Part shown: piece after piece, positions 1-64,000 of the stretch
Position numbering within the stretch: the stretch's first letter is position 1
How the letters are laid out: every line of letters starts with the position of its first letter
Assembly: GCA_015062495.1 (NCBI GenBank)
Contig: SUUN01000002.1
Coordinates: 71,905-135,904, forward strand
Length of the DNA: 64,000 nucleotides
From: Alphaproteobacteria bacterium
Lineage (GTDB): Bacteria; Pseudomonadota; Alphaproteobacteria; Rs-D84
Reading direction: 5' to 3'
Translations under genes and position numbers: made by a program
Notes under the pieces: model-generated
Seen by the model: only the letters and a program-made list of their open reading frames with translations
Database searches by the model: none
Told to the model about the DNA's origin: nothing

Positions 1-188
1 AAATTTCCACGACACCGCCCCATCGATTTCAACCGGCATTCCCGTTGCATCACGCAAAATGGTTAACAAATTCCCACGCAAAGCCTCTAAATTAATCTGA
101 CTTAATGCCACAACAACTGCCACCACCAACCCCACGACGCACAGCCCCAGGATTCTAACAATCGGAAAAAAAATGCTCTTTTTAACCT

Positions 189-1163
189 TCATGGCAATTT
201 AAATTCCAAAAACTTCATCACCGCCGCCATAAAATCTGGCACGGCTGCACGCAGTGTTAACATCCGGCCCGTCCGCGGATGCTGAAATGTTAACTTATAC
301 GCAAACAAAAACAAGTTGTTTGTTTTTAACACACTGCCCAACGCCCCGTCAACCACATGTCGCCCACCATACAAACCATCACCAACAATCGGCGCATTCA
401 ACGAAAATGCACTATGCAGGCGCAGTTGATGCGTACGTCCTGTTTTGGGTGAAAAACGCACCCACGAAACGCACCCCGTCGCATTTGACAACACCGAATA
501 TTCCGTCACTGCCCGCTGCGGACGTGGCCCCGTACCATTATTCAGACGCACAGGACTGTCAAACACCTGCCCTTTTAACATAAAATTATCAATAACGCCA
601 TGTGCAGGTTTCACATCACCATTTAACAGCGCCAAATATTCCTTGTGTGCAGTTTTATTCTGAAATTGCGCCGCCAGATTTTGTGCCGCACGTTGATTTT
701 TTGCCACGACTAAAATCCCACTGGTTTCCCGATCCAACCGATGCACCAATGCGATTTTATCATACGGGAATAATGCCGCCGCCATTTTATCAACAGACTT
801 GCGAATACCCGTCCCCCCCTGCACAGCCAATCCTGCCGGCTTGTTAAATACAACAACATCTTGGTCGTTATGAATAATACACTTGCGCAATTCTTCTAGA
901 TCAGACAATGAAAAATGTTCACCACTTTCCGTTTTCTTTGGTCCTGCATTTGCATATGTTGCCAACGTTGGCGGCACACGCACCGCATCCCCTGTACGCA
1001 GGATTTCCTGGCCTTTGACACGTTTTGAATTAACACGAATTTGTCCACCACGGCACAGTTTATAAAACTCACGCTGGGGCATTGATGGAAATTGCCGCAA
1101 AAACCACCGCAACAAACGCGTACCATCTTCGACCTTGGAAACCGTAATAAAATCTGCCATCAC
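189..1163 (-). CDS. RluA-family rRNA pseudouridine synthase (RluC/RluD type)
   Basis: 324 aa ORF. Contains the catalytic HRLDRETSG(I/L)LVVAK motif of RluA-family pseudouridine synthases, with an N-terminal S4-like region. Confidence 0.85.
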   Translation of the reverse strand: MMADFITVSKVEDGTRLLRWFLRQFPSMPQREFYKLCRGGQIRVNSKRVKGQEILRTGDAVRVPPTLATYANAGPKKTESGEHFSLSDLEELRKCIIHNDQDVVVFNKPAGLAVQGGTGIRKSVDKMAAALFPYDKIALVHRLDRETSGILVVAKNQRAAQNLAAQFQNKTAHKEYLALLNGDVKPAHGVIDNFMLKGQVFDSPVRLNNGTGPRPQRAVTEYSVLSNATGCVSWVRFSPKTGRTHQLRLHSAFSLNAPIVGDGLYGGRHVVDGALGSVLKTNNLFLFAYKLTFQHPRTGRMLTLRAAVPDFMAAVMKFLEFKLP

Positions 1164-1193
1164 ATACCCCCGCTTGGCACCGACACGCGAAAA

Positions 1194-1658
1194 TTATTCG
1201 CCATAAACTATCTGCACAGAATTTGTACCATTTGTACCATTACAAGAACCTGTTGCGCCACCCTGCTTGCCACCTGACAATTGATACCCAATCGAATCAG
1301 ACCAAGCCTTCGCCACCAAAGATTCACATTCACTTTGCCCCAGTCCATCAATACCAACTATAAACTGACGTGGATTCGACGGGTCAACCGACAATGTATA
1401 ATTTCCACCATACGGATTTTTATTACTCATACCAATTGCGCCAAAAATCGTAGTACCGTTCATATTTGAAAAATCATCATATTCGCCATGAATATTGCGC
1501 ACCATTGTCACCATCTGCACGACCTGATCGTTAACAGATGTCAATTTTTGCGTACGCATTGCGGTTGAAATCATACCGATTGCCCCAACAGTAATCACCC
1601 CCATAATTGCCAGCACCCCCAGCATTTCAATCATTGAACGTCCTGATTCTTGATTCAT
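1194..1658 (-). CDS. type IV pilin / pseudopilin-like protein (prepilin-type N-terminal methylation motif)
   Basis: 154 aa. N-terminus has G-RSMIE followed by the hydrophobic helix MLGVLAIMGVITVGAIGMIS, i.e. Gly then Glu at +5 (class III signal). The +1 residue is Arg, which is atypical. C-terminal half is Gly/Ser/Asn-rich and variable. Confidence 0.55.
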   Translation of the reverse strand: MNQESGRSMIEMLGVLAIMGVITVGAIGMISTAMRTQKLTSVNDQVVQMVTMVRNIHGEYDDFSNMNGTTIFGAIGMSNKNPYGGNYTLSVDPSNPRQFIVGIDGLGQSECESLVAKAWSDSIGYQLSGGKQGGATGSCNGTNGTNSVQIVYGE

Positions 1659-1709
1659 TGAAAAACCTCTTATTTGCTATTTAATATTTAATATTCTATC
1701 ATAAAGATT

Positions 1710-3128
1710 ATGAATATTCAATTTTCAGATTTAATCGAAAACGCACCACACGCCCCCGGCGTGTACAAGATGTATGACACAGAAAACAACCTGCTATATG
1801 TGGGCAAGGCTAAAAACCTGTCCAACCGCCTGCGTCAATATCTGGACATATCAAAACTGGAATTACACAAACAAGTCATGCGCACCTTGGTCGCACGTGT
1901 CGATTGGGAAACTGTCGCCACCGAATCAGACGCCCTGATTCGCGAACAAGAATTGATTAAAACACAAAAGCCAAAATATAACATCATGCTGACCGACGGG
2001 AAAATGTACCCAATGTTGGCGTTAACTTCGGGCGACTTTCCACGCCTGTTAAAATTCCGCGGCAAAATTTCCCAGCGTCGCGATGTCTATGGTCCATACC
2101 CATCTGTATCGGCACTAAATGAAACGATTAAAACGATTCAGCGCGTTTGCCAAATCCGCACATGCACCGACACACAAATGCATAATCGCACACGTCCATG
2201 CCTGTTACACCAAATTGGCCGATGCAGTGCCCCATGCACATACCCCGACAAACAAAAATACGCAGAAAACGTGCGTACAGCGCGAAAAATCCTGACCGGG
2301 GACAGCGAACCAATCATCACCGACCTGACCCAGCAAATGCGCGAATATTCCACAAACATGGATTTTGAAAACGCCGCAATTATTCGTGACAAAATTGCCG
2401 CACTAACCCATACAGCAAACCGTGGAAAGCGCCAAAACAATGCGCATAGCGCGATTTTAGATTGGGACAAAAATGTATCAGAATTGGAAAAATGGTTGAA
2501 CATAAAAATCAACCTGGCGGGTGTATTTGATAATTCACACCTGTTTGGCAAACAACCCGTTGGTGCCATGATAACATTCGGCCACAACGGCTTTGACAAG
2601 AACGGATACAGACACTTTAAATTACAGGACAAATCACGTGCCGGCAACGACATTGCGATGATGTCTGAATTTGTGCATCGCGCTGTTGAACGCGGTCCAA
2701 AACTGGATTTAATAATTGTTGACGGTGGCATGGCCCAGTGGAACATTGCTAACCGCGCATCGGATGACATACCGGTCTTTGGCGTGACCAAGGGCGTCGT
2801 CCGCGACGGCGACGAACACTTTATATTACCCGACGGCACGATATGTCGCGACCTGCCCAAGGACAGTCCGCTATTCCTTATGCTGCGCGCCGTCCGGGAC
2901 GAAGCGCACCGTTTCGTAATCACATATCACCGCAATGTCCGCGCAAAACAAATGACGGCATCGGTCTTGGATGAAATTGATGGCATTGGCCCGACGCGCA
3001 AACGCGCCCTGTTACAACATTTTGGATCAGTTCGTGCAATTATGGATGCCGACATTCGCGCATTGACACACGTCCCCGGTCTGGGAAAAAGTGCCGCTGA
3101 AAAAATATATGCCCATTTTCATCAATAA
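1710..3128 (+). CDS. uvrC: excinuclease ABC subunit C (compact, 472 aa)
   Basis: N-terminal GIY-YIG motif (GVYKMYD...LLYVGKAKNLSNRL). UvrBC-like region, RDEAHRF motif and C-terminal helix-hairpin-helix (GIGPTRKRALLQHFGS) are present. Shorter than canonical UvrC. Confidence 0.85.
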   Translation: MNIQFSDLIENAPHAPGVYKMYDTENNLLYVGKAKNLSNRLRQYLDISKLELHKQVMRTLVARVDWETVATESDALIREQELIKTQKPKYNIMLTDGKMYPMLALTSGDFPRLLKFRGKISQRRDVYGPYPSVSALNETIKTIQRVCQIRTCTDTQMHNRTRPCLLHQIGRCSAPCTYPDKQKYAENVRTARKILTGDSEPIITDLTQQMREYSTNMDFENAAIIRDKIAALTHTANRGKRQNNAHSAILDWDKNVSELEKWLNIKINLAGVFDNSHLFGKQPVGAMITFGHNGFDKNGYRHFKLQDKSRAGNDIAMMSEFVHRAVERGPKLDLIIVDGGMAQWNIANRASDDIPVFGVTKGVVRDGDEHFILPDGTICRDLPKDSPLFLMLRAVRDEAHRFVITYHRNVRAKQMTASVLDEIDGIGPTRKRALLQHFGSVRAIMDADIRALTHVPGLGKSAAEKIYAHFHQ

Positions 3129-3177
3129 GTGATATAATATACTTATTCATATATTTATTAACCAAAGGAGAAACTAT

Positions 3178-3789
3178 ATGAAATTTTTTGTTAACTTTCT
3201 GTCTGCATTCCGCATTGCCGCGGCATTTGCAATTATCCCGACATTAATGTTCCAAATGTATTGGACAACATTTATTCTGTATGTCCTGGCGGCTGCGTCC
3301 GATTGGTTTGACGGCTATCTGGCGCGCAAATACGATGTATGCAGCAAAATTGGCGGCGTCATGGATCACATTGGGGATAAATTACTGGTTATGAACACAC
3401 TGATTATGTTATCAGTCATGATGCCAGTATGGTTTGTTGTTGTCCCAGTAATTTTGATGATTGCACGCGAATTGTACATTTCTGGCCTGCGCGAATTTTT
3501 GGGCACCCAGAAAATAGAAATGCCAGTACCCAAGGCACGCTTTTCCATGGGCAAAATCAAGACCACCCTGCAAATGGTTTCAATCGCTGCATTTTTGTTA
3601 ATCTTTGCTGTTGGCACATTAATTACGCCTGAATCAGACAGTCGTACATTAATGTACCTGATTTACATCCTGCCCCAGGTTGGCATTTGGGGTCTGTGGC
3701 TGTCATTGGTTGCATCTATTTGGTCTGCAACACAATACACAGGTACATTCCTGGGCCACATGAAAACATTGGACAAGAAAAAGAAATAA
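3178..3789 (+). CDS. pgsA: CDP-diacylglycerol--glycerol-3-phosphate 3-phosphatidyltransferase (CDP-alcohol phosphatidyltransferase family)
   Basis: 203 aa polytopic membrane protein with the DWFDGYLARK...G...D...D CDP-OH transferase signature. Confidence 0.75.
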   Translation: MKFFVNFLSAFRIAAAFAIIPTLMFQMYWTTFILYVLAAASDWFDGYLARKYDVCSKIGGVMDHIGDKLLVMNTLIMLSVMMPVWFVVVPVILMIARELYISGLREFLGTQKIEMPVPKARFSMGKIKTTLQMVSIAAFLLIFAVGTLITPESDSRTLMYLIYILPQVGIWGLWLSLVASIWSATQYTGTFLGHMKTLDKKKK

Positions 3790-3792
3790 AAA

Positions 3793-3805
3793 CGCGCTAT
3801 ACGCA
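3793..3805 (+). repeat. 13-mer CGCGCTATACGCA, site 1 of 6 (plus orientation), 4 nt after the pgsA stop
   Basis: Exact 13-mer. Extended context is TAAAAACGCGCTATACGCACTAAATCCGGC. Confidence 0.6.
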
Positions 3806-3807
3806 CT

Positions 3808-3833
3808 AAATCCGGCATCCGCCGGATTTTTTA
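3808..3833. terminator. rho-independent terminator hairpin AAATCCGGCATCCGCCGGATTTTTT
   Basis: 6-bp GC-rich stem with a 4-nt loop and a T-tract. The identical 21-mer recurs at 40962-40987. Confidence 0.7.
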
Positions 3834-3887
3834 TTTACCCAGAAACACTTCGGTAAATAAAAGTTTAACGAAGTAAAAAATAAAAAC

Positions 3888-3978
3888 GTCATACCCGCGC
3901 AGGCGGGTATCTATTGCCCCGCAGGGACTGCATAAAAATGTCTGCGACGCAGTGGATTCCCGCCTTCGCGGGAATGAC
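3888..3978. repeat. pair of inverted 24-bp palindromic units flanking a 43-bp core
   Basis: Unit 1 is GTCATACCCGCGCAGGCGGGTATC (3888-3911). Unit 2 read on the reverse strand is GTCATTCCCGCGAAGGCGGGAATC (3955-3978). Each unit is itself a hairpin (CCCGC-N4-GCGGG). The A/T differences between units are compensatory within each stem. Confidence 0.5.
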
Positions 3979-4085
3979 GAGTCTTAATATTAATTGCTCT
4001 TTGCGCTTTGCTATTTGCTCTTTGTTTGCCCAACGGGCAAACTTAAATAAACTTTTATTTAACGTGGTATTCCTATCTCATATCT

Positions 4086-4120
4086 CAAAAAAATCCCGCG
4101 GTTGCGGGATTTTGTTTTTC
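4086..4120. terminator. bidirectional terminator AAAAAAATCCCGCGGTTGCGGGATTTTGTTTTT
   Basis: Hairpin with flanking A- and T-tracts, immediately downstream of the stop of the minus-strand gene ending at 4131. Confidence 0.6.
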
Positions 4121-4130
4121 CATCATCTGA

Positions 4131-4412
4131 TTATTGGATACCGACGCGGAACTGGTCGCCCCATTCGGCCACGTTTTGACCGCCAATGGTACATTTTATA
4201 TCTTCAAAACCATTTTCAACCTGGTTCTTTTTGACAACACTGCTGGTGATTAATCCGCCCGCAGTCCCCAATACAACCCCCGCAATACTGTCAGATGCCA
4301 AACGCGCGGTGTTAAATTTACCTTCTTCGTTTTTCCATACACTAACATCATCCCGGAATTTATTGTGTATCGATGTCAGTTGGCTGTACACACTGTTAAC
4401 CGTCTGGGTGGC
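4131..4412. repeat. ~280-bp inverted repeat (left copy), paired with 7219-7500
   Basis: Encodes the shared C-terminal 93 aa (ATQTVNSVYSQL...GDQFRVGIQ). The six-frame track shows identical antisense ORF products on both copies, implying nucleotide identity over at least 195 nt. Confidence 0.8.
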
Positions 4413-5609
4413 TGTAAACGTCGCAGACAAAACGCATTTTGTTTGCTCGTCATTAATTACCATGTTTGGATTGGTACATTTACATTCATTGTTTACCCAA
4501 TGCGCACCTGTGATTTTGTTGCATTCGACAATATCAGCCTTTAATTGACATTTTTTATTGCGCCATTCGTGTTGTGGGTTTTCGCATTTGCATTCGCCGT
4601 TATCCCAATATGCGCCGGTACTGGCGGCGGCCTCGCAATCACGTTTTAATTGCGCAGGATCGGTTAAAACACATCTGTCGCCATCGCGTTTATAGTTGCT
4701 GTCGGTGCAAACACATTCGCCATTATCCAGACGCAGATTCTTTGCCGCGTCACATTTACACCGGCCGCCCGACCATGTGCCACCTGATTTTACGCATTTG
4801 TTGCGAAGTGCCGCCGCGGCATTTTCGTTATTTATTGTCGCTTGAGATTTAACGCATTTCTTTTTGGTGGTATTAGGCTCGTATTTGGTTTCGCAAGAGT
4901 CTTTGATTAATGTTAAATCCCATCCGTTTGCTGCACATGTCACTGTACATTTTGCGTTGGTTTTAATGTATTCGGTGCTTTCTAATTTTCCAACAACAGA
5001 ACCAGAATTATTTGCCGCTATACAATCTTGTGAAAAGTTATAGCCGTTTGGGTGAGTTACTCCATCCTTGGTTTCACACTTGGGATTACGTGTGTCGGTC
5101 ACGCAATTGGTTTTATCCGCAGTGGGAACGAATCCAGTCTTACATTTATACATTACGCAACCATGATTGCCTGCGCCTAAGACAATACTGTCCCCTGTAG
5201 CACTTTGTATCGCGCCAGTTTTTGTGCCGTCAATTGCGAAAAATTTTTCCACATTTTGGGCCGTGCTACGTACTTCTGAATCCGAACATGTATCAGTTGG
5301 GTTGTGATTTGTCCATGTGTCATTATGACTGCCTGCATCAGAGCAATAAAAGAAACCATTTATACGATGGTTGAACGTATAATCTGGATGCTTGATGGCA
5401 ATTATTGTGCCTTCGCCACATTCGTAGTCATTGTCGCCCCAATTGCAACGATAGCACTGACCAGTTGCGTTATCTCCAACAACACCAGATGTTGATAGAA
5501 TGCTTTTATTGCTGCCACCACCGGGGCTGCATGTCGTAACCTTGCAATCTGCAAACGCATTTGTGCAAATAAGCGTTGAAAACACCACGAAAAATCCAAA
5601 TTTCTTCAT
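4131..5609 (-). CDS. secreted cysteine-rich protein with EGF-like CxC...C repeats and a conserved C-terminal glycine-zipper domain (family member A)
   Basis: 492 aa. Signal peptide MKKFGFFVVFSTLICTNAFA. About 50 Cys, with repeated C-x-C-x(5-12)-C modules (GGRCKCDAAKNLRLDNGECVCTD, GECKCENPQHEWRNKKC, NECKCTNPNMVINDEQTKC). The last 93 aa are identical to those of the 5791..7500 product. Confidence 0.8.
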   Translation of the reverse strand: MKKFGFFVVFSTLICTNAFADCKVTTCSPGGGSNKSILSTSGVVGDNATGQCYRCNWGDNDYECGEGTIIAIKHPDYTFNHRINGFFYCSDAGSHNDTWTNHNPTDTCSDSEVRSTAQNVEKFFAIDGTKTGAIQSATGDSIVLGAGNHGCVMYKCKTGFVPTADKTNCVTDTRNPKCETKDGVTHPNGYNFSQDCIAANNSGSVVGKLESTEYIKTNAKCTVTCAANGWDLTLIKDSCETKYEPNTTKKKCVKSQATINNENAAAALRNKCVKSGGTWSGGRCKCDAAKNLRLDNGECVCTDSNYKRDGDRCVLTDPAQLKRDCEAAASTGAYWDNGECKCENPQHEWRNKKCQLKADIVECNKITGAHWVNNECKCTNPNMVINDEQTKCVLSATFTATQTVNSVYSQLTSIHNKFRDDVSVWKNEEGKFNTARLASDSIAGVVLGTAGGLITSSVVKKNQVENGFEDIKCTIGGQNVAEWGDQFRVGIQ

Positions 5610-5631
5610 AAAAAATCTCCCTTGAAGCCTG

Positions 5632-5659
5632 CCTAATCCAAACGGTGGTTTGGATTAGG
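5632..5659. promoter_or_regulatory. perfect 28-bp palindrome CCTAATCCAAACGGTGGTTTGGATTAGG in the 5' leader of the minus-strand Cys-rich gene
   Basis: Sits 23 nt upstream of the ATG at 5609, just before the RBS AAGGGAGA. A 22-bp core recurs at 5744-5765 upstream of the divergent gene, in the same orientation relative to each gene. Confidence 0.55.
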
Positions 5660-5684
5660 CATATATTCGCGATTTAAAATATCC

Positions 5685-5713
5685 TTGGCACGTCCCGGAA
5701 AATATGATAAAAT
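5685..5713 (+). promoter_or_regulatory. candidate sigma70 promoter TTGGCA-17-TAAAAT for the 5791..7500 gene
   Basis: Spacing and hexamers fit consensus. The predicted start would put the downstream palindrome in the 5' UTR. Confidence 0.3.
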
Positions 5714-5743
5714 AACATGTATTAAGGATAGGAAAATTTGCTG

Positions 5744-5768
5744 AATCCAAACCACCGTTTGGATTAGG
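5744..5768. promoter_or_regulatory. second copy of the palindrome (AATCCAAACCACCGTTTGGATTAGG) in the 5' leader of the plus-strand Cys-rich gene
   Basis: Located 22 nt upstream of the ATG at 5791 and followed by CATATATAAGGGGAGA (RBS). Confidence 0.55.
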
Positions 5769-5790
5769 CATATATAAGGGGAGATAATCC

Positions 5791-7500
5791 ATGAAAAAAA
5801 TTGGTTTAATGATATTGTGCTGTATGATGATTGGCTCGACCGCATGGGGTAAGAGTGATTGCGAATATATCAAGGTTGGTACAGAAAAGTATGGATGTGA
5901 TACATCGGATTATAGTTCCAAGGAAATAGGCTATAACAGTGTTTATCAAGTGCTGGGGACGGGCTATTGCTATACTCAATCTAATACCAAAATGAGTGAT
6001 TTTACAAATAAAAAAGTAGCCTGTTACGACAAATCGGGCAGCGATGACTTGTGGACACGCGAACCCTTGAATCTTGATCCCAACAGTGTTATCAAAGATG
6101 TTAATAATTTGGTTGAGCATGCTGTATATGAAATTGCAAATTGCAAAGGTGATGGGGTGGCGGTTGCGCTGACCACTGAACAAATCCAGAATGGTGCTAA
6201 TGCAGTATGTTTTAACACCCCTGTAAAAATATCATGCCAACGGAATTATGCTTATGATGGCAATAAATGCATTCCGTTTGAGCAATGGGTGGGCGGATTT
6301 GACGATATTTGCAAGGAATCCAGTGTACAGCACGATGGCGTGGCGGATGAAAAAAAATTGAACACTGGAAATGATACGTATGTGTATTGCTATACAGAAC
6401 AGGAATTGCAAGGTATACGCGATAGGTTTTATTACGGTAATTCTTGCCTGGCAAATAAACATAAATTTAGACTTGGCAATAAATATTATAATTGCACGCC
6501 AAGCGGCTGGACCGAGCACACTTTTTCATGGTGTACAACTGGGAACGATTTCCAAAAATGTGATGGTATAGAACACTGTGTCACCGAATTATATGATAAC
6601 AGTACTCAAAAGGCAATAAAGGATGCCATCGGAACCGGTCAGTCAATGATATCTGATACAGGATCAACATATTGCCTGCGTAATGTTTGTGACAAAGGTT
6701 TTAGAAAGGTTGGCGACAAGTGTGTTGCAGAATCGGTTGTGCGTGATAATGAACAACGCGCCCGTAACGCCCAACAATCATGCGTATCAACGGGTGGTGT
6801 GTGGAAAGTAGGCACTTGTATGTGTGCGCCAGATAAAAATCTGGAACGTGATGGAAACACAAAATGTCGGTGCAAGGCAGGATATGAATACATCGATTCC
6901 AATAATAAGTCACAGGGCTGTAAAAAGATGAGTAAGACCATGATGAAAGAGGCCTGTGATGCCGCGTCCGATGCGTCATGGGATGTAAGTACAGAAACCT
7001 GTGTATGCAATATGGGTGATAACTATGTATTCAATTACGCCCAGAAAAAGTGCCTGCCGAACGATACGTATGCGGCATGTCAAAAATTGGTTGCGGCCGG
7101 GGATGCGCGTTGGGATGATACAGCCAAGGTATGTACATGTACTAAAAAGGGATTCGAATTTGACAGGGCGCAATGCGTTGAAACCGCCCAGGCAACCGCT
7201 GAACGGTTAACACGGGAAGCCACCCAGACGGTTAACAGTGTGTACAGTCAACTGACATCGATACACAATAAATTCCGGGATGATGTCAGTGTATGGAAAA
7301 ACGAAGAAGGTAAATTTAACACCGCGCGTTTGGCATCTGACAGTATTGCGGGTGTTGTATTGGGAACTGCGGGCGGATTAATCACCAGCAGTGTTGTCAA
7401 AAAGAACCAGGTTGAAAACGGTTTTGAAGATATAAAATGTACCATTGGCGGTCAAAACGTGGCCGAATGGGGCGACCAGTTCCGCGTCGGTATCCAATAA
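5791..7500 (+). CDS. secreted cysteine-rich protein with EGF-like repeats and a conserved C-terminal glycine-zipper domain (family member B)
   Basis: 569 aa. Signal peptide MKKIGLMILCCMMIGSTAWG. EGF-like modules (GTCMCAPDKNLERDGNTKCRCKAGYEY, ETCVCNMGDNYVFNYAQKKC, KVCTCTKKGFEFDRAQC). C-terminal 93 aa identical to the 4131..5609 product. Confidence 0.8.
   Translation: MKKIGLMILCCMMIGSTAWGKSDCEYIKVGTEKYGCDTSDYSSKEIGYNSVYQVLGTGYCYTQSNTKMSDFTNKKVACYDKSGSDDLWTREPLNLDPNSVIKDVNNLVEHAVYEIANCKGDGVAVALTTEQIQNGANAVCFNTPVKISCQRNYAYDGNKCIPFEQWVGGFDDICKESSVQHDGVADEKKLNTGNDTYVYCYTEQELQGIRDRFYYGNSCLANKHKFRLGNKYYNCTPSGWTEHTFSWCTTGNDFQKCDGIEHCVTELYDNSTQKAIKDAIGTGQSMISDTGSTYCLRNVCDKGFRKVGDKCVAESVVRDNEQRARNAQQSCVSTGGVWKVGTCMCAPDKNLERDGNTKCRCKAGYEYIDSNNKSQGCKKMSKTMMKEACDAASDASWDVSTETCVCNMGDNYVFNYAQKKCLPNDTYAACQKLVAAGDARWDDTAKVCTCTKKGFEFDRAQCVETAQATAERLTREATQTVNSVYSQLTSIHNKFRDDVSVWKNEEGKFNTARLASDSIAGVVLGTAGGLITSSVVKKNQVENGFEDIKCTIGGQNVAEWGDQFRVGIQ
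7219..7500. repeat. ~280-bp inverted repeat (right copy), paired with 4131-4412
   Basis: See the left-copy entry. Confidence 0.8.
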
Positions 7501-7516
7501 TCAGATGATGGAAAAA

Positions 7517-7545
7517 CAAAATCCCCCAGTCGGGGGATTTTTTTA
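7517..7545. terminator. bidirectional terminator AAAATCCCCCAGTCGGGGGATTTTTTT
   Basis: Lies between the convergent genes ending at 7500 and 7546. Member of the AAAATCCCCC-N4-GGGGGATTTTT family seen four times in the window. Confidence 0.7.
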
Positions 7546-8673
7546 TCAGAACCAGCCTTTCTTATCCGTTTTTGTTCCGGCAAATTCACTTAATAATTTT
7601 TTCTGTTTCTCTGACAACTTGGTCGGAATCTTAATTGAAATATCTATGTACAAATCGCCAAACGTGCCCGCGCGCCGTACCGACGGCATACCATGCCCAC
7701 GCACACGCAACTTTTCACCAACCTGGGTGCCGGCTGGCACTTTGACTGATAATTTTTTATCATCAATGGTTTCAACCTCTATCTCGCCCCCCAGCGCAAG
7801 TGTTGCAAACGGTACATCCACACGGGTAATCAAATCACTGCCATTGCGTTCAAAACGCTTGTCCGGGCGCACACGGATATCTAAATAGAAATCACCCGCC
7901 GGCGCGCCATTCGCACCCGCTTCACCCTGACCCGCCAGACGCAACCGCGCACCATCTTCGACACCGGCCGGAATCTTAACCTCTAATGTGCGTTGTTTAT
8001 GTTCTGTACCTGTACCACCGCACACACTGCACTTTTTATCAATCTTGCGCCCCAGTCCATTACATTCTGGGCATGGCGATTCCATTGCAAAGAATCCCTG
8101 GCGCGTTTGAATAAAGCCACTGCCCCCACAACGTGGACACGCCGGCGCAGGTTTTCCATCGGCCGTACCAAAACCGTGGCATTTTTCACATTCGATATTA
8201 CTGGAAAATTTAACAGTGTGCGTCTTGCCAAAATATGCATCACGCAAATCAATCACCACTTCGTCCAGCAAATCGCGCCCACCACGCTGTGGTGCGCCAC
8301 GCTGTGGCCCGCCACCAAAGTCACCAAATCCGAATCCACGCATTGCTTCGCGCAGGATATCCTCCATCCCGGCGCCACCCCCCATATTAAAATGGAATGC
8401 CCCATCACCAAATGGATTACCACCAAATCCCGCCCCCGATGCATTACCACCTGCAAACGCCGCATCCCCAAATCGGTCATACGCCGCACGTTTTTGTGGG
8501 TCTTTTAATATATCAAAGGCATTATTTACTTCCTTGAATTTTTCTTCGGCATCTTTGTTGTCTGGATTTCTGTCCGGATGATACTTCATCACCAGTTTAT
8601 GGTATGCCTTTTTAATATCTGCATCAGATGCGTCGCGTGCAACGCCCAAAACTTCGTACGGGTTTTTATTCAT
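7546..8673 (-). CDS. dnaJ: molecular chaperone DnaJ
   Basis: J-domain with HPD (YHPDRNPD), a G/F-rich linker, four CxxCxGxG zinc-finger repeats and a C-terminal domain. 375 aa. Confidence 0.95.
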
Positions 8674-8700
8674 ATCTATATGTCCATATAATTATTCGTT

Positions 8701-8734
8701 ATCAAATATATAGAACGCCCCCACAAAAATTCAA
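8701..8734 (-). promoter_or_regulatory. possible heat-shock-type promoter upstream of dnaJ (TTGAAT-N16-TATATA on the minus strand)
   Basis: Hexamer-like elements about 30-60 nt upstream of the dnaJ ATG. Only weak resemblance to sigma32 consensus. Confidence 0.2.
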
Positions 8735-8808
8735 CCCCAAAATATGATTTAGGTTGAAATTCTTTGGACTTGCGTAAAATTCAAAAATGTTTTAATAATA
8801 CTAACATT

Positions 8809-10788
8809 ATGACAGAGAAAAAGACACAAACATATGACGCATCAGATATCCAGGTCCTAGAAGGGCTTGAACCTGTTCGCCTGCGTCCCGGCATGTATAT
8901 TGGTGGCACTGATGAAAAGGCGTGGCATCACCTGCCGATTGAAATTATGGACAATTCCATTGACGAAGCCGTCGCCGGCTTTGCCAAGAAAATCACAGTA
9001 AATTTAATTGATTCCAAGACCATTGAAATCACCGACGACGGTCGTGGTATTCCGGTGGACGAACACCCAAAGTACCCCGGCAAATCCGCCCTAGAGGTTA
9101 TATTAACAACCCTGCATTCGGGCGGTAAGTTTAATAATAATGTTTATAAAACCAGCGGTGGCCTGCACGGCGTTGGATCGGCTGTGGTAAACGCGCTGTC
9201 ATCTGAAATGGTGGTGGACATTGCCCGCGACGGCTATAACTGGCACCAGACTTTTTCACGTGGCGTCACAACATCACCCATGACACGGGGCGACGCAACC
9301 AAGGCCCACGGGACAAAAATCCGCTTTACAATTGATGATGAAATTTTTGGTGCATCTGCCACATTTAAACCGGTAAAAATTTATCGCATGGCCCGGGCCA
9401 AGGCTTTCCTGTCCCGCGGGGTTAAAATCGACTGGCACTGCAACCCAGAATTATTGACCGAAGACATGAATATCCCGGCCACAACAACGTTCTTTTATCC
9501 GAACGGCGTGGCGGATTTCCTGGCGGAAAAGACAGATTCTAAACCACGAATCCTGCCCCGCATTTTCAGTGGCAGCGTTGATTTCCCCGATGACAGCGGT
9601 CGCGTTGAATGGGCACTAACATTTTTAACCGATGAAAATGGCGCGGCATCTGACGATGGATTCTTCTCGTCTTACTGTAATACAATTGCGACAATCGACG
9701 GTGGCACACACGAAACCGGTTTCAAATCCGCCATTACCAAGGGGATTAAGGCATACGGCGAAAAAGTTAATAACAAAGCCGCCGCATCAATTATCGGCGA
9801 AGACGTTTTTGATTCTGTTGCTGCAATCGTATCTGTCTTCTATAAAACACCACAATTCCTGGGCCAGACCAAGGAAAAATTATCCAACCCAGAAATCGCG
9901 CGCTATACTGAAAATGCACTGCGCGACCCATGGGAAATGTTTTTGGCATCCGACCCAAAGACGGCGAATGCATTACTGGAATTTGTAATCAACCTGGCAA
10001 ACGCGCGCATCAAAACCAAGGCGGTCAAAGATGTCGCCCGCAAAACCCCGACCAAGCGTATTCGCATGCCTGCGAAACTGGCCGACTGTTCAAAACACGG
10101 CATCGCCGGCACAGAATTATTTATTGTAGAGGGGGAATCGGCCGGCGGTACTGCAAAACAGGCACGCGATCGTGCAACCCAGGCAATTATGCCACTGCGC
10201 GGCAAGGTATTAAATGTTATATCTAATTCAGACGAACGTTTTGGCAACAACCGCGAATTAAACGATTTAATTGACATTATCGGCGCAGGCACAGCCAAAG
10301 ATTGGAACGAAGATAAACTGCGTTATGAGAAAATTATCGTCATGACCGATGCCGACGTCGACGGCAGTCATATCGCATCACTGCTGATGGCATTTTTCTA
10401 TCAATACATGCCCCAGTTAATTTATGGTGGCCACCTGTATTTATCGTGCCCACCGCTGTATAAATTAACATGCGGGACTGAATCCATCTATGTTGATACA
10501 GACGAAGAATTGGAAAACCTGAAATCAACTAAATATAAAAATAAAAAGGTTGAAATTTCACGATTCAAGGGTCTGGGCGAAATGATGCCGAACCAATTAA
10601 AAGAAACCACCATGTCACCCAAAACACGCCGATTGATACGCGTAGACCTGCCACCGCGTACCGAAGACGGCATCGAAGACACGGAAAAAACACGCATAAT
10701 TGTTTCTGAATTGATGGGCAAAAAGCCAGAATTTCGATTCAAATTTATCACCGAACATGCCCAATTTGTAAAAGACTTGTTCGTATAA
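8809..10788 (+). CDS. parE: DNA topoisomerase IV subunit B (GyrB/ParE family; length favours ParE)
   Basis: N-terminal TYDASDIQVLEGLEPVRLRPGMYIGGT, an ATPase (GHKL) fold, a TOPRIM region (EGESAGG) and C-terminal motifs. About 660 aa, lacking the GyrB-specific insertion. Start re-picked at ATG 8809 because the track start looked like an alternative start codon. Confidence 0.75.
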   Translation: MTEKKTQTYDASDIQVLEGLEPVRLRPGMYIGGTDEKAWHHLPIEIMDNSIDEAVAGFAKKITVNLIDSKTIEITDDGRGIPVDEHPKYPGKSALEVILTTLHSGGKFNNNVYKTSGGLHGVGSAVVNALSSEMVVDIARDGYNWHQTFSRGVTTSPMTRGDATKAHGTKIRFTIDDEIFGASATFKPVKIYRMARAKAFLSRGVKIDWHCNPELLTEDMNIPATTTFFYPNGVADFLAEKTDSKPRILPRIFSGSVDFPDDSGRVEWALTFLTDENGAASDDGFFSSYCNTIATIDGGTHETGFKSAITKGIKAYGEKVNNKAAASIIGEDVFDSVAAIVSVFYKTPQFLGQTKEKLSNPEIARYTENALRDPWEMFLASDPKTANALLEFVINLANARIKTKAVKDVARKTPTKRIRMPAKLADCSKHGIAGTELFIVEGESAGGTAKQARDRATQAIMPLRGKVLNVISNSDERFGNNRELNDLIDIIGAGTAKDWNEDKLRYEKIIVMTDADVDGSHIASLLMAFFYQYMPQLIYGGHLYLSCPPLYKLTCGTESIYVDTDEELENLKSTKYKNKKVEISRFKGLGEMMPNQLKETTMSPKTRRLIRVDLPPRTEDGIEDTEKTRIIVSELMGKKPEFRFKFITEHAQFVKDLFV

Positions 10789-10899
10789 ACCAATCTATCG
10801 GGAACAATCCCGATAGATTTTTTCTTTCTTGTTCCTTGACAATTTTATATTTTGTGTTACATTTCAAACAATGATAAAAAAATAAAAAGGGGAACACTC

Positions 10900-11403
10900 A
10901 TGAAATTATTTGGCAAAAAAAATTCAATATCTGCACCAACACCTGTTATGTCGACAATTCCAGAAGACCACGTGTCCAAGAAAAAGAAAAACACATATCA
11001 AATTGCATTTTCACCATTTATGTCAACGGAATTATTTACCCTGTGCAAAACCGCGCCGCTGGGTGTTATTGTCTTGAATGGCAAACAGACCCAAGAAAGT
11101 ACAGGCTGGATTTCTTGTACCCAATTTCCAAACCCCGGTGCATGTGACATGGCAACAAAACAAACCGTCCTGCGCGAAATTATGGGCGAAAAAATTGCGA
11201 CACAAATCATTGAATACCTGGACAAAGAAACTGGCAAACCTGTGGTTCAAGTTTTCCCAGAACTAATGCACGTATTTGATGGATACGAAGAAAATTATAT
11301 GTCACGTTTAAACCATGCATCACGCCGCGATTTAAAAAAACAGATTGCATTGCGCGAACGCCTGATTTCCGAATTCATGGCACGTCAACAGGCACAAAAA
11401 TAA
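10900..11403 (+). CDS. hypothetical protein
   Basis: ORF with RBS AAAGGGGAACACTC before ATG 10900. No recognisable motif. Followed by a terminator. Confidence 0.5.
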   Translation: MKLFGKKNSISAPTPVMSTIPEDHVSKKKKNTYQIAFSPFMSTELFTLCKTAPLGVIVLNGKQTQESTGWISCTQFPNPGACDMATKQTVLREIMGEKIATQIIEYLDKETGKPVVQVFPELMHVFDGYEENYMSRLNHASRRDLKKQIALRERLISEFMARQQAQK

Positions 11404-11430
11404 AAATCCCCCAACCGGGGGATTTTTTAT
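11402..11430. terminator. bidirectional terminator AAAAATCCCCCAACCGGGGGATTTTTT
   Basis: Hairpin with a T-tract between convergent genes. Confidence 0.7.
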
Positions 11431-11861
11431 CTGCGTTTCCAATTCACAGAATCCATAATTATATTCGGAATTACATCCATTGGATTGTCCAAATCCAAAT
11501 TCCCCAGTGGCTTTACAGATGACCAATCAAAATTAATCGGCGCCCCCACCCCATAAATATATTCCACATAACCACATGTGCGTGGCACTAAATTACCAGC
11601 CACCGCCAATTCTGGTGTCACCTTGGTACATTCATATTTTCGTACCTTTAAACGATTATTATAATCCATGCAACGTCGCGTTTTCAAATCAAGGCAATTA
11701 CAAGACAGTCGCGTATAAAGGGTTATCATATCTGTTCCCGTCTTACACAAACAACACAAACCACACCCCTTGCATATTTTTTCATAAGCACCCGGCGACA
11801 TGCGACGCAATTGTTCAAAACGCTGCGCCTGCTGTGGCGTTAAATTATATTTGATTTCCAT
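11427..11861 (-). CDS. YkgJ/UPF0153-family cysteine-cluster protein (putative Fe-S or zinc-binding)
   Basis: 144 aa with the CxxCGxCC...C cluster (KGCGLCCLCKTG) typical of YkgJ-family proteins. Confidence 0.5.
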   Translation of the reverse strand: MEIKYNLTPQQAQRFEQLRRMSPGAYEKICKGCGLCCLCKTGTDMITLYTRLSCNCLDLKTRRCMDYNNRLKVRKYECTKVTPELAVAGNLVPRTCGYVEYIYGVGAPINFDWSSVKPLGNLDLDNPMDVIPNIIMDSVNWKRR

Positions 11862-11928
11862 AAAAATTCCTTTTTTGGAATCTTAGACCAAAATCAAATT
11901 CTGTCAAATAAAAAACATCGAACTTATT

Positions 11929-12076
11929 GAAAATAAATTAGAATGATTCAGATAAAAAAATACAATTTATAAAAATAAAAGATAATGGTGTAGATATGGG
12001 ATGGGGGCGACATCGTAGTGTACAAACGCTACATGAGATGTCACCCCCGCCCATAGATATGCCATTAGATTTTATT
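11929..12076. repeat. structured intergenic repeat, copy A (conserved-core hairpin family)
   Basis: Composition: GAAAATAAATTAGAATG ... AAAAGATAATGGTGTAGATATGG, then a ~52-nt hairpin (12002-12053) with core GTAGTGTACAAACGCTACATGAG, then CATAGATATGCCATTAGATTTTATT. Abuts the stop codon of the secretin gene. Homologous to 57984-58170. Confidence 0.7.
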
Positions 12077-13705
12077 TTAGTTCAGCGGCGCGCCCCAGTG
12101 CTGCTGAATACTACGCTCTGCATCCATCGGGCTAACCAGAACCTGCGGCGTCAGGATAACAACCAACACTTCACGACTGGCCGATGTTTCACGCGAACCA
12201 GACAGCGCCATAAAGTCCGGATCACCCAGGCCATAACGCGTATCTGAACCTTTTTGTTTTTCAAATCCCGACACCACCAACATTTGACCTGATTCCATGA
12301 TAACTTCTTGCATGAAACTGCGCTCTTCAACCTCGGGCAATTGCAATGTCACTTCACCAATTGTCTGGGTTGACATACGCAATAGTTCACGCACCGACAT
12401 ACGGAACAGCAACAAAATCTTGCCATTTTCCAAAACATTCGGCAACAGTTGCATTGTGAATCCTGTTTCCAAATCGTCCTGATCAACCGTACTGGATTCA
12501 ACCGTTGTAAAATTACGCGATTCAAAACGCTTGATATAGCCGGTTGTACGTGTATTGCTGACCGGGGCAACACGGTTCGAACGCGTTGTCACACCAACGT
12601 TTGTAACCAACGATACCTTGCCCTGCTTTGCCAATGCTTCAATCAACGCATTGCTGCCCGCCGCACCTGACAGTGAACCATTCATAATCTGATCTTGGGT
12701 ATACGCCCCCTCTACAAGTGACGATCCCTCCATATGCGTTGCACCCGTCAATGCCGATACAGTATTAGACAACACAGCGATATTCATAGAACTGGCCTCG
12801 GTCGATGCCAAATTGTTCTTTGGATTTGCGACAATATTCAATCCAGATGTTGAATTAATCGCCGCCGCCAAATTCAAACCAAACGCAGAATCGTTTGAAA
12901 TCGTAACTTGCAAAACCTTAACATCAATTGTAATCAATTGACTCAAACGCTTGTTCTGACGTTCAATATATTCACCAACACGCGCCAAAATCGATGGCGA
13001 CGCGGTAACTGTAATTGTCCCTAAACTGCGCGACACTGTAAAGTCTGCATTATCTGCCTTGCCAATAATGGATTCGATTGCATTTTCAACTTCGTCCCAT
13101 TCTTTTAAAGTAGATTCCAGCGACACTTCATTTGAATTATCGGTCGACACAGATGTTTGATATGCAACCTCAGTCCCCAGGGCATACAAGGTAAATGTTT
13201 TTGTTTCTGTTTCATAAAAGACGATTGAATTTTTATCATAATACCACAACAAATCCAAATCTGTTGCGACCTGACTTAACAATCCGGACAATTTACCAGT
13301 ATATGCCACATTAACCAATTTCTTTAATTTATCAGACGATACCTGGCCATCAATTTTAACTGGGATACCAGTAATTGAATAAATATCATTAGCCAGCACC
13401 TGTAACGACACAGGTTCATTTAACAAGATAGTCACCCCCGTATCCGTTTCAAACTTAGACGGCAGGTTATTGCGATGTTCCAACACCATGGACTTGTTTC
13501 CCAACCAAACCCCTTCGGACATAGAAACTGTATCACCACTGGCAACCTTGGCGCGTGGATTTTTCGCCATTTCAAACGCATCATATGCGTTAATAAAATC
13601 CTGATCCACAGATGCTGCAACCTTGGCCGATTCGCGTTTTGCACATCCCGTTGCCGTCGCCAACACAACACTGCACAGAATTAAAAATTTTAATGACTTT
13701 CTCAT
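12077..13705 (-). CDS. secretin-family outer-membrane lipoprotein (type IVb pilus / T2SS-type secretin)
   Basis: 542 aa. Lipoprotein signal (LATATGC). C-terminal secretin signature GLGDPDFMALSG...EVLVVILTPQVL, analogous to the IPxLG...ELLVFITP motif. Confidence 0.7.
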   Translation of the reverse strand: MRKSLKFLILCSVVLATATGCAKRESAKVAASVDQDFINAYDAFEMAKNPRAKVASGDTVSMSEGVWLGNKSMVLEHRNNLPSKFETDTGVTILLNEPVSLQVLANDIYSITGIPVKIDGQVSSDKLKKLVNVAYTGKLSGLLSQVATDLDLLWYYDKNSIVFYETETKTFTLYALGTEVAYQTSVSTDNSNEVSLESTLKEWDEVENAIESIIGKADNADFTVSRSLGTITVTASPSILARVGEYIERQNKRLSQLITIDVKVLQVTISNDSAFGLNLAAAINSTSGLNIVANPKNNLASTEASSMNIAVLSNTVSALTGATHMEGSSLVEGAYTQDQIMNGSLSGAAGSNALIEALAKQGKVSLVTNVGVTTRSNRVAPVSNTRTTGYIKRFESRNFTTVESSTVDQDDLETGFTMQLLPNVLENGKILLLFRMSVRELLRMSTQTIGEVTLQLPEVEERSFMQEVIMESGQMLVVSGFEKQKGSDTRYGLGDPDFMALSGSRETSASREVLVVILTPQVLVSPMDAERSIQQHWGAPLN

Positions 13706-13737
13706 AATTATTCTCCTACGCCATCTGTCTGTGATAC

Positions 13738-14664
13738 TTATTCATCATCTGTTGAAATTACCAACACTCTATTACCCTTATAGAATTTTGCATATGGGAT
13801 TGGTGTCGCACGTCCAAAATTACGCACCAAAGCAGACGCCACATCAACAAAACGTCCCTTGAATACGGCACTGGCCTCAATCGGATATTCGCGCGGCGTT
13901 GTCCAAACTAAATCCCAACCTTCTTTATCGCACCAGGACTGCAAAACCTCGCGCAGGGTTTGACCATTTGCAACAACCCATGAACGAACCTGGTCTGTTA
14001 AATTAACTGGTGCTTCGGCATCTGCAGAAACATCCACCGCAATTTCAGTTTCTTCTTCAACAACCTCAACATCTTGTTCCACGCTTTCAACCTTCATACC
14101 ATTACGAACTGCAAACGCCTCATATCCATCGGCATATTTACCACAGTTCTTGCGTCCACTGCGCGACACAGCCAAAACATTTCCACCATCATCTTCTAAA
14201 ACCTCGCGATGCAACAGTGCCATCTCTGCCCCGTTACATTCGTCGTCAAAGCCAACCGGAATCTGTGTCCCGTGCAACAAATTCGCCCCACCGGACCAAC
14301 CTGTAAATTCACCACGCGCCCCCAGGTTAAAATTATTTTCAACCACTAAATCCGCACCAATCTTGGACACAATACGAATATTATCATCCTGCTTGGTCTT
14401 AGAACACGCACCACCTTCGCAGGAAATCTCTACATCGGCATCAGAACCCGCGATCGGCCACGCAGGCACACTTGCCGGCATTGCATAGTTTTCAACCATA
14501 TCCATTTGCATGGTATCAACCTGTTCATACGTTCCACCATCTGCGACAACATCTTGTTCATAGAACACCTCAGACGTTACGACCTGGGGCAAAGAATCCG
14601 CGGCAAAGCAATAGCCCGCCGCCGTTGCAAACATTGCAATAATCAAAATCTTGCGGAACATCAA
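13738..14664 (-). CDS. TcpQ/PilL-like protein (putative secretin-associated pilotin/assembly factor)
   Basis: 308 aa with signal peptide. C-terminal ~75 aa (QTLREVLQSWCDKEGWDLVWTTPREYPIEASAVFKGRFVDVASALVRNFG...YKGNRVLVIS) resembles the TcpQ / IncI1 PilL C-terminal domain. Immediately upstream of the secretin and co-oriented with it. Confidence 0.4.
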   Translation of the reverse strand: MMFRKILIIAMFATAAGYCFAADSLPQVVTSEVFYEQDVVADGGTYEQVDTMQMDMVENYAMPASVPAWPIAGSDADVEISCEGGACSKTKQDDNIRIVSKIGADLVVENNFNLGARGEFTGWSGGANLLHGTQIPVGFDDECNGAEMALLHREVLEDDGGNVLAVSRSGRKNCGKYADGYEAFAVRNGMKVESVEQDVEVVEEETEIAVDVSADAEAPVNLTDQVRSWVVANGQTLREVLQSWCDKEGWDLVWTTPREYPIEASAVFKGRFVDVASALVRNFGRATPIPYAKFYKGNRVLVISTDDE

Positions 14665-14844
14665 AACCTTCCTTTCCTTGAATAATCTTCCTTAATTAAT
14701 AATTATTATAACAATTTGCCCGAATCTGTGCAAGACCTAAAACACACATAAATCAACGAAAAAAAATAATTGCGCATATAAATCGCACGAATCGACAAAA
14801 GATGTTATACTGTCCCCAAAGAACCAGACATTTCAGGGGACAAC

Positions 14845-15387
14845 ATGGAAAACATTATTATTTTTGGCTTACTTGGCATAATTGTTTTATTAATTGGCGT
14901 TATATCGCTGTACATATATCGCATAAACACGCGCATTGGCGACATTGGCAAAACCCTGGAACATCAGTATGCCCTGATTGTAAAAATTCAGTCCGTACTA
15001 AAAAACAAATCCGCCACAAATGCGGTTGCCGAAAACGCAGAAATGATATACCAAGATCTGTTGCAAAACCTGATACCTGTGATGGCGGCAATTGACATTA
15101 TGCCCCGCAACACACCTGAACACGCCCTGTGGCGCGCCCTGGGCGGCATAATGGACGAATATGCGAAAAACCCATTCGCCTTGGAAAAATTACGTCGCGC
15201 AATCAAACTAGATTCCGAAGTTGCCCGCAACATCGACAACTATATGCGTCGTGCAGACACCTTCTTGCACCACCTAACGACCACAGAACCGGACGGCCTG
15301 TTATCCAACACATTTACCGATGGCCTGTTGGGACAATCATTAACATTCTTTGCCCAGGCAAAACAGTTGGCGGCACAAAACACATAA
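14845..15387 (+). CDS. hypothetical membrane-anchored protein
   Basis: 180 aa with an N-terminal transmembrane helix (IIIFGLLGIIVLLIGVISLYIY). No motif recognised. Confidence 0.45.
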   Translation: MENIIIFGLLGIIVLLIGVISLYIYRINTRIGDIGKTLEHQYALIVKIQSVLKNKSATNAVAENAEMIYQDLLQNLIPVMAAIDIMPRNTPEHALWRALGGIMDEYAKNPFALEKLRRAIKLDSEVARNIDNYMRRADTFLHHLTTTEPDGLLSNTFTDGLLGQSLTFFAQAKQLAAQNT

Positions 15388-15391
15388 ACGT

Positions 15392-16720
15392 ATGGCAAAA
15401 TTGTCTGAAAATCTTATCCGTGAAATATCGGCCAAACGTAATGAACCCGATTGGCTATTACAATGGCGTCTTGACGCATATAACGCATGGAAAGATATGA
15501 CCGAACCCCATTGGGCCGACATTGAATACAGCCCCATTGATTACGACAGTTTAAATTATTATAACGAGCCAGGCGAAATCGATAATTCTGACTTAGAATC
15601 CGTGTATGATAAAATGGGCCTGCCCGAAAATGAAAAACGCGCCCTGTTGGGAATGGCAACCGACACTGTAATCGACAGTCGTTCCGTCCACACATCATAC
15701 ACAGCCGAACTAGAAAAATTAGGGATAATATTTCTACCTTTCTCGGACGCAGTTATCAAACATCCCGACCTCGTAAAAAAATACCTGGGCACGGTCGTAC
15801 CTGCATCTGACAACTTTTTTGCAGCACTAAATGCCGCTGTATTTTCAGACGGCACATTTGTATACATTCCACCCAACACAAAATGCCCGATTGACCTGGC
15901 CAGTTATTTTAGAATAGAAACCGCAAAAATCGGACAATTTGAACGCACGCTTATCATTGCAGATGCCGGTGCCGAATTAACATATATGGAAGGCTGCAGC
16001 GCCCCCCGCCGCCCAAACCACCAACTGCACAGTGGCGTCGTTGAAATAATTGCCATGGATAACGCAACCATCAAATACGCAACCGTCCAAAATTGGTTTG
16101 CCGGCGACTTTGATGGCACGAAAAACAACGGTGGCATTTTAAACTTTGTAACCAAGCGTGGAATTTGCCACGACAACGCAAAACTACTCTGGACCCAGAT
16201 GGAGGTTGGCAGCGCCCTAACCTGGAAATACCCATCAACAATTTTGCGCGGAAACAATGCGTACAGCGATTTTTATTCATTATCAATTACACGTGGTGCT
16301 CAAATGGCCGACACCGGCACAAAAATGATACACATTGGCGACAATTCAATATCAAATATTGTCTCATATGGCATCGCACTGGATGCATCCACCCAGACAT
16401 TTCGCAGCCTGGTATCTTTTACCGGAAAAAACTGCACCAATGCATCCAAGTGTGACAGCCGCATTATCGGCAATCGCGCCACTGCAAACACACTGCCACG
16501 AATTATCCACGGCGGACAACACAACTCACAATCGCACGAGGCCACAACCGGCACCATCGACGCCGCCACCCTAAACTATCTGAACATGGCCGGCATCGAA
16601 ACCGACGCTGCAATCGCACTGATAATTGGCGCCGCCGCAACACCGGTATTATCACGTCTGCCGATGGAATTTTTGGTTGAATCAAAACAATTAATACAAA
16701 TGGCAATATCCAGGGATTAA
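15392..16720 (+). CDS. sufB: Fe-S cluster assembly protein SufB
   Basis: SufB/SufD-family beta-helix protein about 440 aa, directly upstream of sufC. Start re-picked at MAKLSENLIR. Confidence 0.8.
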   Translation: MAKLSENLIREISAKRNEPDWLLQWRLDAYNAWKDMTEPHWADIEYSPIDYDSLNYYNEPGEIDNSDLESVYDKMGLPENEKRALLGMATDTVIDSRSVHTSYTAELEKLGIIFLPFSDAVIKHPDLVKKYLGTVVPASDNFFAALNAAVFSDGTFVYIPPNTKCPIDLASYFRIETAKIGQFERTLIIADAGAELTYMEGCSAPRRPNHQLHSGVVEIIAMDNATIKYATVQNWFAGDFDGTKNNGGILNFVTKRGICHDNAKLLWTQMEVGSALTWKYPSTILRGNNAYSDFYSLSITRGAQMADTGTKMIHIGDNSISNIVSYGIALDASTQTFRSLVSFTGKNCTNASKCDSRIIGNRATANTLPRIIHGGQHNSQSHEATTGTIDAATLNYLNMAGIETDAAIALIIGAAATPVLSRLPMEFLVESKQLIQMAISRD

Positions 16721-16722
16721 AG

Positions 16723-17400
16723 ATGTTAGAAATAAAAAAATTAACTGTATTTTATGGCGACAAAGAATTACTGACCGACATCAACATGACGGTGTCTGGT
16801 GGCGAACGCCATTTAATATCGGGACACAACGGTTCAGGCAAATCAACATTGGCCCAGACAATCGCCGGCAACCCAGACTATAAAATCACATCCGGCAAAA
16901 TCGTATTCGACGGTCGCGACATAACAAACGAAAATGCAACAACACGCGCACTGCTGGGCATATTTCTGGGCGCACAGCATGTCCCCGAAATACCAGGATT
17001 AACAGTTATCAGTTTTTTAAAACACTCAATTGCGGCCCACGTTCATTTTCAAACCGGCCACGAACTGTCCATGGGCGAATTTTTGCAAAACCTGGAATCT
17101 GCACGCGAACAATTAAATATACCGCGCGAATGGCTGAACCGCAGTATTAACGTCGGCTTTTCCGGCGGCGAACGCAAACGACTGATGCTGTTACGTCTGA
17201 TACTAACAAATCCGCGTCTGGCAATTCTGGACGAACCAGATTCTGGGGCCGACAACGACACACAACAATTAATCGCTGATACTGTAAAAAATATGCCAAA
17301 CACAACGTTTATCTTTATCAGTCACCAATCATCATTCACGGATAAAATTCAACCAACCAACACTACAACTTTATCATGCGGTAAAATTGTGGTAAAATAG
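16723..17400 (+). CDS. sufC: Fe-S cluster assembly ATPase SufC
   Basis: ABC ATPase with Walker A GHNGSGKST and an ABC signature (FSGGERKR), 225 aa. Gap of 2 nt after sufB. Confidence 0.85.
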   Translation: MLEIKKLTVFYGDKELLTDINMTVSGGERHLISGHNGSGKSTLAQTIAGNPDYKITSGKIVFDGRDITNENATTRALLGIFLGAQHVPEIPGLTVISFLKHSIAAHVHFQTGHELSMGEFLQNLESAREQLNIPREWLNRSINVGFSGGERKRLMLLRLILTNPRLAILDEPDSGADNDTQQLIADTVKNMPNTTFIFISHQSSFTDKIQPTNTTTLSCGKIVVK

Positions 17401-17407
17401 GTACAAA

Positions 17408-18346
17408 ATGGGGGATAACATGAAAAAATCAACAACCAAAAAATTTTCCACATGGACATTATGGTCACCATTAAAATTTGCGGCTACATCTTTTTGCATT
17501 TTAATATCAATTGCGTTTATATACAGTTTGATTGCTGGCGCAATTTATACACCCGCGACAATTCCCCAGACACCACTAATGATATTATTGGCACTTGGCT
17601 TTATATGTTCAATCGCACTGCAAATAAACTCATTGCCACGCGCTAAAATGGACCAACTGTCTTTTATCAGCATACATAACACACAAACCGTGCTTCTTTC
17701 TGGACTATTCATTACATCTTCATATCTTTTGGCACGCTATGCACAACAAATAATGTTTTACCTGTTTATGCTGGAAACACATTTATCCGCAACATTCATC
17801 ATAACACTGACGGCATCATTACTATTTTACCTGTATTTACTGGGCCTGGCGATTGCGAATATTTACGCTAAATTCCGCCGCATACGCGAATTTAATGTTC
17901 CAACCTGGAAAATAATTTGCAGTATGCCATTTGGCTTTGCCGCGTTGTGGACACCTGGCTATATCATAAAATCAACCGCAACCAAAGCAACCACATTCAC
18001 ACCAAAATCAAAATGGATGCAACGTGCAACAAATTGGATTTGTCTACGCCCCGCCAACACAATTGCAACATTTATAGCAATTACAACATTATCCGGCTTC
18101 TTCTTTGGCTTTAATGCGGTACTATTAACATTTTCTCTGACATTAATATTTGGAATTTGGGCACTGCAACGTGGCACAAAATCATTTATCCAGGATATGC
18201 CACGCAAATACGCCACCGCATCTGTCATATTTAATGTGGCATTACTGGCTATCACAATAATATACTTTGCTATACCACACACTTCTGACCAGGATGTTCA
18301 AATAACAATATCAGACACTGAAATAACAACAATACAGCAACAATAA
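17408..18346 (+). CDS. hypothetical polytopic membrane protein (not SufD)
   Basis: 312 aa with about 8 predicted transmembrane helices. No motif recognised. Confidence 0.5.
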   Translation: MGDNMKKSTTKKFSTWTLWSPLKFAATSFCILISIAFIYSLIAGAIYTPATIPQTPLMILLALGFICSIALQINSLPRAKMDQLSFISIHNTQTVLLSGLFITSSYLLARYAQQIMFYLFMLETHLSATFIITLTASLLFYLYLLGLAIANIYAKFRRIREFNVPTWKIICSMPFGFAALWTPGYIIKSTATKATTFTPKSKWMQRATNWICLRPANTIATFIAITTLSGFFFGFNAVLLTFSLTLIFGIWALQRGTKSFIQDMPRKYATASVIFNVALLAITIIYFAIPHTSDQDVQITISDTEITTIQQQ

Positions 18347-18350
18347 AAAA

Positions 18351-18363
18351 CGCGCTATACGCA
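18351..18363 (+). repeat. 13-mer CGCGCTATACGCA, site 2 of 6, 4 nt after the stop at 18346
   Basis: Context is TAAAAAACGCGCTATACGCACGATTTATTG. Confidence 0.6.
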
Positions 18364-18395
18364 CGATTTATTGACACACAAAGGGGGAAACACAA

Positions 18396-19439
18396 ATGCA
18401 TGGAATCATTATTTTTACAGCCATCATATTCTTTCTGTGGATTGCCCGTTCCATATTAATACCAATACTGGTTGCGGGTTTTCTGTGGTATTTAATGAAT
18501 GCCATATCTGACTATTATCGTCGCGCATTGCCATACAAAACCCCATCGGACAAACATTCAAAAATTTGGTCCGTTATCTTTGATTGGGTATCATACATTG
18601 GAACACTTGCAACGGTATGCATTATCATATATTTGTTTGCGACCCAAATCCGCCCAATGTTTTCAGAACTGTTCAACGCCCTGCCCGCAATCCAGGACAG
18701 ACTAACCCAATTGGGGACATACCTATCCGACTCCGTCGGTTTGCACTTTGACACGAACATGATACCAAATATTACAAAAATAGCCGCTAACATCGGTGCA
18801 TCTGTGGCCGGCATTGCCACATCATTTGGCATGGTATTGGTATATCTGATTTTCATGTTTGTCGAACAAAGCACATTTAACAAGAAATTTACTGCAATGT
18901 TTCCAGCCAAACGCCAATCAAAAAAGTTCAGATATATTCTGGACAGTATCGACACCAACATGAAAAAGTACCTGTTTGTTAAAACCGCAATTTCTGCGAT
19001 TACCGGCGTTGCCTCATTCATATGGTTACAAATAATCGGCGTTGAATTTGCCGGCGTCTGGGCATTTATCGTATTTATCACCAGTTATATTCCAACCATT
19101 GGCGCAATTGTGGCATGTTCCCTGCCAATATTATATTCATTGGTATCTGCGCCAACCTTACAGCAACCAATTCTGACCGCCGTCGGTTTAATTTCATTGC
19201 AAATTTTATTTGGAAACATAATCGAGCCAAAATTAACCGGCAAAACATTAAACCTGTCAACATTGGCAATTCTGATAAACCTGGTTGTTTGGGGTATGAT
19301 ATGGGGCATCGCCGGCATGTTTTTCAGCGTTCCATTATTGGTCGGAATCTACATCATTTGCGCCCAGTTTGATTCCACCCGTTGGATTGCAATATTGCTG
19401 TCTGCCGACGGTCAAATCCCCGACAAAGACGAAGAATAA
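18396..19439 (+). CDS. AI-2E family transporter (PerM/YhhT/UPF0118)
   Basis: 347 aa polytopic protein with the characteristic C-terminal segment LVVWGMIWGIAGMFFSVPLL. Confidence 0.75.
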   Translation: MHGIIIFTAIIFFLWIARSILIPILVAGFLWYLMNAISDYYRRALPYKTPSDKHSKIWSVIFDWVSYIGTLATVCIIIYLFATQIRPMFSELFNALPAIQDRLTQLGTYLSDSVGLHFDTNMIPNITKIAANIGASVAGIATSFGMVLVYLIFMFVEQSTFNKKFTAMFPAKRQSKKFRYILDSIDTNMKKYLFVKTAISAITGVASFIWLQIIGVEFAGVWAFIVFITSYIPTIGAIVACSLPILYSLVSAPTLQQPILTAVGLISLQILFGNIIEPKLTGKTLNLSTLAILINLVVWGMIWGIAGMFFSVPLLVGIYIICAQFDSTRWIAILLSADGQIPDKDEE

Positions 19440-19442
19440 AAC

Positions 19443-19455
19443 GCGCCATACGCAT
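19443..19455 (+). repeat. 13-mer variant CGCGCCATACGCA (1 mismatch), site 3 of 6, 4 nt after the stop at 19439
   Basis: Context is TAAAACGCGCCATACGCATAAAAATCGGGC. Confidence 0.5.
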
Positions 19456-19483
19456 AAAAATCGGGCTTTTTTAAGCCCGATTT
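19456..19483. terminator. bidirectional terminator AAAAATCGGGCTTTTTTAAGCCCGATTT
   Basis: Hairpin overlapping the ruvX stop codon, between convergent genes. Confidence 0.6.
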
Positions 19484-19920
19484 ATCATTGCAATTGCATT
19501 TTCCAAAATTACCCGCGCAGATTCTGAATCCAGTTTTTCTTTTAAATCGCGCACCTTTATACGTCCCATACTTTCCTGGGCGGCCGATGATGTTAAATTT
19601 TCTTCTATCATACAAATTGGCAGATCCGTTTTTGTTGCCAATTTCGCAACAAAATCCCGCACCATTTTTGTTGTATCAGATTCTGTTCCGTCCCCACGCA
19701 CAGGCAATCCAACAACAATTCCAGACACATGTTCTTGCCCCGCCAAATCCGCAATCAAGCACGCATGATTATTCGCCCCACGTGGCATTACAATCACATC
19801 GCGCACAAACACAAAATCACGCATTGGACTGGACACTGCCACCCCAATTCGACGCAATCCCCAGTCGACCCCTAAAATGCGCCCAGCGCGCGGAAAAGCC
19901 TTGAAATCTGGCAAAATCAT
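19471..19920 (-). CDS. ruvX: Holliday-junction resolvase-like putative pre-16S rRNA nuclease YqgF/RuvX
   Basis: 149 aa with the N-terminal ILGVDWGLRRIGVAVS motif of the YqgF family. Confidence 0.8.
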   Translation of the reverse strand: MILPDFKAFPRAGRILGVDWGLRRIGVAVSSPMRDFVFVRDVIVMPRGANNHACLIADLAGQEHVSGIVVGLPVRGDGTESDTTKMVRDFVAKLATKTDLPICMIEENLTSSAAQESMGRIKVRDLKEKLDSESARVILENAIAMINRA

Positions 19921-19957
19921 TGTATAATCCCTTTACTTTACAAATATAGGATTGAAA

Positions 19958-20254
19958 ATGGCATTTAGCAAGCAGCAATTACAAAAATTTGCAAACCTGA
20001 TAAGAATTGAAATTTCGGATGAAAAGCTGGCCGAAATGAACATTGACTCGGTCATTGAATGGCTGGACAAACTGCAAAAAATTGATACAACTGGTGTTGA
20101 ACCATTACTAAACCCATCGGAACACGATCTGCCCCTGCGCGACGACGTGGTCACCGACGGCAACATTCGTGACTTGGTTTTGGCAAACACGCCTGACAAT
20201 GCCGGCACATCACGTGGCTATTTCGCAGTACCAAAAGTTATGGATGGAGAATAA
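19958..20254 (+). CDS. gatC: Asp/Glu-tRNA amidotransferase subunit C
   Basis: About 98 aa and 3 nt upstream of gatA. The track start at 19952 is TTG, so ATG 19958 was taken. Confidence 0.8.
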   Translation: MAFSKQQLQKFANLIRIEISDEKLAEMNIDSVIEWLDKLQKIDTTGVEPLLNPSEHDLPLRDDVVTDGNIRDLVLANTPDNAGTSRGYFAVPKVMDGE

Positions 20255-20257
20255 CAA

Positions 20258-21724
20258 ATGATTAACCTTACACTTACCGAAGCATTACAAAAATTAGACG
20301 CCGGCGAAATTTCCGCTGTGGAATTAACACGGCGCTATTTGGAACGAATTGAAAAATATGGTGCGGACCTAAATTGCTATATCACAACCACACCAGAACG
20401 CGCCATGGCGGACGCAGCGGCATCTGACGCGCGGCGCAGCGCGGGCAACGCCCTGCCCCTGGACGGTGTTCCAATCGCGATGAAGGATTTATTTGCCACC
20501 CGCGGCATTCGCACAACCGCCGCATCACGCATGTTGGAAAACTTTGTACCCGAATATGAATCAACCGTTTCCCAGAAATTAATTGATGCCGGCACCGTTT
20601 TATTGGGCAAAGCCAACCTGGATGAATTCGCCATGGGCACATTCAGCAAAACGTCTTACTTTGGCGCGCCAATCAATCCATGGCAAATTGAACGCCAATT
20701 AACTGCCGGTGGTTCATCGGGCGGTTCAACATCCGCCGTGGCATCTGGCTTGGCGATTGCCGCAACCGGCACCGACACAGGTGGTTCAATTCGATTCCCT
20801 GCGGCCATCACTGGTATGGTGGGAATGAAGCCAACATACGGCCTGTGTTCACGTTGGGGTTGCGTTGCGTTTGCGTCCAGTCTGGACACACCGGGCCCAA
20901 TTACACGCACTGTTGATGACGCGGCATTAATGCTGTCTGCCATGGCGGGCCATGATGCCAAAGATTCAACGAGCAGCACAAACGGCTTTACATGTAACGC
21001 GCCACTAGAACCAATCCTGGGCGACGGCAAAAAATTACGCGTTGGTATAATCAAAGAATTTTCAGACGTCAAAGTTTCAGACGACATGAAAACGTTATTT
21101 GAAAAACGCATTTCCGATTTAAAATCCATGGGCGCAGAAATTGTCGAAGTGTCTATTCCAAACATCCTGGATGCATTGGCGGCATATTATATTATTGCCC
21201 CGGCCGAGGCCTCATCAAACCTAGCGCGCTATGACGGCATGCGTTATGGTCTGCGCATTGACGGCTCGGATTTAATCGACACATACAAAAAAACACGTGC
21301 CGCCGGCTTTGGTGACGAAGTACAACGCCGCATGATTATCGGCACAGCCGTTTTAAGCAGTGAATCATACGACGTATACTTCATGCAGGCCGCCCGCGTC
21401 CGTCGCATGATTGCAGACAGCTTTGCATCCGCATTTAAACAGTGCGATTTAATTGTATGCCCATCCAGCGCCGGCACCGCCATGCCATTGGCATCCGACC
21501 TGTCGCCACTGGAATATTATGCATTGGATTTATTCACGGTTGCGATGAACCTGGCGGGCGTACCTGCATGCAGCGTACCATGCGGATTGGCTGCAAACGG
21601 CCTGCCACTGGGGATGCAGGTTGTTGGCCCACGTTTTGAAGATATGCGCGTCCTGCAATTGGCCAAGCATATTGAAATCGCCGCTGGCATTGACAACCGC
21701 CCAACAGCAATTATGGGGAAATAA
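20258..21724 (+). CDS. gatA: Asp/Glu-tRNA amidotransferase subunit A
   Basis: Amidase signature (GGSSGGSTSAVASG...GTDTGGSIR), 488 aa. Confidence 0.9.
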   Translation: MINLTLTEALQKLDAGEISAVELTRRYLERIEKYGADLNCYITTTPERAMADAAASDARRSAGNALPLDGVPIAMKDLFATRGIRTTAASRMLENFVPEYESTVSQKLIDAGTVLLGKANLDEFAMGTFSKTSYFGAPINPWQIERQLTAGGSSGGSTSAVASGLAIAATGTDTGGSIRFPAAITGMVGMKPTYGLCSRWGCVAFASSLDTPGPITRTVDDAALMLSAMAGHDAKDSTSSTNGFTCNAPLEPILGDGKKLRVGIIKEFSDVKVSDDMKTLFEKRISDLKSMGAEIVEVSIPNILDALAAYYIIAPAEASSNLARYDGMRYGLRIDGSDLIDTYKKTRAAGFGDEVQRRMIIGTAVLSSESYDVYFMQAARVRRMIADSFASAFKQCDLIVCPSSAGTAMPLASDLSPLEYYALDLFTVAMNLAGVPACSVPCGLAANGLPLGMQVVGPRFEDMRVLQLAKHIEIAAGIDNRPTAIMGK

Positions 21725-21738
21725 AAATGAACATCCGC

Positions 21739-21948
21739 ACCATCTTCTTGGGCAATAAAAAAACGACCACAACGGTCGCTAGAAAGGAGATGGTGGCGAG
21801 CCGACGGGAATCGAACCGCCGACCACAGGAGTTTTAAGGTGAATTGTTCTAATACCATCTTCTTGGGCAATAAAAAAACGACCATTTCGGTCGCAATAAG
21901 AAAGGAGATGGTGGCTAGGGACGGAATCGAACCGCCGACACAGGGATT
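21739..21948. repeat. tandem partial duplication (~115-bp period, ~85% identity) covering the tRNA-Phe 3' half and its terminator
   Basis: Copy 1 (21739-21830) is ACCATCTTCTTGGGCAATAAAAAAACGACCACAACGGTCGCTAGAAAGGAGATGGTGGCGAGCCGACGGGAATCGAACCGCCGACCACAGGA. Copy 2 (21854-21948) is the same with 'TTTC' / 'AATAAG' / 'TAGGGACGGAATCGAACCGCCGACACAGGGA' substitutions. Copy 2 continues into the intact tRNA. Confidence 0.75.
21791..21840 (-). pseudogene. degenerate tRNA 3'-half fragment (pseudo-tRNA-Phe)
   Basis: Has ...GGCGGTTCGATTCCCGTCGGCTCGCCACCA (T-arm and acceptor 3' strand with CCA). The anticodon arm is decayed and there is no 5' half. Confidence 0.55.
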
Positions 21949-21984
21949 TTCAGTCCCTTGCTCTACCAACTGAGCTACCTAGCC
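21909..21984 (-). tRNA. tRNA-Phe (GAA)
   Basis: Reverse strand reads GGCTAGGTAGCTCAGTTGGTAGAGCAAGGGACTGAAAATCCCTGTGTCGGCGGTTCGATTCCGTCCCTAGCCACCA. Cloverleaf with anticodon loop CTGAAAA and encoded CCA. Located antisense between gatA and gatB. Confidence 0.9.
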
Positions 21985-22039
21985 AACGCGAGGACAATAA
22001 TAAGATACGAAAAATAAAAAAGCAAGGGAAAAAGATAAA

Positions 22040-23560
22040 ATGTTCACAATAAAAGGCAAAACATGTGATTGGGAATTGGTAATTGGTCTGGAAACCCATA
22101 TCGAAGTACTGTCCGAATCGAAATTATTCAGTGGCGCATCTGCGGACTATAACCCAACCGTCGCCCCAAATACCCAGGTATCAATGGTCGATGTTGCGAT
22201 GCCCGGCATGTTGCCAGTATTAAACAGATACTGCGTTGACCAGGCAATAAAAATGGGACTGGGGCTGAATGCAGAAATATCCCACCACAGTCGCTTTGCC
22301 CGCAAACAATACTTTTACCCTGACCTGCCCCAGGGCTATCAGATATCACAACCCGCAGACGAAGCCCCTGTTGTCGGCCGTGGCTGGATTGAAATTATGG
22401 GCGACGATGGCAACCCTAAAAAGATTTTAATTGAACGCGCCCACCTGGAACAGGACGCCGGCAAACTAAAACACGATGTACATCCAACAAAATCTTTTGC
22501 AGACTATAACCGTACCGGGGTCGCCCTGTTGGAAATCGTTACATATTTGAACACCAAAGATACGGAAAATAATTCTTATATTTCATCCCCAGACGAAGCC
22601 GAACGCTATCTGCGTGAAATCCGCGAAATCGCACGTGCCCTGGGCGTATCACGCGCAAACATGGAAGAAGGTTCTATGCGTGCTGATGTAAATGTATCTG
22701 TGCGACCGGTCGGTTCAAAAGAATTTCGCACCCGCACAGAAACAAAAAACATGGTATCATTTAAATTTATCAAATCTGCCATTGAGTACGAGGCACGCCG
22801 TCAAATCGAAATCTACGAAAACGGTGGCACTGTTTCCCAGGACACAATGCGCTATCACCAAGATGACGGCACAACATCCGTTATGCGCAGCAAAGAAGAC
22901 GCCCTGGACTATCGCTATTTCCCAGATCCAGACCTGCTGCCAATCATTATCACAGACGAACAAATCGAACAAATTCGCAGCACTATGCCCGAATTACCAT
23001 CTGCAACCCGTGCGCGCTATACGCATGAATTCGGGCTGTCTGAATATGACGCGGCACGCCTGACGGAAACAACCGATATATCACACTGGTTTGATTCTGC
23101 CGTCAATGGCAAGAAAGAAAACGCTAAATCAATTGCCAATTGGATGATTTCTGAACTGTTCGCCCACCCTGAAAATTGGGATGCGAAAAATGAAAAATCC
23201 GGCATTGTGGATGAAATGCGCATTATCACACCATCTGATTTGTCAGAATTGGTTGATATGATTGGCGACAACACAATTAACGGCAAACAGGCCAAAGAAA
23301 TCTTTATCAAAATGTTGGACGGGGAATCTGGCACACCACGCGAAATTGCCGACAAATTCGGCATGAAACAGATGACTGACACCACCGCAATCGAAGGAAT
23401 TGTTGACGAAGTCATCGCTGCAAATCCATCCCAGGTTGAACAATATAAATCTGGCAAGGTTGGATTACTCGGCTTCTTTGTTGGAAACGTTATGAAGAAA
23501 ACAGGTGGCACCGCCAACCCAGCCGTTGTAAATGAAATTTTAAGAAACAAACTAGCATAA
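22040..23560 (+). CDS. gatB: Asp/Glu-tRNA amidotransferase subunit B
   Basis: 506 aa. GatB N-terminal motifs (GLETHIEV...) and a C-terminal YqeY-like domain. Confidence 0.9.
   Translation: MFTIKGKTCDWELVIGLETHIEVLSESKLFSGASADYNPTVAPNTQVSMVDVAMPGMLPVLNRYCVDQAIKMGLGLNAEISHHSRFARKQYFYPDLPQGYQISQPADEAPVVGRGWIEIMGDDGNPKKILIERAHLEQDAGKLKHDVHPTKSFADYNRTGVALLEIVTYLNTKDTENNSYISSPDEAERYLREIREIARALGVSRANMEEGSMRADVNVSVRPVGSKEFRTRTETKNMVSFKFIKSAIEYEARRQIEIYENGGTVSQDTMRYHQDDGTTSVMRSKEDALDYRYFPDPDLLPIIITDEQIEQIRSTMPELPSATRARYTHEFGLSEYDAARLTETTDISHWFDSAVNGKKENAKSIANWMISELFAHPENWDAKNEKSGIVDEMRIITPSDLSELVDMIGDNTINGKQAKEIFIKMLDGESGTPREIADKFGMKQMTDTTAIEGIVDEVIAANPSQVEQYKSGKVGLLGFFVGNVMKKTGGTANPAVVNEILRNKLA
23013..23025 (+). 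repeat. 13-mer CGCGCTATACGCA, site 4 of 6, inside gatB coding sequence (encodes ...ARYTHE...)
   Basis: Context is GTGCGCGCTATACGCATGAATTCGGGC. Confidence 0.6.
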
Positions 23561-23572
23561 AAGGATAAAATC

Positions 23573-23755
23573 ATGGTAAAAGTAATTGGCATTGTTGAAA
23601 ATGATTCAATCACAGGCGTTAAATACGGCACAATCGAGGTTGACGAACACATATCTGAAATTGAACGTGCAAAATCTGCCTATGATTCCGCCGTTGCCAA
23701 GGTAAAAACATCCCAGGCGAAAAAAATTCGCAGCGAAAAAACCAAGAACAAATAA
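23573..23755 (+). CDS. small hypothetical protein with a basic C-terminal tail
   Basis: 60 aa, ending ...AKVKTSQAKKIRSEKTKNK. Paralogous tail to the next small ORF. Confidence 0.35.
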   Translation: MVKVIGIVENDSITGVKYGTIEVDEHISEIERAKSAYDSAVAKVKTSQAKKIRSEKTKNK

Positions 23756-23756
23756 A

Positions 23757-23927
23757 ATGTACACATCAATAAAGCGCACTTTACGCGAATTAGCGCATAC
23801 CACAGCGATGTCTAAAATTCAAAACCACGAATGGTCTGAACGCATGCGCGCATGTCGTCGTGCCTTTGACACGGCAACCGCACGTCAAATAAAACGTATG
23901 CGCAACGAACATACCAAGCACAAATAA
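23757..23927 (+). CDS. small hypothetical protein (tandem paralogue of 23573..23755)
   Basis: 56 aa, below the track threshold. MYTSIKRTLRELAHTTAMSKIQNHEWSERMRACRRAFDTATARQIKRMRNEHTKHK. Similar C-terminus and a similar 3' nucleotide context (ACCAAG.ACAAATAAA.T.TACAA). Confidence 0.3.
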   Translation: MYTSIKRTLRELAHTTAMSKIQNHEWSERMRACRRAFDTATARQIKRMRNEHTKHK

Positions 23928-23936
23928 AGTACAAAC

Positions 23937-25235
23937 ATGAAAAAATTCTTTATCCAAACCTTTGGCTGTCAGATGAATGTTTATGATGGATGGCGAATCG
24001 CTGCGATGTTGGAACACCGCGGCATGGTGCGTACAGACGATGTTTCCGACGCAGACATTATCATATTAAACACCTGCGCTGTTCGTGCCAAGGCGACCGA
24101 TAAAGTATTTTCTGCCCTGGGGCGCATACGCCGCGCAAAAAAGCCATCGGCACTGTTCGGTATTGTTGGTTGCGTCGCCCGCGAATCGGGCACAGATGCA
24201 TTTCGTCGCATTCCTGATTTGAATTTTGTGTTGGGCCCGCAATCGTATCACAAATTGCCCGACATCCTGGAAAACCCAGATGCACGTTTACTAAACATTG
24301 ACCTGGGGGGCTTGGAAAAGTTTGACGCCCTGCCCCAGATGGTAAAATCCCCACGCGTCGCATATATTCCAATCCAAGAAGGCTGTAATCACGTCTGTAC
24401 ATATTGTATTGTTCCATACACACGTGGCCGCGAAATTTCGCGTTCATTCGAATCGGTAATGGCGGAAACTATACATGCGGCAAAAACCGGTGCGATTGAA
24501 ATCTGCTTTCTGGGGCAAAATGTCAACGGATACAAATACACCGATGAAAACGGCAAACTTTATCGCCTGTCCGATTTAATTCGCGAAACCGCAAAAATCC
24601 CAGAAATCATGCGTATACGCTTTACATCCAGTTATCCAACTGAAATGACAGACGACCTGATTTCTATGTTCGCGACCGAACCAAAACTACTGCCTTTTTT
24701 GAACATGCCAATCCAAAGTGGCGCACCCAATGTACTGGCGCGCATGAACCGCCCATACAGCCTGGAATTATACACTGACATAATTCGCAAACTAAAAATT
24801 GCACGTCCAGACATTCAAATTTCATCTGACTTTATTGTTGGATTCCCAGGCGAAACAGACGATGATTTTGAACAGACAATGCGTATTGCGGAACAAATCA
24901 AATATATCAACTCATACTCGTTCAAATATTCACCGCGTCCACATACCGCGGCGGCATTAATGCCCGATCAAATCCCCGAAAACGTCAAGGCCGCACGCCT
25001 GGCCAAACTGGATGCATATTTAAACGAAGTCCAACGCGAATTTAACATTGGCTGTGTTGATAGAACCTTATCCTGCCTGCTCGAAGGGGTCGACAAAACT
25101 GGCCGTCACCTGGTATATCGAACACCGTTCATGCAACAATGTATCGTTGAATATCGCGACAATGCACCTGAATTGGCCAACATAAAAATTACCGCCGCAA
25201 ACAAGGCATCACTTCGTGGTAAATTTGCAGACTAA
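23937..25235 (+). CDS. miaB: tRNA-i6A37 methylthiotransferase MiaB
   Basis: UPF0004 N-terminal domain (FIQTFGCQMN), radical-SAM CNHVCTYC motif and a TRAM domain. 432 aa. Confidence 0.9.
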   Translation: MKKFFIQTFGCQMNVYDGWRIAAMLEHRGMVRTDDVSDADIIILNTCAVRAKATDKVFSALGRIRRAKKPSALFGIVGCVARESGTDAFRRIPDLNFVLGPQSYHKLPDILENPDARLLNIDLGGLEKFDALPQMVKSPRVAYIPIQEGCNHVCTYCIVPYTRGREISRSFESVMAETIHAAKTGAIEICFLGQNVNGYKYTDENGKLYRLSDLIRETAKIPEIMRIRFTSSYPTEMTDDLISMFATEPKLLPFLNMPIQSGAPNVLARMNRPYSLELYTDIIRKLKIARPDIQISSDFIVGFPGETDDDFEQTMRIAEQIKYINSYSFKYSPRPHTAAALMPDQIPENVKAARLAKLDAYLNEVQREFNIGCVDRTLSCLLEGVDKTGRHLVYRTPFMQQCIVEYRDNAPELANIKITAANKASLRGKFAD

Positions 25236-26768
25236 TCAGAAACGCAATCTGCCCACAATTGATATTTTGTATGACAACGTATCAAACATGCGCACGATGC
25301 TAAATTCTGTGTTACCACCAATCATATCATACGCCGACCAAACCCCAATTCGCGCCACACCGCGCATCATATACTGCGACGCAACATCGAACATAGCATC
25401 ATAATTGTATTTTATTCCCATCATTTCATATTGATACCCAACCATTACCCCACCACGCGCGTGCATTGTCCCATCTGTAACAGATTCCATTCTATAATTC
25501 GACATATCAATCCCGACAAAGGGCGCAATATAAAACGAATCGATTGGTACATACCTGTATCCAAAATCCGCCACCACATTCATTGACACAGCAGACGGAT
25601 TATTTATAACACGATTTTCATAAAACACATCACCCATATCAAAATCAAATCTTGTAACATCCACCAACCCGCGCACCCATAAATTATTTTTCATCAAATA
25701 TTTTGCATTTAAATTTAACCCATAATACACACCTGCAAAATTATCTAATTCTGTTTCATACTCAATATTTCCAACACGCATATTTATCGCAACATCCACA
25801 TCACCAATCCTGTCCACCCCACCCAGGTTTACACCATACGAATAAAAATTATCAGACCACACCAGATTTCCATCCACATAAATACCTGCATCTGTTTTAA
25901 ACAAAAATTTATCAAACGAATTAATGATTTCAATAATGTTCCCCAGAACACTTGGGTTAAATCGCACCGAACGTTTCATCGCATCACGCAACGCATCCAT
26001 ATGCGTTGCACTATCCATGTATTTCAACAAACCATCATCCGGATTCTTTGCCCGCAGATTATTCAAAAACAGCCCTGCTTTACTGTTTAAAACCTTTACA
26101 TAGTCTGTTTCACGCACACGTTTTACAAACAACCGTCCATCATCAACATATCCCACATCCGCGAACAAAGGATTATTCACATCACTTTGAAAATAAATCT
26201 GACCATTTGCCGACACATTATTAACAATCGGCACATCATACATATCTGACAAATCATCCACGACAAAAACAATATCGCCCAACAGATCTAATGCGTCCAA
26301 ATTTCTAAAATCAAAATTATTAATATCAACAATCGAATTCTGTATAACTAATTTATTCAGCACACCTGCATTTACCCCGGCATTTAAATAAATGTTATCC
26401 GCACCATCAATCATCAAAGTATATTTCACATTACTTACAATTGGATTAAAATCATTCACACCCGACACAACCTGAACAATATCTGCATCCATACCCAGAT
26501 TAAAATTTGCTGTAAAATCCCCGTGATTCAGAATTCTAAATTCACACCGTTCGCAAACTACAAAATCAGTATTAACCGAACCATTATTTATCAAATCAAT
26601 TGTTCTGTTAACATTAACAACATCTGGTTCAAATCTGATATTTTCACCAATGACGGTATCTGCGTTCAAATTGATAAAATCAGCCGTCACATCCCCCATG
26701 AACGAATCGGCACATGCCACACCATGGGACATAACAAGGAAAGCAAAAGCCAAAGCATAAAATTTCAT
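25236..26768 (-). CDS. outer-membrane beta-barrel / autotransporter-like surface protein
   Basis: 510 aa with a signal peptide. Asn/Asp/Val-rich beta-strand-like repeats. C-terminal ...SIVGRLRF with terminal Phe, an OMP sorting signal. Confidence 0.55.
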   Translation of the reverse strand: MKFYALAFAFLVMSHGVACADSFMGDVTADFINLNADTVIGENIRFEPDVVNVNRTIDLINNGSVNTDFVVCERCEFRILNHGDFTANFNLGMDADIVQVVSGVNDFNPIVSNVKYTLMIDGADNIYLNAGVNAGVLNKLVIQNSIVDINNFDFRNLDALDLLGDIVFVVDDLSDMYDVPIVNNVSANGQIYFQSDVNNPLFADVGYVDDGRLFVKRVRETDYVKVLNSKAGLFLNNLRAKNPDDGLLKYMDSATHMDALRDAMKRSVRFNPSVLGNIIEIINSFDKFLFKTDAGIYVDGNLVWSDNFYSYGVNLGGVDRIGDVDVAINMRVGNIEYETELDNFAGVYYGLNLNAKYLMKNNLWVRGLVDVTRFDFDMGDVFYENRVINNPSAVSMNVVADFGYRYVPIDSFYIAPFVGIDMSNYRMESVTDGTMHARGGVMVGYQYEMMGIKYNYDAMFDVASQYMMRGVARIGVWSAYDMIGGNTEFSIVRMFDTLSYKISIVGRLRF

Positions 26769-26873
26769 TTTCTAACCTGTTCCCCCAGCATAGCAAACAA
26801 GAATATATTCCCAAAGCAAAATATAAAAACACCCCGTTTTCACGGGGTGCAATGCCAGTTTCAAAAACAGCGA

Positions 26874-27431
26874 TTATTTTTCCAATTTGCCCCATCCGGC
26901 CTTGTATCCACCATCACGTTCCAGATAGATATTAGCACCATCCAATTGTGCGGCACTTAATCCTTGAATCATATATGTCTGATTCAGATGACGACTTAAT
27001 CCCGCCTGCAACATTGGCAACTGAACATTCATCAACTTAGAATTATTACAGCATTTCGCGTCGTTATAGCATGAATTGCACTGGTACAGTTTAACATTGT
27101 ACTGAACACCTGGGCGCAAATCTTTCAAATCAACCATCATTTTCAGACCATTATCAGTATCCTTGAACTTGATATGTCCCATTTTCGATTCGCCACCATT
27201 ACTGCTGTGTGTGTACATTTTTGCATAAACGTGATTTACATCTGCATTTTCATACGTTTGATAAACGACGATTTCATCTGTTTCTGCTACAACGGCGACT
27301 GGCTGAACGCGCTGCACAGGTTTATGATGGCGCATCTTTTTATTTGGACATTCCATCATACACCCACTTAATAAAACTGCTGCACCCAACACAGATGCAA
27401 ACACCCCCATTTTTTTCATAATGTTTTTCAT
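26874..27431 (-). CDS. lipoprotein, weak Cu/Zn-superoxide-dismutase-like fold signature
   Basis: 185 aa. Lipobox LSGC. Mid-region GHIKFKDTDNGLKMMVDLKDLRPGVQY loosely resembles SodC but lacks the metal-binding His set. Cys-rich C-terminus. Confidence 0.35.
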   Translation of the reverse strand: MKNIMKKMGVFASVLGAAVLLSGCMMECPNKKMRHHKPVQRVQPVAVVAETDEIVVYQTYENADVNHVYAKMYTHSSNGGESKMGHIKFKDTDNGLKMMVDLKDLRPGVQYNVKLYQCNSCYNDAKCCNNSKLMNVQLPMLQAGLSRHLNQTYMIQGLSAAQLDGANIYLERDGGYKAGWGKLEK

Positions 27432-27614
27432 AGTATTTTCTCCTTTTGTTCCGTGTATTTACACATTACCAGTCTACTATAAAAAAACACCATTTACCCC
27501 AGGTTTGATTCCCTAGGAATCCCCAGATTTCATGCGTACAGCGCGTTTTGAAACCAATCCTATATCAATCATAAAATTTATCTGATATTGTCTTTTTACC
27601 AAAGGGGGGAAAAC

Positions 27615-27971
27615 ATGTACACACTTATGCAATATTTAATCGCATTCAAATACGCATGCAAAATCAATCACTGGTCAACAGACAGTTATGCCAAGCACCT
27701 GTTATTCGATCGTTTAACCGGCGACATTGACACCTGGGTCGATTCGATTGCAGAAAATTATTTTATGGCTGACGACAACAAAAAAGTATTCAAGCCCGAC
27801 ATCCTAAATTCCAAATTCATCAATCGTGACCTGGTAAAAATGTGTATGATTATAATATCACACCTGGAAGAATTACAGACCGACGGCGAAACGAACGAAG
27901 GGCTAAATTCATTACTCAGCGCAATCGAAGAAGGTTTCTTAAATAAACTGGCCCTGGCCAAACTTACATAA
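27615..27971 (+). CDS. small ferritin-like / Dps-like protein (tentative)
   Basis: About 118 aa from ATG 27615 with RBS AAAGGGGGGA. KINHWSTDSYAKHLLFDRL...DTWVDSIAENY resembles the Dps HW...LH...D...E ferroxidase region. Shorter than canonical Dps. Confidence 0.3.
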   Translation: MYTLMQYLIAFKYACKINHWSTDSYAKHLLFDRLTGDIDTWVDSIAENYFMADDNKKVFKPDILNSKFINRDLVKMCMIIISHLEELQTDGETNEGLNSLLSAIEEGFLNKLALAKLT

Positions 27972-28001
27972 AAAAAATCCCCATTTCGGGGATTTTTTTA
28001 T
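27972..28001. terminator. bidirectional terminator AAAAAAAATCCCCATTTCGGGGATTTTTTT
   Basis: Hairpin with a T-tract between convergent genes. Confidence 0.7.
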
Positions 28002-28453
28002 TACTTTGCAACATTAACCGACGCCTTGAACAATCTGTATTTAGCCAAAGTCCAACATCCAAATTTGTACGCAACAAAAACCTGTAAAATTAAGGCCACA
28101 ATATAATTACGCGGCAACGCCATTAAATACTGTGACGCACCCGGCGCATTCCCCGTCTCAATAACAGGTGCAAGCCCCGTTAAAATCATTGCCATCAGTC
28201 CCACACGAAACAACGGCATATATTTTTGAATATTAAATTTACTTACCAATCGCATCACCAATGGACCAACCAAAAAGAAATCCAGCGTAAATGCCGTTAT
28301 ATAAATGGGCCCCAGCGCACCAAAAAAATTTGCCCACGACAAATGCCCATAAATCCATAAATTCATTGTCATCATCCCCAACACCATCGTTGTACAGTTT
28401 GGAATTGCAGAAATTATTGCTTCTTTGAAATTCTGTGGATAAATATTTGCCAT
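28001..28453 (-). CDS. hypothetical small membrane protein
   Basis: About 150 aa with 4 predicted transmembrane helices. Start re-picked at MANIYPQ. Confidence 0.45.
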   Translation of the reverse strand: MANIYPQNFKEAIISAIPNCTTMVLGMMTMNLWIYGHLSWANFFGALGPIYITAFTLDFFLVGPLVMRLVSKFNIQKYMPLFRVGLMAMILTGLAPVIETGNAPGASQYLMALPRNYIVALILQVFVAYKFGCWTLAKYRLFKASVNVAK

Positions 28454-28578
28454 CTTGTTTTCCCCATAAAAAAACAGTGCCTGCAACTGGACTTATGTGT
28501 TGCATACACTGCGCGTTGTTAATTTATTTTCCTAAAAATGCTGGGGCATTATAAGTTTTTTTATTTTTTGGGTCAAAC

Positions 28579-28608
28579 AAAAAATCCCCCACATGGGGGA
28601 TTTTTTTT
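28579..28608. terminator. terminator AAAAAATCCCCCACATGGGGGATTTTTTTT
   Basis: Hairpin overlapping the stop of the OMP gene. Confidence 0.7.
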
Positions 28609-29221
28609 AGAACATAAATCTGATACCGATATCGCCACCAAAGTTATGCAACCCTGACTGGATATCAACATATGTATAACGTGCCGCGACATCAACCGCA
28701 AAACGTTCCATATCGAATGTTACGCCCATTGTACCCATACCTGAAAAGCGTGTTTTGCTTTCACTTTGACGTGGGACCAGTTCGCCATCACGTTTAACAT
28801 CTGTAAACGCCATACCAACGCCCAATCCAACGAACGGACGAACGATTTTATACGAACCAAATTCCCAATAGTTATTCCACAACAGTGTCTGCATTTTGGT
28901 TTCTACATCAATACCACCAATGCCTGCGCCAAAATTCTCGCTATCAGACATTCTGCCAAAGTATGTCCATTCGATTTCCGAACGCACGGTATCACAAACT
29001 TCTAAACCTAATGCGGCACGACCCTGGAAAATATAATCAGTCATAGATTCCTTGTTGCCATCATATTTATAGTTCAAGTTTGTATAGCTCATACCACCAC
29101 GCAAACCGATATAAGGGTCCATCCCCCACATCTGCCAGCTGCTACCCTGGTTCGGATTATTCATCGCGAACGCCGGACACGCAATCAGCACAGCCAGTGT
29201 TGAAATTGCTAACTTTTTCAT
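28607..29221 (-). CDS. small outer-membrane beta-barrel protein (OmpA-like/OMP_b-brl family)
   Basis: 204 aa. Signal peptide, alternating beta-strand pattern, C-terminal ...GIRFMF. Confidence 0.6.
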   Translation of the reverse strand: MKKLAISTLAVLIACPAFAMNNPNQGSSWQMWGMDPYIGLRGGMSYTNLNYKYDGNKESMTDYIFQGRAALGLEVCDTVRSEIEWTYFGRMSDSENFGAGIGGIDVETKMQTLLWNNYWEFGSYKIVRPFVGLGVGMAFTDVKRDGELVPRQSESKTRFSGMGTMGVTFDMERFAVDVAARYTYVDIQSGLHNFGGDIGIRFMF

Positions 29222-29374
29222 TTTCTCTCCTTTTTGTGTTTTTTGTGATTCAAAGTTTCATGTCAACACCCATATTCTATCAAGGCAATATAAATATTTA
29301 CATAGGTATGAATCCCTGGGCTACAATATCCATAAATCAAACAAAAAAACGGCCGCAAAATGGCCGTTTATTTC

Positions 29375-29450
29375 TGGTGGACGCGCAGGGACTCGAACCC
29401 TGGACCCACTGATTAAGAGTCAGTTGCTCTACCAACTGAGCTACGCATCC
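29375..29450 (-). tRNA. tRNA-Lys (CTT)
   Basis: Reverse strand reads GGATGCGTAGCTCAGTTGGTAGAGCAACTGACTCTTAATCAGTGGGTCCAGGGTTCGAGTCCCTGCGCGTCCACCA. Anticodon loop CTCTTAA. Followed on its strand by a CGGCC-loop-GGCCG terminator. Confidence 0.85.
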
Positions 29451-29505
29451 AGAACCGTAACGGGGCTAATTATAGACTTAAAATCCACCAAATGCAAGTT
29501 TTTGT

Positions 29506-30705
29506 TTACATTTCAACACATTGCGCCGTCATACATCTTGGACGTAATTCAACATCCTTGATTTCTTCCACCGTCTGCGTCCCTGCCAACCACATAACAC
29601 GTTGCAAATCAGTCTTTAAATATTCAAACACAGATTCCACCCCGCGCCATCCACCCAACGCCAACCCATATATCACCGGCCGACCAATTGCAACCACATC
29701 TGCGCCACTGGCAATGGCCTTGAATACATGCTGGCCACGGCGAATACCGCTGTCGAAAATAATTGGAACACGCTTATTAACCCGCGTTGCAATTTCTGGC
29801 AACACATCAAATGCCGCCGGCGCACCATCCAATTGGCGTCCACCATGATTTGACACCCAAATCGCATCCGCACCGGCGGCAATCGCGACCTCGGCATCAT
29901 CAGGATGCTGAATACCTTTGACAATAACGGGCAAATCCGTCCATGACTTTACCCGCATAATATCAAATGGGATTAAATCATTTTTGGCCGCTGCGAATAT
30001 TGCACCTATACCCTGCCCGCCCGATCGTGGCACATTTGGCAAATCCAATGGGAACTTAAAATTATTACGTGCATCACGCACACGATTACCACCAATCGGC
30101 GCATCAACCGTCAATATTATCGCGCGATACCCCTGATTTTCCGCAGATTTAACCAGTGCCCGATTTGCTGCATCATCCTTGCTCAGATACAGTTGAAACC
30201 ATTGTGGTGCACCGTTACCAGCAGCTGCCACCTCGGCCAATGTTGAACTTGCATATGTGCTGACTGACATAATTGTCCCCGCGGCCGCCACGCCACGCGC
30301 ACTGCCCGCTTCGGCCGACACATGTGCAAGGCCATGCGCCGCCGCCGGCGCGGCAATTATCGGCATTGAAATATCAATTCCCAAGATTTGCGTACGTGTA
30401 TCTGGATTATCAACCCCACTCATCACACGCGGATAGATATCAACCATATCAAACGCCGATTCGTTTCGGCGCATTGTATTTTCCGTCTGGGCCCCGCCAC
30501 GAATATAGTCAAAACCACCCACCGGTATAATTTGTGCCACCTGACTTTCCAAATCATCAATATCATATATTGTAATTTTTTCATCACGCATGGATGCCTG
30601 ATAATCATCATGTGCCACCGCATCCGCGCGATGCATTCGCACCACAACCCATATAATTAACAAAAAAACCAAAACAACCGATAAAATAAAAATCATTTTT
30701 TTCAT
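29506..30705 (-). CDS. FMN-dependent alpha-hydroxy-acid dehydrogenase/oxidase (L-lactate dehydrogenase LldD-like), membrane-anchored
   Basis: TIM-barrel FMN motifs (SNHGGRQLDG, RPVIYGLA). N-terminal transmembrane helix. Start re-picked at MKKMIF with RBS. Confidence 0.75.
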   Translation of the reverse strand: MKKMIFILSVVLVFLLIIWVVVRMHRADAVAHDDYQASMRDEKITIYDIDDLESQVAQIIPVGGFDYIRGGAQTENTMRRNESAFDMVDIYPRVMSGVDNPDTRTQILGIDISMPIIAAPAAAHGLAHVSAEAGSARGVAAAGTIMSVSTYASSTLAEVAAAGNGAPQWFQLYLSKDDAANRALVKSAENQGYRAIILTVDAPIGGNRVRDARNNFKFPLDLPNVPRSGGQGIGAIFAAAKNDLIPFDIMRVKSWTDLPVIVKGIQHPDDAEVAIAAGADAIWVSNHGGRQLDGAPAAFDVLPEIATRVNKRVPIIFDSGIRRGQHVFKAIASGADVVAIGRPVIYGLALGGWRGVESVFEYLKTDLQRVMWLAGTQTVEEIKDVELRPRCMTAQCVEM

Positions 30706-30802
30706 CTCTTTTCCCCTTCTGTTTGTATACAGAATACCAAAAGTGATAAAAAAATCTGATTTGACAATATTCACAAAAAAAGCCACACACATGTGGCAAA
30801 AT

Positions 30803-32011
30803 TTACTTTTTCAAGTATTGCGTTGGGTTATATGCTTTGGTCCCCTTGCGAATTTCAAAGTGCAATTGTGGACTGTCCACCTTGCCTGTTTTGCCAACCG
30901 TTCCAATTTGCTGTCCAACTGACACACGTGCGCCACGTCGCACAACCATCGAATCCATATGGGCATAGACCGTCATCCAACCATCTTCATGTTGAATAAT
31001 TATCAGATTTCCCATACCTTTAACCTCGTTCCCGGCATAGGCAACAACACCATTTTCCGCTGCCTTGACGGCCGCACCACGCGTGGCACCAATATTTATG
31101 CCATCATTAAACAGCCCACTGGATTTCGCACCATAGTTCGACAAAATTTTTCCCCGCACCGGCCATGAAAATTTAGACGATGAACGCGCATTAATTTTTG
31201 GCAATTTTTTTGTCGGATCAGACGATATCTTTTTCACAGGCGTTGCAACAACCTTTTTTTCTGCCCCCGCCTTCTCTGCTATTGCCTTGGCAACACGCTT
31301 TTGCTGGGACTGCGTCTGTACAGTGGTATTTGGGGATTTCATGGCAACCTTGACATCATCTGTTCGCACCTGCTCTACCGACACGCGCGCCAGGTTTGGC
31401 ACCCGAATTTTCTGTCCCACAGTCAAATTAAACGGTGGCGTCAAATTATTCATAACCGCCAAATCATTCACCGGCACAGAATACTTGCGCGATAATGAAT
31501 ACAGTGTATCACCACGCGCCACAACCACATCGGTTAATTCCACACGTGTTGTCTTTTGCGCACCAACGCGCGGCTTGGCAATCTTTAATACATCATCTGT
31601 GTTTATATTGGCACGTTGCGCCCCCGTATCACCATACATCGGCACCAAAATATATTCATCTGCACTTGCGACATCAACAGAATCATTCGTTCCAGATTTG
31701 TCGTCCACTATTTCTGCACCCACATCAACATCTGCGACCTGGGGCGGAATGATATAATCATCCACCGACGCATACATTACATAATCATCCCCAGAATATG
31801 TTCCATACAACTGGGGCGATGCATAGACACCATAATCTGTTGCCGCCGAATTATAAATTTCTGGATATTGATTTGGATCTGCTAACAATGCGGGATAACG
31901 CGCCGAAATAAAGTCCCCAACAGAATCTGGGAACGACAAAACCCTGGGCTGTAAATCACATGCCGTTTGTGTAATCAGAACACCTGCAAAAATCCATATG
32001 AATTTTTTCAC
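30803..32011 (-). CDS. LysM-domain M23 metallopeptidase (NlpD/murein hydrolase activator-like)
   Basis: LysM (GDTLYSLSRKYSVPVNDLAVMNNL) plus C-terminal M23 motifs (HMDS...HFEIRKG). 402 aa with signal peptide. Confidence 0.8.
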   Translation of the reverse strand: MKKFIWIFAGVLITQTACDLQPRVLSFPDSVGDFISARYPALLADPNQYPEIYNSAATDYGVYASPQLYGTYSGDDYVMYASVDDYIIPPQVADVDVGAEIVDDKSGTNDSVDVASADEYILVPMYGDTGAQRANINTDDVLKIAKPRVGAQKTTRVELTDVVVARGDTLYSLSRKYSVPVNDLAVMNNLTPPFNLTVGQKIRVPNLARVSVEQVRTDDVKVAMKSPNTTVQTQSQQKRVAKAIAEKAGAEKKVVATPVKKISSDPTKKLPKINARSSSKFSWPVRGKILSNYGAKSSGLFNDGINIGATRGAAVKAAENGVVAYAGNEVKGMGNLIIIQHEDGWMTVYAHMDSMVVRRGARVSVGQQIGTVGKTGKVDSPQLHFEIRKGTKAYNPTQYLKK

Positions 32012-32031
32012 GATACAATTATATCATAAAA

Positions 32032-32739
32032 TCAATCACGACGCATAAACAAAATACTAATTTCAAACAATGCCCACATTGGCAACGCCAATAAAACCTG
32101 GCTGACTACATCTGGTGGTGTCAAAACGGCCGCCCCAATCACAATAAACACAATTGCATAGCGCCGCATTTTTATTACGCGTCCCCGCTCTAATACACCG
32201 ACACGATTTAACAACACCAATACCAACGGCAATTGAAACGCCACCCCAAACACCTTTAACAATCCAATTGCAAATGTCAAATAACCACGTGCCGCCGGCA
32301 ACAAAACAGCCGGCACAGGCGCAGTCTGATTTAATTCAACAAAGAATTTAAAAACAATCGGAAACAGAAAATAAAATGCAAATGCCACACCCAACAAAAA
32401 CAAAACCGGCGACATAATCAACATTGGGAAAATAACATTACGTTCATTCTGCCTTAGCCCTGGCGCAACAAACGCCCACACATGCCATAACACAGCCGGT
32501 CCAACAACAATCAGCGCGAACATCGTCGCCAACGAAAACTGAATCATCAACCCATCTGTCAGTCCCGTATAAATCAACGCCCCATCCCCCCACACACTTA
32601 ACAAAGGCGCAGTCAAAAATTTTTGCATCATTGGCGCAACATACCAACCACACACAAACGAAATCGCGAAAATCAACGCCACCCATAAAATTCGCCGACG
32701 CATCTCAGAAAAATGCTGCATCAATGTCATTTTCTTCAT
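32032..32739 (-). CDS. tatC: twin-arginine translocase subunit TatC
   Basis: 235 aa, 6 transmembrane helices, TatC family conservation. Confidence 0.85.
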   Translation of the reverse strand: MKKMTLMQHFSEMRRRILWVALIFAISFVCGWYVAPMMQKFLTAPLLSVWGDGALIYTGLTDGLMIQFSLATMFALIVVGPAVLWHVWAFVAPGLRQNERNVIFPMLIMSPVLFLLGVAFAFYFLFPIVFKFFVELNQTAPVPAVLLPAARGYLTFAIGLLKVFGVAFQLPLVLVLLNRVGVLERGRVIKMRRYAIVFIVIGAAVLTPPDVVSQVLLALPMWALFEISILFMRRD

Positions 32740-33026
32740 TTTTTCTGCGCCTTTTTACGAACGTTTTTTTTGGGCTTTTTTATCGCGGTTGATATAGTAT
32801 CCAGAACATCATTCGTTGTCGATTGAATTAAATCATCAATTGGTTTTTCCAGTTCAATTTGTTGCTTAATATTTTCAGACGCATCCGTAATTTTCCATAA
32901 AATTCCACGAACAAAATTCACAGCCCGTGCCAAAAACCGCGCCACATCCGGCCACATACGCGCCGGCACAACAATGACGCCAACCAGTACAATTACAAAA
33001 AATTCACCCCAACTAATTCCAAACAT
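32736..33026 (-). CDS. tatB: twin-arginine translocase subunit TatA/TatB
   Basis: 96 aa. N-terminal transmembrane helix plus amphipathic helix (MFGISWGEFFVIVLVGVIVV). Overlaps tatC by 4 nt. Confidence 0.75.
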   Translation of the reverse strand: MFGISWGEFFVIVLVGVIVVPARMWPDVARFLARAVNFVRGILWKITDASENIKQQIELEKPIDDLIQSTTNDVLDTISTAIKKPKKNVRKKAQKK

Positions 33027-33033
33027 AACTTAT

Positions 33034-33648
33034 TTAATCATAGTAATCATCGCCACCGCTGGTACTGATTGTTTTATGACGCTGAATTTGAAAGAAATCC
33101 TTGGCAAACTTGTTTTTTTCACGCAAATCGCGAAACGCCACATCTGTTTTTGCACCTGTTGCATCAACAACGGTCCATGAATTTAGTTTAATTGGCGATT
33201 TATCAAAAACAACCGTCATATGCCCCAGCCCTTCTTGCCCACGCAGATTCATTTTTAACGCAAATGAATTTTTCCAATTTGCTGTTTCCACAACGTTAAT
33301 ATCTGCATTCACCAGGTCAATATTTTTCCGCACCAAAATACCGGCGGGCGTACTAGTAATCGGCACTGTTGTAATCTGATCCAAAGATTTATCAAAGAAA
33401 TACAAATCACTGCCATCTGAAATTAATTGCACCGGCATATTATCATAGTCCAACCGCACCCGCCCTGGACGCAGCATTGCAAAATCCCCCGCCTGTTGCT
33501 TACCAGATGCGGTTTGAACAAATTCCCCACTTAACCCAGTAATGGAATTCAGATACTTTTCAGCCTGTTTAACCAGCGCATCATCCACCGCTGCATTTGC
33601 ACAACATGTCATCCCTGCAATAAATAACGCACAAAAAATTCTTTTCAT
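33034..33648 (-). CDS. lolA: outer-membrane lipoprotein carrier protein LolA
   Basis: 204 aa periplasmic protein with LolA family features. Confidence 0.7.
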   Translation of the reverse strand: MKRIFCALFIAGMTCCANAAVDDALVKQAEKYLNSITGLSGEFVQTASGKQQAGDFAMLRPGRVRLDYDNMPVQLISDGSDLYFFDKSLDQITTVPITSTPAGILVRKNIDLVNADINVVETANWKNSFALKMNLRGQEGLGHMTVVFDKSPIKLNSWTVVDATGAKTDVAFRDLREKNKFAKDFFQIQRHKTISTSGGDDYYD

Positions 33649-33653
33649 TCCCC

Positions 33654-34604
33654 TTATTCCCCCTTGAACAGTTCCAACACACGCGCCCGCACATTGGCCA
33701 TATTATCACGCACAACCGCACCTGCGGCCCTTTCATGACCGCCGCCCCCCAGCGCAATTGCAATTTTATCTATTGGCTTTTTCCGACTGCGAATAGAAAT
33801 ACCAATTTGCTCGGGCTTTTGCTCTTTTAGTAAAACTATATATTCCACACCTTGAATCTGTCCCAGTAAACTTAACGCCATTTCCCCACGTCCGTCCAGG
33901 TACTTATAATCCTTTTTTTCAACCACAGCCAACGCCAATCGCCCATGATAGAAAAATTCTGCATTGGCGGCGGTTCGTGCCTCTAACTGTACAGTTTTGC
34001 GTGGTTTATTATTCATCAATTCGATTAATTCACGAATATTGACACCACTGTCAACCAAGTCCGCCATAATACGCAGCGCATCACCATTACGGGCGAATTT
34101 AAAATTCCCTGTATCTGTCAATATTGCCAACGCTAATAAATCCGCCGTACGCGAATCCAGGCTAAGTCCACCCGCCCGCATTATCCGATAAACGATTACC
34201 GCAGTTGCAGCGGCATTTTCGTCATTTATACACAATTGCCCAATATTGTTTTCGTTTTTATGATGATCTATTTCAATTACAAAATCTGCTTTATCAACAA
34301 TCGGCTGTGGTCCACCAACATGCACCGGATTTCCATAATCCATCACAATGGCTAAATCAAAGTGCTGGTTCATATCGACGCGTTCAAAATACTTAATCCG
34401 TGGTCGCAACGGCACATTTGACAAGTTTTCTGGAATATTTCCATCATATACACAAACGGGACTGACACCAAAGTTTTCTTCGATTAAATGCGCCAACGCC
34501 AACACACTGCACAGCGAATCACCATCTGGGTTTTTATGCCCCATAATGGCAATCGATTTTGCATTTCTTACGCGTTCAAAAAATTCCTTTATGTTTTGTT
34601 CCAT
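33654..34604 (-). CDS. nrnA: DHH-family phosphoesterase (NrnA-like oligoribonuclease/pAp phosphatase)
   Basis: DHH motif (HKNPDGDSLCS) and DHHA1 GGGH motif (LGGGGHERAAG). 316 aa. Confidence 0.75.
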   Translation of the reverse strand: MEQNIKEFFERVRNAKSIAIMGHKNPDGDSLCSVLALAHLIEENFGVSPVCVYDGNIPENLSNVPLRPRIKYFERVDMNQHFDLAIVMDYGNPVHVGGPQPIVDKADFVIEIDHHKNENNIGQLCINDENAAATAVIVYRIMRAGGLSLDSRTADLLALAILTDTGNFKFARNGDALRIMADLVDSGVNIRELIELMNNKPRKTVQLEARTAANAEFFYHGRLALAVVEKKDYKYLDGRGEMALSLLGQIQGVEYIVLLKEQKPEQIGISIRSRKKPIDKIAIALGGGGHERAAGAVVRDNMANVRARVLELFKGE

Positions 34605-34616
34605 ACCAACCTATCT

Positions 34617-36353
34617 TTATATCGCTACATCTTCTACAAAGAACTGTGCATTAACGCGACCGTTGTATTCATTTTCTTTTAACTTGCCCAGCAACATTAT
34701 TTTAGTATTTACATTAACATCGTCCAGTAAAAAATCACCCACCGGCGTTCCAACCAGATTAAACCCAACAAAGGACACCTGTGTACCTGCACTGGTATTA
34801 ATTACCCCACGCAAATGTGCACCGCCCCCCATAACCGATGCATATCGTAACACCCCACCACGCAGCACCAACGTTGGTTCTGGATTTCCCTGACCGAACG
34901 GTGCCAACGCCGCCATTTTTTTGACCAATCGCATATTTGCCGCACCTGCATCTATTTCTGCATCCACAACCAATTCAGGTGCCGGCATTTCACCATTCAA
35001 TTGTTCTTTGACCGCATTTTCCAAGAATTCACAAAACGCACTTTCATTTTCCACCGCCAATGAAAATCCCGCTGCTGCTGCATGACCGCCACCTTCGCTA
35101 ATAACACCGGCGGCCAACGCATCGTGAATAATTTTTCCTAAATCCACCCCCGCAATCGAACGCCCCGAACCATTTATCATTCCGTCTGATTTAGTCGCCA
35201 CACACGACGGCAGATTATATTTATCCTTCAATCGCCCTGCGATAATCCCCATCACACCACCGTGCCAATTTTCACCACAGACAAATAAACTGCAACGCCC
35301 CGCCTTACAGCAATCTTCGGCCATTTCACACGCCCGCAGCATAATTGCATTTTGGATATCAATACGTTCCTGATTCATCACATGCAATTTATTTGCCAAA
35401 TCATTTGCAATCAGCGGATTATCCGTTAACAACAATTCTAACGCAGGCGCGGCCGAATCCAATCGTCCCGCCGCATTCAATCGCGGACCAATCGCAAAGC
35501 CTGCTGCATACACTGACGGCTGTTTTATTCCGGCAATATCCATCAACACCCGCAGTCCCAGGTTTTGACGCAACCCTAACACTTTCAGCCCCGTCGCAAC
35601 AAATGCACGATTCAACCCCACCAATGGCATAGTATCGCAAATTGTCCCCAACGCGACCAAATCCATGAAATTCATCAGTTCTGAATTATCCAGTCCCAAT
35701 CCACGGCTTTTTAATTCACGATTTGTTGCAACCAATGTCAAAAACGCAACACCAACCCCGGCCAAATATGTTAATCCCGACGCATCATCCACGCGTTTGG
35801 GATTTACCACTGCATCTGCATCGGGCAAGATACTATCCGGCGAATGATGATCCGTCACAACAACCCGCAATCCACAATCCCGTGCATGTGCAACCTCGCC
35901 AATACCGCTTATTCCACAATCGACAGTAATCAGTAATTTCACGCCATTTGCGACAATTTCATCGATTGCTTCGTTATTCAGGCCATAACCTTCACCCTCA
36001 CGCGTGGGCAAATGCCATATAACATCCGCATGTATTGCGCGTAAATACTTTACCAACACAGCCGTTGACGTAATCCCATCAACATCATAATCACCATATA
36101 TTGCAATTTTATCGCCATTCTGTACGGCATCTGCGATTATACGGGCGGCATTATCCATATCCATCAACACCGATGGATTTGGCATATATTCTTTGATTGA
36201 TGGATTCAGAAATTTTTTTACATCTGCATCTGCCAGAACCCCACGGCCGGCCAAAATTTTTTTGACCAAATCATCCGAGTTCACATTATCAATACAATCT
36301 GCCAACACCCATGCCTTGCCCAGCATGGACTTCTCTACTATTCTACTACTCAA
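34617..36353 (-). CDS. recJ: single-stranded-DNA-specific exonuclease RecJ
   Basis: DHH (GDYDVDGITS), DHHA1 (GGGHAAAAG) and a C-terminal OB-like domain. 578 aa. Confidence 0.9.
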   Translation of the reverse strand: MSSRIVEKSMLGKAWVLADCIDNVNSDDLVKKILAGRGVLADADVKKFLNPSIKEYMPNPSVLMDMDNAARIIADAVQNGDKIAIYGDYDVDGITSTAVLVKYLRAIHADVIWHLPTREGEGYGLNNEAIDEIVANGVKLLITVDCGISGIGEVAHARDCGLRVVVTDHHSPDSILPDADAVVNPKRVDDASGLTYLAGVGVAFLTLVATNRELKSRGLGLDNSELMNFMDLVALGTICDTMPLVGLNRAFVATGLKVLGLRQNLGLRVLMDIAGIKQPSVYAAGFAIGPRLNAAGRLDSAAPALELLLTDNPLIANDLANKLHVMNQERIDIQNAIMLRACEMAEDCCKAGRCSLFVCGENWHGGVMGIIAGRLKDKYNLPSCVATKSDGMINGSGRSIAGVDLGKIIHDALAAGVISEGGGHAAAAGFSLAVENESAFCEFLENAVKEQLNGEMPAPELVVDAEIDAGAANMRLVKKMAALAPFGQGNPEPTLVLRGGVLRYASVMGGGAHLRGVINTSAGTQVSFVGFNLVGTPVGDFLLDDVNVNTKIMLLGKLKENEYNGRVNAQFFVEDVAI

Positions 36354-36396
36354 CGCACTTCTCTTTTTTTATTATCAAGTGCATTATAATTCAATT

Positions 36397-38028
36397 TTAT
36401 TCAAATAGCAACGGCAGTATCCCATCTAAAATTTTTCCTGTTGTCGGCACAGCATTCCATGCTGCCGTCCGCCAACCCCACGATTCTTTAGTTCCCTGGG
36501 GTTCATCCAACACAACCAATATCGTATACTGTGGTGCATGGACAGGGAATATCCCTGCAAACGCGGTCACATTACGTTTATGATCAACCTTGCCATTGGT
36601 GTATTTAACGGCGGTTGCGGTCTTACCACCGATTTGAATACCCGCAACACGTGCCTGTTTACCACTGGTTTCTTCGGCCACACGCAACATAATCGGTCGC
36701 AGTTTTGCAGATATTTCATCACTCAGCACACGTTCCCCACGCACCACACCAACATTGCGTTTTTGCAACGTTGGATAAATATATATCCCCCCATTTGTCA
36801 CCGCATTCACCGCCAACATCAAATGCATTGGCGTCACTGACACACCATGTCCATATGCACGTGTCGCGCGTTCGACCGGCCCCCACTTATTCGGTAACAA
36901 CGGCTTTTCTGTACGTCCAAATTCTAAATCCAACGCTTCATCAAAATGTAATCTTTCAAAAAATTCTTTTTGCGCACCATCCGGCAGATCCAGCGCAATT
37001 TGCGCACTGCCTACATTACATGAATGAACCATTATTTCTTCAATTGTCAGATGTGGACGTGGTGGCTTAAAACTGCGAATATCAGTAATTTTTGCAGCCG
37101 TCCGCCCAAACTTATCCGGTATTATAAACGGCTCTTTGACATAGTATTCTTTGTTTATGCCATTTTCCAACGCCAATGCTGTATTGAATATTTTAAAAAT
37201 AGACCCCAATTCAAACACACCACGCATTGGTTTAAACAATCGATTTGCAACTGGATCTGCCGATAAATTTTCTGGATCGAAATCCGGCAAAGACACCATA
37301 GCGATAATTTCACCAGTCCGCGAATTCATCAGCATCCCCATCGCAGCCTTGGTCTGATATTTTTGCATTGCAAATGATAACTGGTCATAAAACACAGACT
37401 GAACACGCGAATCAACCGACAATCGTAACGGATCTTTATTTTCAGTCAGATAATCTTCATAAATACGTTCTGCACCTTCCAGGCCACGTCCTTCGGCACC
37501 GACAAAACCGACCACATGTGAAAACAATCTGCGTTTTGGATATTTACGCGTTTGAATTTTTTCAATTTCCAGCCCCTCTAACCGCGCGTTTTGAATAATT
37601 TCACGCTGTGCGTCACTGGCATATTTTTTCAGTCTGATAAATCGTCTGTCTGAATTAACCAGCGCAATCGCATCCGCCAACGAATATTCATATGGCAATG
37701 CCTGGTGTATCGTCTGGGCAACCGCATCCCGATCTTGTTCCCGAACGGCACGGTTACGCAGTATAATATGTCCCGACGCAACATTTTTGGCCAAGATATC
37801 ACCATTTCTGTCCACAATGTCCGCACGTTGCACATTCCATTCACCATCTGCCCCGGCCAGACGCGCCCTATCTGTTCCCTGAATCCCCAGTTGTAATGTT
37901 CGCCCAATAAAAATCATAAACGCGATTAAAAATACCGTATACATAACCCCCAGACGTTTACGGCCGACAACCTCGCCACGCGCGCCTGAAAAACCATGCT
38001 TAAAAATATCCTTGCCGACTTCGAACAT
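36397..38028 (-). CDS. ftsI: peptidoglycan D,D-transpeptidase FtsI (PBP3-type class B PBP)
   Basis: SxxK (GSIFK), SxN (HSCN) and KTG-like motifs, with an N-terminal transmembrane anchor. Immediately downstream of an FtsL-like gene. Confidence 0.8.
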   Translation of the reverse strand: MFEVGKDIFKHGFSGARGEVVGRKRLGVMYTVFLIAFMIFIGRTLQLGIQGTDRARLAGADGEWNVQRADIVDRNGDILAKNVASGHIILRNRAVREQDRDAVAQTIHQALPYEYSLADAIALVNSDRRFIRLKKYASDAQREIIQNARLEGLEIEKIQTRKYPKRRLFSHVVGFVGAEGRGLEGAERIYEDYLTENKDPLRLSVDSRVQSVFYDQLSFAMQKYQTKAAMGMLMNSRTGEIIAMVSLPDFDPENLSADPVANRLFKPMRGVFELGSIFKIFNTALALENGINKEYYVKEPFIIPDKFGRTAAKITDIRSFKPPRPHLTIEEIMVHSCNVGSAQIALDLPDGAQKEFFERLHFDEALDLEFGRTEKPLLPNKWGPVERATRAYGHGVSVTPMHLMLAVNAVTNGGIYIYPTLQKRNVGVVRGERVLSDEISAKLRPIMLRVAEETSGKQARVAGIQIGGKTATAVKYTNGKVDHKRNVTAFAGIFPVHAPQYTILVVLDEPQGTKESWGWRTAAWNAVPTTGKILDGILPLLFE

Positions 38029-38337
38029 TTATAATTCTTCTTTGAACCCAATTTCATTAACTGCAATTGATTTATTAAAACTGACCAATTCCGATTTTGG
38101 CGCAATACTTACCACCAAATTACGCAAAATTTCCGGACGCACATACGCGGCAAAGTTAGCCTCGGCCACGGCGATTTGTTGTTGGGTTGCAACGATTTCC
38201 CGTCTGACGCGGTTTAACTGCCGATTTTGTGTACGGAACGCAACCTGTAATATTACCGTCATCAACAGCACTACACCAACCGACCAGACGCCAATTTGAA
38301 ACATTTTTTCATCGTTCTGCATAATCCCCCCACACAC
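38029..38337 (-). CDS. ftsL: cell-division protein FtsL-like
   Basis: 102 aa bitopic protein with a coiled-coil, in the canonical position before ftsI. Confidence 0.5.
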   Translation of the reverse strand: MCGGIMQNDEKMFQIGVWSVGVVLLMTVILQVAFRTQNRQLNRVRREIVATQQQIAVAEANFAAYVRPEILRNLVVSIAPKSELVSFNKSIAVNEIGFKEEL

Positions 38338-38360
38338 AAATACGCTTTATCGGCATTTTA

Positions 38361-38723
38361 TCACAAATTCTGAAAAAAACGAATCATAGAATTAACACCA
38401 TTTAACCGCCCCGCCCCCAGGTTTAAATTCAAAGACGCAAATTCCCCTGCCAAATCCATTTTTTTTATTTCATCCGCCGTGCATCCATCAACCATCGCAA
38501 TCAGTATCGCAACAATTCCACGCACAATTGCCGAATCGGCCACACCATAAAAGCGATTATCCAACCGACAAATTTGAACAAACGACGCACAGCCTAAAAT
38601 CTCAGTACAAATTGCCCCATCTGGCACTGGGGACAAATTTTTTCCAAAATCCATGACCATTTCCAAACGAATCGCCGGATCATCGACCATCATCAACATA
38701 CTTTTCATATCTGAATATGTCAT
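38361..38723 (-). CDS. sufE: SufE-like sulfur acceptor protein
   Basis: 120 aa with conserved Cys in ILGCASFVQI. Confidence 0.5.
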   Translation of the reverse strand: MTYSDMKSMLMMVDDPAIRLEMVMDFGKNLSPVPDGAICTEILGCASFVQICRLDNRFYGVADSAIVRGIVAILIAMVDGCTADEIKKMDLAGEFASLNLNLGAGRLNGVNSMIRFFQNL

Positions 38724-38726
38724 GAC

Positions 38727-39041
38727 CTACCACCCCTCGTTTGTTAAATCCAGTTCCACACGCGCCGCATCCGACATACGTGACAAATCCCATGGTGGGT
38801 CCCACACCAAATCCACACGCACCGGCACATCACCCGCAACCAATTGGGCGGCGGCGCGCACCTGCTCTAACAATTCTTCCATCATCGGACACGTCGGACT
38901 GGTAAATGTCATTTTTATAACAACCAAATCCGGTTTAATATCAATATCATAAATCAGCCCCATATCCCAAATATTGACTGGGATTTCTGGGTCATAGATT
39001 GTTTTTAACGTGGCAATAATATCTTCTTTTGTAAATGTCAT
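38727..39041 (-). CDS. sufT: Fe-S assembly protein SufT (DUF59/MIP18 family)
   Basis: 104 aa. ATLKTIYDPEIPVNIWDMGLIYDI...TSPTCP is typical of DUF59. Confidence 0.7.
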   Translation of the reverse strand: MTFTKEDIIATLKTIYDPEIPVNIWDMGLIYDIDIKPDLVVIKMTFTSPTCPMMEELLEQVRAAAQLVAGDVPVRVDLVWDPPWDLSRMSDAARVELDLTNEGW

Positions 39042-40126
39042 TTTATAATATCTTTTATTACCTGAACCGCATACTTTACATCATCAATTGTATTATATGC
39101 CCCGACTGACAAACGAACCGACCCCGGAACACCCAAACGATTATGTATCCATGTCGCACACATATTTCCAGCACGCACACAAATATTACGCGCACCCATC
39201 ATTACCCCCACATCCAATACATGCATTCCATCAACAACAAATGTCAGCATCGACGCATCACGGGCCGATAAAATTTTAATCCGTGGATTGGCACACAATT
39301 CATCATACATATATTTTATTAAATCCAAATTCGGGCGATTCTTTTCGATTTCATCAATCGCCACGCCCAGGCCCGAAATCTGGGTCAATGGCAAAGTTCC
39401 TGCTTCGAACTTTTCAGGCCCAGCCACCAAAACAACATCATTCCCAATGATTCTGTTGACCATTCCACCACCAAAGTTTACCGGATTAAATCGGTCTGGA
39501 TTTTTAATATACATAACCCCCAGTCCCGTATCCGCACCAATTTTATGCGCAGACCACACAACAAAATCCGCCCCCCAATCCATAACATCAATCTGCTCAT
39601 GAACCACATATTGCGCCGCATCCACCACAACGATAACATTTGGATTTTTATCACGCGCTATACGCACGATTTCTGGGACTTTTTGCGCCACGCCTAAAAC
39701 ATTAGACATCGCCGTCAACACAACAACATTTGCATACGGAACATTATTTATATCGATATTAAAATCCGCATCCAATGGCATAACTATTGTTTTTGCCACC
39801 GCTTCTTCAAATGGCAAACGCGCACTGTGGTGATCCAGGTCAGACACCGCCACAACCATATCCGATGTTAAATTCAGCATACGCGCAATCATATTCATCG
39901 CACCCGTCGTCCCAGATGTAAATACAATTTTATTTTCATGCGCCCCCATAAATTGCGCCACACGCCGCCGCGCATTCAAAACCATATCATCAACATATGC
40001 CGCCCGTGCACAAATACCACGCCCGGCATTCGCATAATTATTGCGCAAAAAATCAACCTGAGCCCCAATTACAGACTCTGACTTTTGATATGTTGCAGCC
40101 GCATCTAAGTATATGATTTTATTCAT
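39038..40126 (-). CDS. sufS: cysteine desulfurase (class V aminotransferase, SufS/IscS-like, short form)
   Basis: 362 aa PLP-dependent fold with SAHK. Clustered with sufT and sufE. Confidence 0.7.
   Translation of the reverse strand: MNKIIYLDAAATYQKSESVIGAQVDFLRNNYANAGRGICARAAYVDDMVLNARRRVAQFMGAHENKIVFTSGTTGAMNMIARMLNLTSDMVVAVSDLDHHSARLPFEEAVAKTIVMPLDADFNIDINNVPYANVVVLTAMSNVLGVAQKVPEIVRIARDKNPNVIVVVDAAQYVVHEQIDVMDWGADFVVWSAHKIGADTGLGVMYIKNPDRFNPVNFGGGMVNRIIGNDVVLVAGPEKFEAGTLPLTQISGLGVAIDEIEKNRPNLDLIKYMYDELCANPRIKILSARDASMLTFVVDGMHVLDVGVMMGARNICVRAGNMCATWIHNRLGVPGSVRLSVGAYNTIDDVKYAVQVIKDIIK
39654..39666 (+). repeat. 13-mer CGCGCTATACGCA, site 5 of 6, inside sufS (minus-strand gene; encodes VPEIVRIARD)
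   Basis: Context is TCACGCGCTATACGCACGATTTCTGGGAC. Confidence 0.6.
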
Positions 40127-40200
40127 TTATGATTTCTCTTGCATTTTGGACGGATTATAATACACTTCTGCCAAATATCAATAACAGAAAGGAGAAAAAC

Positions 40201-40518
40201 ATGGCAATCACACACGCGAACGACACAACAATTGATACAATTATTGGTGATGGTATCACATTGGTCGATTTCTGGGCATCCTGGTGCGGTCCATGCCGTA
40301 TGTTTGGTCCAATTTTCGAATCTGCTTCTGACCAGGCAACCGATGTAAAATTCGTCAAATTTGAAATTGATGAAACGAATCGACGTACCCCGGCCAAATA
40401 TGGCATCCGCAGCATCCCATCAGTTTTAGCATTTAAAAATGGCGAATTGATTGAAGCACGCACCGGCCTGATGGACGAAGAAACTGTCCTAAACTGGATA
40501 CAAGAATTAAAGGGTTAA
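40201..40518 (+). CDS. trxA: thioredoxin
   Basis: WASWCGPCRM active site. About 105 aa from ATG 40201. Confidence 0.9.
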   Translation: MAITHANDTTIDTIIGDGITLVDFWASWCGPCRMFGPIFESASDQATDVKFVKFEIDETNRRTPAKYGIRSIPSVLAFKNGELIEARTGLMDEETVLNWIQELKG

Positions 40519-40522
40519 TACC

Positions 40523-40957
40523 ATGGCAAAAACAAAAGAATACAAGACACTTGAACTACCCAGCAATTACAAGCCAAAAAAATCAGAACCATATATGTGC
40601 CCAACACAATTGGCATACTTTTATCGCATATTAAACGCCCAGCGCGAAGAATTACAAAGTAACAGTGATTCTGTATTAAATGCGATTCGCCTGGCGGACA
40701 AGACCGAAGCCGTCGGCGTCGGCGACGAATCAGACAACGCAACATACAACCAAGACATCACAATGGACCTGCGTATGTCTGACCGCAACAATAAATTATT
40801 ACAAAAGGTTAACGCCGCCCTGGATCGTATTGCAAACGGCACATATGGATACAGTGTTGTATCTGGTGAAGAAATCGGGATTGGGCGCATGATGGCGCGT
40901 CCACTGGCCACCATGACGGTCGAAGAACAAGAAGAATACGAATCCCGCAAAGGCTAA
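40523..40957 (+). CDS. dksA: DksA/TraR-family RNA-polymerase-binding protein (Cys-less variant)
   Basis: 144 aa. Coiled-coil with the DESDNA tip motif (DxxDxA). The C-terminal Cys4 positions are replaced. Confidence 0.6.
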   Translation: MAKTKEYKTLELPSNYKPKKSEPYMCPTQLAYFYRILNAQREELQSNSDSVLNAIRLADKTEAVGVGDESDNATYNQDITMDLRMSDRNNKLLQKVNAALDRIANGTYGYSVVSGEEIGIGRMMARPLATMTVEEQEEYESRKG

Positions 40958-40961
40958 ACAA

Positions 40962-40987
40962 AAATCCGGCATCCGCCGGATTTTCTA
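40962..40987. terminator. terminator AAAATCCGGCATCCGCCGGATTTTCT (identical hairpin to 3808-3833)
   Basis: Same 21-mer hairpin as the one after pgsA. Confidence 0.7.
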
Positions 40988-41260
40988 TTCAGTGTAATAA
41001 CAATCACCTGCATATGTTCCCGAACCCGTTGTGTCACTAAAACTATTACCGGACGGTATGTAACAACTTGTAATACCACCCGTATTTTGATCCACCGTTG
41101 TTCCATATACACCACCCGACGACGGGCATCGCACACACGATGTACCACTTAAATAATACCCCGTATAACACGAATACGTCGTAGACGAAACCGCACATGT
41201 ATCTGCATACACCGACGACATGCACAACCCCACCCAAAGGGCAAATAATATCTTCTTCAT
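40985..41260 (-). CDS. small secreted cysteine-rich protein
   Basis: 91 aa. Signal peptide MKKILFALWVGLCMSSVYA. 9 Cys, Gly/Thr/Ser/Tyr-rich. Confidence 0.55.
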   Translation of the reverse strand: MKKILFALWVGLCMSSVYADTCAVSSTTYSCYTGYYLSGTSCVRCPSSGGVYGTTVDQNTGGITSCYIPSGNSFSDTTGSGTYAGDCYYTE

Positions 41261-41273
41261 ATCTTTACCCCCT

Positions 41274-41678
41274 TTACATCAAAGAAATTGCCGAACACGC
41301 CGTATTAGTGGCATTAATCAAACAACATCCTGTCCAACCTATTGACGACGAACTGTAATTAACACATTGCCACGCTTCTTCTGTTGATGTTGTAGCCTCA
41401 CACGAAGAATATTGCACCTTCGTATAGCGATGTGCAGATTCCGAATATGTTGTTTCCGCCATCCGCAGACACCGCCCACTTGCATCATTATACGTCCACC
41501 CTGTCGGACACTCCCCTTTGGTAAAGGTTTTACCATTTGTACAACAATGTGTATTCGCACACGTTGCAATACATTCCGACTTTGTTTGATTCAAAAAAAT
41601 TAACGATCCTGTCACACCAAAACAGTCATCAACAAACATTGGCAGCATACCAACACACAAAACAAAAATTTTTTTCAT
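41274..41678 (-). CDS. secreted cysteine-rich protein
   Basis: 134 aa with signal peptide and 14 Cys. Strong RBS AGGAGGA. Preceded by the conserved leader element. Confidence 0.6.
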   Translation of the reverse strand: MKKIFVLCVGMLPMFVDDCFGVTGSLIFLNQTKSECIATCANTHCCTNGKTFTKGECPTGWTYNDASGRCLRMAETTYSESAHRYTKVQYSSCEATTSTEEAWQCVNYSSSSIGWTGCCLINATNTACSAISLM

Positions 41679-41700
41679 TTCAATCCTCCTGATGTTTTAT

Positions 41701-41800
41701 AAAAAACAAAAACCACTGAAAAATCTTTCAAGTGGTTGGAGGTTCGAAACAATTATAGAGAATTGTGGGCTTATTTATATATATCACCACCCTCCAACCC
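41701..41800 (-). promoter_or_regulatory. conserved structured 5' leader element, copy 1 (long stem + terminator-like hairpin + U-tract before the RBS)
   Basis: In mRNA orientation the order is: stem GGGUUGGAGG (41799-41791) pairing with CCUCCAACC (41742-41734) around a ~48-nt loop, then hairpin CCACUUGAAAGAUUUUUCAGUGG (41735-41713), then UUUUUGUUUUUU, then AGGAGGA and AUG at 41678. Homologous to 51107-51210. Confidence 0.55.
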
Positions 41801-42006
41801 AGACGGATTGGCGGTTCAGACATATCTATAAAAAACAACACCACCCAGATAACTTTTTACCCAGTGGTGTCGAAATCTATATCTATGCCTGTATTTCTAT
41901 GTTGCACATTGCAACATCTCTATAACGGGTTTCGACACCCCGCCCACGGGAATTCCCCATCGGCACTTTGAGTATAAACGAAACCACAAATCAACGCAAT
42001 TATAAA

Positions 42007-42136
42007 TTTTGCTTCTATTTACTGGATTGTCCCACTACACTTGCGATGGCAACAAAAAGAGGCTTAAAATTTCTAGAACCTTAAAAACTCTTGTCATTGC
42101 GAGCAAACGCCAGTTTGCGTGGCAATCCAGTCTTAT
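42007..42136. repeat. direct repeat, copy 1 (~130 bp), containing a palindromic SLRxNxSLRGNPV-coding REP-like unit
   Basis: TTTTGCTTCTATTTACTGGATTG ... TTCTAGAACCTTAAAAACTCTTGTCATTGCGAGCAAACGCCAGTTTGCGTGGCAATCCAGTCTTAT. Lies just 3' of the GIY-YIG gene. Inner hairpin is GCAAAC-GCCA-GTTTGC. Confidence 0.75.
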
Positions 42137-42146
42137 GCATTCCGAC

Positions 42147-42455
42147 CTACCTGACCCAAAACATATCTTGTAAACTTAAATCTATCCAATCTGGATTTAT
42201 ACTTTCAATCAAACTTAATTTATATTTTCTTGACTGCGACTTGATATGCTTTTCACGTTCAATAGCATCATTTACATATTGAAACTCTTCCCAATATCCC
42301 AACTTATCACAACCATATCGTGCCGAAAAAGAATCTGGATTTATCTTATTTTTGTGTTCCCAAACACGTCTTGTAACATCATCCGTCATACCAGTGTACA
42401 ACGTACCATTTCTGCGATTAAACATAATATAAACATAGAATTTATATTCTTTCAT
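42147..42455 (-). CDS. GIY-YIG nuclease-superfamily small protein (UPF0213-like)
   Basis: About 102 aa from MKEYKFYVYIMFNRRNGTLYTGMTDDVTRRVWEHK (GIY...YIG-type motif with R and E). The track start at 42515 would run into the upstream repeat. Confidence 0.7.
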   Translation of the reverse strand: MKEYKFYVYIMFNRRNGTLYTGMTDDVTRRVWEHKNKINPDSFSARYGCDKLGYWEEFQYVNDAIEREKHIKSQSRKYKLSLIESINPDWIDLSLQDMFWVR

Positions 42456-42587
42456 TTTGCTTCTATTTACTGGATTGCCGCGGTCGTTAACACTCCCTCG
42501 CAATGACAAAGACACTTAATATTCTAGAACCCTAAAAACTCTTGTCATTGCGAGCAAACGCCAGTTTGTGTGGCAATCCAGTCTTAT
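42455..42587. repeat. direct repeat, copy 2 (~130 bp), immediately 5' of the GIY-YIG start
   Basis: TTTTGCTTCTATTTACTGGATTG ... TCTAGAACCCTAAAAACTCTTGTCATTGCGAGCAAACGCCAGTTTGTGTGGCAATCCAGTCTTAT. About 90% identical to copy 1 in the conserved blocks. Confidence 0.75.
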
Positions 42588-42595
42588 ATTCAAAA

Positions 42596-43333
42596 TTACA
42601 AATCCAAAATACAACCGAACAGTACAGCGAAAAAGAAACACACCGTCCCACCAATTACGAACAAGTGCCAAACCGCATGTGAAAACTTCATCCGTCGCCA
42701 CAGATAAAATATCACCCCGATTGTGTACGCCAATCCCCCCGCCAAAATAAACCACAAACCGCGTTCCGGGATATTGCGAATCATTGCCGGCAAAATGAAC
42801 AGCAACGTCCACCCCATCGCGACATACAACCCAACCATCCATTTTGGCTGTTGCCGTGGATTACGAATTTTCATATACGATCCGAACAACACAATCGCCC
42901 ACAGGATTCCAAACACCGTCCATCCAATCAACCCACGCAAATTCACCAACAAAAACGGCGTATATGTACCCGCAATCAACGCATAGATTGCAACGCTGTC
43001 CCACACTTCAAAAAAACACTCGTGCTTTTTACCAATTGTTGCGTGACACATTGTTGAACCAAAATACAACGTTATCATTGTCACACCAAAAATCGCGCAC
43101 GACACAACCGCCCATGCATCGCCCTTAATCCCTGCGAACACCACCAACAATGTTAATGCCGCAATGGCCAATCCGATGCCAATACCGTGCGTTAAAATAT
43201 TTACGACTTCTTCGGCGTGGGTTGACGGCTTTTCCCATCGAAACAACCCCGTCGCCCGCAAAACCTTTAACAATTTTGATGCATGTTCATCTTTCTTGAC
43301 TGCGCGTATCCGCGCCCGTTTTGATTTCGTCAT
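42596..43333 (-). CDS. hemolysin-III family membrane protein (PAQR/HlyIII)
   Basis: 245 aa, 7 transmembrane helices. Conserved NxxTHGIG and SHAVWHLFV motifs. Confidence 0.75.
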   Translation of the reverse strand: MTKSKRARIRAVKKDEHASKLLKVLRATGLFRWEKPSTHAEEVVNILTHGIGIGLAIAALTLLVVFAGIKGDAWAVVSCAIFGVTMITLYFGSTMCHATIGKKHECFFEVWDSVAIYALIAGTYTPFLLVNLRGLIGWTVFGILWAIVLFGSYMKIRNPRQQPKWMVGLYVAMGWTLLFILPAMIRNIPERGLWFILAGGLAYTIGVIFYLWRRMKFSHAVWHLFVIGGTVCFFFAVLFGCILDL

Positions 43334-44907
43334 TTTATCGCCTTTTCGATTCGTTTAATTACGCGTTCTGTGCCCATAACCGACATAATTGAATACAGAT
43401 CCGGTGTATTTGTGCGCCCCGCCAATGCCACACGCAGGTTCATCGCAACATCACCATTTTTTACACCGCATTTTTCGGCAACCGAAACAATTTTTGCCCA
43501 CCAAGTATCCTTGTCATCCGCCGCGTTATACGTTTCCAAAAACGCACGCAACACATCCGAATTAAATTCATATTCAGTATTGGCCACAAACAATTCATCC
43601 CAGAAAAACGCAACATTTTCCAGCGTCTGTGACCACGTGATAAAGTCCTTGCGCACACGCTTTGGATTATCACGTTCAATTCCCAAAACACCTGTTAAAT
43701 AATCTGCATCTGCGACCTGCATGCGATTCGTATCTGTACCATATTCATTTGCCCAGGCAACCACACGTGCAACCAATTCCGGCACAGGCAACGAACCAAT
43801 AAATTCCTTGGCCCACCATTCTAATTTTTTCATATCAAACAGCGCACCTGACATCGGAATCTTTTTTGCGCGCATTTCATAATCCCAGAATGATTTCACC
43901 TGGCCCTTCATCTTGGCTTCTTCATAACCCGACGCTGCAATGTTTCCCAGATATTCAATCACGGATTCAACGGGCCAGCCCGCACTCAGGAAAAACGCAA
44001 CATTGGCCTCGGGATCTTTACGTTTAGACAATTTACGTTGCTTGCCCGTTTCTTCATCAATCTTGTCAATGGTCGACGTATGAATATACAACGGTGCACG
44101 CCAATCCATCATACGAAACATCTGTACATGCAACGGCAATGACGGCAGCCATTCTTCCCCACGAATAACATGTGTTGTCCGCATAAAGTGATCATCACAC
44201 AAATGCGCAAAGTGATACGTTGGCAACCCATCATTTGATTTAATTAAAACAATATCCTCGTTATTTTCTGGGAAGCCAATCGAACCACGAACCGCATCCT
44301 TGCAAAAAATTCTTTGTTCTGGATTTCCCCCAGAAAACATGCGTACAGACGGAATTTCGCCATTATCCAAATGCGCAATAATTTCTTCTTCGGTCAGATT
44401 TCTGTCACGTGCAAATTCACCATAAATTCCCGTTGCGAAACCCGCTGCTTTTTGTTTTTCTCTGATATCCTCCATATCCGCCGCAGTCAAGAAACACGGA
44501 TATGCCAGCCCCTGCTCTAACAAATATGCAGCGACACTGTGGTAAATTTCCTTGCGCTGCGATTGATAATATGGACCGTATTTTTCATCATTATTATATT
44601 TCAATCCGAATCGATTCATAGAATCATTGATAATCTGAACCGCATCTGCGACTTCGCGTTTAGTATCCGTATCTTCGATACGCAACATAAACACCCCACC
44701 CGACTGCTGCGCCAATTTACAGTCAATCAACGCACCATACAGCCCGCCAATATGCATATATCCCGTTGGACTGGGGGCAAAACGCGTCACCATTGCGCCA
44801 TCTGGCAGATTGCGTGGCGGAAACATTGCTTCTAATTCATCCAATGTATATTTTGGCGTCCCGCCCAAGACACGCGCAATTAAATCCTTTGATAAACCTG
44901 TTCTCAT
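43330..44907 (-). CDS. gltX: glutamate--tRNA ligase
   Basis: Class I HIGG (PSPTGYMHIGG) and KLSKR (KMSKS) motifs. 525 aa. gatCAB is present nearby, consistent with a non-discriminating GluRS. Confidence 0.8.
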   Translation of the reverse strand: MRTGLSKDLIARVLGGTPKYTLDELEAMFPPRNLPDGAMVTRFAPSPTGYMHIGGLYGALIDCKLAQQSGGVFMLRIEDTDTKREVADAVQIINDSMNRFGLKYNNDEKYGPYYQSQRKEIYHSVAAYLLEQGLAYPCFLTAADMEDIREKQKAAGFATGIYGEFARDRNLTEEEIIAHLDNGEIPSVRMFSGGNPEQRIFCKDAVRGSIGFPENNEDIVLIKSNDGLPTYHFAHLCDDHFMRTTHVIRGEEWLPSLPLHVQMFRMMDWRAPLYIHTSTIDKIDEETGKQRKLSKRKDPEANVAFFLSAGWPVESVIEYLGNIAASGYEEAKMKGQVKSFWDYEMRAKKIPMSGALFDMKKLEWWAKEFIGSLPVPELVARVVAWANEYGTDTNRMQVADADYLTGVLGIERDNPKRVRKDFITWSQTLENVAFFWDELFVANTEYEFNSDVLRAFLETYNAADDKDTWWAKIVSVAEKCGVKNGDVAMNLRVALAGRTNTPDLYSIMSVMGTERVIKRIEKAIK

Positions 44908-44953
44908 CTATATATTCCTTGTGTTTTTAATAACTCAATTCTATACTAAAAAC

Positions 44954-45574
44954 ATGGAAAAACAAGAAATAAGAACATTTGGTCGCCGTCACGGCAAAAA
45001 ATTATCCACCCGTCAACAAACACTGATTGACAACCTGTTGCCAACATTAAAACCGACAACGGGCGACATTTTGGAAATTGGATTTGGTGCGGGCGAACAT
45101 GTACGTGACCTGGCGCGCACAAATCCAGATAAAATTATTATTGGTGCCGAACCATTTATGAACGGGGTGGCGTCCCTGCTGTCCGCAATCACCGACGAAA
45201 AAACGAATCAGGTAATGGACGAATACGCCGGCATTCGCATCTGGGCGGATGATGTACGTGATTTTCTGCGCGAAACCGATTCGAAATTCGAACAAATTTG
45301 GGTTTTGCACCCCGACCCCTGGCCGAAAGCCCGACATGAAAAACGTCGCCTGCTATCGTCAGATTTTTTAAATCTGCTGTCAAAATATCTGACCGACAAT
45401 GGCGAAATTATTATCGGCACAGACCACTGGGAATATTTTGATTGGATATTGGAACAAATAAAAAACACACGCCTGACGGCAAACATCCCAGACATGGAAA
45501 TTATTCAAACGCGTTACCAACATAAAAACAAGGCGGGCACAGTCGCCCCAAAATATCTAATTCTTAAAAACTAA
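44954..45574 (+). CDS. trmB: tRNA (guanine46-N7)-methyltransferase TrmB
   Basis: SAM-methyltransferase fold (LEIGFGAGEH...) and HPDPWPKARHEKRRL. Start re-picked at MEKQEIRTF. Confidence 0.8.
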   Translation: MEKQEIRTFGRRHGKKLSTRQQTLIDNLLPTLKPTTGDILEIGFGAGEHVRDLARTNPDKIIIGAEPFMNGVASLLSAITDEKTNQVMDEYAGIRIWADDVRDFLRETDSKFEQIWVLHPDPWPKARHEKRRLLSSDFLNLLSKYLTDNGEIIIGTDHWEYFDWILEQIKNTRLTANIPDMEIIQTRYQHKNKAGTVAPKYLILKN

Positions 45575-46271
45575 CCCAAAAACGCAGTCCATCCATCAAC
45601 CCGGGCCGCACCTGTTGAACCAACCGCATTGCCTGCTCTATACGCATGAAATTCGGGCCAAATGCGAAATGCAAGTTAAATTTATTTTCCGTCCCCCATG
45701 CATTTAACATCCCGTACAACCGTCCAACAAAATCAGATTTATTCCCCGTATCATGCGCAAACGCAAATATCACAGACGACGCATTTATTTTGCGCAGATT
45801 TGCAAAAACATTTCCCCAGTCGAACGGCCCGATTTCACTGATATCCAATCCAATTGATAAATCCTTGTTAAAGAACAAATCATCCCGCACAAAATGCGTT
45901 TGTTCGACCAAGTCACCCAATCCACCCACATTCAAAAAAATCTGCGCACCATTTGCACCATGACGCAGACACGCATTAATCCGTACTGTAACATCTGAAA
46001 TCTGTTCTTCTGTGATTTTATCATTTTCCATATAGAACCGGGTCATAATCTTTACAGACGTTTTTTCCAACCACGGCCAAACAGTCTGAATCATATTTGG
46101 CGCAACTGAAACCTCTGACAAATTATGCGAATTTGCAAAATGCACAGCATCGGCCAAATCTGTGGCATCCATATCTGCCCCACACCACAGTGCCGCATTT
46201 TTACCAACCAAATCAAAAACAGCATTTTTATCAATCATAACACTTTTTACTTTATCACAAATATGATACAA
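45564..46271 (-). CDS. hypothetical protein
   Basis: 235 aa with no signal peptide and no confident motif. Divergent from the downstream four-gene operon. Confidence 0.45.
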   Translation of the reverse strand: MYHICDKVKSVMIDKNAVFDLVGKNAALWCGADMDATDLADAVHFANSHNLSEVSVAPNMIQTVWPWLEKTSVKIMTRFYMENDKITEEQISDVTVRINACLRHGANGAQIFLNVGGLGDLVEQTHFVRDDLFFNKDLSIGLDISEIGPFDWGNVFANLRKINASSVIFAFAHDTGNKSDFVGRLYGMLNAWGTENKFNLHFAFGPNFMRIEQAMRLVQQVRPGLMDGLRFWVSF

Positions 46272-46282
46272 TTAAAAATGTT

Positions 46283-47164
46283 ATGAAGGACAGACTGGAC
46301 AACTTTTTACTTGCAATTCTGTGGTTGTTGGCATCAACCCTGGGCGCATGCTTTTGGTTCAATATCCGATTCGGATTTAATATATTTTCGTCCCAACACT
46401 GGCATCACCTTGCCTATATGCAGGCCGCCCAAAACCCCGTCAGTCCAATGTTTTACATATCGACGGTTATAACAGTATTCGTTGTGATATTTGGTCTGTA
46501 TCTGATTATTCGTCCGCGTTTCAGACGATTTAAAATGCCAATACGTCAAACAACAATACCATCGCCACAACAACCCGCACAACCAATCCCCGCGAACGTC
46601 CCAACCCCCAGTGTCACGCCCGCACCCGCGCAGCCGCAAAACGCATCAACTATTCCCGAACAAATGTTGACACGTCCACCACGACTAAACATTGCGGTCA
46701 CACCACAATTATTCAGTGCCCCCCCACCGCAACAGGTTGCCACACCACAAAACGACTGGTCTGAAATACGCGACATATTTGAATCCGCTGGATATACATT
46801 CAAGGGCACGCCCCGTATTGGCACAATAACATCTGCACCCATTGCCATCGGCACAGGCGAAGTTTTATGGCTTGGCGCTATCGGTGTACCGACATCTGCC
46901 CTGGGCGCGGCCATTGATACACTTAACCAAATATTTTCAGATACACTGGATGACATAATAATAAACGTAAATGGCTTTGTTATTGATGCGCCCGACGCGG
47001 CCGCCCCAACCACCCCGGGCATACTAACATTTGACACACCCGCATCCCTGCGTCAATATATGTCTGAACATACAAACCCACCACTGGCCGAAGACGACAT
47101 CGAAAACTTTGATGCATTTTCCGCCTATATATCAACCGTAATTGATTACATTGGGAAAATTTGA
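46283..47164 (+). CDS. hypothetical Pro/Gln-rich membrane-anchored protein (operon gene 1)
   Basis: 293 aa. Two N-terminal transmembrane helices, a PQQPAQPIPANVPTPSVTPAPAQPQ low-complexity linker and a C-terminal globular region. Confidence 0.5.
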   Translation: MKDRLDNFLLAILWLLASTLGACFWFNIRFGFNIFSSQHWHHLAYMQAAQNPVSPMFYISTVITVFVVIFGLYLIIRPRFRRFKMPIRQTTIPSPQQPAQPIPANVPTPSVTPAPAQPQNASTIPEQMLTRPPRLNIAVTPQLFSAPPPQQVATPQNDWSEIRDIFESAGYTFKGTPRIGTITSAPIAIGTGEVLWLGAIGVPTSALGAAIDTLNQIFSDTLDDIIINVNGFVIDAPDAAAPTTPGILTFDTPASLRQYMSEHTNPPLAEDDIENFDAFSAYISTVIDYIGKI

Positions 47165-47667
47165 TGGAACTAAATGCCGGCACTGCCGAAAAATTAATAT
47201 CAGATATGGGCATGTCAGACCTGCCCCTGACCCAGGTTCATCCGACCCCCACCATTGTTGCGCCCGATTGGTTTTCGCGATACAAAAAATTGTGTCACGA
47301 ATTTATGGCATCATTAACAGATTCTGCCGAAACATTGGCGTTTATGAATTTGACCCAAGACGAATTTATGAACATAATTATGGGGCGCGACCTGCCCCAG
47401 AATATATCCATTCGGTTTCGCATACCGTTGGTATGGGGTGGCAAACTGGAAATTGATAATTTATTTATGTGTTGGACTTTTCCGCATTCCTACAACATGG
47501 ATCGATTTATTATTGCCCAGTCTGGCGCACAAACAATATGGATGCCGAACCCCGCAAAAAAGATTTATCTGCCTGCACACACGGCGGGTGGCGGTGACGG
47601 CGGCAACGCAACCGAAGACAGACTGGCCCAGATTGGCGCACAAATTGCGGCCGATCGTGATATGTAA
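47161..47667 (+). CDS. hypothetical protein (operon gene 2)
   Basis: 168 aa. ATGA overlap with gene 1. Confidence 0.45.
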   Translation: MMELNAGTAEKLISDMGMSDLPLTQVHPTPTIVAPDWFSRYKKLCHEFMASLTDSAETLAFMNLTQDEFMNIIMGRDLPQNISIRFRIPLVWGGKLEIDNLFMCWTFPHSYNMDRFIIAQSGAQTIWMPNPAKKIYLPAHTAGGGDGGNATEDRLAQIGAQIAADRDM

Positions 47668-47686
47668 AGCAAGACGGTGATAAAAA

Positions 47687-48121
47687 ATGACAACAGACGA
47701 ATTTTTATCATATATAAAATCGCGCGGGGCGCACCTGGCGGATGCCGTATCACCAAATCAAATTGCGCTGACAAACACTGCACTGCAACAACGTCGTCGC
47801 GCCATGTTGCCACAATATATGACCGAACTATATACCAAAACCGGTGGCATTATCTTGGGCAACGGTTATATATTTGGCCCAAAAGAAATCCCCCAGGGCC
47901 TGCGTTTTCCCGTCCCAACAATAACCAAAATTAACGAAGACGTATCCAACATTCCCCAAACCATCGGCAAAACTATATTTGGTCGCAACGATTTATTTTG
48001 GTTTGCATTTGATGCATTTGGTGTTTGCTATATGCTGGATAATTTAACACTTGCACCATTACGCAAATATGACGATCCACACCGCGCACTAATCGATTGT
48101 TTAATCGCAGGAAAAATATAA
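47687..48121 (+). CDS. hypothetical protein (operon gene 3)
   Basis: 144 aa, 20-nt gap after gene 2. Confidence 0.45.
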   Translation: MTTDEFLSYIKSRGAHLADAVSPNQIALTNTALQQRRRAMLPQYMTELYTKTGGIILGNGYIFGPKEIPQGLRFPVPTITKINEDVSNIPQTIGKTIFGRNDLFWFAFDAFGVCYMLDNLTLAPLRKYDDPHRALIDCLIAGKI

Positions 48122-48124
48122 ACA

Positions 48125-48343
48125 ATGAAAAAAATATCTGTATCCTTGTCCGGTCATCAAACCAGCATCACCCTGGAACGCGAATTTATTGACGCCCTGC
48201 ATGCATTGGCAGCACGCGCCGGCAAACCAATTGCACAAATAATAAATGAAATCGATTGCGCACGCGCACCCGACACCAACCTGTCGTCTGCGGTACGCGT
48301 ATGGGTACTAAATCAAATGATATTACGCATTGGTACGAATTAA
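48125..48343 (+). CDS. ribbon-helix-helix DNA-binding protein (PF13467/COG4321-like)
   Basis: 72 aa. KKISVSLSGHQTSITLEREFIDAL...IDCARAPDTNLSSAVRVWVL matches the RHH_4 family consensus (...SxxIxGHrTSisLE..Fw.aL...A...g.s...L...ID..R...NLSSAiRl.VL). Confidence 0.65.
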   Translation: MKKISVSLSGHQTSITLEREFIDALHALAARAGKPIAQIINEIDCARAPDTNLSSAVRVWVLNQMILRIGTN

Positions 48344-48367
48344 AAATCCGCCTATACGGCGGTTGTT

Positions 48368-51088
48368 TTATTCATTATCCGGGGGATATATCAAACAACT
48401 GGTATAATTATTATATCCAAATGCGCCTGATTGTGTACATTCTATTTTTGCCTTTTTACACATATTTGCACAACGCTTAAAACCAGGCGATTTATCTTCT
48501 GTACCAAAATCACATGTGGCATCAACATAGGTATTAAATTTCCCATCCTTGTTTTTCATAACCGTATAAACCTTAATATCTTCACGCCATGTTCCGTGCG
48601 CATCATTACACGCACTTCGTGCCTTGGACAAATATTCTGAATATTTTCCACGTGTTGCAGACTGATAAATCGTTCCTTCCACTGCAGTTTGATCAAACCA
48701 CCAATCCGATTCCAACGGTCGCCACACAGTTTGTCCAGACGCCACAGATTCTACATCTGTATCTGCGAAACAATCCAATTTCATTTCCACATTTGGACAT
48801 GGCAGAGTATTATTTTCGCATCCGCCACCACGCCGCCTTGATACAAGTACGTCAACCTGAATATTCGCTGGCTTTTGTTTTGCGACAAAATAACTTTCCA
48901 ATAATTTCTGTTTAGCAAAGGCTATGTCAAACTCTTTATCAAAATCCTTGTAATGTGGAGAAACTAATTCGACTTCAAATTTACATACGCGCCCTGTTAT
49001 TTGCGACCACATTTCATCAATCTTTGCCTTGGCTACAGATGTCAATCCGTTATCACTGAAAAAATCTGCTTCTGCAATAATAACCCCATCTTGGTTTGAT
49101 GTTACCGCACCGACATTATTTAACACATCCTTGATTGCCGTATTATCCGGTATTATTTGATTGGGATTCACCATCCCCTGCACCTGCGATTCTGCTGATT
49201 GCGATTGTATATTACCAACGACGTTTGACACAGACTCCTCAGAATCTGATTCTACAACAGGTTCTGTAACAGAATTTTTTAACACAATATTTGTATGTGC
49301 ATTTTCATAATCTTTCTTGTCATATTTATTTTTACCTGAATTAATCGCCAGGTTACCAATCAATGACCCTGCCGCTCCAACAACCGCAGTTATTGCTCCT
49401 GTTTTCTTTTTTTCCGCAGTCTCATCTTTTTGTTCTTGCCACATCTTGGCGTCCTGGCTATTTGGATCAGTCAACGCCCGCGCCAACGATGCATATGCAC
49501 CACCTGTTTTCCCAATCGCTACATCATCATACAATCCAGATGTTGCCGCATTCAAAATCGGTTCAGACTCAATCCCAGGTCGCATCCCCAATGCTTCTTT
49601 GCGCACCTTTAAATCATTTGCCAGCGCAACATATTCTGCATACAGTGCAATCAAGTCATTACCACCCGGCAATTCAACATCAACATCACCACCACGCACA
49701 TTTTTGCCATTACCATAACTGCATGTAAACGTGGCCAGATATGCCCGCATTGCATTTTCCGCATCTGCATACGCATCTTGTTCCGCCGCACCTGATGCCA
49801 ACATCATACCGCCAATCCCAGTTGCACCAATACCCGCTGCCCCCAACAGTTTATTTGCATCTGATTGTTCCCTGTCTTTGGCGGATTTTGCACTATCTTT
49901 TAATTTATCAATATTGTTTTGTGATTCTTGTTGCGCTTGTAAACTATTCACCTGCGGATTTTCACCCGGGACAGCAACCACGTCATCTACAGCTGTTTCG
50001 TCATCACTAACAACGGTTGTATCCTGAACATTCGTGGGCGATGTCACACCATCGTCCGTCGTACTGGCACTGTCCCCATCTTCAACTGGCGCGGCAACCA
50101 CAGCTGTATCGGTCACGGTTTCTTGTGTTGGTGTCGACGTATTTTCCGCATCAGACTGCGCGTTGTCCTCTGTCACTGGCGCAACACATGTCAGGTCTGT
50201 TTTTTCCCCATCTATAATAGTTAACTTATATTCTGCATCCATTTTTTTTACACTTTGACAATAACTGTCCGCGACACACCACCCCTGGGACACCCCCGCA
50301 GAACTCACAACCAGATACGTCCCCGCCTTGCACTTTGTAGCCACACATTTTAGCCCAGAATTATATTTTCCCGCTGTTGCGAATTGTGGCAAATCGTTTG
50401 CGGCACAATTATCACCCGGCCCAATTGTACGCACACAACTTCTTTTATCATCCGACGGTCTATAATTCTGTTTACACTCAGAAATCGAGTTGACCCACAC
50501 CATGCGGTTTGGATTTTCCTTGTATGTACATGTTTTTGTACACGAAGCCGCGTTGGAATCAGTTATCACATTTGGCGCACATTCTTGATTTTCCAAGACT
50601 GTCCCCTCAGGCGAATCGCCACATTTTCTTTCCTGACATTTACCATCTGCAAAAAATCTATTACCGTCACAACTAGCCATCAGACACCCTCTGGGCCACG
50701 CACCATCTTCAACAAAATTCCCACCTTGAACCCTGCATCTCTGCTCTGCCCCATCTTGGTACACACAATACCGCGCGCCACTAACACTTAATGTTGTTAT
50801 TTGACTTTTCTCACACCAATTTGTTTGCTGTTTTTGCCACTCATCCGGCCAACCTTTAACACATTTATAATTATCGCCATATAATGTTTGCAACTCTGCC
50901 CCATCCGCAAATGAAAAAGTTCCTTTTCTATACACCGGATTACATTCATAACTACTACCGTTATTCAAATAAAAGAATGATTTATCATCCGATGAACTAC
51001 TGGCTGCATTCACCTGTCGCCATGGTGCCGCATCACCATATGCAGCATCTAAAATCAGACAAAAAAACAACACAAACAAACAGCGCAT
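48368..51088 (-). CDS. large secreted cysteine-rich modular protein (Cys-rich N-domain, acidic T/D/V-rich linker, glycine-zipper segments, Cys-containing C-domain)
   Basis: About 906 aa from MRCLFVLFFCLILDAAYG (track start 51136 runs into the leader hairpin). About 45 Cys in the first 330 aa. Linker TDTAVVAAPVEDGDSASTTDDGVTSPTNVQDTTVVSDDETAVDDVVAV. Gly-zipper segments GAAGIGATGIGGMMLASGAA and GAITAVVGAAGSLIGNLAI. Shares a KFNT motif with the 4131/5791 C-terminal domain. Confidence 0.7.
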   Translation of the reverse strand: MRCLFVLFFCLILDAAYGDAAPWRQVNAASSSSDDKSFFYLNNGSSYECNPVYRKGTFSFADGAELQTLYGDNYKCVKGWPDEWQKQQTNWCEKSQITTLSVSGARYCVYQDGAEQRCRVQGGNFVEDGAWPRGCLMASCDGNRFFADGKCQERKCGDSPEGTVLENQECAPNVITDSNAASCTKTCTYKENPNRMVWVNSISECKQNYRPSDDKRSCVRTIGPGDNCAANDLPQFATAGKYNSGLKCVATKCKAGTYLVVSSAGVSQGWCVADSYCQSVKKMDAEYKLTIIDGEKTDLTCVAPVTEDNAQSDAENTSTPTQETVTDTAVVAAPVEDGDSASTTDDGVTSPTNVQDTTVVSDDETAVDDVVAVPGENPQVNSLQAQQESQNNIDKLKDSAKSAKDREQSDANKLLGAAGIGATGIGGMMLASGAAEQDAYADAENAMRAYLATFTCSYGNGKNVRGGDVDVELPGGNDLIALYAEYVALANDLKVRKEALGMRPGIESEPILNAATSGLYDDVAIGKTGGAYASLARALTDPNSQDAKMWQEQKDETAEKKKTGAITAVVGAAGSLIGNLAINSGKNKYDKKDYENAHTNIVLKNSVTEPVVESDSEESVSNVVGNIQSQSAESQVQGMVNPNQIIPDNTAIKDVLNNVGAVTSNQDGVIIAEADFFSDNGLTSVAKAKIDEMWSQITGRVCKFEVELVSPHYKDFDKEFDIAFAKQKLLESYFVAKQKPANIQVDVLVSRRRGGGCENNTLPCPNVEMKLDCFADTDVESVASGQTVWRPLESDWWFDQTAVEGTIYQSATRGKYSEYLSKARSACNDAHGTWREDIKVYTVMKNKDGKFNTYVDATCDFGTEDKSPGFKRCANMCKKAKIECTQSGAFGYNNYTSCLIYPPDNE

Positions 51089-51106
51089 TAATCCCCCCGT
51101 CAACAT

Positions 51107-51210
51107 CATAATAAAAAACCACTGAAAAAACATCAAGTGGTTGGAGGTTCGTTACAACTTTTCAGGAAATTGTTCGCTTTATTCAATATATTCAAGCGAC
51201 CTCCAACCCT
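51107..51210 (-). promoter_or_regulatory. conserved structured 5' leader element, copy 2
   Basis: In mRNA orientation the order is: GGGUUGGAGGUCG (51210-51198) pairing with CGAACCUCCAACC (51151-51139) around a ~46-nt loop, then hairpin CCACUUGAUGUUUUUUCAGUGG (51140-51119), then UUUUUUAUUAUG..., then RBS GGGGGGA and AUG at 51088. Stem and hairpin are conserved with copy 1; the loop sequence is different. Confidence 0.55.
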
Positions 51211-51348
51211 TTTGGTTGGAGAGATTGCCCGCACACTCTAATTCTGCGCAGACACCTGAAAACACGGGTAACGACACCCCATCACGGCAAAGCCACCGTG
51301 ACAACTATATTATAACACACAGAAAACAAATAAGAAAGAATAAAAATA

Positions 51349-53343
51349 TTACCTGTATTTGCGCCTACAAAAACCAATCGACACAATTAAAATAATAATC
51401 ATCCATCCATTCAGTCCAATCACACGATACGGTGTAATATGTGCCCCCCATACAAATCCATCCAGCACCCCCGTCGCGCCAATCGGCAATGATGATATGA
51501 TTGCGCCATCCGCCCCAACAAACGCGCTAATGCCCGAATAATTTGCACGAATAATCGGCAACCCTGATTCAATTGCATATCGCCGCACCATATCCAGATG
51601 CTGATATGTGCCCGGCGTATTACCGAACCAATTATCATTTGTAATATTCACAATTGCATGCACATGCCCCGTATTCCCACCTGGCAACAAAGAATCTGAA
51701 AAAATAATTTCATAACAAATCGCAGGCGCAAAAACAAAATCCCCAACCGCAAGCAGTTCTGGTCCACGTCCCGGCATCAAATCAACCGGCGCAGGCAAAA
51801 ATCCCAACGGTCTATACTCGCCAAATGGCACCAGGTGTGACTTGCTATAAATCTTGTTAATATCACCACCGTCGTTCACAACAACCATAGAATTAGACAC
51901 CCCATTCCCGTCAAACGTATTTGTCCCCATAACAACGGGACGTCCAATTATTTTTACAAAATCAAATGTATCATTTGGCACAACAACAAACGGATATGTG
52001 GTTTCCGGGAACACAACCATATCATATACCCCAGGCTGCGTTGCCAAATTCATTAAATTATTCAAATTGGTTTCCGCACGCGCCAACGCTTCGGCCCGAC
52101 TGTGTGTTGCCTTTTGCAATTGGGAATTGGCAGGTTGCACAATACGAACCATTGGCCCTGTTGCATCCGCCCCAACATCTGAATATCGCATATTTTGCGC
52201 ACCAACAAACATTCCACATATGCCCAATAAAAGCATACCAATTAACACCGCCCAACATGCACGACATTTTCTGTCCCGCAAAACTTCAACCAACGCCGCT
52301 ATTACCCCCACAATAACAAACGTTAATCCCAACGCCCCCCACAACGCCATAGAATTTGCCAACATCGGCAATGGCATTGTTATATTTGCAACCGGATTCC
52401 ACGGAAATCCTGTAAACATCCATTCACGCGCCCACAGAACCAACGCCCAAACACAGGCAAACAAAATCGCACGCGCCCCACCCGATATACGCATACGCGC
52501 AATCGCAACGAACGGCCATGAAAATATCAGCGCACCCGCAATCGCCAATCCAACCACACCTGGAATTGTCCAAATTGCAAACTGTTGGGTTAATTCCGGC
52601 ACAACATAAATCGAATGCAGAACCCACCAAAAATTTGCCACGGCATACATCGCCCCAAATGGCGACACACGCAATAACGAACGCCAAAAGCCACCTATAT
52701 TTTCATTACGAACCGTCAACCAGTATGCGCCCATTATTCCAACAATCGTCCACCACCAATGGTAAAATGGTGCGAACCCAAAACTGGCAACCCCACCAAA
52801 CAGTGCGTACAGCGCATATTGCCAAAAACCATTTTCACGAATTTTTAATCGCCGAAAAAACGCAAGCACCCCACCACCTGGGCAGCAACTGGCATCATTA
52901 CACGAAACAGCGACATCATCCGCATATGGATTTTTTATCCCCATTTTTTTCAGCACCTTTATTTCCTTCATCTCCATCAGAATTGCTTCTTCATCTGTCA
53001 TATGATCGTACCCCAACAGATGAAACATACCATGCACAACCATATGCGCCACATGATCATGAAACGATATTTTTGCCTCTTTTGCTTCGCGCATTACTGT
53101 ATCAATGGAAATATAAATATCCCCCAGTAACACATCGTCCCCCAATTCAAACGACAGCACATTTGTCGCCCTGTCTACATTGCGATACGTTTTATTGATT
53201 TCATGAATTTCCGCATCATTGGTCAGTATAATCGACACTTCGGCATTTTTATATTTTGCCCCAACCACAATATTGGCGATTTTTTGAAAGTCAATTTTAT
53301 GACTATCCCAACGTTTATCATGTGCATCAATATATACTTTCAT
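51349..53343 (-). CDS. fusion ORF: endoribonuclease YbeY (N-terminal ~150 aa) joined in-frame to apolipoprotein N-acyltransferase Lnt (C-terminal ~500 aa)
   Basis: N-terminus has the YbeY motif HGMFHLLGYDH. After the linker VAVSCNDASCCPGGG comes a polytopic membrane domain and a nitrilase-like CN-hydrolase domain (ICYEIIFSD) typical of Lnt. No intervening stop codon. The usual ybeY-corC-lnt arrangement lacks corC here. Confidence 0.75.
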   Translation of the reverse strand: MKVYIDAHDKRWDSHKIDFQKIANIVVGAKYKNAEVSIILTNDAEIHEINKTYRNVDRATNVLSFELGDDVLLGDIYISIDTVMREAKEAKISFHDHVAHMVVHGMFHLLGYDHMTDEEAILMEMKEIKVLKKMGIKNPYADDVAVSCNDASCCPGGGVLAFFRRLKIRENGFWQYALYALFGGVASFGFAPFYHWWWTIVGIMGAYWLTVRNENIGGFWRSLLRVSPFGAMYAVANFWWVLHSIYVVPELTQQFAIWTIPGVVGLAIAGALIFSWPFVAIARMRISGGARAILFACVWALVLWAREWMFTGFPWNPVANITMPLPMLANSMALWGALGLTFVIVGVIAALVEVLRDRKCRACWAVLIGMLLLGICGMFVGAQNMRYSDVGADATGPMVRIVQPANSQLQKATHSRAEALARAETNLNNLMNLATQPGVYDMVVFPETTYPFVVVPNDTFDFVKIIGRPVVMGTNTFDGNGVSNSMVVVNDGGDINKIYSKSHLVPFGEYRPLGFLPAPVDLMPGRGPELLAVGDFVFAPAICYEIIFSDSLLPGGNTGHVHAIVNITNDNWFGNTPGTYQHLDMVRRYAIESGLPIIRANYSGISAFVGADGAIISSLPIGATGVLDGFVWGAHITPYRVIGLNGWMIIILIVSIGFCRRKYR

Positions 53344-53370
53344 ATTTATTCCACCTTTTATAACAGGAAC

Positions 53371-55242
53371 TTATGCCATATTTCCTTTGAATTCTTGCCC
53401 ATACAACAGCAAATCTTTCTTTGCATTTTTCTGGTGAATCTGTTTTATCCCAGAATGAAAGGCCACTTTTTTATTACCACCTTGCTTGATTTTTTCAGAC
53501 ACACGTGTGATATCATTTTGCACACGCCTGTTGCCATTTGCCAATGCTAATTTATAGTTCGCCAATGCCTTGTCTAATTTCCCCAGTTGTTCGTACGCAA
53601 ATCCCGCGTTGTATTGCGCTGCACCATATTGTGATTTATCACCGATACGCTGGACCACCTCGCGCGATTGGGCGATTGCTTCGTTATACATCCCCAGCTT
53701 ATTATAGGTTGCCGCCAAATCATTACGCAGCAATGCATTATCCGGATATTTTGCAATCATATCCTGATATTTTTCGGCCGCCCCACGATAATCCCCGGCG
53801 CGATACGCACCCACCGCATCGGCATATAATTCATCATATCCGATAACATATGTTTTAACCTCGACCTGCTCTGCTTCTTTTTTCTGTTTATCAGACCGCA
53901 ACACATTATCCCAAACACTTAGTGCACCTATTTCACACTTTCCAATTGCACACTGTTGTGCAATATCGACCGGCAACCAATCCGCCGCTGTTTTCCAGTG
54001 TGCCAACGATTCCCCATGTTTATTAACCGGATTTTCCAACCATTTATAGAAACGTGTCAACGTTTCATCATTTGCCACACGTTTGCCATTTTTTTCAACG
54101 AACCAGTTTTCACGTTTATCACCAATAATCTGATAAAACTCGTACATTCCGCCAATTGGGATTTTCAAGAAAACCTCAGGCTTAATATTTCCCTTCATTA
54201 CCTGGGCTTCTAACCATCTGCGCCATTTCAGTCCATTACCCCCCTTTAAAAAGTTCCCCAAACTATTGCCTATTTCATCCTTGGGCGCGCCATTCAGCCA
54301 CGCATCGCCAACGGACGTCATATGTTCCACCGGATACTTTGCAAACACATCACGCACCATTTCATTGGTTATTGCATTACCATATTGTTCATGCAGTTTG
54401 TCCAATTCTGCAAAACGTTCTTCGTATTTCCGATTCCTTTTTCCGTCTACCTTGGGTTCTTCTATTAAATCAGTACCAACATTATATGTTGCCGCCGACA
54501 ATGCAATTAATTCCCCCGCCCGATTAATATCAACGTTATCAAACACCACATCATAGCAATACAACCGAAACAGTGTTTCATTTTCCATAATATGCCAACA
54601 CGCTAATTCATAGGCCGCCTGGGTGGAAATTGGCGGTGTATTTTTATTAACACGCGTTCCGTCCTTTAAAACAGTTGAACCAAATCCAATTGTCCATATT
54701 CCACGTCCATCCAGATACGGCGCATGCATACCATTTGCATCAACATTAACCCCTTCCTTGGCAATCAGGTCCGCAACCAGATACGGCAACGCCCCCCGCA
54801 TTTTATCCAGATATTCTGCATACGTTCCACGCTTTGCGCGCTCAGCCTCGCGTTCAATTTTTACCTGATTAACCAAATCAGAAATTTCAACCCCCGCCTT
54901 GATTCCACCCGCAATAGATGCAATCAGCATATAATAAATCATATGCGACGACAGGTTTGGATGCCGTTTCATAAACTCGTGTAATTTTTTATTTTCGCCT
55001 TTTTTATTTTTTCCAACACGCATATCACGCAGTGCCTTTTCCCCCGCACGCAACGCATGATTATCCAACGTAATATATTTGGTTGCCCAGAATAAAAATT
55101 GTGCCAACCCCGTCATGGTCATCCCTGCACCTTTTGCAACCTTGCCATACCATTTATCGGGTTGTATACGCTTGATTTCCTGGGTTGCGCGCCCAAACGC
55201 TCTGTGTGGAAAATTAACAATATTACGGAATTTTTCTGACAT
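53371..55242 (-). CDS. membrane-anchored GH24 (T4/lambda-type) lysozyme-domain protein with C-terminal TPR repeats
   Basis: 623 aa. Predicted transmembrane helix (MIYYMLIASIAGGIKAG). Lysozyme motif LIAKEGVNVDANGMHAPYLDGRGIWTIGFGST with an E...D...T catalytic-triad pattern. C-terminal TPR-like AEKYQDMIAKYPDNALL...YNKLGMYNEAIA...YEQLGKLDKALANY. Confidence 0.65.
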   Translation of the reverse strand: MSEKFRNIVNFPHRAFGRATQEIKRIQPDKWYGKVAKGAGMTMTGLAQFLFWATKYITLDNHALRAGEKALRDMRVGKNKKGENKKLHEFMKRHPNLSSHMIYYMLIASIAGGIKAGVEISDLVNQVKIEREAERAKRGTYAEYLDKMRGALPYLVADLIAKEGVNVDANGMHAPYLDGRGIWTIGFGSTVLKDGTRVNKNTPPISTQAAYELACWHIMENETLFRLYCYDVVFDNVDINRAGELIALSAATYNVGTDLIEEPKVDGKRNRKYEERFAELDKLHEQYGNAITNEMVRDVFAKYPVEHMTSVGDAWLNGAPKDEIGNSLGNFLKGGNGLKWRRWLEAQVMKGNIKPEVFLKIPIGGMYEFYQIIGDKRENWFVEKNGKRVANDETLTRFYKWLENPVNKHGESLAHWKTAADWLPVDIAQQCAIGKCEIGALSVWDNVLRSDKQKKEAEQVEVKTYVIGYDELYADAVGAYRAGDYRGAAEKYQDMIAKYPDNALLRNDLAATYNKLGMYNEAIAQSREVVQRIGDKSQYGAAQYNAGFAYEQLGKLDKALANYKLALANGNRRVQNDITRVSEKIKQGGNKKVAFHSGIKQIHQKNAKKDLLLYGQEFKGNMA

Positions 55243-55243
55243 T

Positions 55244-55708
55244 TTATTTTTTCCCCAGCCCTGTTTTCTTGGCTATCTTTGAACGCTTGCGCGCATAGGC
55301 CGGCGCAACAAACGGATAATCATCCGGCAACCCCCACTTTTCACGATACTGCTGTGGGGTTAAATCAAAGCGTCGCTTGATATACCGGCGCAGCATCACA
55401 TGCCACGTCCCATCTTCCAGACATTGAATCTTGTCTGGTCGAACAGAATCCTCGATTTGTTGTGGTGTAACGGACGTTCCGCGTAAAATCTCGCGCGCAT
55501 TTTTTACTGCCATCTCCATCGTCAGTTTTGGATTCGCATTAATTGCCGCCGCCGCCAAATTTGCAACCGCCAAAGTGAACTCAGAATTTTTATTTACCAA
55601 CTTGCCAATTCCTTTATAATTTAATAATATAATTATACCACAAATGAACCATAAATAAAAGCCAAGTAAAATGACACGACCACTTGCCGATTTAATGCGT
55701 CCCAACAC
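55244..55708 (-). CDS. mucR: MucR/Ros-family transcriptional regulator (variant with non-canonical zinc ligands); true start probably downstream of the track start
   Basis: C-terminal IQCLEDGTWHVMLRRYIKRRFDLTPQQYREKWGLPDDYPFVAPAYARKRSKIAKKTGLG matches the Ros/MucR DNA-binding domain (..CLECG..HL..HH..TPeeYRekWgLp.dYPmvApnYa..Rs..Ak..GLG), but the second Cys and both His are replaced. The first ~30 codons overlap the divergent rarA start and are likely not translated. Confidence 0.6.
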   Translation of the reverse strand: MLGRIKSASGRVILLGFYLWFICGIIILLNYKGIGKLVNKNSEFTLAVANLAAAAINANPKLTMEMAVKNAREILRGTSVTPQQIEDSVRPDKIQCLEDGTWHVMLRRYIKRRFDLTPQQYREKWGLPDDYPFVAPAYARKRSKIAKKTGLGKK

Positions 55709-56939
55709 AATTGACCAGGTTATTGGTCAAACCACACTGTTGGGTGAAAACGGCCTGGTCCGTCGCATGGTTGACAATAAAAAACTATCTAATTTAATTC
55801 TGTGGGGCCCGCCCGGGTGTGGCAAAACAACAATTGCGCGTGCCCTGGCAAACTCGGTCGACATGGACTTTGTTCCGATGTCCGCGGTATTTTCTGGTAC
55901 GGCAGATATAAAAAAGGCAATGGACACCGCCCGCATGAGCCGCGACATTGGCCGTGGAACATTATTATTTATTGATGAAATTCACCGCTTTAACAAAACG
56001 CAACAGGACACCCTGTTGCCATATCTGGAAGATGGCACAGTCGTATTCATTGGTGCAACAACCGAAAACCCCAGTTTTAATTTAAACAACGCGTTATTGT
56101 CGCGCTGTCATATCGGGGTACTGCAGCCATTATCCACCGAAGATTTATTGACATTAATGACCCGCGCCGAAGAATTTGTTGATAAAAAATTACCACTGGA
56201 AAACAATGCACGAACCCACCTGGCCCAGATGGCGGACGGGGATGCGCGATTTTTGCTGAACACAGTTGAATACCTGTTTAACGCAAATTTTAAAAAGCCA
56301 CTATCACCCGACGCACTGGATAACGCAGTACAAAAACGCGCCCCCCTGTCGGACAAGCATGGTGACGAACACTATAATTTAATATCTGCGGTTCACAAAT
56401 CCCTGCGTGCTAGCGACACTGACGCCGCCCTGTACTGGACGGCGCGCATGATGACATCAGGCCAAGATCCAATGTACATATTTCGTCGCCTGACCCGCTT
56501 TGCGGTCGAAGATATAGGCCTGGCCGACCCGAACGCCCTGCAAATTGCAATTGCCGCATGGTCTGCATACGAAAGATTGGGCAGTCCCGAAGGCGACCTG
56601 GCCCTGACGCAACTTGTCATATATTTAGGAACTGCACCAAAAAGCATTGGCAATTACCGCGCGCAAAAGGCCGCATACGCCGCCGCCCGCGAAACAGGCA
56701 GTCTGATGCCACCAAAAAACATCCTGAACGCGCCAACAAAAATGATGAAGAATTTGGGCTACAACGCGGGCTATATCTATGAACCTGACACCGCAACCGG
56801 TTTTTCCGGTCAGAACTGTTTCCCAGAATCCATGGGGCGCAGAAAATTTTATGAACCGGTCGAACGCGGATTTGAACGCGAAATTAAAAAGCGTCTGGAA
56901 TATTGGGACACTTTGCGCAAAAAACTAAATAACGATTAA
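55671..56939 (+). CDS. rarA: replication-associated recombination protein A (AAA+ ATPase RarA/MgsA)
   Basis: Walker A GPPGCGKTT, Walker B LFIDEIHRFNK, and a MgsA C-terminal domain. 422 aa. Confidence 0.85.
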   Translation: MTRPLADLMRPNTIDQVIGQTTLLGENGLVRRMVDNKKLSNLILWGPPGCGKTTIARALANSVDMDFVPMSAVFSGTADIKKAMDTARMSRDIGRGTLLFIDEIHRFNKTQQDTLLPYLEDGTVVFIGATTENPSFNLNNALLSRCHIGVLQPLSTEDLLTLMTRAEEFVDKKLPLENNARTHLAQMADGDARFLLNTVEYLFNANFKKPLSPDALDNAVQKRAPLSDKHGDEHYNLISAVHKSLRASDTDAALYWTARMMTSGQDPMYIFRRLTRFAVEDIGLADPNALQIAIAAWSAYERLGSPEGDLALTQLVIYLGTAPKSIGNYRAQKAAYAAARETGSLMPPKNILNAPTKMMKNLGYNAGYIYEPDTATGFSGQNCFPESMGRRKFYEPVERGFEREIKKRLEYWDTLRKKLNND

Positions 56940-57901
56940 CGTCCTTTGACCATAATATCGCCAATTTCACGCAGGACAGCACGAACATTTCCCGACACAT
57001 CGGTCTGACGTGGCGCACAACCAACATTTGCACGCTTAATCAGGCCAGTCAATGTACGCCCCGGCCCCAGTTCATATGCCCGCGTTATATTATATGCCGG
57101 AAACGTTTCCATTATATCCAACCAGCGCACACCATGTGTCATCTGATTACACAACGCATCGCGTACATCACACGGGTTTGACATAAACTGGGCAGTTTGA
57201 TTGGAATACCAATTTGTTTTCGGTGCATCAAACTGAATTTTTTCCATACGGGCACGTAATAATTTTTCTGCATTACTCATCAATGCGCAATGTGCTGGCA
57301 CAGAAACATTTAATCGCTTTGCAATTCGCGCCCCACGTTTTTGTGCCGCCGTCACAATCGCATCCAACGCATCATTATGTCCACTGACAACAAATTGATC
57401 ACGTGCATTATGATTTGAAATTTGGGCATATCCAATTCCTGCGGCATCTACCATACACTGTTCGATTATATCTTTGGTCAACCCCACAATAGCTGCCATA
57501 CCACCGGCCCCCGCAACATTTTGCATATATGTTGCACGTGCCGCCAACATATTAACCGCATCGTCCATTTTCATACTGCCCACGCAATGCAACGCGGAAT
57601 ACTGTCCCATAGAATGTCCCGCCATGGCATATCCAATTACCCACAACGGCATACCAAATTCAGTTTCAATCACATTGGCAATTGCAACCGAATGCGCGAA
57701 CGTAGCCAATGATGTATTTTCTGGTTTATTTAATTCAGCCTGCGACCCTTCAAAACATATTTTTGACATATCACGTTTTGAAATATCTGACACCTGTTCA
57801 AATACATGCCACGCCGCAGGAAAATCGCGACACAAATCTGCGCCCATACCAACGTATTGCGCACCTTGACCGGGAAAAACAAAAATTATTTTTTCTGACA
57901 T
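56936..57901 (-). CDS. fabD: malonyl-CoA:ACP transacylase
   Basis: GHSMGQ nucleophile elbow, 321 aa acyltransferase fold. Confidence 0.8.
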   Translation of the reverse strand: MSEKIIFVFPGQGAQYVGMGADLCRDFPAAWHVFEQVSDISKRDMSKICFEGSQAELNKPENTSLATFAHSVAIANVIETEFGMPLWVIGYAMAGHSMGQYSALHCVGSMKMDDAVNMLAARATYMQNVAGAGGMAAIVGLTKDIIEQCMVDAAGIGYAQISNHNARDQFVVSGHNDALDAIVTAAQKRGARIAKRLNVSVPAHCALMSNAEKLLRARMEKIQFDAPKTNWYSNQTAQFMSNPCDVRDALCNQMTHGVRWLDIMETFPAYNITRAYELGPGRTLTGLIKRANVGCAPRQTDVSGNVRAVLREIGDIMVKGR

Positions 57902-57983
57902 ACCATTATAAAATTAACACAAAACACATTATTGTCAAATAAATTAAAATACAAAATCCAACGCCCCTTGCTTGGTAAAAAAT

Positions 57984-58170
57984 AAAAGATAATGGTATAG
58001 ATATGGACAGTACCGTCCCCGCAGTGTACAAACGCTACATAAGGGGACGGCACCGTTCATAGATATGCCATTAGATTTTATTGAAAATAAATTAGAATGT
58101 GCCAGATGCACGTAGTGGGTGTGGCGTAGTGTACAAGTCGCTACATGAGCCACACCCACCGCGTGCAGAT
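57984..58170. repeat. structured intergenic repeat, copies B and C (two tandem conserved-core hairpins)
   Basis: AAAAGATAATGGTATAGATATGG, then hairpin B (58010-58054; core GCAGTGTACAAACGCTACATAAG, stem CCGTCCCC/GGGGACGG), then CATAGATATGCCATTAGATTTTATT, then GAAAATAAATTAGAATG, then hairpin C (58111-58165; core GTAGTGTACAAGTCGCTACATGAG, stem GTGGGTGTGGC/GCCACACCCAC). Abuts the stop of the OMP gene at 58197. Confidence 0.7.
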
Positions 58171-58196
58171 GGACCGTTATAATTTATTTATATTTT

Positions 58197-58934
58197 TTAG
58201 AATAAGATATTTATCTTGAATCCTACCTGTGCATCATCTGACTCAAACTCATAGTCAACATGCCCCACATACTGTGTACGGCCATACTGACGCACCAATT
58301 TCATATGTAACCATTCCTGGTCATAGTCTTTACCGGTTTGAATATCTTTGTGCGTTGCCTTGCGAATGGTCAGACCTGCCCCAATTCGCCAGTCGGGCGC
58401 AATACGGAAATATGATTCTGGTGTAAAATCTAATAATGCCATACCACGTTCATCATCAAACACCCACGTTGACTTAACGGTTGCGGCCAATGTCATACCC
58501 GCCCATTGACGTCCCATACGCAAACCAACATAATATGTTGAATCCGCATAGTCCGGGGTACGGACGCGATGACTGCCCCCGAATTTAAATCCAAACAAAA
58601 CATCTGATATTATATGCGAATCATTATCATCGGCATTACCCATACGATAAACACCACCTAAATCGATGGCGGCAAATCCATCTTCGGGCCCATTAAAGTC
58701 ATGCTGATAACGAACATTTGCGCCAATTGCCAATCGATTATTCATCCCATACGACAACGATTGGCCAACACCCAAAATATGATCCCAGTATGAAATCGAT
58801 GATGTTGATAAAATTTCTTCTATACCCTGTAAAAACAGCGGATCAGACGTATCAGTTGCCAAATCATTCGCACGCGCGAACGACGGTGTGGCCATTATAC
58901 CCAACAAACCCAAAATCGATAAAAATTTACGCAT
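58197..58934 (-). CDS. outer-membrane beta-barrel protein
   Basis: Signal peptide MRKFLSILGLLGIMATPSFA. C-terminal ...GFKINILF. About 245 aa. Confidence 0.55.
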   Translation of the reverse strand: MRKFLSILGLLGIMATPSFARANDLATDTSDPLFLQGIEEILSTSSISYWDHILGVGQSLSYGMNNRLAIGANVRYQHDFNGPEDGFAAIDLGGVYRMGNADDNDSHIISDVLFGFKFGGSHRVRTPDYADSTYYVGLRMGRQWAGMTLAATVKSTWVFDDERGMALLDFTPESYFRIAPDWRIGAGLTIRKATHKDIQTGKDYDQEWLHMKLVRQYGRTQYVGHVDYEFESDDAQVGFKINILF

Positions 58935-59002
58935 AAACTCTCTCCCTGTACCCAATATAAACTTTGCCCCCAGATACCCGGGGGCATATTAATTTAATAA
59001 CC

Positions 59003-60295
59003 CTAGAACTGGAACATTACCTGCAAACCAATTTTTGTTTCGGCATAATTATCCAATTCAACTGTACCAATCTTGGTCAAAGAATCTAAATTAAATTCTG
59101 TACCATCTGGTGCCTGGGCTGTTATACCATTTTCCATCCAGTACAAATCTAAATCCTTGCCATCTGCACTGTCATAGAACGCAACCTTGGCATACAGGTT
59201 CAACGCGAACCAATCATTTGGCTGCCATCCGATTGCCCCTTTGATATTACCCTGGTTGTGCCAATCATAGTCACCAAAGATTGCCTCTACATTCAGTGTC
59301 CAATCTTCATTCAGCACACTAAACACACCCAGTCCACCTTCGACATACATCACACTGCTGTCACCAACCTGGTATGGAATATATGTCATTACCATATTTC
59401 CATTTTCATCTGTGCCTTCGACCCCATTACCATATGAATTACCATCCAGGTCAACATACCAACCGCGCACCAAACCATAGATTGTGGACGAAGAAACCTT
59501 GTACCCACCTTTTAATTCAACCAGGAAATTATTTGCAACATCCTTTTGGTGCTGGAAATGCGCAGATGCCGTTGCAATCCATTCATTTGTATCAACAAAG
59601 CGCCACTGTCCACCAATACCAAACAGATTCAGACCATCATCATCCATTTTATCATCTGGCGAATTATCATCCCATTCAAATTTATATTCATTAATATCAT
59701 ATTGCGCCATAGCCAAAATTGCGATACGGTCTGTGATACCATAACTGAAATCTTCCTTAATGGAAAATCCAGTCATATCCCACTTAGCCCCCAGGCCATT
59801 TAGCACCACCTGATATTCATTTGCTTTTTCATTCCATACCGGCAAAGTCTGATTAATTTTAAAATCATACGAACTGCTGTTATAAGACAAATCTGTATGC
59901 GACCCGAACATTCCACCCAACGGCTGATAGAACGGATGTGCCAAGAAATACTTACGACGCATCTTATTGACAATTTTTTCAGAACGCGTTGTACGCTGTG
60001 TTGTTTTTGTCGCGCGCGCCGACGAAGAATTTGCCCCTTCATACTGTTTGTACAGCGCACTGCGATTTTGTGGTTTTGTATAATACAAATCCCCGGCATC
60101 CTTAGACTCATACGTTTTGGTCAACGTACGCGTCTGATATTTTTCATAGTTAATTTTTTCACGTGTACGTGTGGCCGGCGCACTTGATAAATCCGCACTA
60201 GACCCTGCACGCGTTCCCCAATTTGTGGCTGCATCTGCCGAAACCGCCCCCAATGCCACCAACAAACCAACAAAAACCGATAAAGATTTCTTCAT
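59003..60295 (-). CDS. outer-membrane beta-barrel (porin-like) protein
   Basis: Signal peptide MKKSLSVFVGLLVALGAVSA. Aromatic-rich beta-strands. C-terminal ...GLQVMFQF. About 430 aa. Confidence 0.55.
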   Translation of the reverse strand: MKKSLSVFVGLLVALGAVSADAATNWGTRAGSSADLSSAPATRTREKINYEKYQTRTLTKTYESKDAGDLYYTKPQNRSALYKQYEGANSSSARATKTTQRTTRSEKIVNKMRRKYFLAHPFYQPLGGMFGSHTDLSYNSSSYDFKINQTLPVWNEKANEYQVVLNGLGAKWDMTGFSIKEDFSYGITDRIAILAMAQYDINEYKFEWDDNSPDDKMDDDGLNLFGIGGQWRFVDTNEWIATASAHFQHQKDVANNFLVELKGGYKVSSSTIYGLVRGWYVDLDGNSYGNGVEGTDENGNMVMTYIPYQVGDSSVMYVEGGLGVFSVLNEDWTLNVEAIFGDYDWHNQGNIKGAIGWQPNDWFALNLYAKVAFYDSADGKDLDLYWMENGITAQAPDGTEFNLDSLTKIGTVELDNYAETKIGLQVMFQF

Positions 60296-60351
60296 AACAA
60301 TAACTCCTTTTGTCAAAAATTATAACACAAATCCGCCCCATTACAAAGAAC

Positions 60352-60380
60352 AAAAATCCCCGCAATCACGCGGGGACAAC
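60352..60380. terminator. terminator (minus strand) after rfbB: hairpin TCCCCGC-AATCA-GCGGGGA with a T-tract on the minus strand
   Basis: Minus strand reads AAGTTGTCCCCGCGTGATTGCGGGGATTTTTGTT. Confidence 0.6.
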
Positions 60381-61391
60381 TTACCTGTCCAGATACCATT
60401 TAACCGTCTTGACAATCCCCGTATCAAATGTTTCATTCGCGCGCCACCCCAGTTCCTGTTCCAACTTGGCTGCATCAATTGCATATCTAAAATCATGCCC
60501 CGCGCGATCAGCGACAAATTCAATCTGTGATTCATACTTTTTGCCGTCTGTTCGTGGACGCAATTCATCCAGAATTGAACAGATGGTTTTAACAATCGTA
60601 ATATTATTGCGTTCATTATGCCCACCAACATTGTACGTTTCACCCGCACGCCCATTGTGATAAATCAAATCAATCGCCCGACAATGATCCATCACATACA
60701 GCCAGTCCCGCACATTTTCCCCACGCCCATAAATCGGCAACGGCTTTCCCGCCAGCGCACACGAAATAATATGCGGAATTAATTTTTCATCATGTTGCTT
60801 TGGCCCATAGTTATTTGAACAATTCGATGTTGTTGTATTCAACCCATATGTATGATGATACGCCCGCACCAGGAAATCAGACGATGCCTTGGATGCAGAA
60901 TACGGACTGTTCGGCGCATATGGCGTGTCTTCGCGAAATTCACCTGTTGCCCCCAGCGCACCATAAACTTCATCTGTGGAAATATGATGAAAACGCGCAT
61001 CCGCATACCCTGGCTTAATGCGCCCCGGCGCATCCATCCAATGCCGTCGCGCCGCATCCAGCAAATTAAACGTTCCAATAATATTAGTATTTATAAACGC
61101 GCGCGGGCCCGTGATTGAATTGTCCACATGACTTTCCGCCGCAAAGTGAATCACACCACGCACATCGTTTTCACGGAATAATTTTTCAACCAAATCCGCA
61201 TCACAAATATCCCCCTGAACGAATGAATAGTTCGACATATTTTCGCACGACCGCAGATTTTCTAAATTCCCCGCATATGTCAATTTATCCAGATTGATAA
61301 TTTTATATTCTGGATATTTTTCACAAAAATATGGCACAAAGTTCGAACCGATAAACCCCGCCCCACCTGTAATTAAAATTGTTTTATGCAT
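60381..61391 (-). CDS. rfbB: dTDP-glucose 4,6-dehydratase
   Basis: ILITGGAGFIGSNF Rossmann motif, YxxxK. Start re-picked at MHKTILITGG. Confidence 0.85.
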   Translation of the reverse strand: MHKTILITGGAGFIGSNFVPYFCEKYPEYKIINLDKLTYAGNLENLRSCENMSNYSFVQGDICDADLVEKLFRENDVRGVIHFAAESHVDNSITGPRAFINTNIIGTFNLLDAARRHWMDAPGRIKPGYADARFHHISTDEVYGALGATGEFREDTPYAPNSPYSASKASSDFLVRAYHHTYGLNTTTSNCSNNYGPKQHDEKLIPHIISCALAGKPLPIYGRGENVRDWLYVMDHCRAIDLIYHNGRAGETYNVGGHNERNNITIVKTICSILDELRPRTDGKKYESQIEFVADRAGHDFRYAIDAAKLEQELGWRANETFDTGIVKTVKWYLDR

Positions 61392-62194
61392 TTTTCCAGC
61401 CCCTTTTTCCAATGTTCAATTTCAACACCAAATATACTTTTAATCTTGTCTTTATCCAGCACACTATAAAACGGCCGCACCGCACGCGTTGAATATTGGT
61501 GGGATTTTATCGGATTTACCCGACACCCCAGTCCCGACATTTCCATAATTTCACAGGCGAAATCATACCACGAACACACGCCTTCGTTTGTAAAGTGATA
61601 TATACCGGAATTTTCACGCGTCATCTGTGGAATAATTTTTACAATCGCATCCGCCAAATCCCCCGCATACGTCGGACTGCCAATCTGGTCTGCGACAACA
61701 TTGATTGAATCTTTTTCTGCACCCAATCGCCGCATAGTCTTTACAAAGTTATTCCCATGCGTGCTGTACAGCCACGCCGTACGAATAACAACCACCACAT
61801 CCGTATTTTCCAACGCGGCCAATTCCCCTGCCCGCTTGGTCCGCCCATATACCGACACCGGATTTGTTTCATCATCTGGCGCATATGGACAATGCCCCAT
61901 GCCATCAAAAACATAGTCTGTGGAAACATGAATAATTTTTGCCCCCGTCTGGGCCAGGTTTCGCACCCCATCAACATTGATTTTTGTCGCCAATTCCACA
62001 TCGTCTTCGGCCGCATCTACGGCGGTGTACGCCGCGCAGTTTATGATTACATCAATATTATTTTCGTGCACAAAATTACGCACCGCCACCGCATCTGTGA
62101 TATCCAGCGCATCGCGCCCCACCGCAATTGCATCTGGCAAACGTGCAACTAATTCACGCCCCAATTGCCCATTACAGCCCGTAATCAGTTGCAT
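61373..62194 (-). CDS. rfbD: dTDP-4-dehydrorhamnose reductase
   Basis: 273 aa. RmlD family (MQLITGCNGQLG...). Confidence 0.8.
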   Translation of the reverse strand: MQLITGCNGQLGRELVARLPDAIAVGRDALDITDAVAVRNFVHENNIDVIINCAAYTAVDAAEDDVELATKINVDGVRNLAQTGAKIIHVSTDYVFDGMGHCPYAPDDETNPVSVYGRTKRAGELAALENTDVVVVIRTAWLYSTHGNNFVKTMRRLGAEKDSINVVADQIGSPTYAGDLADAIVKIIPQMTRENSGIYHFTNEGVCSWYDFACEIMEMSGLGCRVNPIKSHQYSTRAVRPFYSVLDKDKIKSIFGVEIEHWKKGLEKCIKQF

Positions 62195-62723
62195 CTTTTA
62201 ATACCCCATGCTTTCTGTCTTTGTCCGACACAATGATTTTGTCCGCCGGTATTTTCCAGTCAATTCCAATATCCGGGTCATCAAACCGCACGCCAAATTC
62301 CGCACCCGGCGCATACAGATTATCACACTTATACGCAAATACCGCCACATCTGACAGCACCGAAAACCCATGTAAAAACCCACGCGGTATAAACAATTGC
62401 CGTTTGTTTTCGGCACTCAGTTCCACCGCCACATGCCGCCCAAATGTCGGCGAACCGGGCCGAATATCGACCGCCACATCCAGAACCACCCCCTGTAACA
62501 CACGCACTAATTTTGCCTGGGCATGCACGCCCGTCTGACAATGCAGACCACGCACAACCCCATACGATGACATGGATTGATTATCCTGGACAAACACATT
62601 TGGAATACCGTTTGCCACAAATTCATCCGCGTTATATGTTTCCATAAAATATCCACGTGCATCCGCAAACACATGCGGTTCAACAATAACAACGCCATCA
62701 ATTTCAGTCTTAATAAATTTCAT
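62172..62723 (-). CDS. rfbC: dTDP-4-dehydrorhamnose 3,5-epimerase
   Basis: RmlC cupin (MKFIKTEIDGVVIVEP...RGLHCQ). Start re-picked at ATG 62723. Confidence 0.8.
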   Translation of the reverse strand: MKFIKTEIDGVVIVEPHVFADARGYFMETYNADEFVANGIPNVFVQDNQSMSSYGVVRGLHCQTGVHAQAKLVRVLQGVVLDVAVDIRPGSPTFGRHVAVELSAENKRQLFIPRGFLHGFSVLSDVAVFAYKCDNLYAPGAEFGVRFDDPDIGIDWKIPADKIIVSDKDRKHGVLKDATDYGL

Positions 62724-63597
62724 GCTTTTCCCTATATACTTTTTCCAGATAATCCCGATATATTCCGGGCCGCAATGCATCTATTAATGCACGCATTTGC
62801 GCATCATCAATAAATCCCTGGGCATACGCGATTTCTTCGATGCACGCAATTTTCAACCCCTGACGCTTTTCAATAATCTGAACAAACTGTCCCGATTCCA
62901 TCAGGCTGTCTGGCGTCCCCGCATCCAACCACGCATTACCCCGTCGCATTGGCACAACCGACATTCGCCCCTGGGACAGATAAATATTATTCAAATCTGT
63001 AATCTCGTATTCGCCACGTGCCGACGGATTCAGCCCACGCGCATATTCCACAACATCACTGGGATAAAAATACAGCCCCACCGACGCATAGTTTGATTTT
63101 GGATTTTTTGGTTTTTCTTCGATTGAAATGGCATTAAAATTTTCATCAAATTCCACCACACCGAATCGTTCTGGGTCGGACACATGATACGCAAAAATCG
63201 TTGCGCATCTGCCTGCATTTTCCCGCGCTATACGCACAAAATCCGGCAATTGTCCCCCCATATAGAATATATTATCCCCCAATATCAAACACACATCATC
63301 CGCGCCGATAAATTCCGCGCCAATGGTGAATGCCTGGGCAATACCGCGCGGCGCATCCTGCACCGCATATTGAATATTCATCCCCAGTTGCGCCCCATCA
63401 TGAAATAATCGTTCAATATTCGGCGTGTCATTTGGCGTTGAAATAATCAACACATCGAGAATTCCAAACTGCATCAACGTTGACAACGGATAATAAATCA
63501 TCGGCTTGTCATATACCGGCAACAACTGTTTAGATATCGTCTGTGTCATTGGATACAGGCGCGACCCACTGCCCCCAGCCAGAATAATTCCCTTCAT
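62710..63597 (-). CDS. rfbA: glucose-1-phosphate thymidylyltransferase
   Basis: MKGIILAGGSGSRLYP nucleotidyltransferase motif. 295 aa. Confidence 0.9.
   Translation of the reverse strand: MKGIILAGGSGSRLYPMTQTISKQLLPVYDKPMIYYPLSTLMQFGILDVLIISTPNDTPNIERLFHDGAQLGMNIQYAVQDAPRGIAQAFTIGAEFIGADDVCLILGDNIFYMGGQLPDFVRIARENAGRCATIFAYHVSDPERFGVVEFDENFNAISIEEKPKNPKSNYASVGLYFYPSDVVEYARGLNPSARGEYEITDLNNIYLSQGRMSVVPMRRGNAWLDAGTPDSLMESGQFVQIIEKRQGLKIACIEEIAYAQGFIDDAQMRALIDALRPGIYRDYLEKVYREKHEIY
63224..63236 (+). repeat. 13-mer CGCGCTATACGCA, site 6 of 6, inside rfbA (minus-strand gene; encodes LPDFVRIARE)
   Basis: Context is TCCCGCGCTATACGCACAAAATCCGGCAAT. Confidence 0.6.
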
Positions 63598-63729
63598 ACA
63601 AATCCCCTTTTGATAAAATCATACGACATAATTCCCGCCCCCGCACCAGGACACTATTCCTTAACCGACAGGTTGACATTTATATTTTTTGTCCTATAAT
63701 TAAAGTAACAACAAACAAAGGGAAACAAA

Positions 63730-64000
63730 TGACAAAGACTCGTACCATCAGTGAAATCTATGATATCGCCACTGCATTTATCACCGACCGCCAAACAACC
63801 GTTGATATATCAAACAGCAACGGCCACCTGATGTACAAATTTACGAAACGCGGCCTGGCCGAATACCCATACACATTGGTTATATCGGCTGAACGCGGCG
63901 CACCGGCCAAAATTCCAAACACTAATCAGACAAACAAAAAACCGGGGCGCGTCTATTTACAGTGCGGAACAATACTGGATGGTGAAACGGGCCCACGCAC
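63730..64000 (+). CDS. hypothetical protein (5' partial at the window edge)
   Basis: Open frame from ATG 63730 (MTKTRTISEIYDIATAFITDRQ...) running off the window. RBS AAAGGGAAACAAATG. Confidence 0.35.

Follow-up and report, generated by a model that had tools for sequence, protein, structure and literature searches.

Recurrent, position-conserved copies of an asymmetric 13-bp motif in one chromosomal region of gut Alphaproteobacteria: candidate recognition sites of a DNA-binding protein

KorB, a global repressor and partition protein of the ParB family from the IncP plasmid RK2/RP4, binds 12 dispersed 13-bp operators (OB). These are spread over approximately 60 kb, some in promoters and others at distal positions or within genes, and they occur in either orientation. 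The canonical parS site (TGTTNCACGTGAAACA) is a 16-bp palindrome located near the origin and parAB; parS clusters comprise a few to about 20 copies in a limited region, often within genes and at positions that are conserved between species. The matS site of MatP, a protein restricted to some Gammaproteobacteria, is a palindrome as well and recurs approximately every 35 kb. DNA uptake signals of the DUS/USS type are present in hundreds to thousands of copies throughout the genome, at about one per kb in Neisseria and Haemophilus. To our knowledge, ParB-parS and the motif-less ZapT are the only chromosome-organising systems of this kind currently known in Alphaproteobacteria. ZapT of Caulobacter is a terminus-binding protein with approximately ten sites, mostly within ORFs, in which no consensus motif was found (PMC7188993).

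A recurrent motif was followed up here in an alphaproteobacterial DNA stretch of 64,000 nucleotides, referred to as the window. The sequence CGCGCTATACGCA occurs exactly five times, always on the plus strand (3793, 18351, 23013, 39654 and 63224), as had been noted in the first-pass annotation. It is the most repeated 12-mer and 13-mer in the window and, when extended by a C, also the top 14-mer. With up to two mismatches allowed, 15 matches were seen in the window as against 1.33 expected, a number that none of 100 shuffled sequences reached. The one-mismatch copy CGCGCCATACGCA that had been reported on the plus strand does exist, although it starts at 19442 instead of 19443. Additional one-mismatch copies are located on the minus strand at 2272 and 27533 (CGCGCTGTACGCA) and at 2441 (CGCGCTATGCGCA). 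A weight-matrix scan that included the flanks added sites at 16258 (minus), 52804 (minus) and 45634 (plus), which brings the family to 12 sites in the window where shuffled sequences predict 0.02. The motif is real and its occurrence is non-random. The 12 sites, eight intragenic and four intergenic, span 61 kb at a local density of approximately 0.15 per kb:

2272..2284, minus strand: CGCGCTGTACGCA, one mismatch, in uvrC; the reverse complement reads V-R-T-A-R; score 34.8
2441..2453, minus strand: CGCGCTATGCGCA, one mismatch, in uvrC; score 33.8
3793..3805, plus strand: exact copy in a convergent intergenic region, after the stop codon of a pgsA-like gene (TAA followed by AAA)
16258..16270, minus strand: ATCGCTGTACGCA, a weaker member in sufB; score 21.6
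18351..18363, plus strand: exact copy, four A's past the stop codon of a 312-aa gene, with the ATG of an AI-2E-transporter gene 32 nt downstream
19442..19454, plus strand: CGCGCCATACGCA, one mismatch, after the stop codon of the AI-2E-transporter gene
23013..23025, plus strand: exact copy in gatB, read as R-A-R-Y-T-H
27533..27545, minus strand: CGCGCTGTACGCA, in the promoter region of two divergent genes, one for a SodC-like lipoprotein and the other for a DUF5856 protein
39654..39666, plus strand: exact copy in sufS; the reverse complement GTG CGT ATA GCG CG reads V-R-I-A-R
45634..45646, plus strand: TGCTCTATACGCA, two mismatches, in a 224/235-aa gene; score 17.6
52804..52816, minus strand: TGCGCTGTACGCA, two mismatches, in a ybeY-lnt fusion gene; score 15.8
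63224..63236, plus strand: exact copy in rmlA; the reverse complement reads V-R-I-A-R

The six plus-strand copies known beforehand lie where they had been placed, i.e., after the pgsA-like stop codon, in the gap between the 312-aa and AI-2E-transporter genes, after the transporter stop codon, and in gatB, the sufS-like gene and rmlA. Their coding readings were also correct, with ARYTHE in gatB and VRIAR in the minus-strand sufS-like and rmlA genes. The spacing between stop codon and motif, thought to be fixed at 4 nt, varies from two to four A's.

Each site consists of a core, CGCGCYRTRCGCA, with an A/T-rich stretch on either side, together about 25 bp. None of the sub-words of the motif that were tested was enriched by itself, and no shorter core emerged. 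The motif is asymmetric and non-palindromic, with GCG-N5-CGC as its sole dyad. Position 7 is A in all seven plus-strand copies, whereas on the minus strand four copies out of five have G (about p=0.01); as orthologous sites in relatives bear the other base on either strand, this position is simply R.

The resemblance to the OB operators lies in the presence of approximately 12 copies of a 13-bp sequence over about 60 kb, in genes as well as between them and in both orientations. Unlike the motif described here, OB is a perfect palindrome (TTTAGCSGCTAAA) that is plasmid-borne, with korB/incC encoded alongside; the asymmetric motif is chromosomal, surrounded by housekeeping genes, and the 82 kb examined contain no ParB-like gene. 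As with parS, the 12 sites within 61 kb occupy conserved positions, but the sequence is unrelated and not a 16-bp palindrome; canonical parS itself gave two weak matches in the window versus 0.75 expected, i.e., no enrichment. Restriction to one region, a location mostly inside ORFs and indifference to orientation are shared with matS/MatP and ZapT, and matS is also 13 bp long. In contrast to these terminus systems, no dif-like site was found in the 82 kb. The lack of a palindrome, which sets the site apart from parS, matS and the KorB operators, speaks against its being a protein-binding site. A 13-bp asymmetric target would be atypical for a methylation site.

In the first-pass annotation, the motif was considered to be strictly co-oriented. 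The full family comprises seven copies on the plus strand and five, interleaved with them, on the minus strand. The co-orientation was apparent only because the exact word alone had been counted. As the GC skew stays negative over the whole 82 kb, without a change of sign, the region is a single replichore; the observation that had been named as contradicting polarity, copies on both strands regardless of replichore, was thus largely made here, within one replichore. That the motif is polar, serving in KOPS-like guidance of FtsK, Chi-like recombination or Ter-like fork arrest, is scarcely credible on these data. Such a function would fit the location of the five exact copies and one variant on the C-rich plus strand of a region with uniformly negative skew, as well as the presence of an ftsK gene with a gamma domain approximately 4 kb past the window end. 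However, five exact copies on one strand amount to p=0.06 only (two-sided), and in relatives either variant occurs on either strand. KOPS and Chi also differ from the motif in being frequent 5-8-mers, whereas the latter measures 13 bp or more, has conserved flanks and is present locally in low copy number; a Ter fork barrier agrees neither with interleaved orientations nor with the lack of a GC-skew switch and of a dif-like site in the 82 kb. The polar reading was largely refuted.

Comparison with related species showed that the copies keep their positions, in essential genes too. The intergenic cores are invariant at 12 to 13 of 13 positions over three to seven species; in the flanks 22-37 % of the columns are invariant, and adjoining terminator hairpins have been replaced. 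The core at 3793, located directly 5' of a terminator hairpin (3808-3829), is invariant at all 13 positions in the relative loci L071 and L090, with 37 % invariant flank columns and a replaced hairpin sequence. The site at 18351 is the most deeply conserved one: 12 of 13 core positions are invariant in seven species versus 29 of 129 flank columns, and it persists in relatives with 36.7 % GC at 70-75 % identity. At 19442, 5' of a bidirectional terminator common to the AI-2E-transporter gene and ruvX, relatives carry CGCGCTATACGCA and the hairpin arms differ. The site at 27533 sits in a conserved block of approximately 50 nt with the inverted repeat GATTCC/GGAATC (in GATTCCTAGGGAATC), and the A form is found at the same position in L220.

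Within genes, the GTG CGT ATA GCG CG stretch of the sufS copy is constant down to 66 % protein identity (L254, L255 and L257, with 88, 76 and 66 %), despite variation at neighbouring synonymous positions and although just 21 % of the Ile codons are ATA. L256 has this copy with one mismatch, L266 a degenerate form and L267 none. The gatB copy is conserved in L002, L036 and L161 (80 % identity); in L200 (75 % identity) it is replaced via point substitutions without an indel, so that gain or loss took place by substitution and not by insertion. The uvrC site at 2272 has a conserved counterpart in L071 (81 % identity) and a degenerate one in L090; the site at 2441 is not conserved as such in either locus. 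Related forms of the sufB site occur in L157, L144 and L200, but this match may partly be a consequence of protein constraint, as it overlaps the conserved peptide RGNNAYSDFY. The site at 45634, of which the 3' flank also matches (tgaaattcgggc), is retained in L254-L257 and L266, and that at 52804 is identical in L254. For the rmlA site, the comparison was limited to contigs of the same species. Turnover is low in six 21-kb relative loci (126 kb in total), which were selected via SufS and not via the motif. They have sites at the window positions plus a single marginal extra match (score 10.5, in L256); the most distant of the six has no sites at all.

An element acting in the RNA or associated with terminators was also considered, e.g., a 3' UTR hairpin that would assist termination, be processed or be bound by a protein. 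Three sites in the window and three in the relative locus L235 come immediately after a stop codon with its A-run, in sense orientation and just in front of intrinsic terminators, and on the opposite strand the reverse complement with its T-run scores as a small terminator-like hairpin. The predicted motif hairpin has, however, a stem of just 3-5 bp and -2.7 to -4.1 kcal/mol, not significantly better than that of shuffled sequence. Its stems are invariant and do not covary, distant relatives retain the 3' half (TATACGCA) with the 5' arm lost, and in six of the eight intragenic copies the reverse complement is in the sense strand, i.e., the motif is oriented against transcription. An Rfam search returned two tRNAs only and no match to the motif. 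With no stable covarying stem-loop (-2.7 kcal/mol, z about -1.4), the motif thus differs from REP- or terminator-like hairpins and from RNA families, and a role in the RNA is improbable. As the predicted hairpin is weak and orientation with respect to transcription is mixed, selection acts on the DNA. The comparisons show that the motif is under selection at the DNA level, as proposed earlier, with invariant cores and retained codons, at conserved positions and in mixed orientation.

The distribution beyond the window bears on a further possibility put forward in the first-pass annotation, an uptake signal. If of the DUS/USS type, it would be recognized by a type IV pilus receptor during natural transformation, and its copies would accumulate by biased uptake. 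Several features agree with such a signal: a 12-13-nt core is followed by an A/T-rich tract, copies are present in and between genes in both orientations, intragenic ones are confined to a few preferred reading frames, and copies adjoin or form terminators, as in L235, where an inverted motif pair makes up a 19-bp terminator stem of -32 kcal/mol. The window also encodes a pilin-like protein (1194-1658) and, at 12077-14664, a secretin/TcpQ pair, but the pilin matches are below the cut-offs of the families. Among the matches listed in scans of public collections, 3 of 120 (genomes) and 10 of 120 (metagenomes) belonged to the clade of the window organism, and all 13 are orthologues of window sites within 3.8-27.5 kb. 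Loci were assigned to the clade on the basis of tetranucleotide correlation, with scores of at least 0.92 for clade loci longer than 2.5 kb and of at most 0.77 for all loci outside the clade; three shorter clade loci reached 0.82-0.91 when trinucleotides were used. Non-overlapping pieces of one genome, used for calibration, gave 0.91-0.98. Metagenome JAEIGA01 holds three different clade species, each matching at the orthologous site 19442. The clade is rich in species, with 853 SufS homologues at E≤1e-80, so that any sites elsewhere could readily have shown up. Next to the cluster, 10.5 kb on one side and 10.4 kb on the other contain no site (P about 0.016 at the density within the cluster).

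The matches listed in the two scans therefore suggest that the motif is confined to one region and not abundant genome-wide. Judged by these matches, a dozen or so copies that keep their positions in a single region, without an enriched short core, are orders of magnitude too few for an uptake signal; even the local density is well below that in Neisseria and Haemophilus, and the SufS-selected loci reveal essentially no species-specific gains. An uptake signal is thus very improbable. Copies lie on both strands within 60 kb. Since they stay at their positions in related species without a change of letters, they look more like docking sites used locally by one putative DNA-binding protein than like a polar or uptake signal spread over the genome.

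Such a set could also reflect a small, local regulon, with the sites as operators of an ordinary transcription factor that perhaps controls oxidative-stress and Fe-S-cluster genes; it would look regional only because its targets lie close together by chance. Five of the 12 sites touch suf or stress genes (SodC-like and DUF5856, the product of which, by eye, we take to be Dps-like), and regulons typically comprise about a dozen sites in a genome. The sites at 27533, within its conserved block in a divergent promoter region, and at 18351 occupy ordinary operator positions, an observation that argues against the regional landmark considered below. These two are, however, at most the only promoter-like ones; the sites are not concentrated in promoter regions. 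Eight are in mid-gene (uvrC twice, gatB, sufB, sufS, lnt, rmlA and the 224-aa gene), kept by codon choice, and two, like the L235 pair, are in convergent terminator regions without a promoter. The intergenic region upstream of the suf operon (14665-14844) contains no copy and the site is asymmetric. An ordinary regulon is the main rival of the explanation that follows, unlikely although far from negligible.

The explanation that we tentatively prefer, at somewhat less than even confidence, is that the copies are recognition sites of one sequence-specific, putative DNA-binding protein that would mark or co-regulate the neighbourhood in a manner resembling KorB, parS or matS. The evidence thereby favours what the first-pass annotation had mentioned as a fallback, the target of a dedicated DNA-binding protein. 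In a clade of uncultured gut Alphaproteobacteria, about a dozen sites at fixed positions, genic and intergenic and in either orientation, would be bound within one chromosomal neighbourhood of approximately 60 kb. Occupancy of the region by the putative protein would then be what matters, and the sites would serve as a regional landmark by which the chromosome is organised or segregated, perhaps alongside control of transcription nearby. In the 82 kb examined, no ParB-like gene or other obvious binding partner was found; DNA-binding folds were seen only in three proteins, of the RHH_4, Ros/MucR and CopG types, none of them linked to the motif. The more specific proposal of a non-parS, asymmetric 13-bp landmark or centromere-like system outside ParB-parS and MatP-matS, by which the putative protein organises, segregates or silences the region, is on present evidence unlikely.

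Whichever explanation applies, counts of an exact word only can produce apparent strand polarity. As the motif is sharp and the clade has motif-positive as well as motif-negative lineages, the system is well suited to follow-up. If the sites are the operators of a small regulon, the finding would be an ordinary one. If they are a regional landmark, they would indicate that widespread uncultured gut Alphaproteobacteria have a chromosome-organising system, or one with a dual regulator/partition role, that is as yet undescribed.

A scan of the window for the 13-bp word CGCGCTATACGCA recovered five exact copies, at 3793, 18351, 23013, 39654, and 63224, all on the plus strand and at the positions reported in the first-pass annotation, which had also described the gene contexts of the copies correctly as judged by the gene annotation of the window. 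The one-mismatch copy CGCGCCATACGCA is likewise present on the plus strand, albeit with its start at 19442 instead of 19443. The word is the most repeated 12-mer and 13-mer of the window and, extended by C, also its most repeated 14-mer. With up to two mismatches, 15 matches were obtained in the window versus 1.33 expected, a number reached by none of the shuffled sequences. A weight matrix of 35 columns, trained on the nine best sites, was applied with a score threshold of at least 12 to 82 kb, consisting of the window and the neighbouring contig sequence on the left (L128, 8.3 kb) and right (L126, 9.6 kb). It returned 12 sites versus 0.02 in shuffles.

Motif sites found with the weight matrix (start in window coordinates, strand, type of site)
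3793, plus strand, exact copy
18351, plus strand, exact copy
19442, plus strand, one-mismatch copy
23013, plus strand, exact copy
39654, plus strand, exact copy
45634, plus strand, weight-matrix site
63224, plus strand, exact copy
2272, minus strand, one-mismatch copy
2441, minus strand, one-mismatch copy
16258, minus strand, weight-matrix site
27533, minus strand, one-mismatch copy
52804, minus strand, weight-matrix site

Of these sites, eight lie within genes and four between genes. They share the consensus CGCGCYRTRCGCA, in most cases with an A/T run on its 5' side and Y-N-(A/T)4-5-YYGG on its 3' side. Sub-words of 6 to 9 nt were not enriched beyond the contribution of the full-length copies.

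A JGI metagenome contig of 370 kb (3300029305 Ga0307249_10000134) includes the window sequence without a difference. The region is also carried by the ENA contigs ERZ28019339 k141_528586 (466 kb) and ERZ28436053 NODE_7 (307 kb) and by the assemblies of JAEDOP01, JBGUTP01, and JAFTNY01. The species-representative relatives, at 78–93 % nucleotide identity, are Alphaproteobacteria MAGs and 'Candidatus Enterousia', several of which are of gut or faecal origin. In alignments with relatives, the intergenic 13-mer forms an island of identity: at site 18351, 12 of its 13 positions are invariant in seven species versus 29 of 129 flank columns, and at site 3793 all 13 are invariant versus 54 of 147. The terminator hairpins next to 3793 and 19442 are replaced by different sequences in relatives. 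The copy in gatB is retained down to 80 % nucleotide identity and has been substituted away, with no indel, at 75 %. The copy in sufS (GTG CGT ATA GCG CG) is unchanged at 88, 76, and 66 % SufS identity and carries one mismatch at 68 %, while synonymous positions around it vary and ATA serves a minority (21 %) of the Ile residues; it is degenerate in the lineage with VRLAR. In a relative at 63 % SufS identity (L267, GCA_045651525.1), the sufS copy was absent and no other site was present in 21 kb. Six 21-kb loci, selected via SufS and not via the motif, carried sites at window positions plus one marginal extra (score 10.5, L256), the most distant locus having none. As nothing was gained beyond this marginal match, turnover is low and, judging from these loci, is unlike that of sequences accumulating by molecular drive.

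Two sequence collections were searched for the word outside this region. A 14-mer query against 596 Gb of genomes, for which about 4,400 chance matches were expected, was dominated by such matches, with at least three loci (L036, L071, and L090) recognised as belonging to the clade, i.e., the uncultured gut Alphaproteobacteria related to the window organism. A metagenome search with AAAACGCGCTRTACGCA also gave mostly chance matches, next to at least ten clade loci (L144, L157, L161, L180, L188, L189, L200, L215, L220, and L235). Clade DNA was told from other DNA by its tetranucleotide correlation with the window, which was calibrated on non-overlapping pieces of the same genome (0.91–0.98) and pieces from relatives (at least 0.89). 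Clade loci longer than 2.5 kb gave at least 0.92, three shorter ones 0.82–0.91 with trinucleotides, and all other loci at most 0.77. Among the matches listed in both scans, all 13 clade loci are orthologues of the window, and they match it at five positions (3793, about 11.4 kb, 18351, 19442, and 27533). Metagenome JAEIGA01 contained three distinct clade species, and each of them was matched at one and the same orthologous site. SufS homologues of the clade number 853 at E ≤ 1e-80, with 62–95 % identity; in a clade of this size, at least 100 copies per genome would have been expected to make clade matches from elsewhere dominate the output. The clade matches among those listed in the two scans thus suggest, indirectly, that the motif is not genome-wide, in line with the lack of sub-word enrichment. 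Two more findings point the same way. The flanks of the cluster, 10.5 kb on the left and 10.4 kb on the right, contain no site (P about 0.016 at cluster density), and a viral collection yielded eight single-copy matches on unrelated contigs, which is the chance level. Homologues of the ThrRS of a distant relative were returned only at 87–92 % identity, all from that lineage.

The copies had been described as strictly co-oriented, which does not hold, since the one-mismatch copies at 2272, 2441, and 27533 are minus-strand ones. GC skew is negative (−0.03 to −0.36) across the 82 kb in all 2-kb bins except that at 5.7–7.7 kb (+0.16), from which it follows that the whole region lies on one replichore with the plus strand as the C-rich strand. 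On the plus strand, the skew is unusually strong and uniform, at about −0.2 to −0.35, in the window and the 8.3 kb to its left and 9.6 kb to its right. Eight of the 12 sites lie in a 23-kb block whose transcription runs against replication in its inferred direction:

1.7–25 kb, head-on block with uvrC, pgsA, gyrB, sufBCD, perM, gatCAB, and miaB

The interleaving of the two strands, 7:5 inside a single replichore, argues against the logic of KOPS, Chi, or Ter, and the earlier likening to polar chromosomal motifs had to be given up: that the motif is polar with respect to the replichore has next to no probability. Position 7 is A in all seven plus-strand copies and G in four of the five on the minus strand (about p = 0.01), a split that parallels the composition of the strands, A+C-rich versus G+T-rich. 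The tie of this base to the strand holds in the window and is broken by orthologous sites of relatives; the split is probably due to mutational bias at a degenerate position.

Orientation relative to transcription is mixed, as the copies after stop codons are in the sense direction and in six of the eight intragenic ones the sense strand reads as the reverse complement. The intragenic copies use two recurrent frames, (V/M)R(I/T)AR and NA(H/Y)S, which, from the sequences, look like those in which a protein tolerates the word. Sites 3793 and 19442 lie in convergent intergenic regions, between a stop codon with its A-run and a bidirectional terminator. In L235, a locus of a relative with 51 % GC, two inverted motif copies 8 nt apart (651–684, orthologous to about 11.41 kb of the window) give a perfect hairpin of 19 bp with a U-run behind it (−32 kcal/mol), a predicted bidirectional terminator for the convergent genes on either side; at this place, the terminator of the window is an ordinary and unrelated one. 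The motif itself could form a hairpin with a GCG/CGC stem, at −2.7 kcal/mol no better than shuffled sequence; its stems show no covariation and distant relatives retain only the 3' half. An Rfam scan of the window returned two tRNAs only and no match to the motif. With the stem too weak and covariation absent, the hairpin/terminator reading was rejected, and an RNA or terminator element in general is improbable. Recoding on the post-stop A-run was dismissed because species differ in the spacing, which is 2 to 8 A's, and the likeness to the RfaH ops element was dropped at an ungapped match of only 7 of 12 positions. A −10-like promoter (GCTATA) was discarded as well, the −35 element not being conserved and copies occurring where a promoter makes no sense.

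The strongest rival explanation, itself unlikely, is a small regulon of the ordinary kind. Site 18351 lies 32 nt upstream of the start codon of an AI-2E-transporter gene, and 27533 is part of a conserved block in the promoter region between two divergent genes, one for a lipoprotein with weak likeness to SodC and one for a DUF5856 protein. Beside the latter site, at 27546–27585 (minus-strand reading), is an inverted repeat, GATTCC/GGAATC (GATTCCTAGGGAATC), which is conserved with its surrounding block in relatives at 73–96 % identity and may be a second regulatory site of this promoter region. Most copies, on the other hand, are located mid-gene or in terminator regions, and a regional role is favoured for this reason.

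Other features of the region concern its gene content. The minus strand encodes a 154-aa protein (1194–1658) whose N-terminus resembles that of type IV pilins (G/RSMIEML, Glu at +5; there are also two C-terminal Cys) and whose family scores lie below the cut-offs, and nearby a secretin and a TcpQ-like gene (12077–14664); no assembly ATPase or platform genes adjoin them. A single 664-aa ORF (51349–53343, minus strand) combines YbeY (rRNA maturation endonuclease) and apolipoprotein N-acyltransferase (Lnt) domains, a fusion conserved in every relative examined. Gene content at 48368–51136 (minus strand) and 41274–42515 differs between strains or species within otherwise syntenic DNA: L252, a strain of 98.6 % identity, lacks a 906/922-aa ORF, and L254–L256 lack the GIY-YIG and 134-aa genes; at that place, thrS, a gene with a SPOR domain, and tatA are present in L257 and L267. 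At 46283–48343, the plus strand carries a four-gene operon that is conserved across most of the relatives examined. Its products are a proline-rich membrane protein of 293 aa, two proteins with 167 and 144 aa, and an RHH_4 protein of 72 aa (48125–48343), whose DNA-binding fold is among the few in the cluster region.

The only other proteins with such folds in the 82 kb are of the Ros/MucR (55244–55708) and CopG types. No ParB-like or other obvious candidate binder gene was present there, and comparison of the hypothetical proteins around the sites with Pfam and NCBIfam yielded no usable assignment. Canonical parS sites, clusters of DnaA boxes, and dif were sought in the window or the whole 82 kb and were neither enriched nor present. 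The motif lacks at least one tested defining feature of each of parS, matS, DUS, KOPS, and Ter, and a literature search for its string gave one match, an unrelated Vibrio paper; it is absent from the searched literature and matches no known site family. An uptake signal, which had also been considered, is very improbable.

The word is agnostic to location and orientation, under selection, and apparently confined to one neighbourhood, and its copies would be best explained as binding sites of a single protein. The regional role of such sites could be in chromosome organisation or segregation, possibly with local repression, a reading held tentatively and with less than even confidence; the remaining probability was assigned to explanations other than those considered. 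The systems that come nearest to it include the 12 KorB operators of RK2, as well as parS clusters and matS. ZapT sites also belong to these (PMC7188993). Clustered protein-binding sites are a familiar kind of object, and the motif is a well-defined orphan cis-element. If the proposed regional role is true, the motif would represent a new chromosomal landmark system.

Follow-up and report, generated by a model that had tools for sequence, protein, structure and literature searches.

A candidate promoter-inversion switch between two alleles of a hypervariable, exported Cys-rich protein in Candidatus Enterousia

Our analysis of a 64,000-nucleotide window (the whole stretch of DNA that was analysed), taken from a Candidatus Enterousia MAG of the order Rs-D84, centred on two divergent genes with a single promoter between them. 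Since this promoter lies between two inverted sites and the homologous segment is found in both orientations in a related species, the pair most likely switches between two alleles by means of an invertible promoter. The locus would serve as an expression site for a hypervariable, exported Cys-rich protein that is specific to the lineage and consists of a Sec signal peptide, a mosaic head that evolves fast, a stalk (DUF5874 Cys modules plus one helix) and a C-terminal module. We propose that the strain carries two alleles head to head, with one strong promoter between them that is bracketed by inverted 32-bp palindromic sites; recombination between these sites would flip a promoter segment of ~105 bp, and promoter orientation would determine which gene is transcribed, B (as the contigs of this strain have it) or A. 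The outcome would be a two-state antigenic or phase switch, through which the cell's coat is probably changed. Taken jointly, a hypervariable exported-protein expression site, a two-state promoter-inversion switch and a C-terminal anchor form the best explanation of our data, and one that we hold with moderate confidence.

Gene A (4131..5609, minus strand, 492 aa) and gene B (5791..7500, plus strand, 569 aa) are both present as open reading frames, and their products carry signal-peptide-like N-termini and 32 and 35 Cys residues, respectively, in agreement with the divergent Cys-rich, signal-peptide proteins of the original prediction. The gene A product runs from the signal peptide through a variable Cys-rich N-domain, three DUF5874-type Cys modules and a stalk helix to the conserved C-terminal module. 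Gene B has the same architecture with a different N-domain, and its product is 100% identical to the NCBI entry 'hypothetical protein E7008_02910 [Alphaproteobacteria bacterium]'. Both proteins match the module profile at their extreme C-terminus behind a signal peptide, as do the other members of a family of 953 cluster representatives (clusters at 50% identity), 927 of them matched at E<=1e-10; the module stands at the C-terminal end of the protein in 247 of 249 sequences. Family loci were confirmed 214 times in species-representative genomes, nearly all named Enterousia or Alphaproteobacteria MAGs, and the Enterousia MAGs with family genes came from the rumen and gut contents. The neighbourhood of the family genes is conserved across genomes, with a secretin gene and a TcpQ-like gene a few kb away in most. 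Genes for LolA, an outer-membrane beta-barrel protein and secretin indicate a bacterium with two membranes. Candidatus Enterousia is a gut bacterium with a reduced genome that is probably dependent on a partner (PMC12306168).

The 181-nt intergenic region, with one promoter between inverted palindromic sites, is a new point that the original prediction missed. The sigma-70-like promoter (5685..5713, plus strand; TATGATAAAAT) consists of TTGGCA, a 17-nt spacer and TAAAAT with a TG extension, and faces gene B; the promoter scan returned no second promoter in the intergenic region, and none facing gene A at 9/12 matches. Promoters of this type also occur upstream of family genes in most loci, and the organism uses this motif generally as its extended -10 element (20 copies versus 4.1 expected). 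Expression signals are strong: the extended -10 element is perfect, and the ribosome-binding site reads GGGGAG. Bracketing the promoter are two 32-bp palindromic sites, the left at 5630..5661 (TGCCTAATCCAAAC-GGTG-GTTTGGATTAGGCA) and the right at 5739..5770 (TGCTGAATCCAAAC-CACC-GTTTGGATTAGGCA), which lie 20-52 nt upstream of the starts of gene A and gene B, respectively. The left site has 14-bp arms and an asymmetric centre, and the sites are mutually inverted, with GGTG at the centre on the left and CACC on the right. They form part of a 76-nt 5' inverted repeat (78%), whose left arm (5593..5668) takes in the first codons, ribosome-binding site, UTR and site and is partnered by the right arm at 5732..5807. 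The predicted invertible segment (5648..5752, ~105 bp) holds the inner arms of both sites and the promoter, and its limits are drawn by homology with loci of a related species (L096/L097 versus L098/L029). The layout of a single promoter and two inverted sites recurred in 6 of the 7 divergent pairs seen.

In tyrosine-recombinase sites of the lox, FRT and dif type, inverted arms of 12-14 bp enclose an asymmetric centre of 4-6 bp, and two such sites in inverted orientation lead to inversion. In sequence layout alone, the palindromic sites match this geometry of arms and asymmetric centre, though by eye they do not resemble the dif consensus in sequence. A recombinase may act on the palindromic sites; none of the scanned ORFs of the window contained a recombinase domain.

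Alignments within a related species provide sequence evidence for promoter inversion, with a ~90-bp promoter segment lying in both orientations between unchanged flanks. Compared with L096/L097, the reverse complement of the segment matched at 91/96 positions in L098 and 85/96 in L029 (~42/96 in the forward direction), figures to be read knowing that palindromes can produce assembly flips and that L098 is only a 546-nt scaffold, while L029 is an independent 274-kb MAG contig. An imperfect inner arm moves from one site to the other in these comparisons, and inverted DNA gives way to fixed DNA at the site centre. A further locus, L091, contains the exact junction predicted for the gene-A-facing state. 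Promoter switching may extend to the source strain, although the promoter pointed toward gene B in 11 of 11 contigs from several samples, which counts against a switch. Two metagenome scans for either junction produced no matches, and the positive control was likewise without matches.

The single orientation in the source strain would also be expected if the pair were static, a reading that we consider unlikely. The promoter would then be fixed toward gene B, and gene A would be a second allele left by inverted insertion that is silent, archived or decaying, or else weakly transcribed from the other face of the symmetric -10 region, both genes then being expressed but at unequal levels; the opposite strand of this region reads TGTTATTTTATCAT and does contain TATCAT and TGnTATTTT. 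The palindromes would serve as 5' UTR stem-loops that stabilise mRNA or regulate translation. In single-gene loci one site occurs in the 5' UTR, partnerless, so an RNA stem-loop may be a second role of the site, or its actual one. About half of these loci form a stem-loop in the 5' UTR that is stable (median z ~-2) and has many G-U pairs as well as compensatory changes; the compensatory changes in the site arms fit both recombination site and stem-loop. The promoterless partner is reduced to 68 aa in L029 and 126 aa in P0023 and is deleted in L092, so it may often be dispensable. A static pair is nonetheless difficult to reconcile with the inversion of the homologous promoter segment between unchanged flanks in a related species, with the six pairs that have one promoter between two inverted sites, and with the result of the promoter scan on the gene A side. 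It also sits poorly with gene A itself, which is intact in all contigs of the source strain and whose N-terminal part shows a dN/dS of 0.19 against the L091 allele, indicating purifying selection on the allele type.

An invertible-promoter switch would have precedents among bacterial surface structures. Promoter inversion drives antigenic variation of S-layer proteins at the sap locus of Campylobacter fetus, where homologous recombination inverts a segment of several kb and the conserved block of the genes is 5' (N-terminal). In both loci one promoter separates homologous genes of opposite orientation (putatively for surface proteins in Enterousia) that have a common conserved block and differ elsewhere, and inversion selects the gene expressed in C. 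fetus, as proposed for Enterousia; the Enterousia segment differs in its size (~100 bp), its 32-bp palindromic flanks and its C-terminal conserved block. Small invertible promoters include E. coli fimS, the Bacteroides fragilis polysaccharide promoters, Clostridioides difficile cwpV and Mycoplasma penetrans mpl; these elements (~135-315 bp) are mostly ON/OFF controls for one gene or operon, have an identified invertase and are found in both orientations in populations. They too have short inverted repeats that bracket the promoter of a surface structure, but the Enterousia segment (~90-105 bp) would toggle two divergent alleles. A segment of ~105 bp would be shorter than these known invertible promoters, which counts against a switch of this kind.

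The two genes converge in sequence at their 3' ends. The 93-codon C-terminal modules of gene A (4134..4412, minus strand) and gene B (7219..7497, plus strand) encode identical protein, bearing out the claim that the last 93 residues are common to both, and many columns of the module are invariant across species. At the DNA level the two had been described as identical; they are nearly so (274/279), with five differences that are all synonymous and no change at ~218 non-synonymous sites. Likewise, the predicted perfect inverted repeat of at least ~200 and probably ~280 bp is an inverted repeat of 327 nt, 97% complementary rather than perfect and far above chance, whose arms (4087..4413 and 7218..7544) are 2804 nt apart, close to the 2.8 kb expected. 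Each arm contains the C-terminal module, the stop codon and a terminator hairpin (4090-4113 on the left; 7518-7541 on the right, where gene B and the convergent dnaJ have it in common). The similarity extends ~45 nt beyond the stop codon, across the terminator, where differences in the stems are compensatory changes, and ends abruptly at codon -94. The identical antisense ORF products that had been taken as a sign of DNA identity do not establish it, because the antisense frame has its third codon positions in common with the sense frame.

Within this genome the two module copies differ at 5/279 positions, compared with 14-20/279 against the alleles of other strains, very close ones included. 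This contrast upholds the idea of homogenisation within the genome by gene conversion, and by these counts the two copies evolve in concert. Strong purifying selection on the protein, or recent duplication, could also leave near-identical 3' ends with no gene conversion or recombinational role; both the restriction of all five differences to synonymous sites and the near invariance of the module protein across the genus are in keeping with this. We judge such an origin improbable, since divergence between the copies, all of it synonymous, is three to four times below that from their own allele type, a comparison that includes a strain with a pgsA dS of 0.02, and since the similarity enters the non-coding terminator and halts abruptly at codon -94. 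The 327-nt repeat is the conserved module and terminator of two oppositely oriented alleles, its arms probably kept alike by purifying selection together with gene conversion between copies, and with the 5' site it may mark the boundaries for allele exchange among strains.

Evidence of such exchange comes from the diversity of the heads. Variable passenger regions on a conserved C-terminal module, as originally predicted, are found across the 953 cluster representatives, and the N-terminal parts are mosaics that have been reshuffled from strain to strain. Close alleles are mosaics of signal-peptide, N-domain and middle-domain types, and all four combinations of N1/N2 with mid1/mid2 are present. 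Strains differ in the allele that they carry between pgsA and dnaJ. Between gene B and its allele in a very close strain, dS was 0.22 and dN 0.12, compared with a pgsA dS of 0.022, a divergence ~10x that of pgsA. Gene A showed the reverse relationship to its surroundings when compared with the L091 allele (dS 0.30, flanking genes 0.85-1.16), which points to transfer between lineages. In the Helicobacter pylori Hop/Bab outer-membrane paralogues, gene conversion similarly homogenises and shuffles proteins with near-identical ends and divergent middles; their conserved C-terminus is a known beta-barrel domain, whereas that of the Enterousia proteins is a 70-93-aa module with no PDB match.

In profile searches, this C-terminal module defines an uncharacterised family specific to the lineage. 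It had no Pfam or NCBIfam match at E<=1, and a search of its profile against all PDB sequences gave a single hit, a designed coiled coil at E=3.5. From the end of the stalk, its order is SVWKNEEGKFNTARL, a glycine-zipper hydrophobic segment (SIAGVVLGTAGGLITSSVV), KK and a conserved 31-aa tail (GFEDIKCTIGGQNVAEWGDQFRVGIQ). The zipper (G-VVL-G-TAG-G-LIT-S) is invariant or nearly so in 84 sequences, with variants, and places a GxxxGxxxGxxxS motif inside an 18-residue hydrophobic stretch next to the invariant KK; as it matched none of the Gly-zipper families in Pfam at E<=1, we treat it as a motif and not as family membership. AlphaFold2 gave the module no confident monomer fold (two short helices and one hairpin, pLDDT ~50-60), while the rest of the protein was modelled confidently (in gene A, pLDDT >90 over residues ~190-390 and <50 over 422-492).

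The almost invariant 70-93-aa module may act as a membrane or envelope anchor, and the proteins are putatively located at the surface. By default, a protein with both a Sec signal and a hydrophobic helix at its C-terminal end would be expected in the inner membrane, oriented toward the periplasm, a placement that fits a surface antigen poorly. The module might instead be a non-alpha-helical anchor, such as an oligomeric outer-membrane beta anchor of the trimeric-autotransporter type, or a possibly cleaved export or sorting signal for a dedicated route, for example the nearby secretin/TcpQ system. Trimeric autotransporter adhesins likewise combine a signal peptide and a variable head with a helical stalk and a C-terminal end that is short and conserved, and the head-stalk-helix-short-tail layout, the alternating hydrophobic residues of the final strand (QFRVGIQ) and the low-confidence monomer model, as expected of an obligate oligomer, would suit a beta anchor. 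The tail is so extremely conserved that a specific partner seems likely, and the secretin and TcpQ-like genes within a few kb in most genomes would suit an export signal. We nevertheless regard these options as distinctly unlikely, given the lack of YadA_anchor, autotransporter or sorting-signal hits in Pfam/NCBIfam at E<=1, the empty profile search of PDB sequences, short helices in the AlphaFold2 model in place of a four-stranded sheet (YadA-type anchors contribute four strands per monomer to a 12-stranded barrel), and a last residue that is not aromatic. The module has no match to YadA-type anchors in sequence or predicted fold, and the Enterousia head consists of disulfide-rich globular modules. 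C-terminal sorting signals of the LPXTG, PEP-CTERM and GlyGly-CTERM kinds (no NCBIfam hit at E<=1), which end the protein with a signature motif, a transmembrane helix and a basic cluster, do not resemble this tail, in which 31 conserved residues follow the KK.

Among membrane-anchored analogs, Giardia variant-specific surface proteins (a repertoire of ~200 genes with CXXC motifs and RNA-level control, one variant being expressed at a time) also belong to a gut-dweller and join a highly variable Cys-rich ectodomain to a C-terminus that hardly varies and consists of a membrane-spanning region with a short tail. Giardia, however, is a eukaryote, and each Enterousia genome has one or two such genes, with CxC motifs, proposed DNA inversion and diversity that lies in the population.

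A more far-reaching combination, which we offer tentatively and consider doubtful as a whole, joins a ~105-bp site-specific invertible promoter, an Xer-type or other recombinase, allele-swap junctions and a new Rs-D84-specific anchoring or sorting domain. If true, flipping would be carried out by a housekeeping (Xer-type) or other recombinase on 32-bp lox/dif-like palindromes, the palindromic sites would double as junctions that swap whole surface-protein alleles between strains and species, and the invariant module would display a protease-resistant, disulfide-rich variable coat on an ultra-reduced gut bacterium.

The Cys-rich regions had been predicted to be EGF-like, and the original prediction counted a ~900-aa protein (48368..51088; 922 aa) within the family; these two memberships are largely refuted. 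No EGF signature or fold was found in the proteins, the repeats of which are DUF5874 modules, and the 922-aa protein has no module profile match and is not homologous. The sole EGF-type hit in the Pfam scan at E<=1 was EGF_MSP1_1 in gene B (E=0.15; 12.5 bits, cut-off 27), with none in gene A; the repeat unit has four Cys (C..W..CxC..C) versus the six-Cys EGF pattern (1-3, 2-4 and 5-6 disulfides), and an EGF fold was not found in the confident model. It therefore seems very improbable to us that an intracellular bacterium uses these proteins as EGF-like effectors in host interaction, drawn from a family expanded within the genome to include the 922-aa protein, even though the proteins are Cys-rich and exported and the organism is reduced and probably partner-dependent. 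Nothing suggests intracellular life for MAGs recovered from rumen and gut contents, and the predicted expansion did not materialise, with two copies in the window and typically one or two per 20-kb locus in related genomes.

The Cys modules of gene A (residues 252-394; 4428..4856, minus strand) are three tandem four-to-six-Cys units of the form C-x7-10-W-x3-4-C-x-C-x11-13-C, each modelled by AlphaFold2 as a helix and two beta-hairpins, and the homologous region of gene B (residues 310-470; 6718..7200, plus strand) is ~30% identical. Gene A matched Pfam DUF5874 (PF19202), a domain of unknown function that covers the stalk repeats only, at 27.5 bits over residues 282-344 (gathering cut-off 27.1); gene B fell below the cut-off (11.7 bits), and 17 of 33 aligned relatives matched, with a best E of 2.5e-10. 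Beyond this, the modules bear a weak resemblance to fibronectin type I modules only.

The inverted repeat first noticed at this locus is the conserved 3' coding region, with its terminator, of a hypervariable exported protein present here as two alleles in opposite orientation. Genes A (4131..5609, minus strand, 492 aa) and B (5791..7500, plus strand, 569 aa) are divergent ORFs flanked by uvrC, pgsA, dnaJ, and parE/gyrB, and the gene B product is 100% identical to a protein that NCBI lists as 'hypothetical protein' from an Alphaproteobacteria MAG. The repeat had been predicted to span at least ~200 and probably ~280 bp, 2.8 kb apart, and its arms (4087-4413 and 7218-7544) proved to be 327 nt long, 97% complementary, and spaced 2804 nt apart. 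Perfect identity of the 3' ends, also part of the original prediction, held for protein but not for DNA: in a codon-by-codon comparison, the last 93 residues (the C-module) were identical (93/93), while the DNA matched at 274 of 279 positions, with all five differences synonymous (~61 synonymous and 218 non-synonymous sites). Antisense ORFs over both 3' ends are identical because the antisense frame shares third codon positions with the sense frame. DNA similarity ends sharply at codon -94 and runs ~45 nt past the stop codon through the terminator, where differences in the stem are compensatory. Upstream of the C-module, the two proteins share ~30% identity over ~170 residues of Cys-rich repeats, and N-terminal to these they are unrelated. 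A GC-rich palindromic element, ATTCCCGCCTTCGCGGGAATGAC, which translates as the 'IPAFAGMT' motif of spurious ORFs, occurs twice in inverted orientation (3888-3910, minus strand; 3956-3978, plus strand) in a 340-nt spacer between the pgsA and gene A terminators; the window holds no further copies, single-gene relatives lack the spacer, and locus L065 has a similar element adjoining its family gene.

Candidatus Enterousia and the order Rs-D84 comprise uncultured bacteria, widespread in the gut and with genomes under 1 Mb, that are believed to live at the expense of other cells; their surface is almost uncharted. Candidatus Enterousia, a genus of this order, has genomes below 1 Mb and is probably dependent on partner cells (PMC12306168). 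Scanning species-representative genomes with the 93-aa C-module yielded 214 confirmed loci from rumen and gut, in genomes named Candidatus Enterousia or unclassified Alphaproteobacteria, and a profile searched against 1.84 billion representative proteins recovered 953 clusters (50% identity) at E<=1e-3 and 927 at E<=1e-10. The C-module formed the protein end in 247 of 249 retrieved sequences, and 127 of 140 full-length-looking members had a signal-peptide-like start, bearing out the predicted design of variable N-domains on a conserved C-module. Median length was ~475 aa and median Cys content 5.6%, with ten members containing <=8 Cys. A headless member (P0023, L096:3001-3381, 126 aa), consisting only of signal peptide, stalk helix, and C-module, was found on seven contigs; it and a 68-aa family remnant (L029:8540-8746) each occupy the partner position of a divergent pair.

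The C-module consensus (SVWKxxEGKFNTARLASDSIAGVVLGTAGGLITSxVVKKNQVENGFEDIxCTIGGQxVAxWGDxFRVGIQ) contains many invariant columns, including within the 31 residues after its hydrophobic stretch. It has no match in Pfam, NCBIfam, PHROGs, or, by profile search, PDB sequences, and we found no paper on the family or on DUF5874. An AlphaFold2 model of the gene A protein built with 33 homologues was confident for the head and very confident (pLDDT above 90) for three tandem modules (residues ~250-394), each a helix with two beta-hairpins, which are followed by a long helix (396-421); the C-module scored below 50. Modelled alone with 40 sequences, the C-module reached ~58, with a pair of short helices spanning the glycine-zipper segment plus a single hairpin. 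Its hydrophobic segment (GxxxGxxxGxxxS, then invariant KK) is compatible with a putative membrane helix that oligomerises and ends in a short conserved tail; its topology and the membrane it would span are likewise putative. Genes elsewhere in the window for LolA, Lnt, a secretin, an outer-membrane beta-barrel protein, and an autotransporter-like protein show that the cell has two membranes.

A 922-aa protein (48368-51136, minus strand) had been taken for a further relative of the pair. It is exported and Cys-rich, with two Gly-rich hydrophobic segments mid-protein and KDGKFNT near its end, and it has no Pfam or NCBIfam match. We reject it as a third family member, as KDGKFNT is the sole stretch shared with the C-module and comparison with the family gave an hhalign probability of 21%, indicating non-homology.

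The 181-nt region separating the gene A and gene B start codons, whose content the original prediction missed, contains a single sigma-70-like promoter (5685-5713, plus strand: TTGGCA, 17 nt, TAAAAT, with the extended -10 TATGATAAAAT), which faces gene B. No promoter facing gene A reached the scan threshold in this region, where the opposite strand of the gene B promoter offers only weak -10-like hexamers. Allowing one mismatch, TATGATAAAAT occurs at 20 sites in the window (e.g., 754, 1693, 5703, 15605, and 46262) versus 4.1 expected, and appears to be the general strong promoter element of the organism. The reverse strand of these sites always carries TATCAT, so such promoters could fire both ways. 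Bracketing the gene B promoter are two mutually inverted 32-bp palindromic sites, each 20-52 nt before a start codon: a left site at 5630-5661 (TGCCTAATCCAAAC-GGTG-GTTTGGATTAGGCA) and a right site at 5739-5770 with the centre CACC. The 4-nt centre (5644-5647 and 5753-5756) reads GGTG or CACC relative to the gene depending on strain (L092, L001, L093); the centres of the two L092 sites point the same way, an arrangement that would lead to deletion, not inversion.

Single-gene loci often retain one site in the 5' UTR, and about half of family leaders fold into a stable stem-loop whose arms co-vary; these features would fit either an RNA role or symmetric protein binding. Our comparison of related loci points to recombination sites. 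Six of the seven divergent pairs found have one promoter between two sites (window, L049, L076, L065, L029, L058/L067, L096), L047 being the only divergent pair with two promoters. In a related species, a ~90-bp segment between the site centres faces the small gene in L096 and L097 and is reverse-complemented in L098 (from another sample) and L029 (an independent MAG contig), the flanks on either side being identical and their order unchanged. Against L096/L097, the reverse complement matched at 91/96 positions in L098 and 85/96 in L029, versus ~42/96 for the forward orientation. Between the two states, the outer arms are fixed, the right-hand centre is fixed save for a single base in L029, L098 has a one-base difference in the left centre, and an imperfect inner arm shifts from one site to the other. 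The reversed segment, fixed outer arms, and moving inner arm make the palindrome look like a recombination site of two arms around an asymmetric centre, as in lox and dif. An assembly flip at the palindrome could conceivably account for the orientation in L098, a 546-nt scaffold, but L029 is part of a 274-kb contig. The few base differences between the orientations indicate that the two states come from different populations.

Among members of the window's clade, L091 has precisely the junction predicted for a promoter that faces gene A: the right site's inner arm adjoins the outer arm and untranslated leader of gene A. In L092, gene A is gone but its leader and a decayed left site persist, and L101 shows the two-site arrangement with a different partner. 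In all 11 contigs of the window's strain, the promoter faces gene B. The predicted gene-A-facing junction was unmatched in metagenome contigs, as was a control, the observed junction present in the window. No recombinase was detected among the window ORFs scanned. In several lineages the promoterless partner gene has been truncated or lost. Several contigs break near these sites: L083 and L090 (window's strain) start inside a palindromic site, L058 starts at one, and L067, L072, and L094 each break off upstream of a family gene, no more than 150 nt from it. These ends may reflect within-sample heterogeneity, through inversion or polymorphic alleles, or difficulties in assembling palindromes.

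Across 13 close relatives, the C-module is near-identical, and every combination of signal-peptide type, N-domain, and middle domain is represented; the breakpoint of one allele falls within the middle domain. A single gene occupies the pgsA-dnaJ slot in close relatives, A-type in L091, B-type in L092, and of other types in L093, L095, and L001. Compared with L092, the window has a dS of 0.022 for pgsA and 0.22 for gene B (dN 0.12); compared with L091, flanking genes have a dS of 0.85-1.16 and gene A 0.30, with a dN/dS of 0.19 in the head. These comparisons indicate that alleles are functional and pass from one lineage to another. In gene B, dN/dS exceeds 2 in two 60-codon windows, which is at most suggestive of positive selection, as the counts are too small to claim it. 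The C-modules of genes A and B differ at 5/279 positions within the genome, and each differs at 14-20 from alleles elsewhere, which agrees with the predicted homogenisation of copies and supports gene conversion between inverted C-module copies in addition to purifying selection.

The family gene of most other species lies near dnaA, between the secretin gene and parE; in most Enterousia genomes, it is a few kb from the secretin gene and adjacent to dnaA and dprA, a position probably close to the replication origin. The window's lineage has it between pgsA and dnaJ instead. A secretin gene with an adjoining TcpQ-like gene is located at 12077-14664 (minus strand) in the window and at L019:1560-4139. 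A fast-evolving 183-aa protein without a family match (10852-11403, plus strand; 33-89% identity) has homologues that, in most Enterousia genomes, lie just 3' of the family gene in convergent orientation.

The best model for the locus combines a two-state switch with allele exchange. Inversion of the ~105-bp segment between the site centres (5648-5752) would switch promoter direction, and hence which allele of the major variable envelope protein is expressed, and recombination bounded by the 5' site and the 3' C-module would exchange alleles. The opposite orientation of the two alleles would follow from their sharing an invertible promoter. Among the closest analogues of the switch are the Campylobacter fetus sap promoter inversion and small invertible promoters, fimS and Mycoplasma penetrans mpl being examples, and the closest in protein design are Giardia variant surface proteins; the present system differs from these in its very short segment, palindromic lox-like sites, C-terminal constant block, and uncharacterised domain.

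The family locus appears to encode the main variable, strongly expressed exported protein of Candidatus Enterousia/Rs-D84, uniting huge diversity (953 clusters), allele exchange between lineages, and a predicted built-in DNA switch in a compact natural case of phase or antigenic variation in a minimal genome. The variable protein is a candidate target of selection by host, phages, or partner cells, and the partner of the C-module may shed light on how proteins are attached to the envelope in these bacteria. If its recombinase is found, so short a switch with defined 32-bp sites could serve as a genetic tool. Other envelope-related genes in the window include an autotransporter-like beta-domain protein (25236-26768, minus strand), a phage-lysozyme and TPR protein (53371-55242, minus strand), and a dTDP-rhamnose (rml) gene cluster (60381-63597, minus strand), with a MucR/Ros regulator at 55244-55708 (minus strand). 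A 664-aa ORF (51349-53343, minus strand) joins a YbeY endoribonuclease domain (20-133) to apolipoprotein N-acyltransferase domains (183-627), and may represent either a genuine fusion or a pair of in-frame genes lacking an intervening stop.

Follow-up and report, generated by a model that had tools for sequence, protein, structure and literature searches.

A Divergent Gene Pair with One Promoter-Like Site Between the Genes

The window (the whole stretch of DNA analyzed here, 64 kb long) comes from an 'Alphaproteobacteria bacterium' MAG whose closest named relatives are Candidatus Enterousia, gut bacteria of the order Rs-D84 with genomes mostly smaller than 1 Mb (PMC12306168). Between pgsA and dnaJ it carries two divergent genes for paralogous cysteine-rich secreted proteins, both with signal peptides: p1 (4131..5609, minus strand), encoding 492 aa (MBE6456868.1), and p2 (5791..7500, plus strand), encoding 569 aa (MBE6456869.1). 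Searches of p1 and p2 against Pfam and NCBIfam returned only a borderline match to DUF5874. The C-terminal 93 aa of the two proteins are identical, and the conserved 3′ end of p1, which comprises this tail and a terminator (4087..4413), forms with that of p2 (7218..7544) a 327-nt inverted repeat with 97% identity; outside the tail the proteins are 54% identical or cannot be aligned. The repeat arms are the boundary context of the cassettes and lie outside the switch discussed below. The shared tail may be undergoing homogenization, or may serve as a 3′ boundary for cassette exchange. Further cysteine-rich secreted proteins are encoded in the window at 25236-26768, 40985-41678, and 48368-51136, with no dyad site nearby, and some of them end in C-Y-Y-x, like the switch-controlled proteins of relatives.

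Both genes have a Shine-Dalgarno sequence (SD), AAGGGGAG for p2 (5776..5783, plus strand) and AAGGGAGA for p1 (5616..5623, minus strand). The intergenic region between these SD-bearing genes holds a single promoter-like site, the sigma70-like TTGGCA-17-TAAAAT with a TG extension at 5685..5713 on the plus strand, and this promoter at present faces p2, as an earlier note on this DNA had proposed. No promoter-like site facing p1 was found in the intergenic region. Despite this promoter-less position, which p1 shares with its homologs in two other strains (L068 and L070), p1 is under purifying selection, with dN/dS of 0.11-0.28 against those homologs.

Two Inverted Dyads Flank the Promoter

Each gene is preceded, 20-22 nt upstream of its ATG, by a 32-bp dyad. 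The left one, a predicted recombination site (IRL), spans 5630..5661 and reads TGCCTAATCCAAAC-GGTG-GTTTGGATTAGGCA, with 14-bp dyad arms around an asymmetric 4-bp center (5644-5647), while the right one (IRR, likewise predicted) spans 5739..5770 and reads TGCTGAATCCAAAC-CACC-GTTTGGATTAGGCA, with its center at 5753-5756. At the 28 positions of the clade consensus described below, the two arms match at 14 and 14 positions in IRL and at 12 and 14 in IRR. The earlier note had called 5632-5659 (CCTAATCCAAACGGTGGTTTGGATTAGG) a perfect 28-bp palindrome; its 12-bp arms are real and extend to 14 bp, but the GGTG that they flank is not palindromic. Exactly two copies of the 22-nt core AATCCAAACCACCGTTTGGATT are present in the 64 kb, one per strand (5635-5656, minus strand; 5744-5765, plus strand), where 100 shuffles predict no copy by chance. 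This bears out the note's second copy, which is exact and inverted relative to the first, as well as its observations that the center is the same in each gene's own direction (CACC for both) and that the 28-bp element lies 22 nt from both start codons (ATG at 5791 on the plus strand and at 5609 on the minus strand). Its placement of the dyads between promoter and ribosome binding site applies to the plus-strand gene and not to the minus-strand gene, for which no promoter-like site was found.

The central dinucleotide is non-palindromic, AC in IRR and GT in IRL. Because the one complements the other, the two sites are inverted. Their centers are 109 bp apart, and the predicted invertible segment (5646..5754) accordingly consists of the two inner half-sites and a 77-bp spacer.

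Variation in the pgsA-dnaJ Slot

In related strains the pgsA-dnaJ slot holds one gene or two divergent genes, depending on the strain, and its occupants include p2, P0002, P0003, a P0013-like gene, and geneX. In single-gene strains the pgsA terminator is followed by the same promoter, one site, and the gene. In L001, L005, and L007 the single gene is preceded by the same promoter module, and a lone site lies between promoter and SD in these three strains and in L020, which hints at a second, partner-independent role of the site. In L007, the promoter and site of the window are joined to a leader and gene of the p1 type, so that the site appears as the junction at which cassettes have been exchanged. 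Furthermore, dS between p1 and the L007 gene is 0.30, versus 0.9-1.2 for the flanking pgsA and dnaJ, which implies a recent move of the cassette between lineages.

Also within the slot, single-gene strains lack ~250 nt (~3833-4086) that in the window separate the pgsA terminator from the 3′ end of p1 and contain a MITE-like inverted pair, GTCATACCCGCGCAGGCGGGTAT ... ATTCCCGCCTTCGCGGGAATGAC, at 3888-3978. Several metagenome contigs end at 3903-3921. Similar palindromes of the form GTCATTCC...GGAATCC / ...GGGATGAC are scattered among the loci L026, L030, L032, L041, L043, L049, L069, and L070.

A Family of Precisely Spaced Site Pairs in Related Genomes

A scan with the pattern CYAAACNNNNGTTTGGRTTAGGCA, using one genome per species, matched 41 stretches. 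Alphaproteobacteria/Rickettsiales MAGs, Candidatus Enterousia among them, account for nearly all of these, with at most ~10 stretches of this strict pattern in any one MAG (CAXHMP01). Scanning all fetched non-redundant loci (401 kb) with the 28-position consensus gave 85 sites, which form 34 pairs in Candidatus Enterousia and other relatives of the order Rs-D84. Center-to-center spacing is 83-85 bp in 30 of the 34 pairs and 96 bp in one. The 109-bp spacing is found at the window locus, in its variants L062 and L063, and in the later-added L068 and L070, while L069 has 119 bp; the locus thus departs from a strongly preferred 85 bp. Central dinucleotides are inverted between partners in 29/34 pairs, palindromic in three, and direct in two (L062 and L063). 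The complementarity holds even where the neighboring bases differ, as with GGAC vs. GTCG at loci with start-codon cargo. Among 77 distinct sites, the invariant bases are the AA and TT of AAAC-N4-GTTT.

Sites are found on both sides of a promoter, a terminator, or a start codon, some of them within coding sequence, and the pairs precede secreted-protein and glycosyltransferase genes. The earlier note had allowed that the element might turn out to be a dispersed REP with no association with its gene family; the sites are indeed dispersed in relatives and not tied to one gene family, but precisely spaced pairs are not REPs. In L029 (4769-5627), the gene for a switch-controlled 201-aa cysteine-rich secreted protein sits between two genes provisionally assigned as sufB and sufC, which are directly adjacent in the window (16704-16723); such switch-plus-gene units act as small lineage-specific islands.

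Cargo Between the Sites and Opposite States at Homologous Loci

Paired sites enclose one of three recurrent kinds of cargo: a promoter; an SD with a start codon and the beginning of a signal peptide; and a terminator. Promoter cargo is exemplified by L064/L049, where TTGACA-18-TAAACT points toward the gene (one orientation in all four samples for L064), and by L021, where TTGACA-17-TATGAT points away from a secreted-protein gene. In L044 two divergent genes, one of which belongs to the p1/p2 family, flank a promoter that faces the left gene and has a -10 region, GAAAAATATGATAAAAT, in common with the window promoter.

In the start-codon cargo, an SD, a start codon, and ~14 signal-peptide codons face away from a start-less cysteine-rich ORF, and a strong promoter located outside the pair is directed at this ORF. 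In silico inversion produced an in-frame fusion at 7/7 such loci, with ORFs of 116-251 aa, and an unbiased scan of all pairs yielded 11 in-frame fusions upon inversion. After inversion the site itself would be translated within the signal peptide as P-N-x-G-L-G/A. Purifying selection acts even on ORFs that no assembly shows in the ON state: comparison of the L045 ORF with its 60%-identical ortholog in L056, both OFF, gives a dN/dS of 0.25. In the corresponding annotations, P0014 (L045, 3885-4606) and P0015 (L056, 287-1006), the called ATG lies in the recombination site (MPNPNGGL..., MPNLIGGL...), and the calls have neither an SD nor a signal peptide; they are probably mis-called OFF-state genes. 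Searching a protein database with the ON-state fusion protein of L045 recovered only such OFF-state calls, beginning MPNPNGGL or MPNLIGGL.

Terminator cargo is found in L048, in which a 12/12 promoter is followed by two terminator-like hairpins on the gene's strand, an SD, and the gene. In L047, from the same genome, the module is identical at 49/53 nt and reversed, with its terminators on the opposite strand. Between these two loci the inner half-sites move with the spacer and the outer half-sites and centers stay, which is the behavior predicted by crossover at the site center. Likewise, a glycosyltransferase gene in L022 is ON, with its start codon inside the segment and an ORF of 407 aa that reads through the site, and its counterpart in L024 is OFF and reads through only after in silico inversion. 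The flanks of these two loci are colinear (89/120 and 69/120 positions align), and their spacers share 33 identities as reverse complement vs. 13 in direct alignment. Hence, homologous loci occur in opposite states in both L022/L024 and L047/L048.

A Candidate Enzyme Encoded in the Clade

The 64-kb window yielded no recombinase gene in a motif search or in tblastn with XerD, Hin, and FimB. In relatives, a 212-aa serine recombinase is encoded in L014, 4 kb away from a site, and L064 encodes another, P0060, whose gene is 5 kb from the L064/L049 site pair. Against the NCBIfam equivalog NF009949 ('master DNA invertase Mpi family serine-type recombinase'), which has a cut-off of 272, they score 302.7 and 308.6 bits, respectively. 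Mpi homologs at 73-93% identity are present in many Alphaproteobacteria MAGs, and one JGI sample contains both P0060 and the window's strain. Accession numbers did not tie an Mpi gene to the window's MAG: the nearest named Mpi homolog, MBE6459926, is ~3,000 accessions away from p2 (MBE6456869). From these sequence data, an Mpi-family invertase encoded in the clade is a candidate enzyme for the sites of the window. The Mpi-family invertase gene of L064 also has a reverse-transcriptase gene (RVT_1, 341 aa; 17479-18504) ~7 kb away, beside several small unannotated ORFs; this gene could belong to a retron, DGR, or group II intron.

The crossover sites of small serine recombinases are usually dyads of 12-bp half-sites around a short asymmetric center. 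The repeat of Bacteroides Mpi is given as ARACGTTCGTN (PMC8375218), and in B. intestinalis repeats of the sequence GTTCGTTTAA flank promoters of 183-186 bp (PMC8375218). Combined, the two give AAAC-GTTC-GTTT, the layout of the AAAC-N4-GTTT core found here, a likeness to the Bacteroides Mpi repeats that concerns layout and inner bases only.

Proposed Inversion and the Orientations Seen in Assemblies

That the dyads serve as invertase recombination sites in the clade is, in our judgment, quite probable. For the window locus itself we favor, with somewhat less confidence, an Mpi-type inverton, active or recently active, whose one promoter can be turned toward either of two surface-protein genes. 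Each 28-32-bp dyad would be bound by a dimer of an Mpi-family serine invertase whose gene would lie elsewhere in the genome, with contacts to the 12-14-bp half-sites around the 4-bp center. The dimers at IRL and IRR would then come together in a synapse, cut the DNA at the central GT/AC dinucleotide, and rejoin it after rotation, thereby flipping the 109-bp segment with its sole promoter. In the present orientation this promoter would drive p2. After inversion its -10 element would lie 25 nt from IRL, as it now lies 25 nt from IRR, and it would drive p1 with a leader as long as that of p2. Expression would thus be mutually exclusive, so that one of the two cysteine-rich surface proteins is displayed at a time, a form of phase or antigenic variation. 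The identity of the enzyme as Mpi, its cutting at the central dinucleotide, and the flipping of the 109-bp pair are parts of this scheme that we infer.

Among ~20 contigs with p1, p2, or close variants, none has the flipped state, although many of these come from apparently one JGI sample series (Ga01879xx, Ga02163xx) and are probably not independent. In strains L063, L068, L069, and L070 the promoter likewise points toward the dnaJ-side gene. A consensus assembly displays the majority state only; B. fragilis genomes likewise can display only one orientation at a switch that is active (PMC3090145). In a metagenome scan with the promoter core, the two matches listed were AT-rich chance ones. 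The site center changes between strains with the flanks unchanged, from CACC in the window to GGTG in L062 and GGTC in L063. In the latter two sister strains the centers are in direct orientation, so that a serine invertase could not invert the segment, which would be at best locked. Contigs L011 and L061 end exactly at site centers, which is suggestive of heterogeneity, but a short repeat with low coverage explains these ends equally well. A recombinase synapse would have to close a very tight loop of 85-109 bp, which counts against an inverton, as do the non-canonical spacing and the single orientation seen at this locus.

Alternative Explanations

The earlier note had put forward a dimeric-regulator operator co-regulating both genes. 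It was right about the dyad architecture, with 12-bp half-sites and a 4-bp spacer, but the evidence favors an Mpi-family invertase as the protein, the predicted outcome is mutually exclusive expression rather than co-regulation, and its suggestion of MucR as the binder found no support. In its general form, such a model would have a dimeric or tetrameric transcription factor loop the 85-109-bp DNA and repress or co-regulate both genes without rearrangement, which we think improbable. Dyad symmetry, degenerate half-sites, and the lack of covariation do fit a protein-binding site, a fixed 85-bp spacing (~8 helical turns) suits a repression loop, and both the lone sites of single-gene strains, between promoter and SD, and the invariant orientation of the window locus among assemblies are what operators would show. 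However, operators leave unexplained why modules of SD, ATG, and signal peptide face away, at 11 or more loci, from ORFs to which inversion would fuse them in frame, why homologous loci have modules in opposite orientation with breakpoints at the site centers, and why p1 lacks any promoter. Moreover, 32 bp is long for a transcription-factor operator, and the best-matching known sites are invertase targets. Membership in an operator or regulon class was rejected, given that the sites keep no fixed position, flanking promoters, terminators, and start codons alike, and that modules are flipped between homologous loci.

Alternatively, the site could have been copied with an ancestral 5′ leader in an inverted gene duplication, leaving a static pair (a locked or decayed switch) in which p1 would be a silent cassette used for occasional homologous exchange only. 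This seems to us unlikely, though worth a little more weight than an operator. The leader, signal peptide, and 3′ ends were duplicated together with the site, the single-gene arrangement with its promoter beside the pgsA terminator looks ancestral, the spacing of 109 bp is non-canonical, the direct centers of L062 and L063 would fit a locked pair, cassettes vary between strains, and the low dS of p1 relative to its flanks (versus L007) implies a recent cassette transfer. A relic is harder to square with 22-nt cores that are perfectly identical where the adjacent leader has diverged to 78%, with an intact 492-aa ORF for p1 that has stayed under selection in a promoter-less position in three strains, and with centers that are inverted in 4/5 two-gene strains.

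We consider it very improbable that the dyads act as a 5′-UTR RNA hairpin, as the earlier note had also proposed, and control mRNA stability or translation in this way, or that they are a REP/REPIN-type mobile palindrome doublet. As RNA, the dyads would fold stably (-15.3 and -23.1 kcal/mol, with z-scores of -5.3 and -6.1), and the site adjoins the SD at many genes. A conserved hairpin nevertheless did not survive the covariation test: across the 77 distinct sites there is 1 compensatory change vs. 260 broken and 77 G.T pairs, the full 14-bp stem is kept in 4/77, and 22/77 have at most one pair next to the center. The pairing is thus not conserved, and the two-fold symmetry is that of a dimeric protein's DNA site. 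Additionally, the center flips between strains with flanks unchanged, and many sites lie upstream of the promoter or within coding sequence. Rfam offers no real match, since only tRNAs reached the gathering score and the matches at the locus were plant miRNA precursors far below threshold. Under the invertible-promoter reading, the transcript of the gene that is ON would still fold into the hairpin, which could have a side effect. For a mobile palindrome one may cite the dispersed copies, the contigs that break at some of them, and the resemblance of the pair to a REPIN, an inverted doublet of ~100 bp; on the other hand, the spacers are locus-specific functional cargo with no conserved mobile unit, and copy number is low (2 in 64 kb).

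Several other identities were rejected as well. The site is too short for an integron attC, and it is symmetric. A lox/dif-type site for a tyrosine recombinase was discarded because no tyrosine recombinase was found and a 4-bp center suits a serine enzyme. A sigma54 or ECF promoter does not fit the spacing, and CcrM and CtrA motifs are absent.

Relationship to Known Invertible Systems

The sites of Salmonella Hin (hix) and of phage Gin (gix) and Cin (cix) are dyads of ~12-bp half-sites with a short asymmetric center that sets polarity. In Hin-type systems two inverted sites flank a segment, which in the case of Hin carries a promoter. The hix sites have a 2-bp center and bound a segment of ~1 kb, inversion needs an enhancer and Fis, the invertase gene lies inside the segment, and there is one locus per genome. 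In Mycoplasma, the vpma, vsp, and vsa systems reside in small genomes and comprise families of surface-protein genes, each with a short 5′ recombination site, in which inversion brings a single promoter or expression site before otherwise silent genes. The vsa coding sequences carry the site at their signal-peptide end, in which they resemble the start-codon modules of the relatives studied here. These Mycoplasma systems differ in their tyrosine recombinases (Xer1, HvsR), multi-gene clusters, large inversions, and unrelated phylum. The fimS element of E. coli resembles the switch proposed for the window locus in being a short invertible promoter element for a phase-variable surface structure. 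It differs in that it is 314 bp long, has 9-bp repeats, and turns a single gene ON or OFF, and its enzymes are the tyrosine recombinases FimB and FimE, encoded next door.

Another close parallel is Mpi (FinA) of B. fragilis with its fin regions, in which many dispersed promoter segments, each with conserved inverted repeats, share a single serine 'master' invertase. There the targets are capsular polysaccharide loci, so that surface structures are concerned in both systems, and the clade recombinase passes the Mpi equivalog cut-off. The AAAC-N4-GTTT layout of the core resembles that of the Bacteroides repeats (PMC8375218). The host here is a reduced-genome alphaproteobacterium rather than a member of the Bacteroidales, and the segments measure 85 bp (109 bp in the window) vs. 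183-186 bp in B. intestinalis. Unlike those of Bacteroides Mpi, the sites are long dyads with arms of up to 14 bp, and the cargo also includes terminators and start-codon/signal-peptide modules. In the window, the promoter sits between two divergent genes as a toggle, its inversion being predicted from sequence, in contrast to the ON/OFF control of single operons in Bacteroides. The kind of system, an invertible promoter under a master serine invertase, is already known; the variation lies in the host, the segment size of 85 bp, the long dyads that form the sites, the three types of cargo, and the toggle between two genes. Our literature search found no report linking Mpi-type invertases or invertons to Alphaproteobacteria or Rs-D84.

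A broader proposal, to which we give an even chance, is that in Candidatus Enterousia and its Rs-D84 relatives one Mpi-family invertase flips many precisely 85-bp cassettes genome-wide, with three interchangeable kinds of cargo. If so, the window would hold a two-gene toggle version of a clade-wide phase-variation system, and Mpi-type global phase variation, so far a hallmark of the Bacteroidales, would extend to uncultured reduced-genome gut Alphaproteobacteria, in parallel with the surface-variation strategy of mycoplasmas. The inversions would be among the shortest programmed ones known, implying a synapse that closes an 85-bp DNA loop. Combined with modular cargo, the fixed 85-bp size would make a compact, well-defined recombination substrate, reusable as a very small genetic switch. 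In the start-codon kind of cargo, the recombination site would be translated as part of the signal peptide (PN-x-GLG/A), and one sequence would thus serve both for recombination and for encoding a signal peptide. As regards annotation, ORF calls that begin 'MPNPNGGL...' in these genomes are probably artefacts of such switches in the OFF state.

As for the window as a whole, the GC skew of the plus strand is strongly and uniformly negative throughout (cumulative -6.4 over 64 kb), which is consistent with the window lying inside one replichore.

Follow-up and report, generated by a model that had tools for sequence, protein, structure and literature searches.

A clade-specific family of long hairpin repeats flush with the TAA stop codons of leading-strand genes in uncultured gut Alphaproteobacteria

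Two loci in the window (the whole 64-kb stretch of DNA that was analysed) carry between them three hairpins built around a shared core, and at both loci the hairpins lie directly behind the stop codon of a minus-strand gene. The question that they raise is what kind of element this is, what placed it at stop codons, and whether it acts as DNA or as RNA. The hairpins belong to an undescribed, clade-specific repeat family of uncultured gut Alphaproteobacteria.

Exactly three matches to the core, AGTGTACAA(N1-2)CGCTACAT, occur in the window (+ strand in each case, at 12017, 58023 and 58128), compared with an expectation of zero from the shuffled window, and the first-pass annotation was thus right in its starting point of three hairpins with a conserved core at two loci. 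No further real copy was found in the window at up to three core mismatches, and a covariance model (CM) search of the window returned no copy beyond A, B and C (Table 1). A core of 24 nt had been described; this length holds for C, which has a 1-nt insertion, but the core of A and B is 23 nt and the consensus quoted for it was one base out of register. The "shared flanks" in which the hairpins had been said to be embedded are in fact part of the hairpin itself, as its outer arms. Each of A, B and C folds as one long hairpin (-50 to -59 kcal/mol, z = -9 to -12 versus shuffles) with a span of 102-107 nt in the window copies, the short part being the apical stem P3 only (5-6 bp), and the element is therefore about 107 nt long, not 45-55 nt. 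The stem pairs of all three copies are complementary, with a single C.A mismatch in A.

Table 1. Positions in the window of the hairpin elements, their parts and the stop codons beside them
Feature	Position	Strand	Details
Element A, whole hairpin P1-AGAT-P2-apex-P2-AGAT-P1	11972..12078	+	MFE -59.3 kcal/mol, z = -12; CM 115 bits
Conserved apex of A, GTAGTGTACAAACGCTACATGAG	12015..12037	+	P3 GTGTA/TACAT plus C-G pair, loop AAAC
Inner AGAT of A, 5' arm	11992..11995	+	3'-arm partner 12055-12058; invariant columns in alignment A1
Second AGAT pair of A	11980-11983 and 12067-12070	+	direct repeats, not inverted
Solo type-2 left arm, TTATTGAAAATAAATTAGAATGATTCAGAT	11924..11953	+	90% identical to 58078-58107 (left arm of C); repeat family D11
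Element B	57981..58082	+	fold -49.9 kcal/mol, z = -8.9; CM 112 bits
Element C	58085..58189	+	fold -57.4 kcal/mol, z = -10.6; in seed alignment A1
Optional tail motif, CCAAGCAAGGGGCGTT on the gene-sense strand	57960..57975	-	just past distal array end
TAA stop of secretin gene (12077-13705)	12077..12079	-	overlaps last paired bases of element A
TAA stop of 252-aa ORF 58197-58955	58197..58199	-	7 nt from hairpin of C

The + strand of element A is the strand with the GTGTACAAAC core and is antisense to the abutted gene; in its apex a GTA/GA internal loop flanks P3. Element B combines the outer-arm type of A with another middle stem and is the distal partner of a tandem pair, of which C, with type-2 outer arms and a loop 1 nt longer, is the proximal partner beside the stop codon. 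The GAAAATAAATTAGAATG at 11929 belongs to the solo left arm next to A, which is what remains of a decayed fourth, tandem copy. Location directly after the stops of minus-strand genes had also been noted before and is correct; Pfam confirms the secretin, while the label "OMP" given to the other gene has no Pfam match to rest on. This 252-aa ORF has orthologues in at least five other genomes with the element at the same place. Pfam searches of all 57 long ORFs of the window recognized housekeeping genes only, and no Y1-HUH, RAYT, transposase or integrase protein. Between element A and the next minus-strand gene there is a promoter-like TTGACA-16-TAAGAT (11907-11880, minus strand), an indication that this gene is served by a promoter of its own.

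The anatomy of the element was worked out from an alignment of 29 copies (A1, the seed) and later from one of 78 copies. The whole element is an imperfect palindrome of ~107 nt (rounded, ~110 bases). Its A/T-rich outer stem, P1, whose arms pair along ~20 nt, comes in at least two sequence types, AAAAGATAATGGTATAGAT.../...ATAGATATGCCATTAGATTTT (type 1) and AAATAAATTAGAATGATTTAGAT.../...TAGATGAATTATTATAATTTATTT (type 2). Inside it, an AGAT tetranucleotide is invariant on both arms (the left copy reads AGAT in 77/81) as a direct rather than inverted repeat; the facing AGATs form tandem G.A/A.G in the + strand hairpin and U.C/C.U in that of the other strand. An origin of the AGAT pair as the duplication left by a nested insertion is unsupported, as no empty outer arms were found in 548 kb of loci. 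The middle stem, P2, is a variable GC-rich helix of ~19 bp, for which, considered as a guide, no matching targets exist in the window. At the apex, a 3x2 internal loop (GNA/RA) leads to P3 (GTGTA/TACAT plus a C-G pair, with a 1-nt bulge) and a 4-nt loop. An alternative apical fold, GTAGTGT/ACGCTAC with a 4-nt bulge, is broken by natural core variants that keep GTGTA/TACAT. The invariance of the core is overstated, since loci were fetched by exact core match and only ~23 copies came from the model alone. The core variants of the latter, which include AGAAGTTACAT, CATAACGCTACAT and CGATACAC, keep P3.

Covariation of the stems across the family is strong, and the compensatory changes first noticed among the three window copies, whose quoted pairs are indeed complementary, turn out to be general. 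Standard pairs fill 94.2% of cells and two-sided changes occur in 36 of 41 pairs among 78 distinct copies; the covariation score is 0.584, compared with 0.08-0.10 when partners are slid, and 0 of 500 shuffles reach the observed values, although the 78-copy alignment was fitted to the model and these figures lean towards structure. A separate MAFFT/RNAalifold run gave two-sided changes in 29 of the 41 pairs. Compensatory changes can also be seen in place, at the orthologous site after rpsM, where related species have AGCG/CGCT, AACG/CGTT and AATG/CATT.

A total of 83 non-redundant placements were recovered from dozens of species of gut Alphaproteobacteria and from metagenomes (the copies are related by descent, so that counts here and below are of non-independent events), and local segmental duplication, which had been offered as the finding that would deflate the family, does not account for it. 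The first genome scan used a 15-base pattern, and about two-thirds of its 120 loci were chance matches in coding DNA, from which the real ones were told by their flanks; it gave 41 real instances in 34 loci, all in uncultured gut Alphaproteobacteria. A metagenome scan with a longer pattern contributed 38 more loci, and the covariance model then added copies with divergent cores. The hosts are Ca. Enterousia, RGIG MAGs from ruminants, and human and other gut MAGs. Density is ~1 copy per 10-20 kb, with three copies in the 64-kb window and at least four on one 58-kb contig. Viral contigs, plasmids and phages contained no match to the element. Comparison with Rfam (gathering and E-value modes) found two tRNAs only in the window and miRNA noise far below threshold in the loci, i.e., no family match to the element in either. 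A literature search for the core sequence found no paper, and the Enterousia papers make no mention of repeats.

The position of the element relative to genes is exact. The right end abuts the stop codon of an opposite-strand ORF in 71 of 78 evaluable copies (ORFs of at least 80 aa; offsets -17 to +3), and the mirror case, a same-strand ORF ending at the left end, is seen in 18/79. In the sense of the abutted gene the junction reads xxx-TAA-AATAAATTATAAT... or xxx-TAA-AATAAAATCTAATGG..., and the stop is TAA in 68/71, compared with 208/264 (79%) of the remaining long ORFs of these loci (p = 4e-4). The secretin site provides a useful empty site: the orthologue in locus L018 lacks the element and ends on the stop codon shared by the genes in the window and in L083, where one to four copies follow, and the element therefore begins exactly at the native TAA stop. 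Genes downstream of the secretin gene have no homology between the window and L018, so that this empty site defines the proximal junction only. TAA stands at both junctions of window A and of its near-identical relative in L092, inseparable there from the A/T-rich ends, and in such A/T-rich termini neither a target-site duplication nor clean ends can be defined.

The abutted genes represent 27 families, of which 16 were seen in at least two species, and those confirmed by Pfam are YebC, ribosomal proteins S13 and S11, EF-P, a TrxB-like reductase, DnaN, SecB and DnaA. Slots after rpsM, rpsK, efp, yebC, dnaA, dnaN, secB and others are kept between species. Being flush with the stop codon, the element is necessarily part of the transcript of the abutted gene and must form a long 3' or intercistronic RNA hairpin there, and this gene-sense hairpin probably affects processing or stability of the transcript. 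At L047 the S11 gene is flanked by copies on both sides, which places copies inside the conserved rpsM-rpsK cluster and means that they cannot terminate sense transcription efficiently. A terminator scan left the elements uncalled on either strand at both window loci. A plain terminator family, one of the candidates proposed at the outset, is not supported, on these two grounds. Ordinary bidirectional terminator-like hairpins, AAAATCCCCC-N4-GGGGGATTTTTT (repeat family D1), are present at 3801, 4084, 7512, 11397, 27968, 28575 and 40955, and the genome does not, then, depend on the long elements for termination.

It is important to emphasize the relation of the element to replication, for which the strand was inferred from local skew, the MAG contigs being short. 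The strand with the GTGTACAAAC form is C-rich in 50/52 loci (mean skew -0.16), and in the window GC skew is -0.2 overall on the + strand. Skew in the window is exceptionally strong, reaching -0.3 to -0.6 at third codon positions in genes of both orientations, and ~65% of the coding sequence lies on the G-rich strand. The negative third-position skew of the + strand, common to both gene orientations, shows that it is strand-wide and replicational rather than linked to coding. The abutted genes are on the G-rich (leading) strand in 54/54 cases, compared with 60% of genes in the same loci (p about 1e-12), and in 56/57 when skew is taken from third codon positions of opposite-orientation genes only. 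With respect to genes both orientations of the element are seen (71 antisense-flush, 18 also sense-flush in convergent pairs), whereas with respect to replication there is one only. The abutted genes are core housekeeping genes that are themselves enriched on the leading strand, and part of the polarity could be indirect. The TAA flush with the gene end, the restriction to leading-strand genes, the single orientation, and the better fold of the antisense strand are all features beyond those of the first-pass annotation, whose interpretation of the hairpins is on balance partly supported.

The two strands of the element differ in their folds. The + strand has the better fold in 76 of 80 copies, by 10.6 kcal/mol on average (-51.6 versus -41.0), with about half of the advantage in the outer (basal) stem. 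The asymmetry has two sources, the tandem G.A motifs and a handful of outer-stem positions with G.U pairs; these positions alternate between U-A, U.G and C-G with hardly any C.A, states that define subfamilies rather than separate events. Counts of G.U versus A.C are 109 versus 22 in the outer stem; in the variable stem there is no strand asymmetry (G.T 50 versus A.C 53), although its mismatches are purine-purine in 55 cases and pyrimidine-pyrimidine in 14. Since the variable stem has no G.T excess, the call of the folded strand is weaker than the energies suggest, and the position of the better-folding strand, antisense to the abutted gene and on the leading-strand template, is in our view real though only moderately supported.

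The family is also dynamic. Copies that are 90-98% identical have unrelated flanks, as in window A versus L092 (96%, between species) and L083 versus L103 (98%, within one genome), and one middle stem is found with either outer-arm type. Across orthologous sites the conservation of the element is 0.70-0.82, compared with 0.47-0.69 for third codon positions, and in one orthologous pair the element is 100% identical where third positions are 71%. At some sites the occupants differ even where third positions of the gene are 82% identical, and two copies from one site resemble each other hardly more than two from different sites (0.75 versus 0.72), which argues that sites are inherited and occupants exchanged. 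Tandem arrays are common and head-to-tail, the C and B pair of the window among them. Distal members of arrays are often hybrids, with non-matching arms joined in the invariant core; others lack a variable part of the gene-proximal half. About one-fifth of arrays end with GCAAGGGG(T)TGGG, in the window as the tail motif of Table 1, and 13 of the 63 occurrences of [GT][CGT][AT]AGGGG lie within 45 nt of a distal end, a zone that makes up ~0.3% of the sequence searched. Synteny breaks fall at distal array ends (window versus L025, L115 and L018). A separate recurrent ~35-nt sequence, CTAATCACGAACAATGTTTTTTGTTCGGG, which is a small hairpin in its own right (CGAACAA/TTGTTCG), lies just distal to full elements in L029, L054, L134, L137, L151 and L154, and at six loci at least it stands in for the gene-proximal half of a second tandem element.

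Our preferred reading of these features, held tentatively and with confidence a little short of even, is that the elements are non-autonomous hairpin repeats of REP/REPIN- and MITE-like kind, specific to this clade, which are placed by a strand-specific, replication-coupled reaction and have spread to unrelated sites. The reaction would be single-strand-specific and coupled to the replication fork, and would insert the element right behind TAA in the G-rich strand, the lagging-strand template, by analogy with the logic of Y1-HUH enzymes (TnpA of IS200/IS605 and, as is thought, RAYT). An enzyme of this kind would recognize the hairpin with its conserved irregularities and apex, and gene conversion between copies after placement would shuffle the modules. 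Placement on one strand at the fork would explain the flush TAA, the TAA enrichment, the absence of elements after lagging-strand genes and the single replication orientation. Against a reaction like that of IS608, the better hairpin is on the C-rich strand, opposite to the strand that such a reaction would use; to this it can be countered that the asymmetry rests on a few fixed features, namely the tandem G.A and the subfamily-level G.T. The asymmetry of the folding strands is nevertheless left unexplained by this model. A tblastn search with an approximate IS200 TnpA query had no match in the 548 kb of loci, which cover only a few percent of each genome. A protein that recognizes the conserved apex is plausible.

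A rather unlikely alternative is that the element is selected by the host as part of the mRNA, where a 3' UTR or intercistronic hairpin would stabilize or process the transcript (as an exonuclease barrier or RNase III site), the apex would bind an RNA-binding protein, and spread would be by gene conversion only. Co-transcription with the upstream gene, which the position flush with the stop makes necessary, the retention across species of sites after housekeeping genes, conservation above that of third codon positions, and the strong covariation are what such an element should display. It offers no reason, however, why genes on the lagging strand go without the element, or why, with the whole 3' UTR available, the element should lie right at the TAA. 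Of the two strands the gene-sense RNA folds less well, with U.C/C.U and C.A where the other has G.A and G.U, and near-identical copies at unrelated sites need a copying process.

Placement and function could also be combined, in what we consider a distinctly unlikely proposal. The hairpins would be a domesticated, replication-polar single-strand system that is inserted at TAA in a fork-coupled manner, with apex and G.A loops read by a clade-specific protein, and that serves as a one-way barrier to head-on, antisense transcription of leading-strand genes or as a recombination point at synteny breaks, with read-through in the sense direction. The barrier alone is improbable. It supposes that the + strand hairpin, with its U-rich 3' arm, stops transcription that runs against replication and antisense into genes of the leading strand, and that the mismatched sense hairpin lets transcription read through, in keeping with the fixed orientation versus replication, the ~10 kcal/mol greater stability of the + strand (about half of it in the basal stem, by the U-rich tract), the copies inside an operon that imply sense read-through, and the 18 convergent lagging-strand genes that end at the left end. 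It leaves unaccounted for, however, the flush position and enrichment of TAA, as well as the dispersal of copies and the hybrids; termination needs neither an invariant apex nor AGAT motifs, and the consensus terminator scan calls no element on either strand.

Quite improbable, in our estimate, is a classical cut-and-paste MITE, whose P1 arms would be read by a DDE transposase for insertion into TA or TAA with target-site duplication, any orientation bias being due to selection. In its favour are outer arms that form inverted repeats, TAA at either junction of window A and L092, an empty site (L018), and copies in tandem or nested neighbourhoods. Symmetric ends, however, give no cause for a replication polarity of 56/57. 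The outer arms are of several covarying types and the invariant parts (AGAT and apex) are internal; no autonomous relative and no empty outer arm were found in the loci; and a duplication could not be told from the A/T-rich termini.

It is very improbable that the complementarity of the stems is a by-product of homogenization of the arms at the DNA level, by template switching between inverted repeats, and not of selection on a folded molecule. Such template switching is documented (PMC8604942, PMC3820800), and the equal G.T and A.C counts of the variable stem are as it would have them, but homogenization would not spare the AGATs in direct repeat, the asymmetry of the apex or the fixed G.T/G.A, and these are the most conserved parts of the element. 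Least probable is an independent small-RNA gene or cis-antisense RNA read from the + strand, since the better fold of that strand, tandem G.A motifs typical of structured RNAs, and -10-like hexamers (TAGAAT, GATAAT) in the left arm are set against a promoter scan that calls no + strand promoter-like site at either window locus, a covarying outer stem that lies upstream of any start from an internal -10, an upstream flank that is not conserved, copies antisense inside ribosomal-protein clusters, and the lack of an Rfam match. A dedicated small-RNA gene, with no conserved promoter and with an outer stem that would need to be transcribed but starts at variable flanking DNA, is not supported; of the three candidates of the first-pass annotation, the REP/BIME-like hairpin comes closest.

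The element resembles REP, BIME and REPIN sequences, which have RAYT (TnpA_REP) enzymes of the Y1-HUH type. These are high-copy extragenic palindromes, mostly 3' of ORFs and between unidirectional or convergent genes, with complementary stem changes in families, arrays, and long vertical persistence at orthologous sites, and their single-strand logic would explain the polarity. REPs are found mainly downstream of ORFs, with complementary stem changes (PMC3733652), and are defined by a GTAG/GTGG tetranucleotide 0-2 nt 5' of the hairpin foot (PMC3333891, PMC6006769). In the element, GTAG is found at the foot of the apical stem in 57/81 (GCAG, GGAG or GAAG in the rest), but no such tag is at the foot of the long hairpin. 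Unlike REPs, which are 20-40 nt, the element is 107 nt; it is conserved in the apex rather than the stem; its arrays are head-to-tail rather than inverted pairs; and it is flush with TAA, with near-absolute replication polarity (56/57). No RAYT gene was found in the window or in the 548 kb of loci. In size and array geometry, and perhaps in tag position, the family departs from REP proper, and we regard it as a new relative of the REP/MITE kind.

The ends of IS200/IS605 elements and of PATEs, their miniature derivatives, would share with the element insertion behind a short A/T-rich target (perhaps duplication-free here too), one active strand, an orientation bias that results from coupling to the lagging-strand template, and imperfect hairpins with conserved irregularities; theirs, however, are two separate subterminal hairpins rather than one long one, and the better-folding strand of our element is on the other template. 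Like a MITE, the element has terminal inverted repeats (the P1 arms) and presence/absence polymorphism at the orthologous secretin site; no autonomous IS with its ends was found in the loci or in viral, plasmid and phage collections. ERIC/IRU and Correia (CREE/NEMIS) sequences resemble it as imperfect palindromes of ~100-150 nt in transcribed intergenic regions that fold as RNA hairpins and are kept at orthologous sites, but they occur in both orientations, are conserved in overall sequence and are not flush with stop codons, and we know of no replication polarity for them.

The attC sites of integrons are also imperfect palindromes directly 3' of ORFs in fixed orientation, with structure kept while sequence varies, and here too it is the ORF-antisense strand that folds best. 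In chromosomal arrays the best-folding strand of attC is on the leading-strand template. The element lacks the RYYYAAC/GTTRRRY boxes (few copies match one attC box, by chance) and carries instead ATCT(AAT) on its arms, direct and not inverted. It is conserved apically where attC is conserved basally; its neighbours are housekeeping genes (dnaA, dnaN, rpsM, rpsK, efp and secB) in conserved synteny; and neither integrase nor attI was found by the element, nor an integrase in the Pfam scan of the window. Rolling-circle origins and the hairpins of CRESS-type Rep proteins have in common with it a conserved loop, a compensated variable stem and short direct repeats beside it, but they occur once per replicon beside the Rep gene, in contrast to dispersed chromosomal copies. 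An intrinsic terminator, with a GC-rich stem followed by a U tract at the ends of operons, differs from an element that the scan does not call and that lies within rpsM-rpsK.

Interspersed hairpin repeats (REP, ERIC, Correia) are common, and their placement and role are largely unsettled. The family described here has a clean signature (fixed replication polarity, exact TAA position, invariant single-strand features, and modular covarying stems) that narrows the mechanisms to strand-specific, fork-coupled ones and makes them testable. In practical terms, the element splits conserved operons such as rpsM-rpsK and will mislead both gene callers and programs that predict terminators; it also provides a ready-made marker of an uncultured gut clade.

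Other repeats were also noted in the window. Direct repeats of 66 nt, 97% identical, at 42071-42136 and 42522-42587 flank a 122-aa minus-strand ORF (42147-42515) whose sole Pfam match is a GIY-YIG nuclease domain; the stretch from 42071 to 42587 resembles a small nuclease gene cassette and is possibly mobile. A tandem duplication with a period of ~115 nt, at 21739-21985 beside a tRNA gene (21912-21984), consists of a 46-nt repeat (21739 and 21854) and a partial copy of the tRNA gene (GGAATCGAACC...) at 21807-21834, and may be a scar left by an element formerly inserted at this tRNA. Another short repeat, ACGCGCTATACGCA(C/T), is present in about seven copies, with starts at ~3793, 18345, 19442, 23013, 39654, 45634 and 63224 (repeat families D2, D3 and D17); most copies follow closely on a gene, often with a terminator-like hairpin coming next, and the repeat might be a promoter or protein-binding motif.
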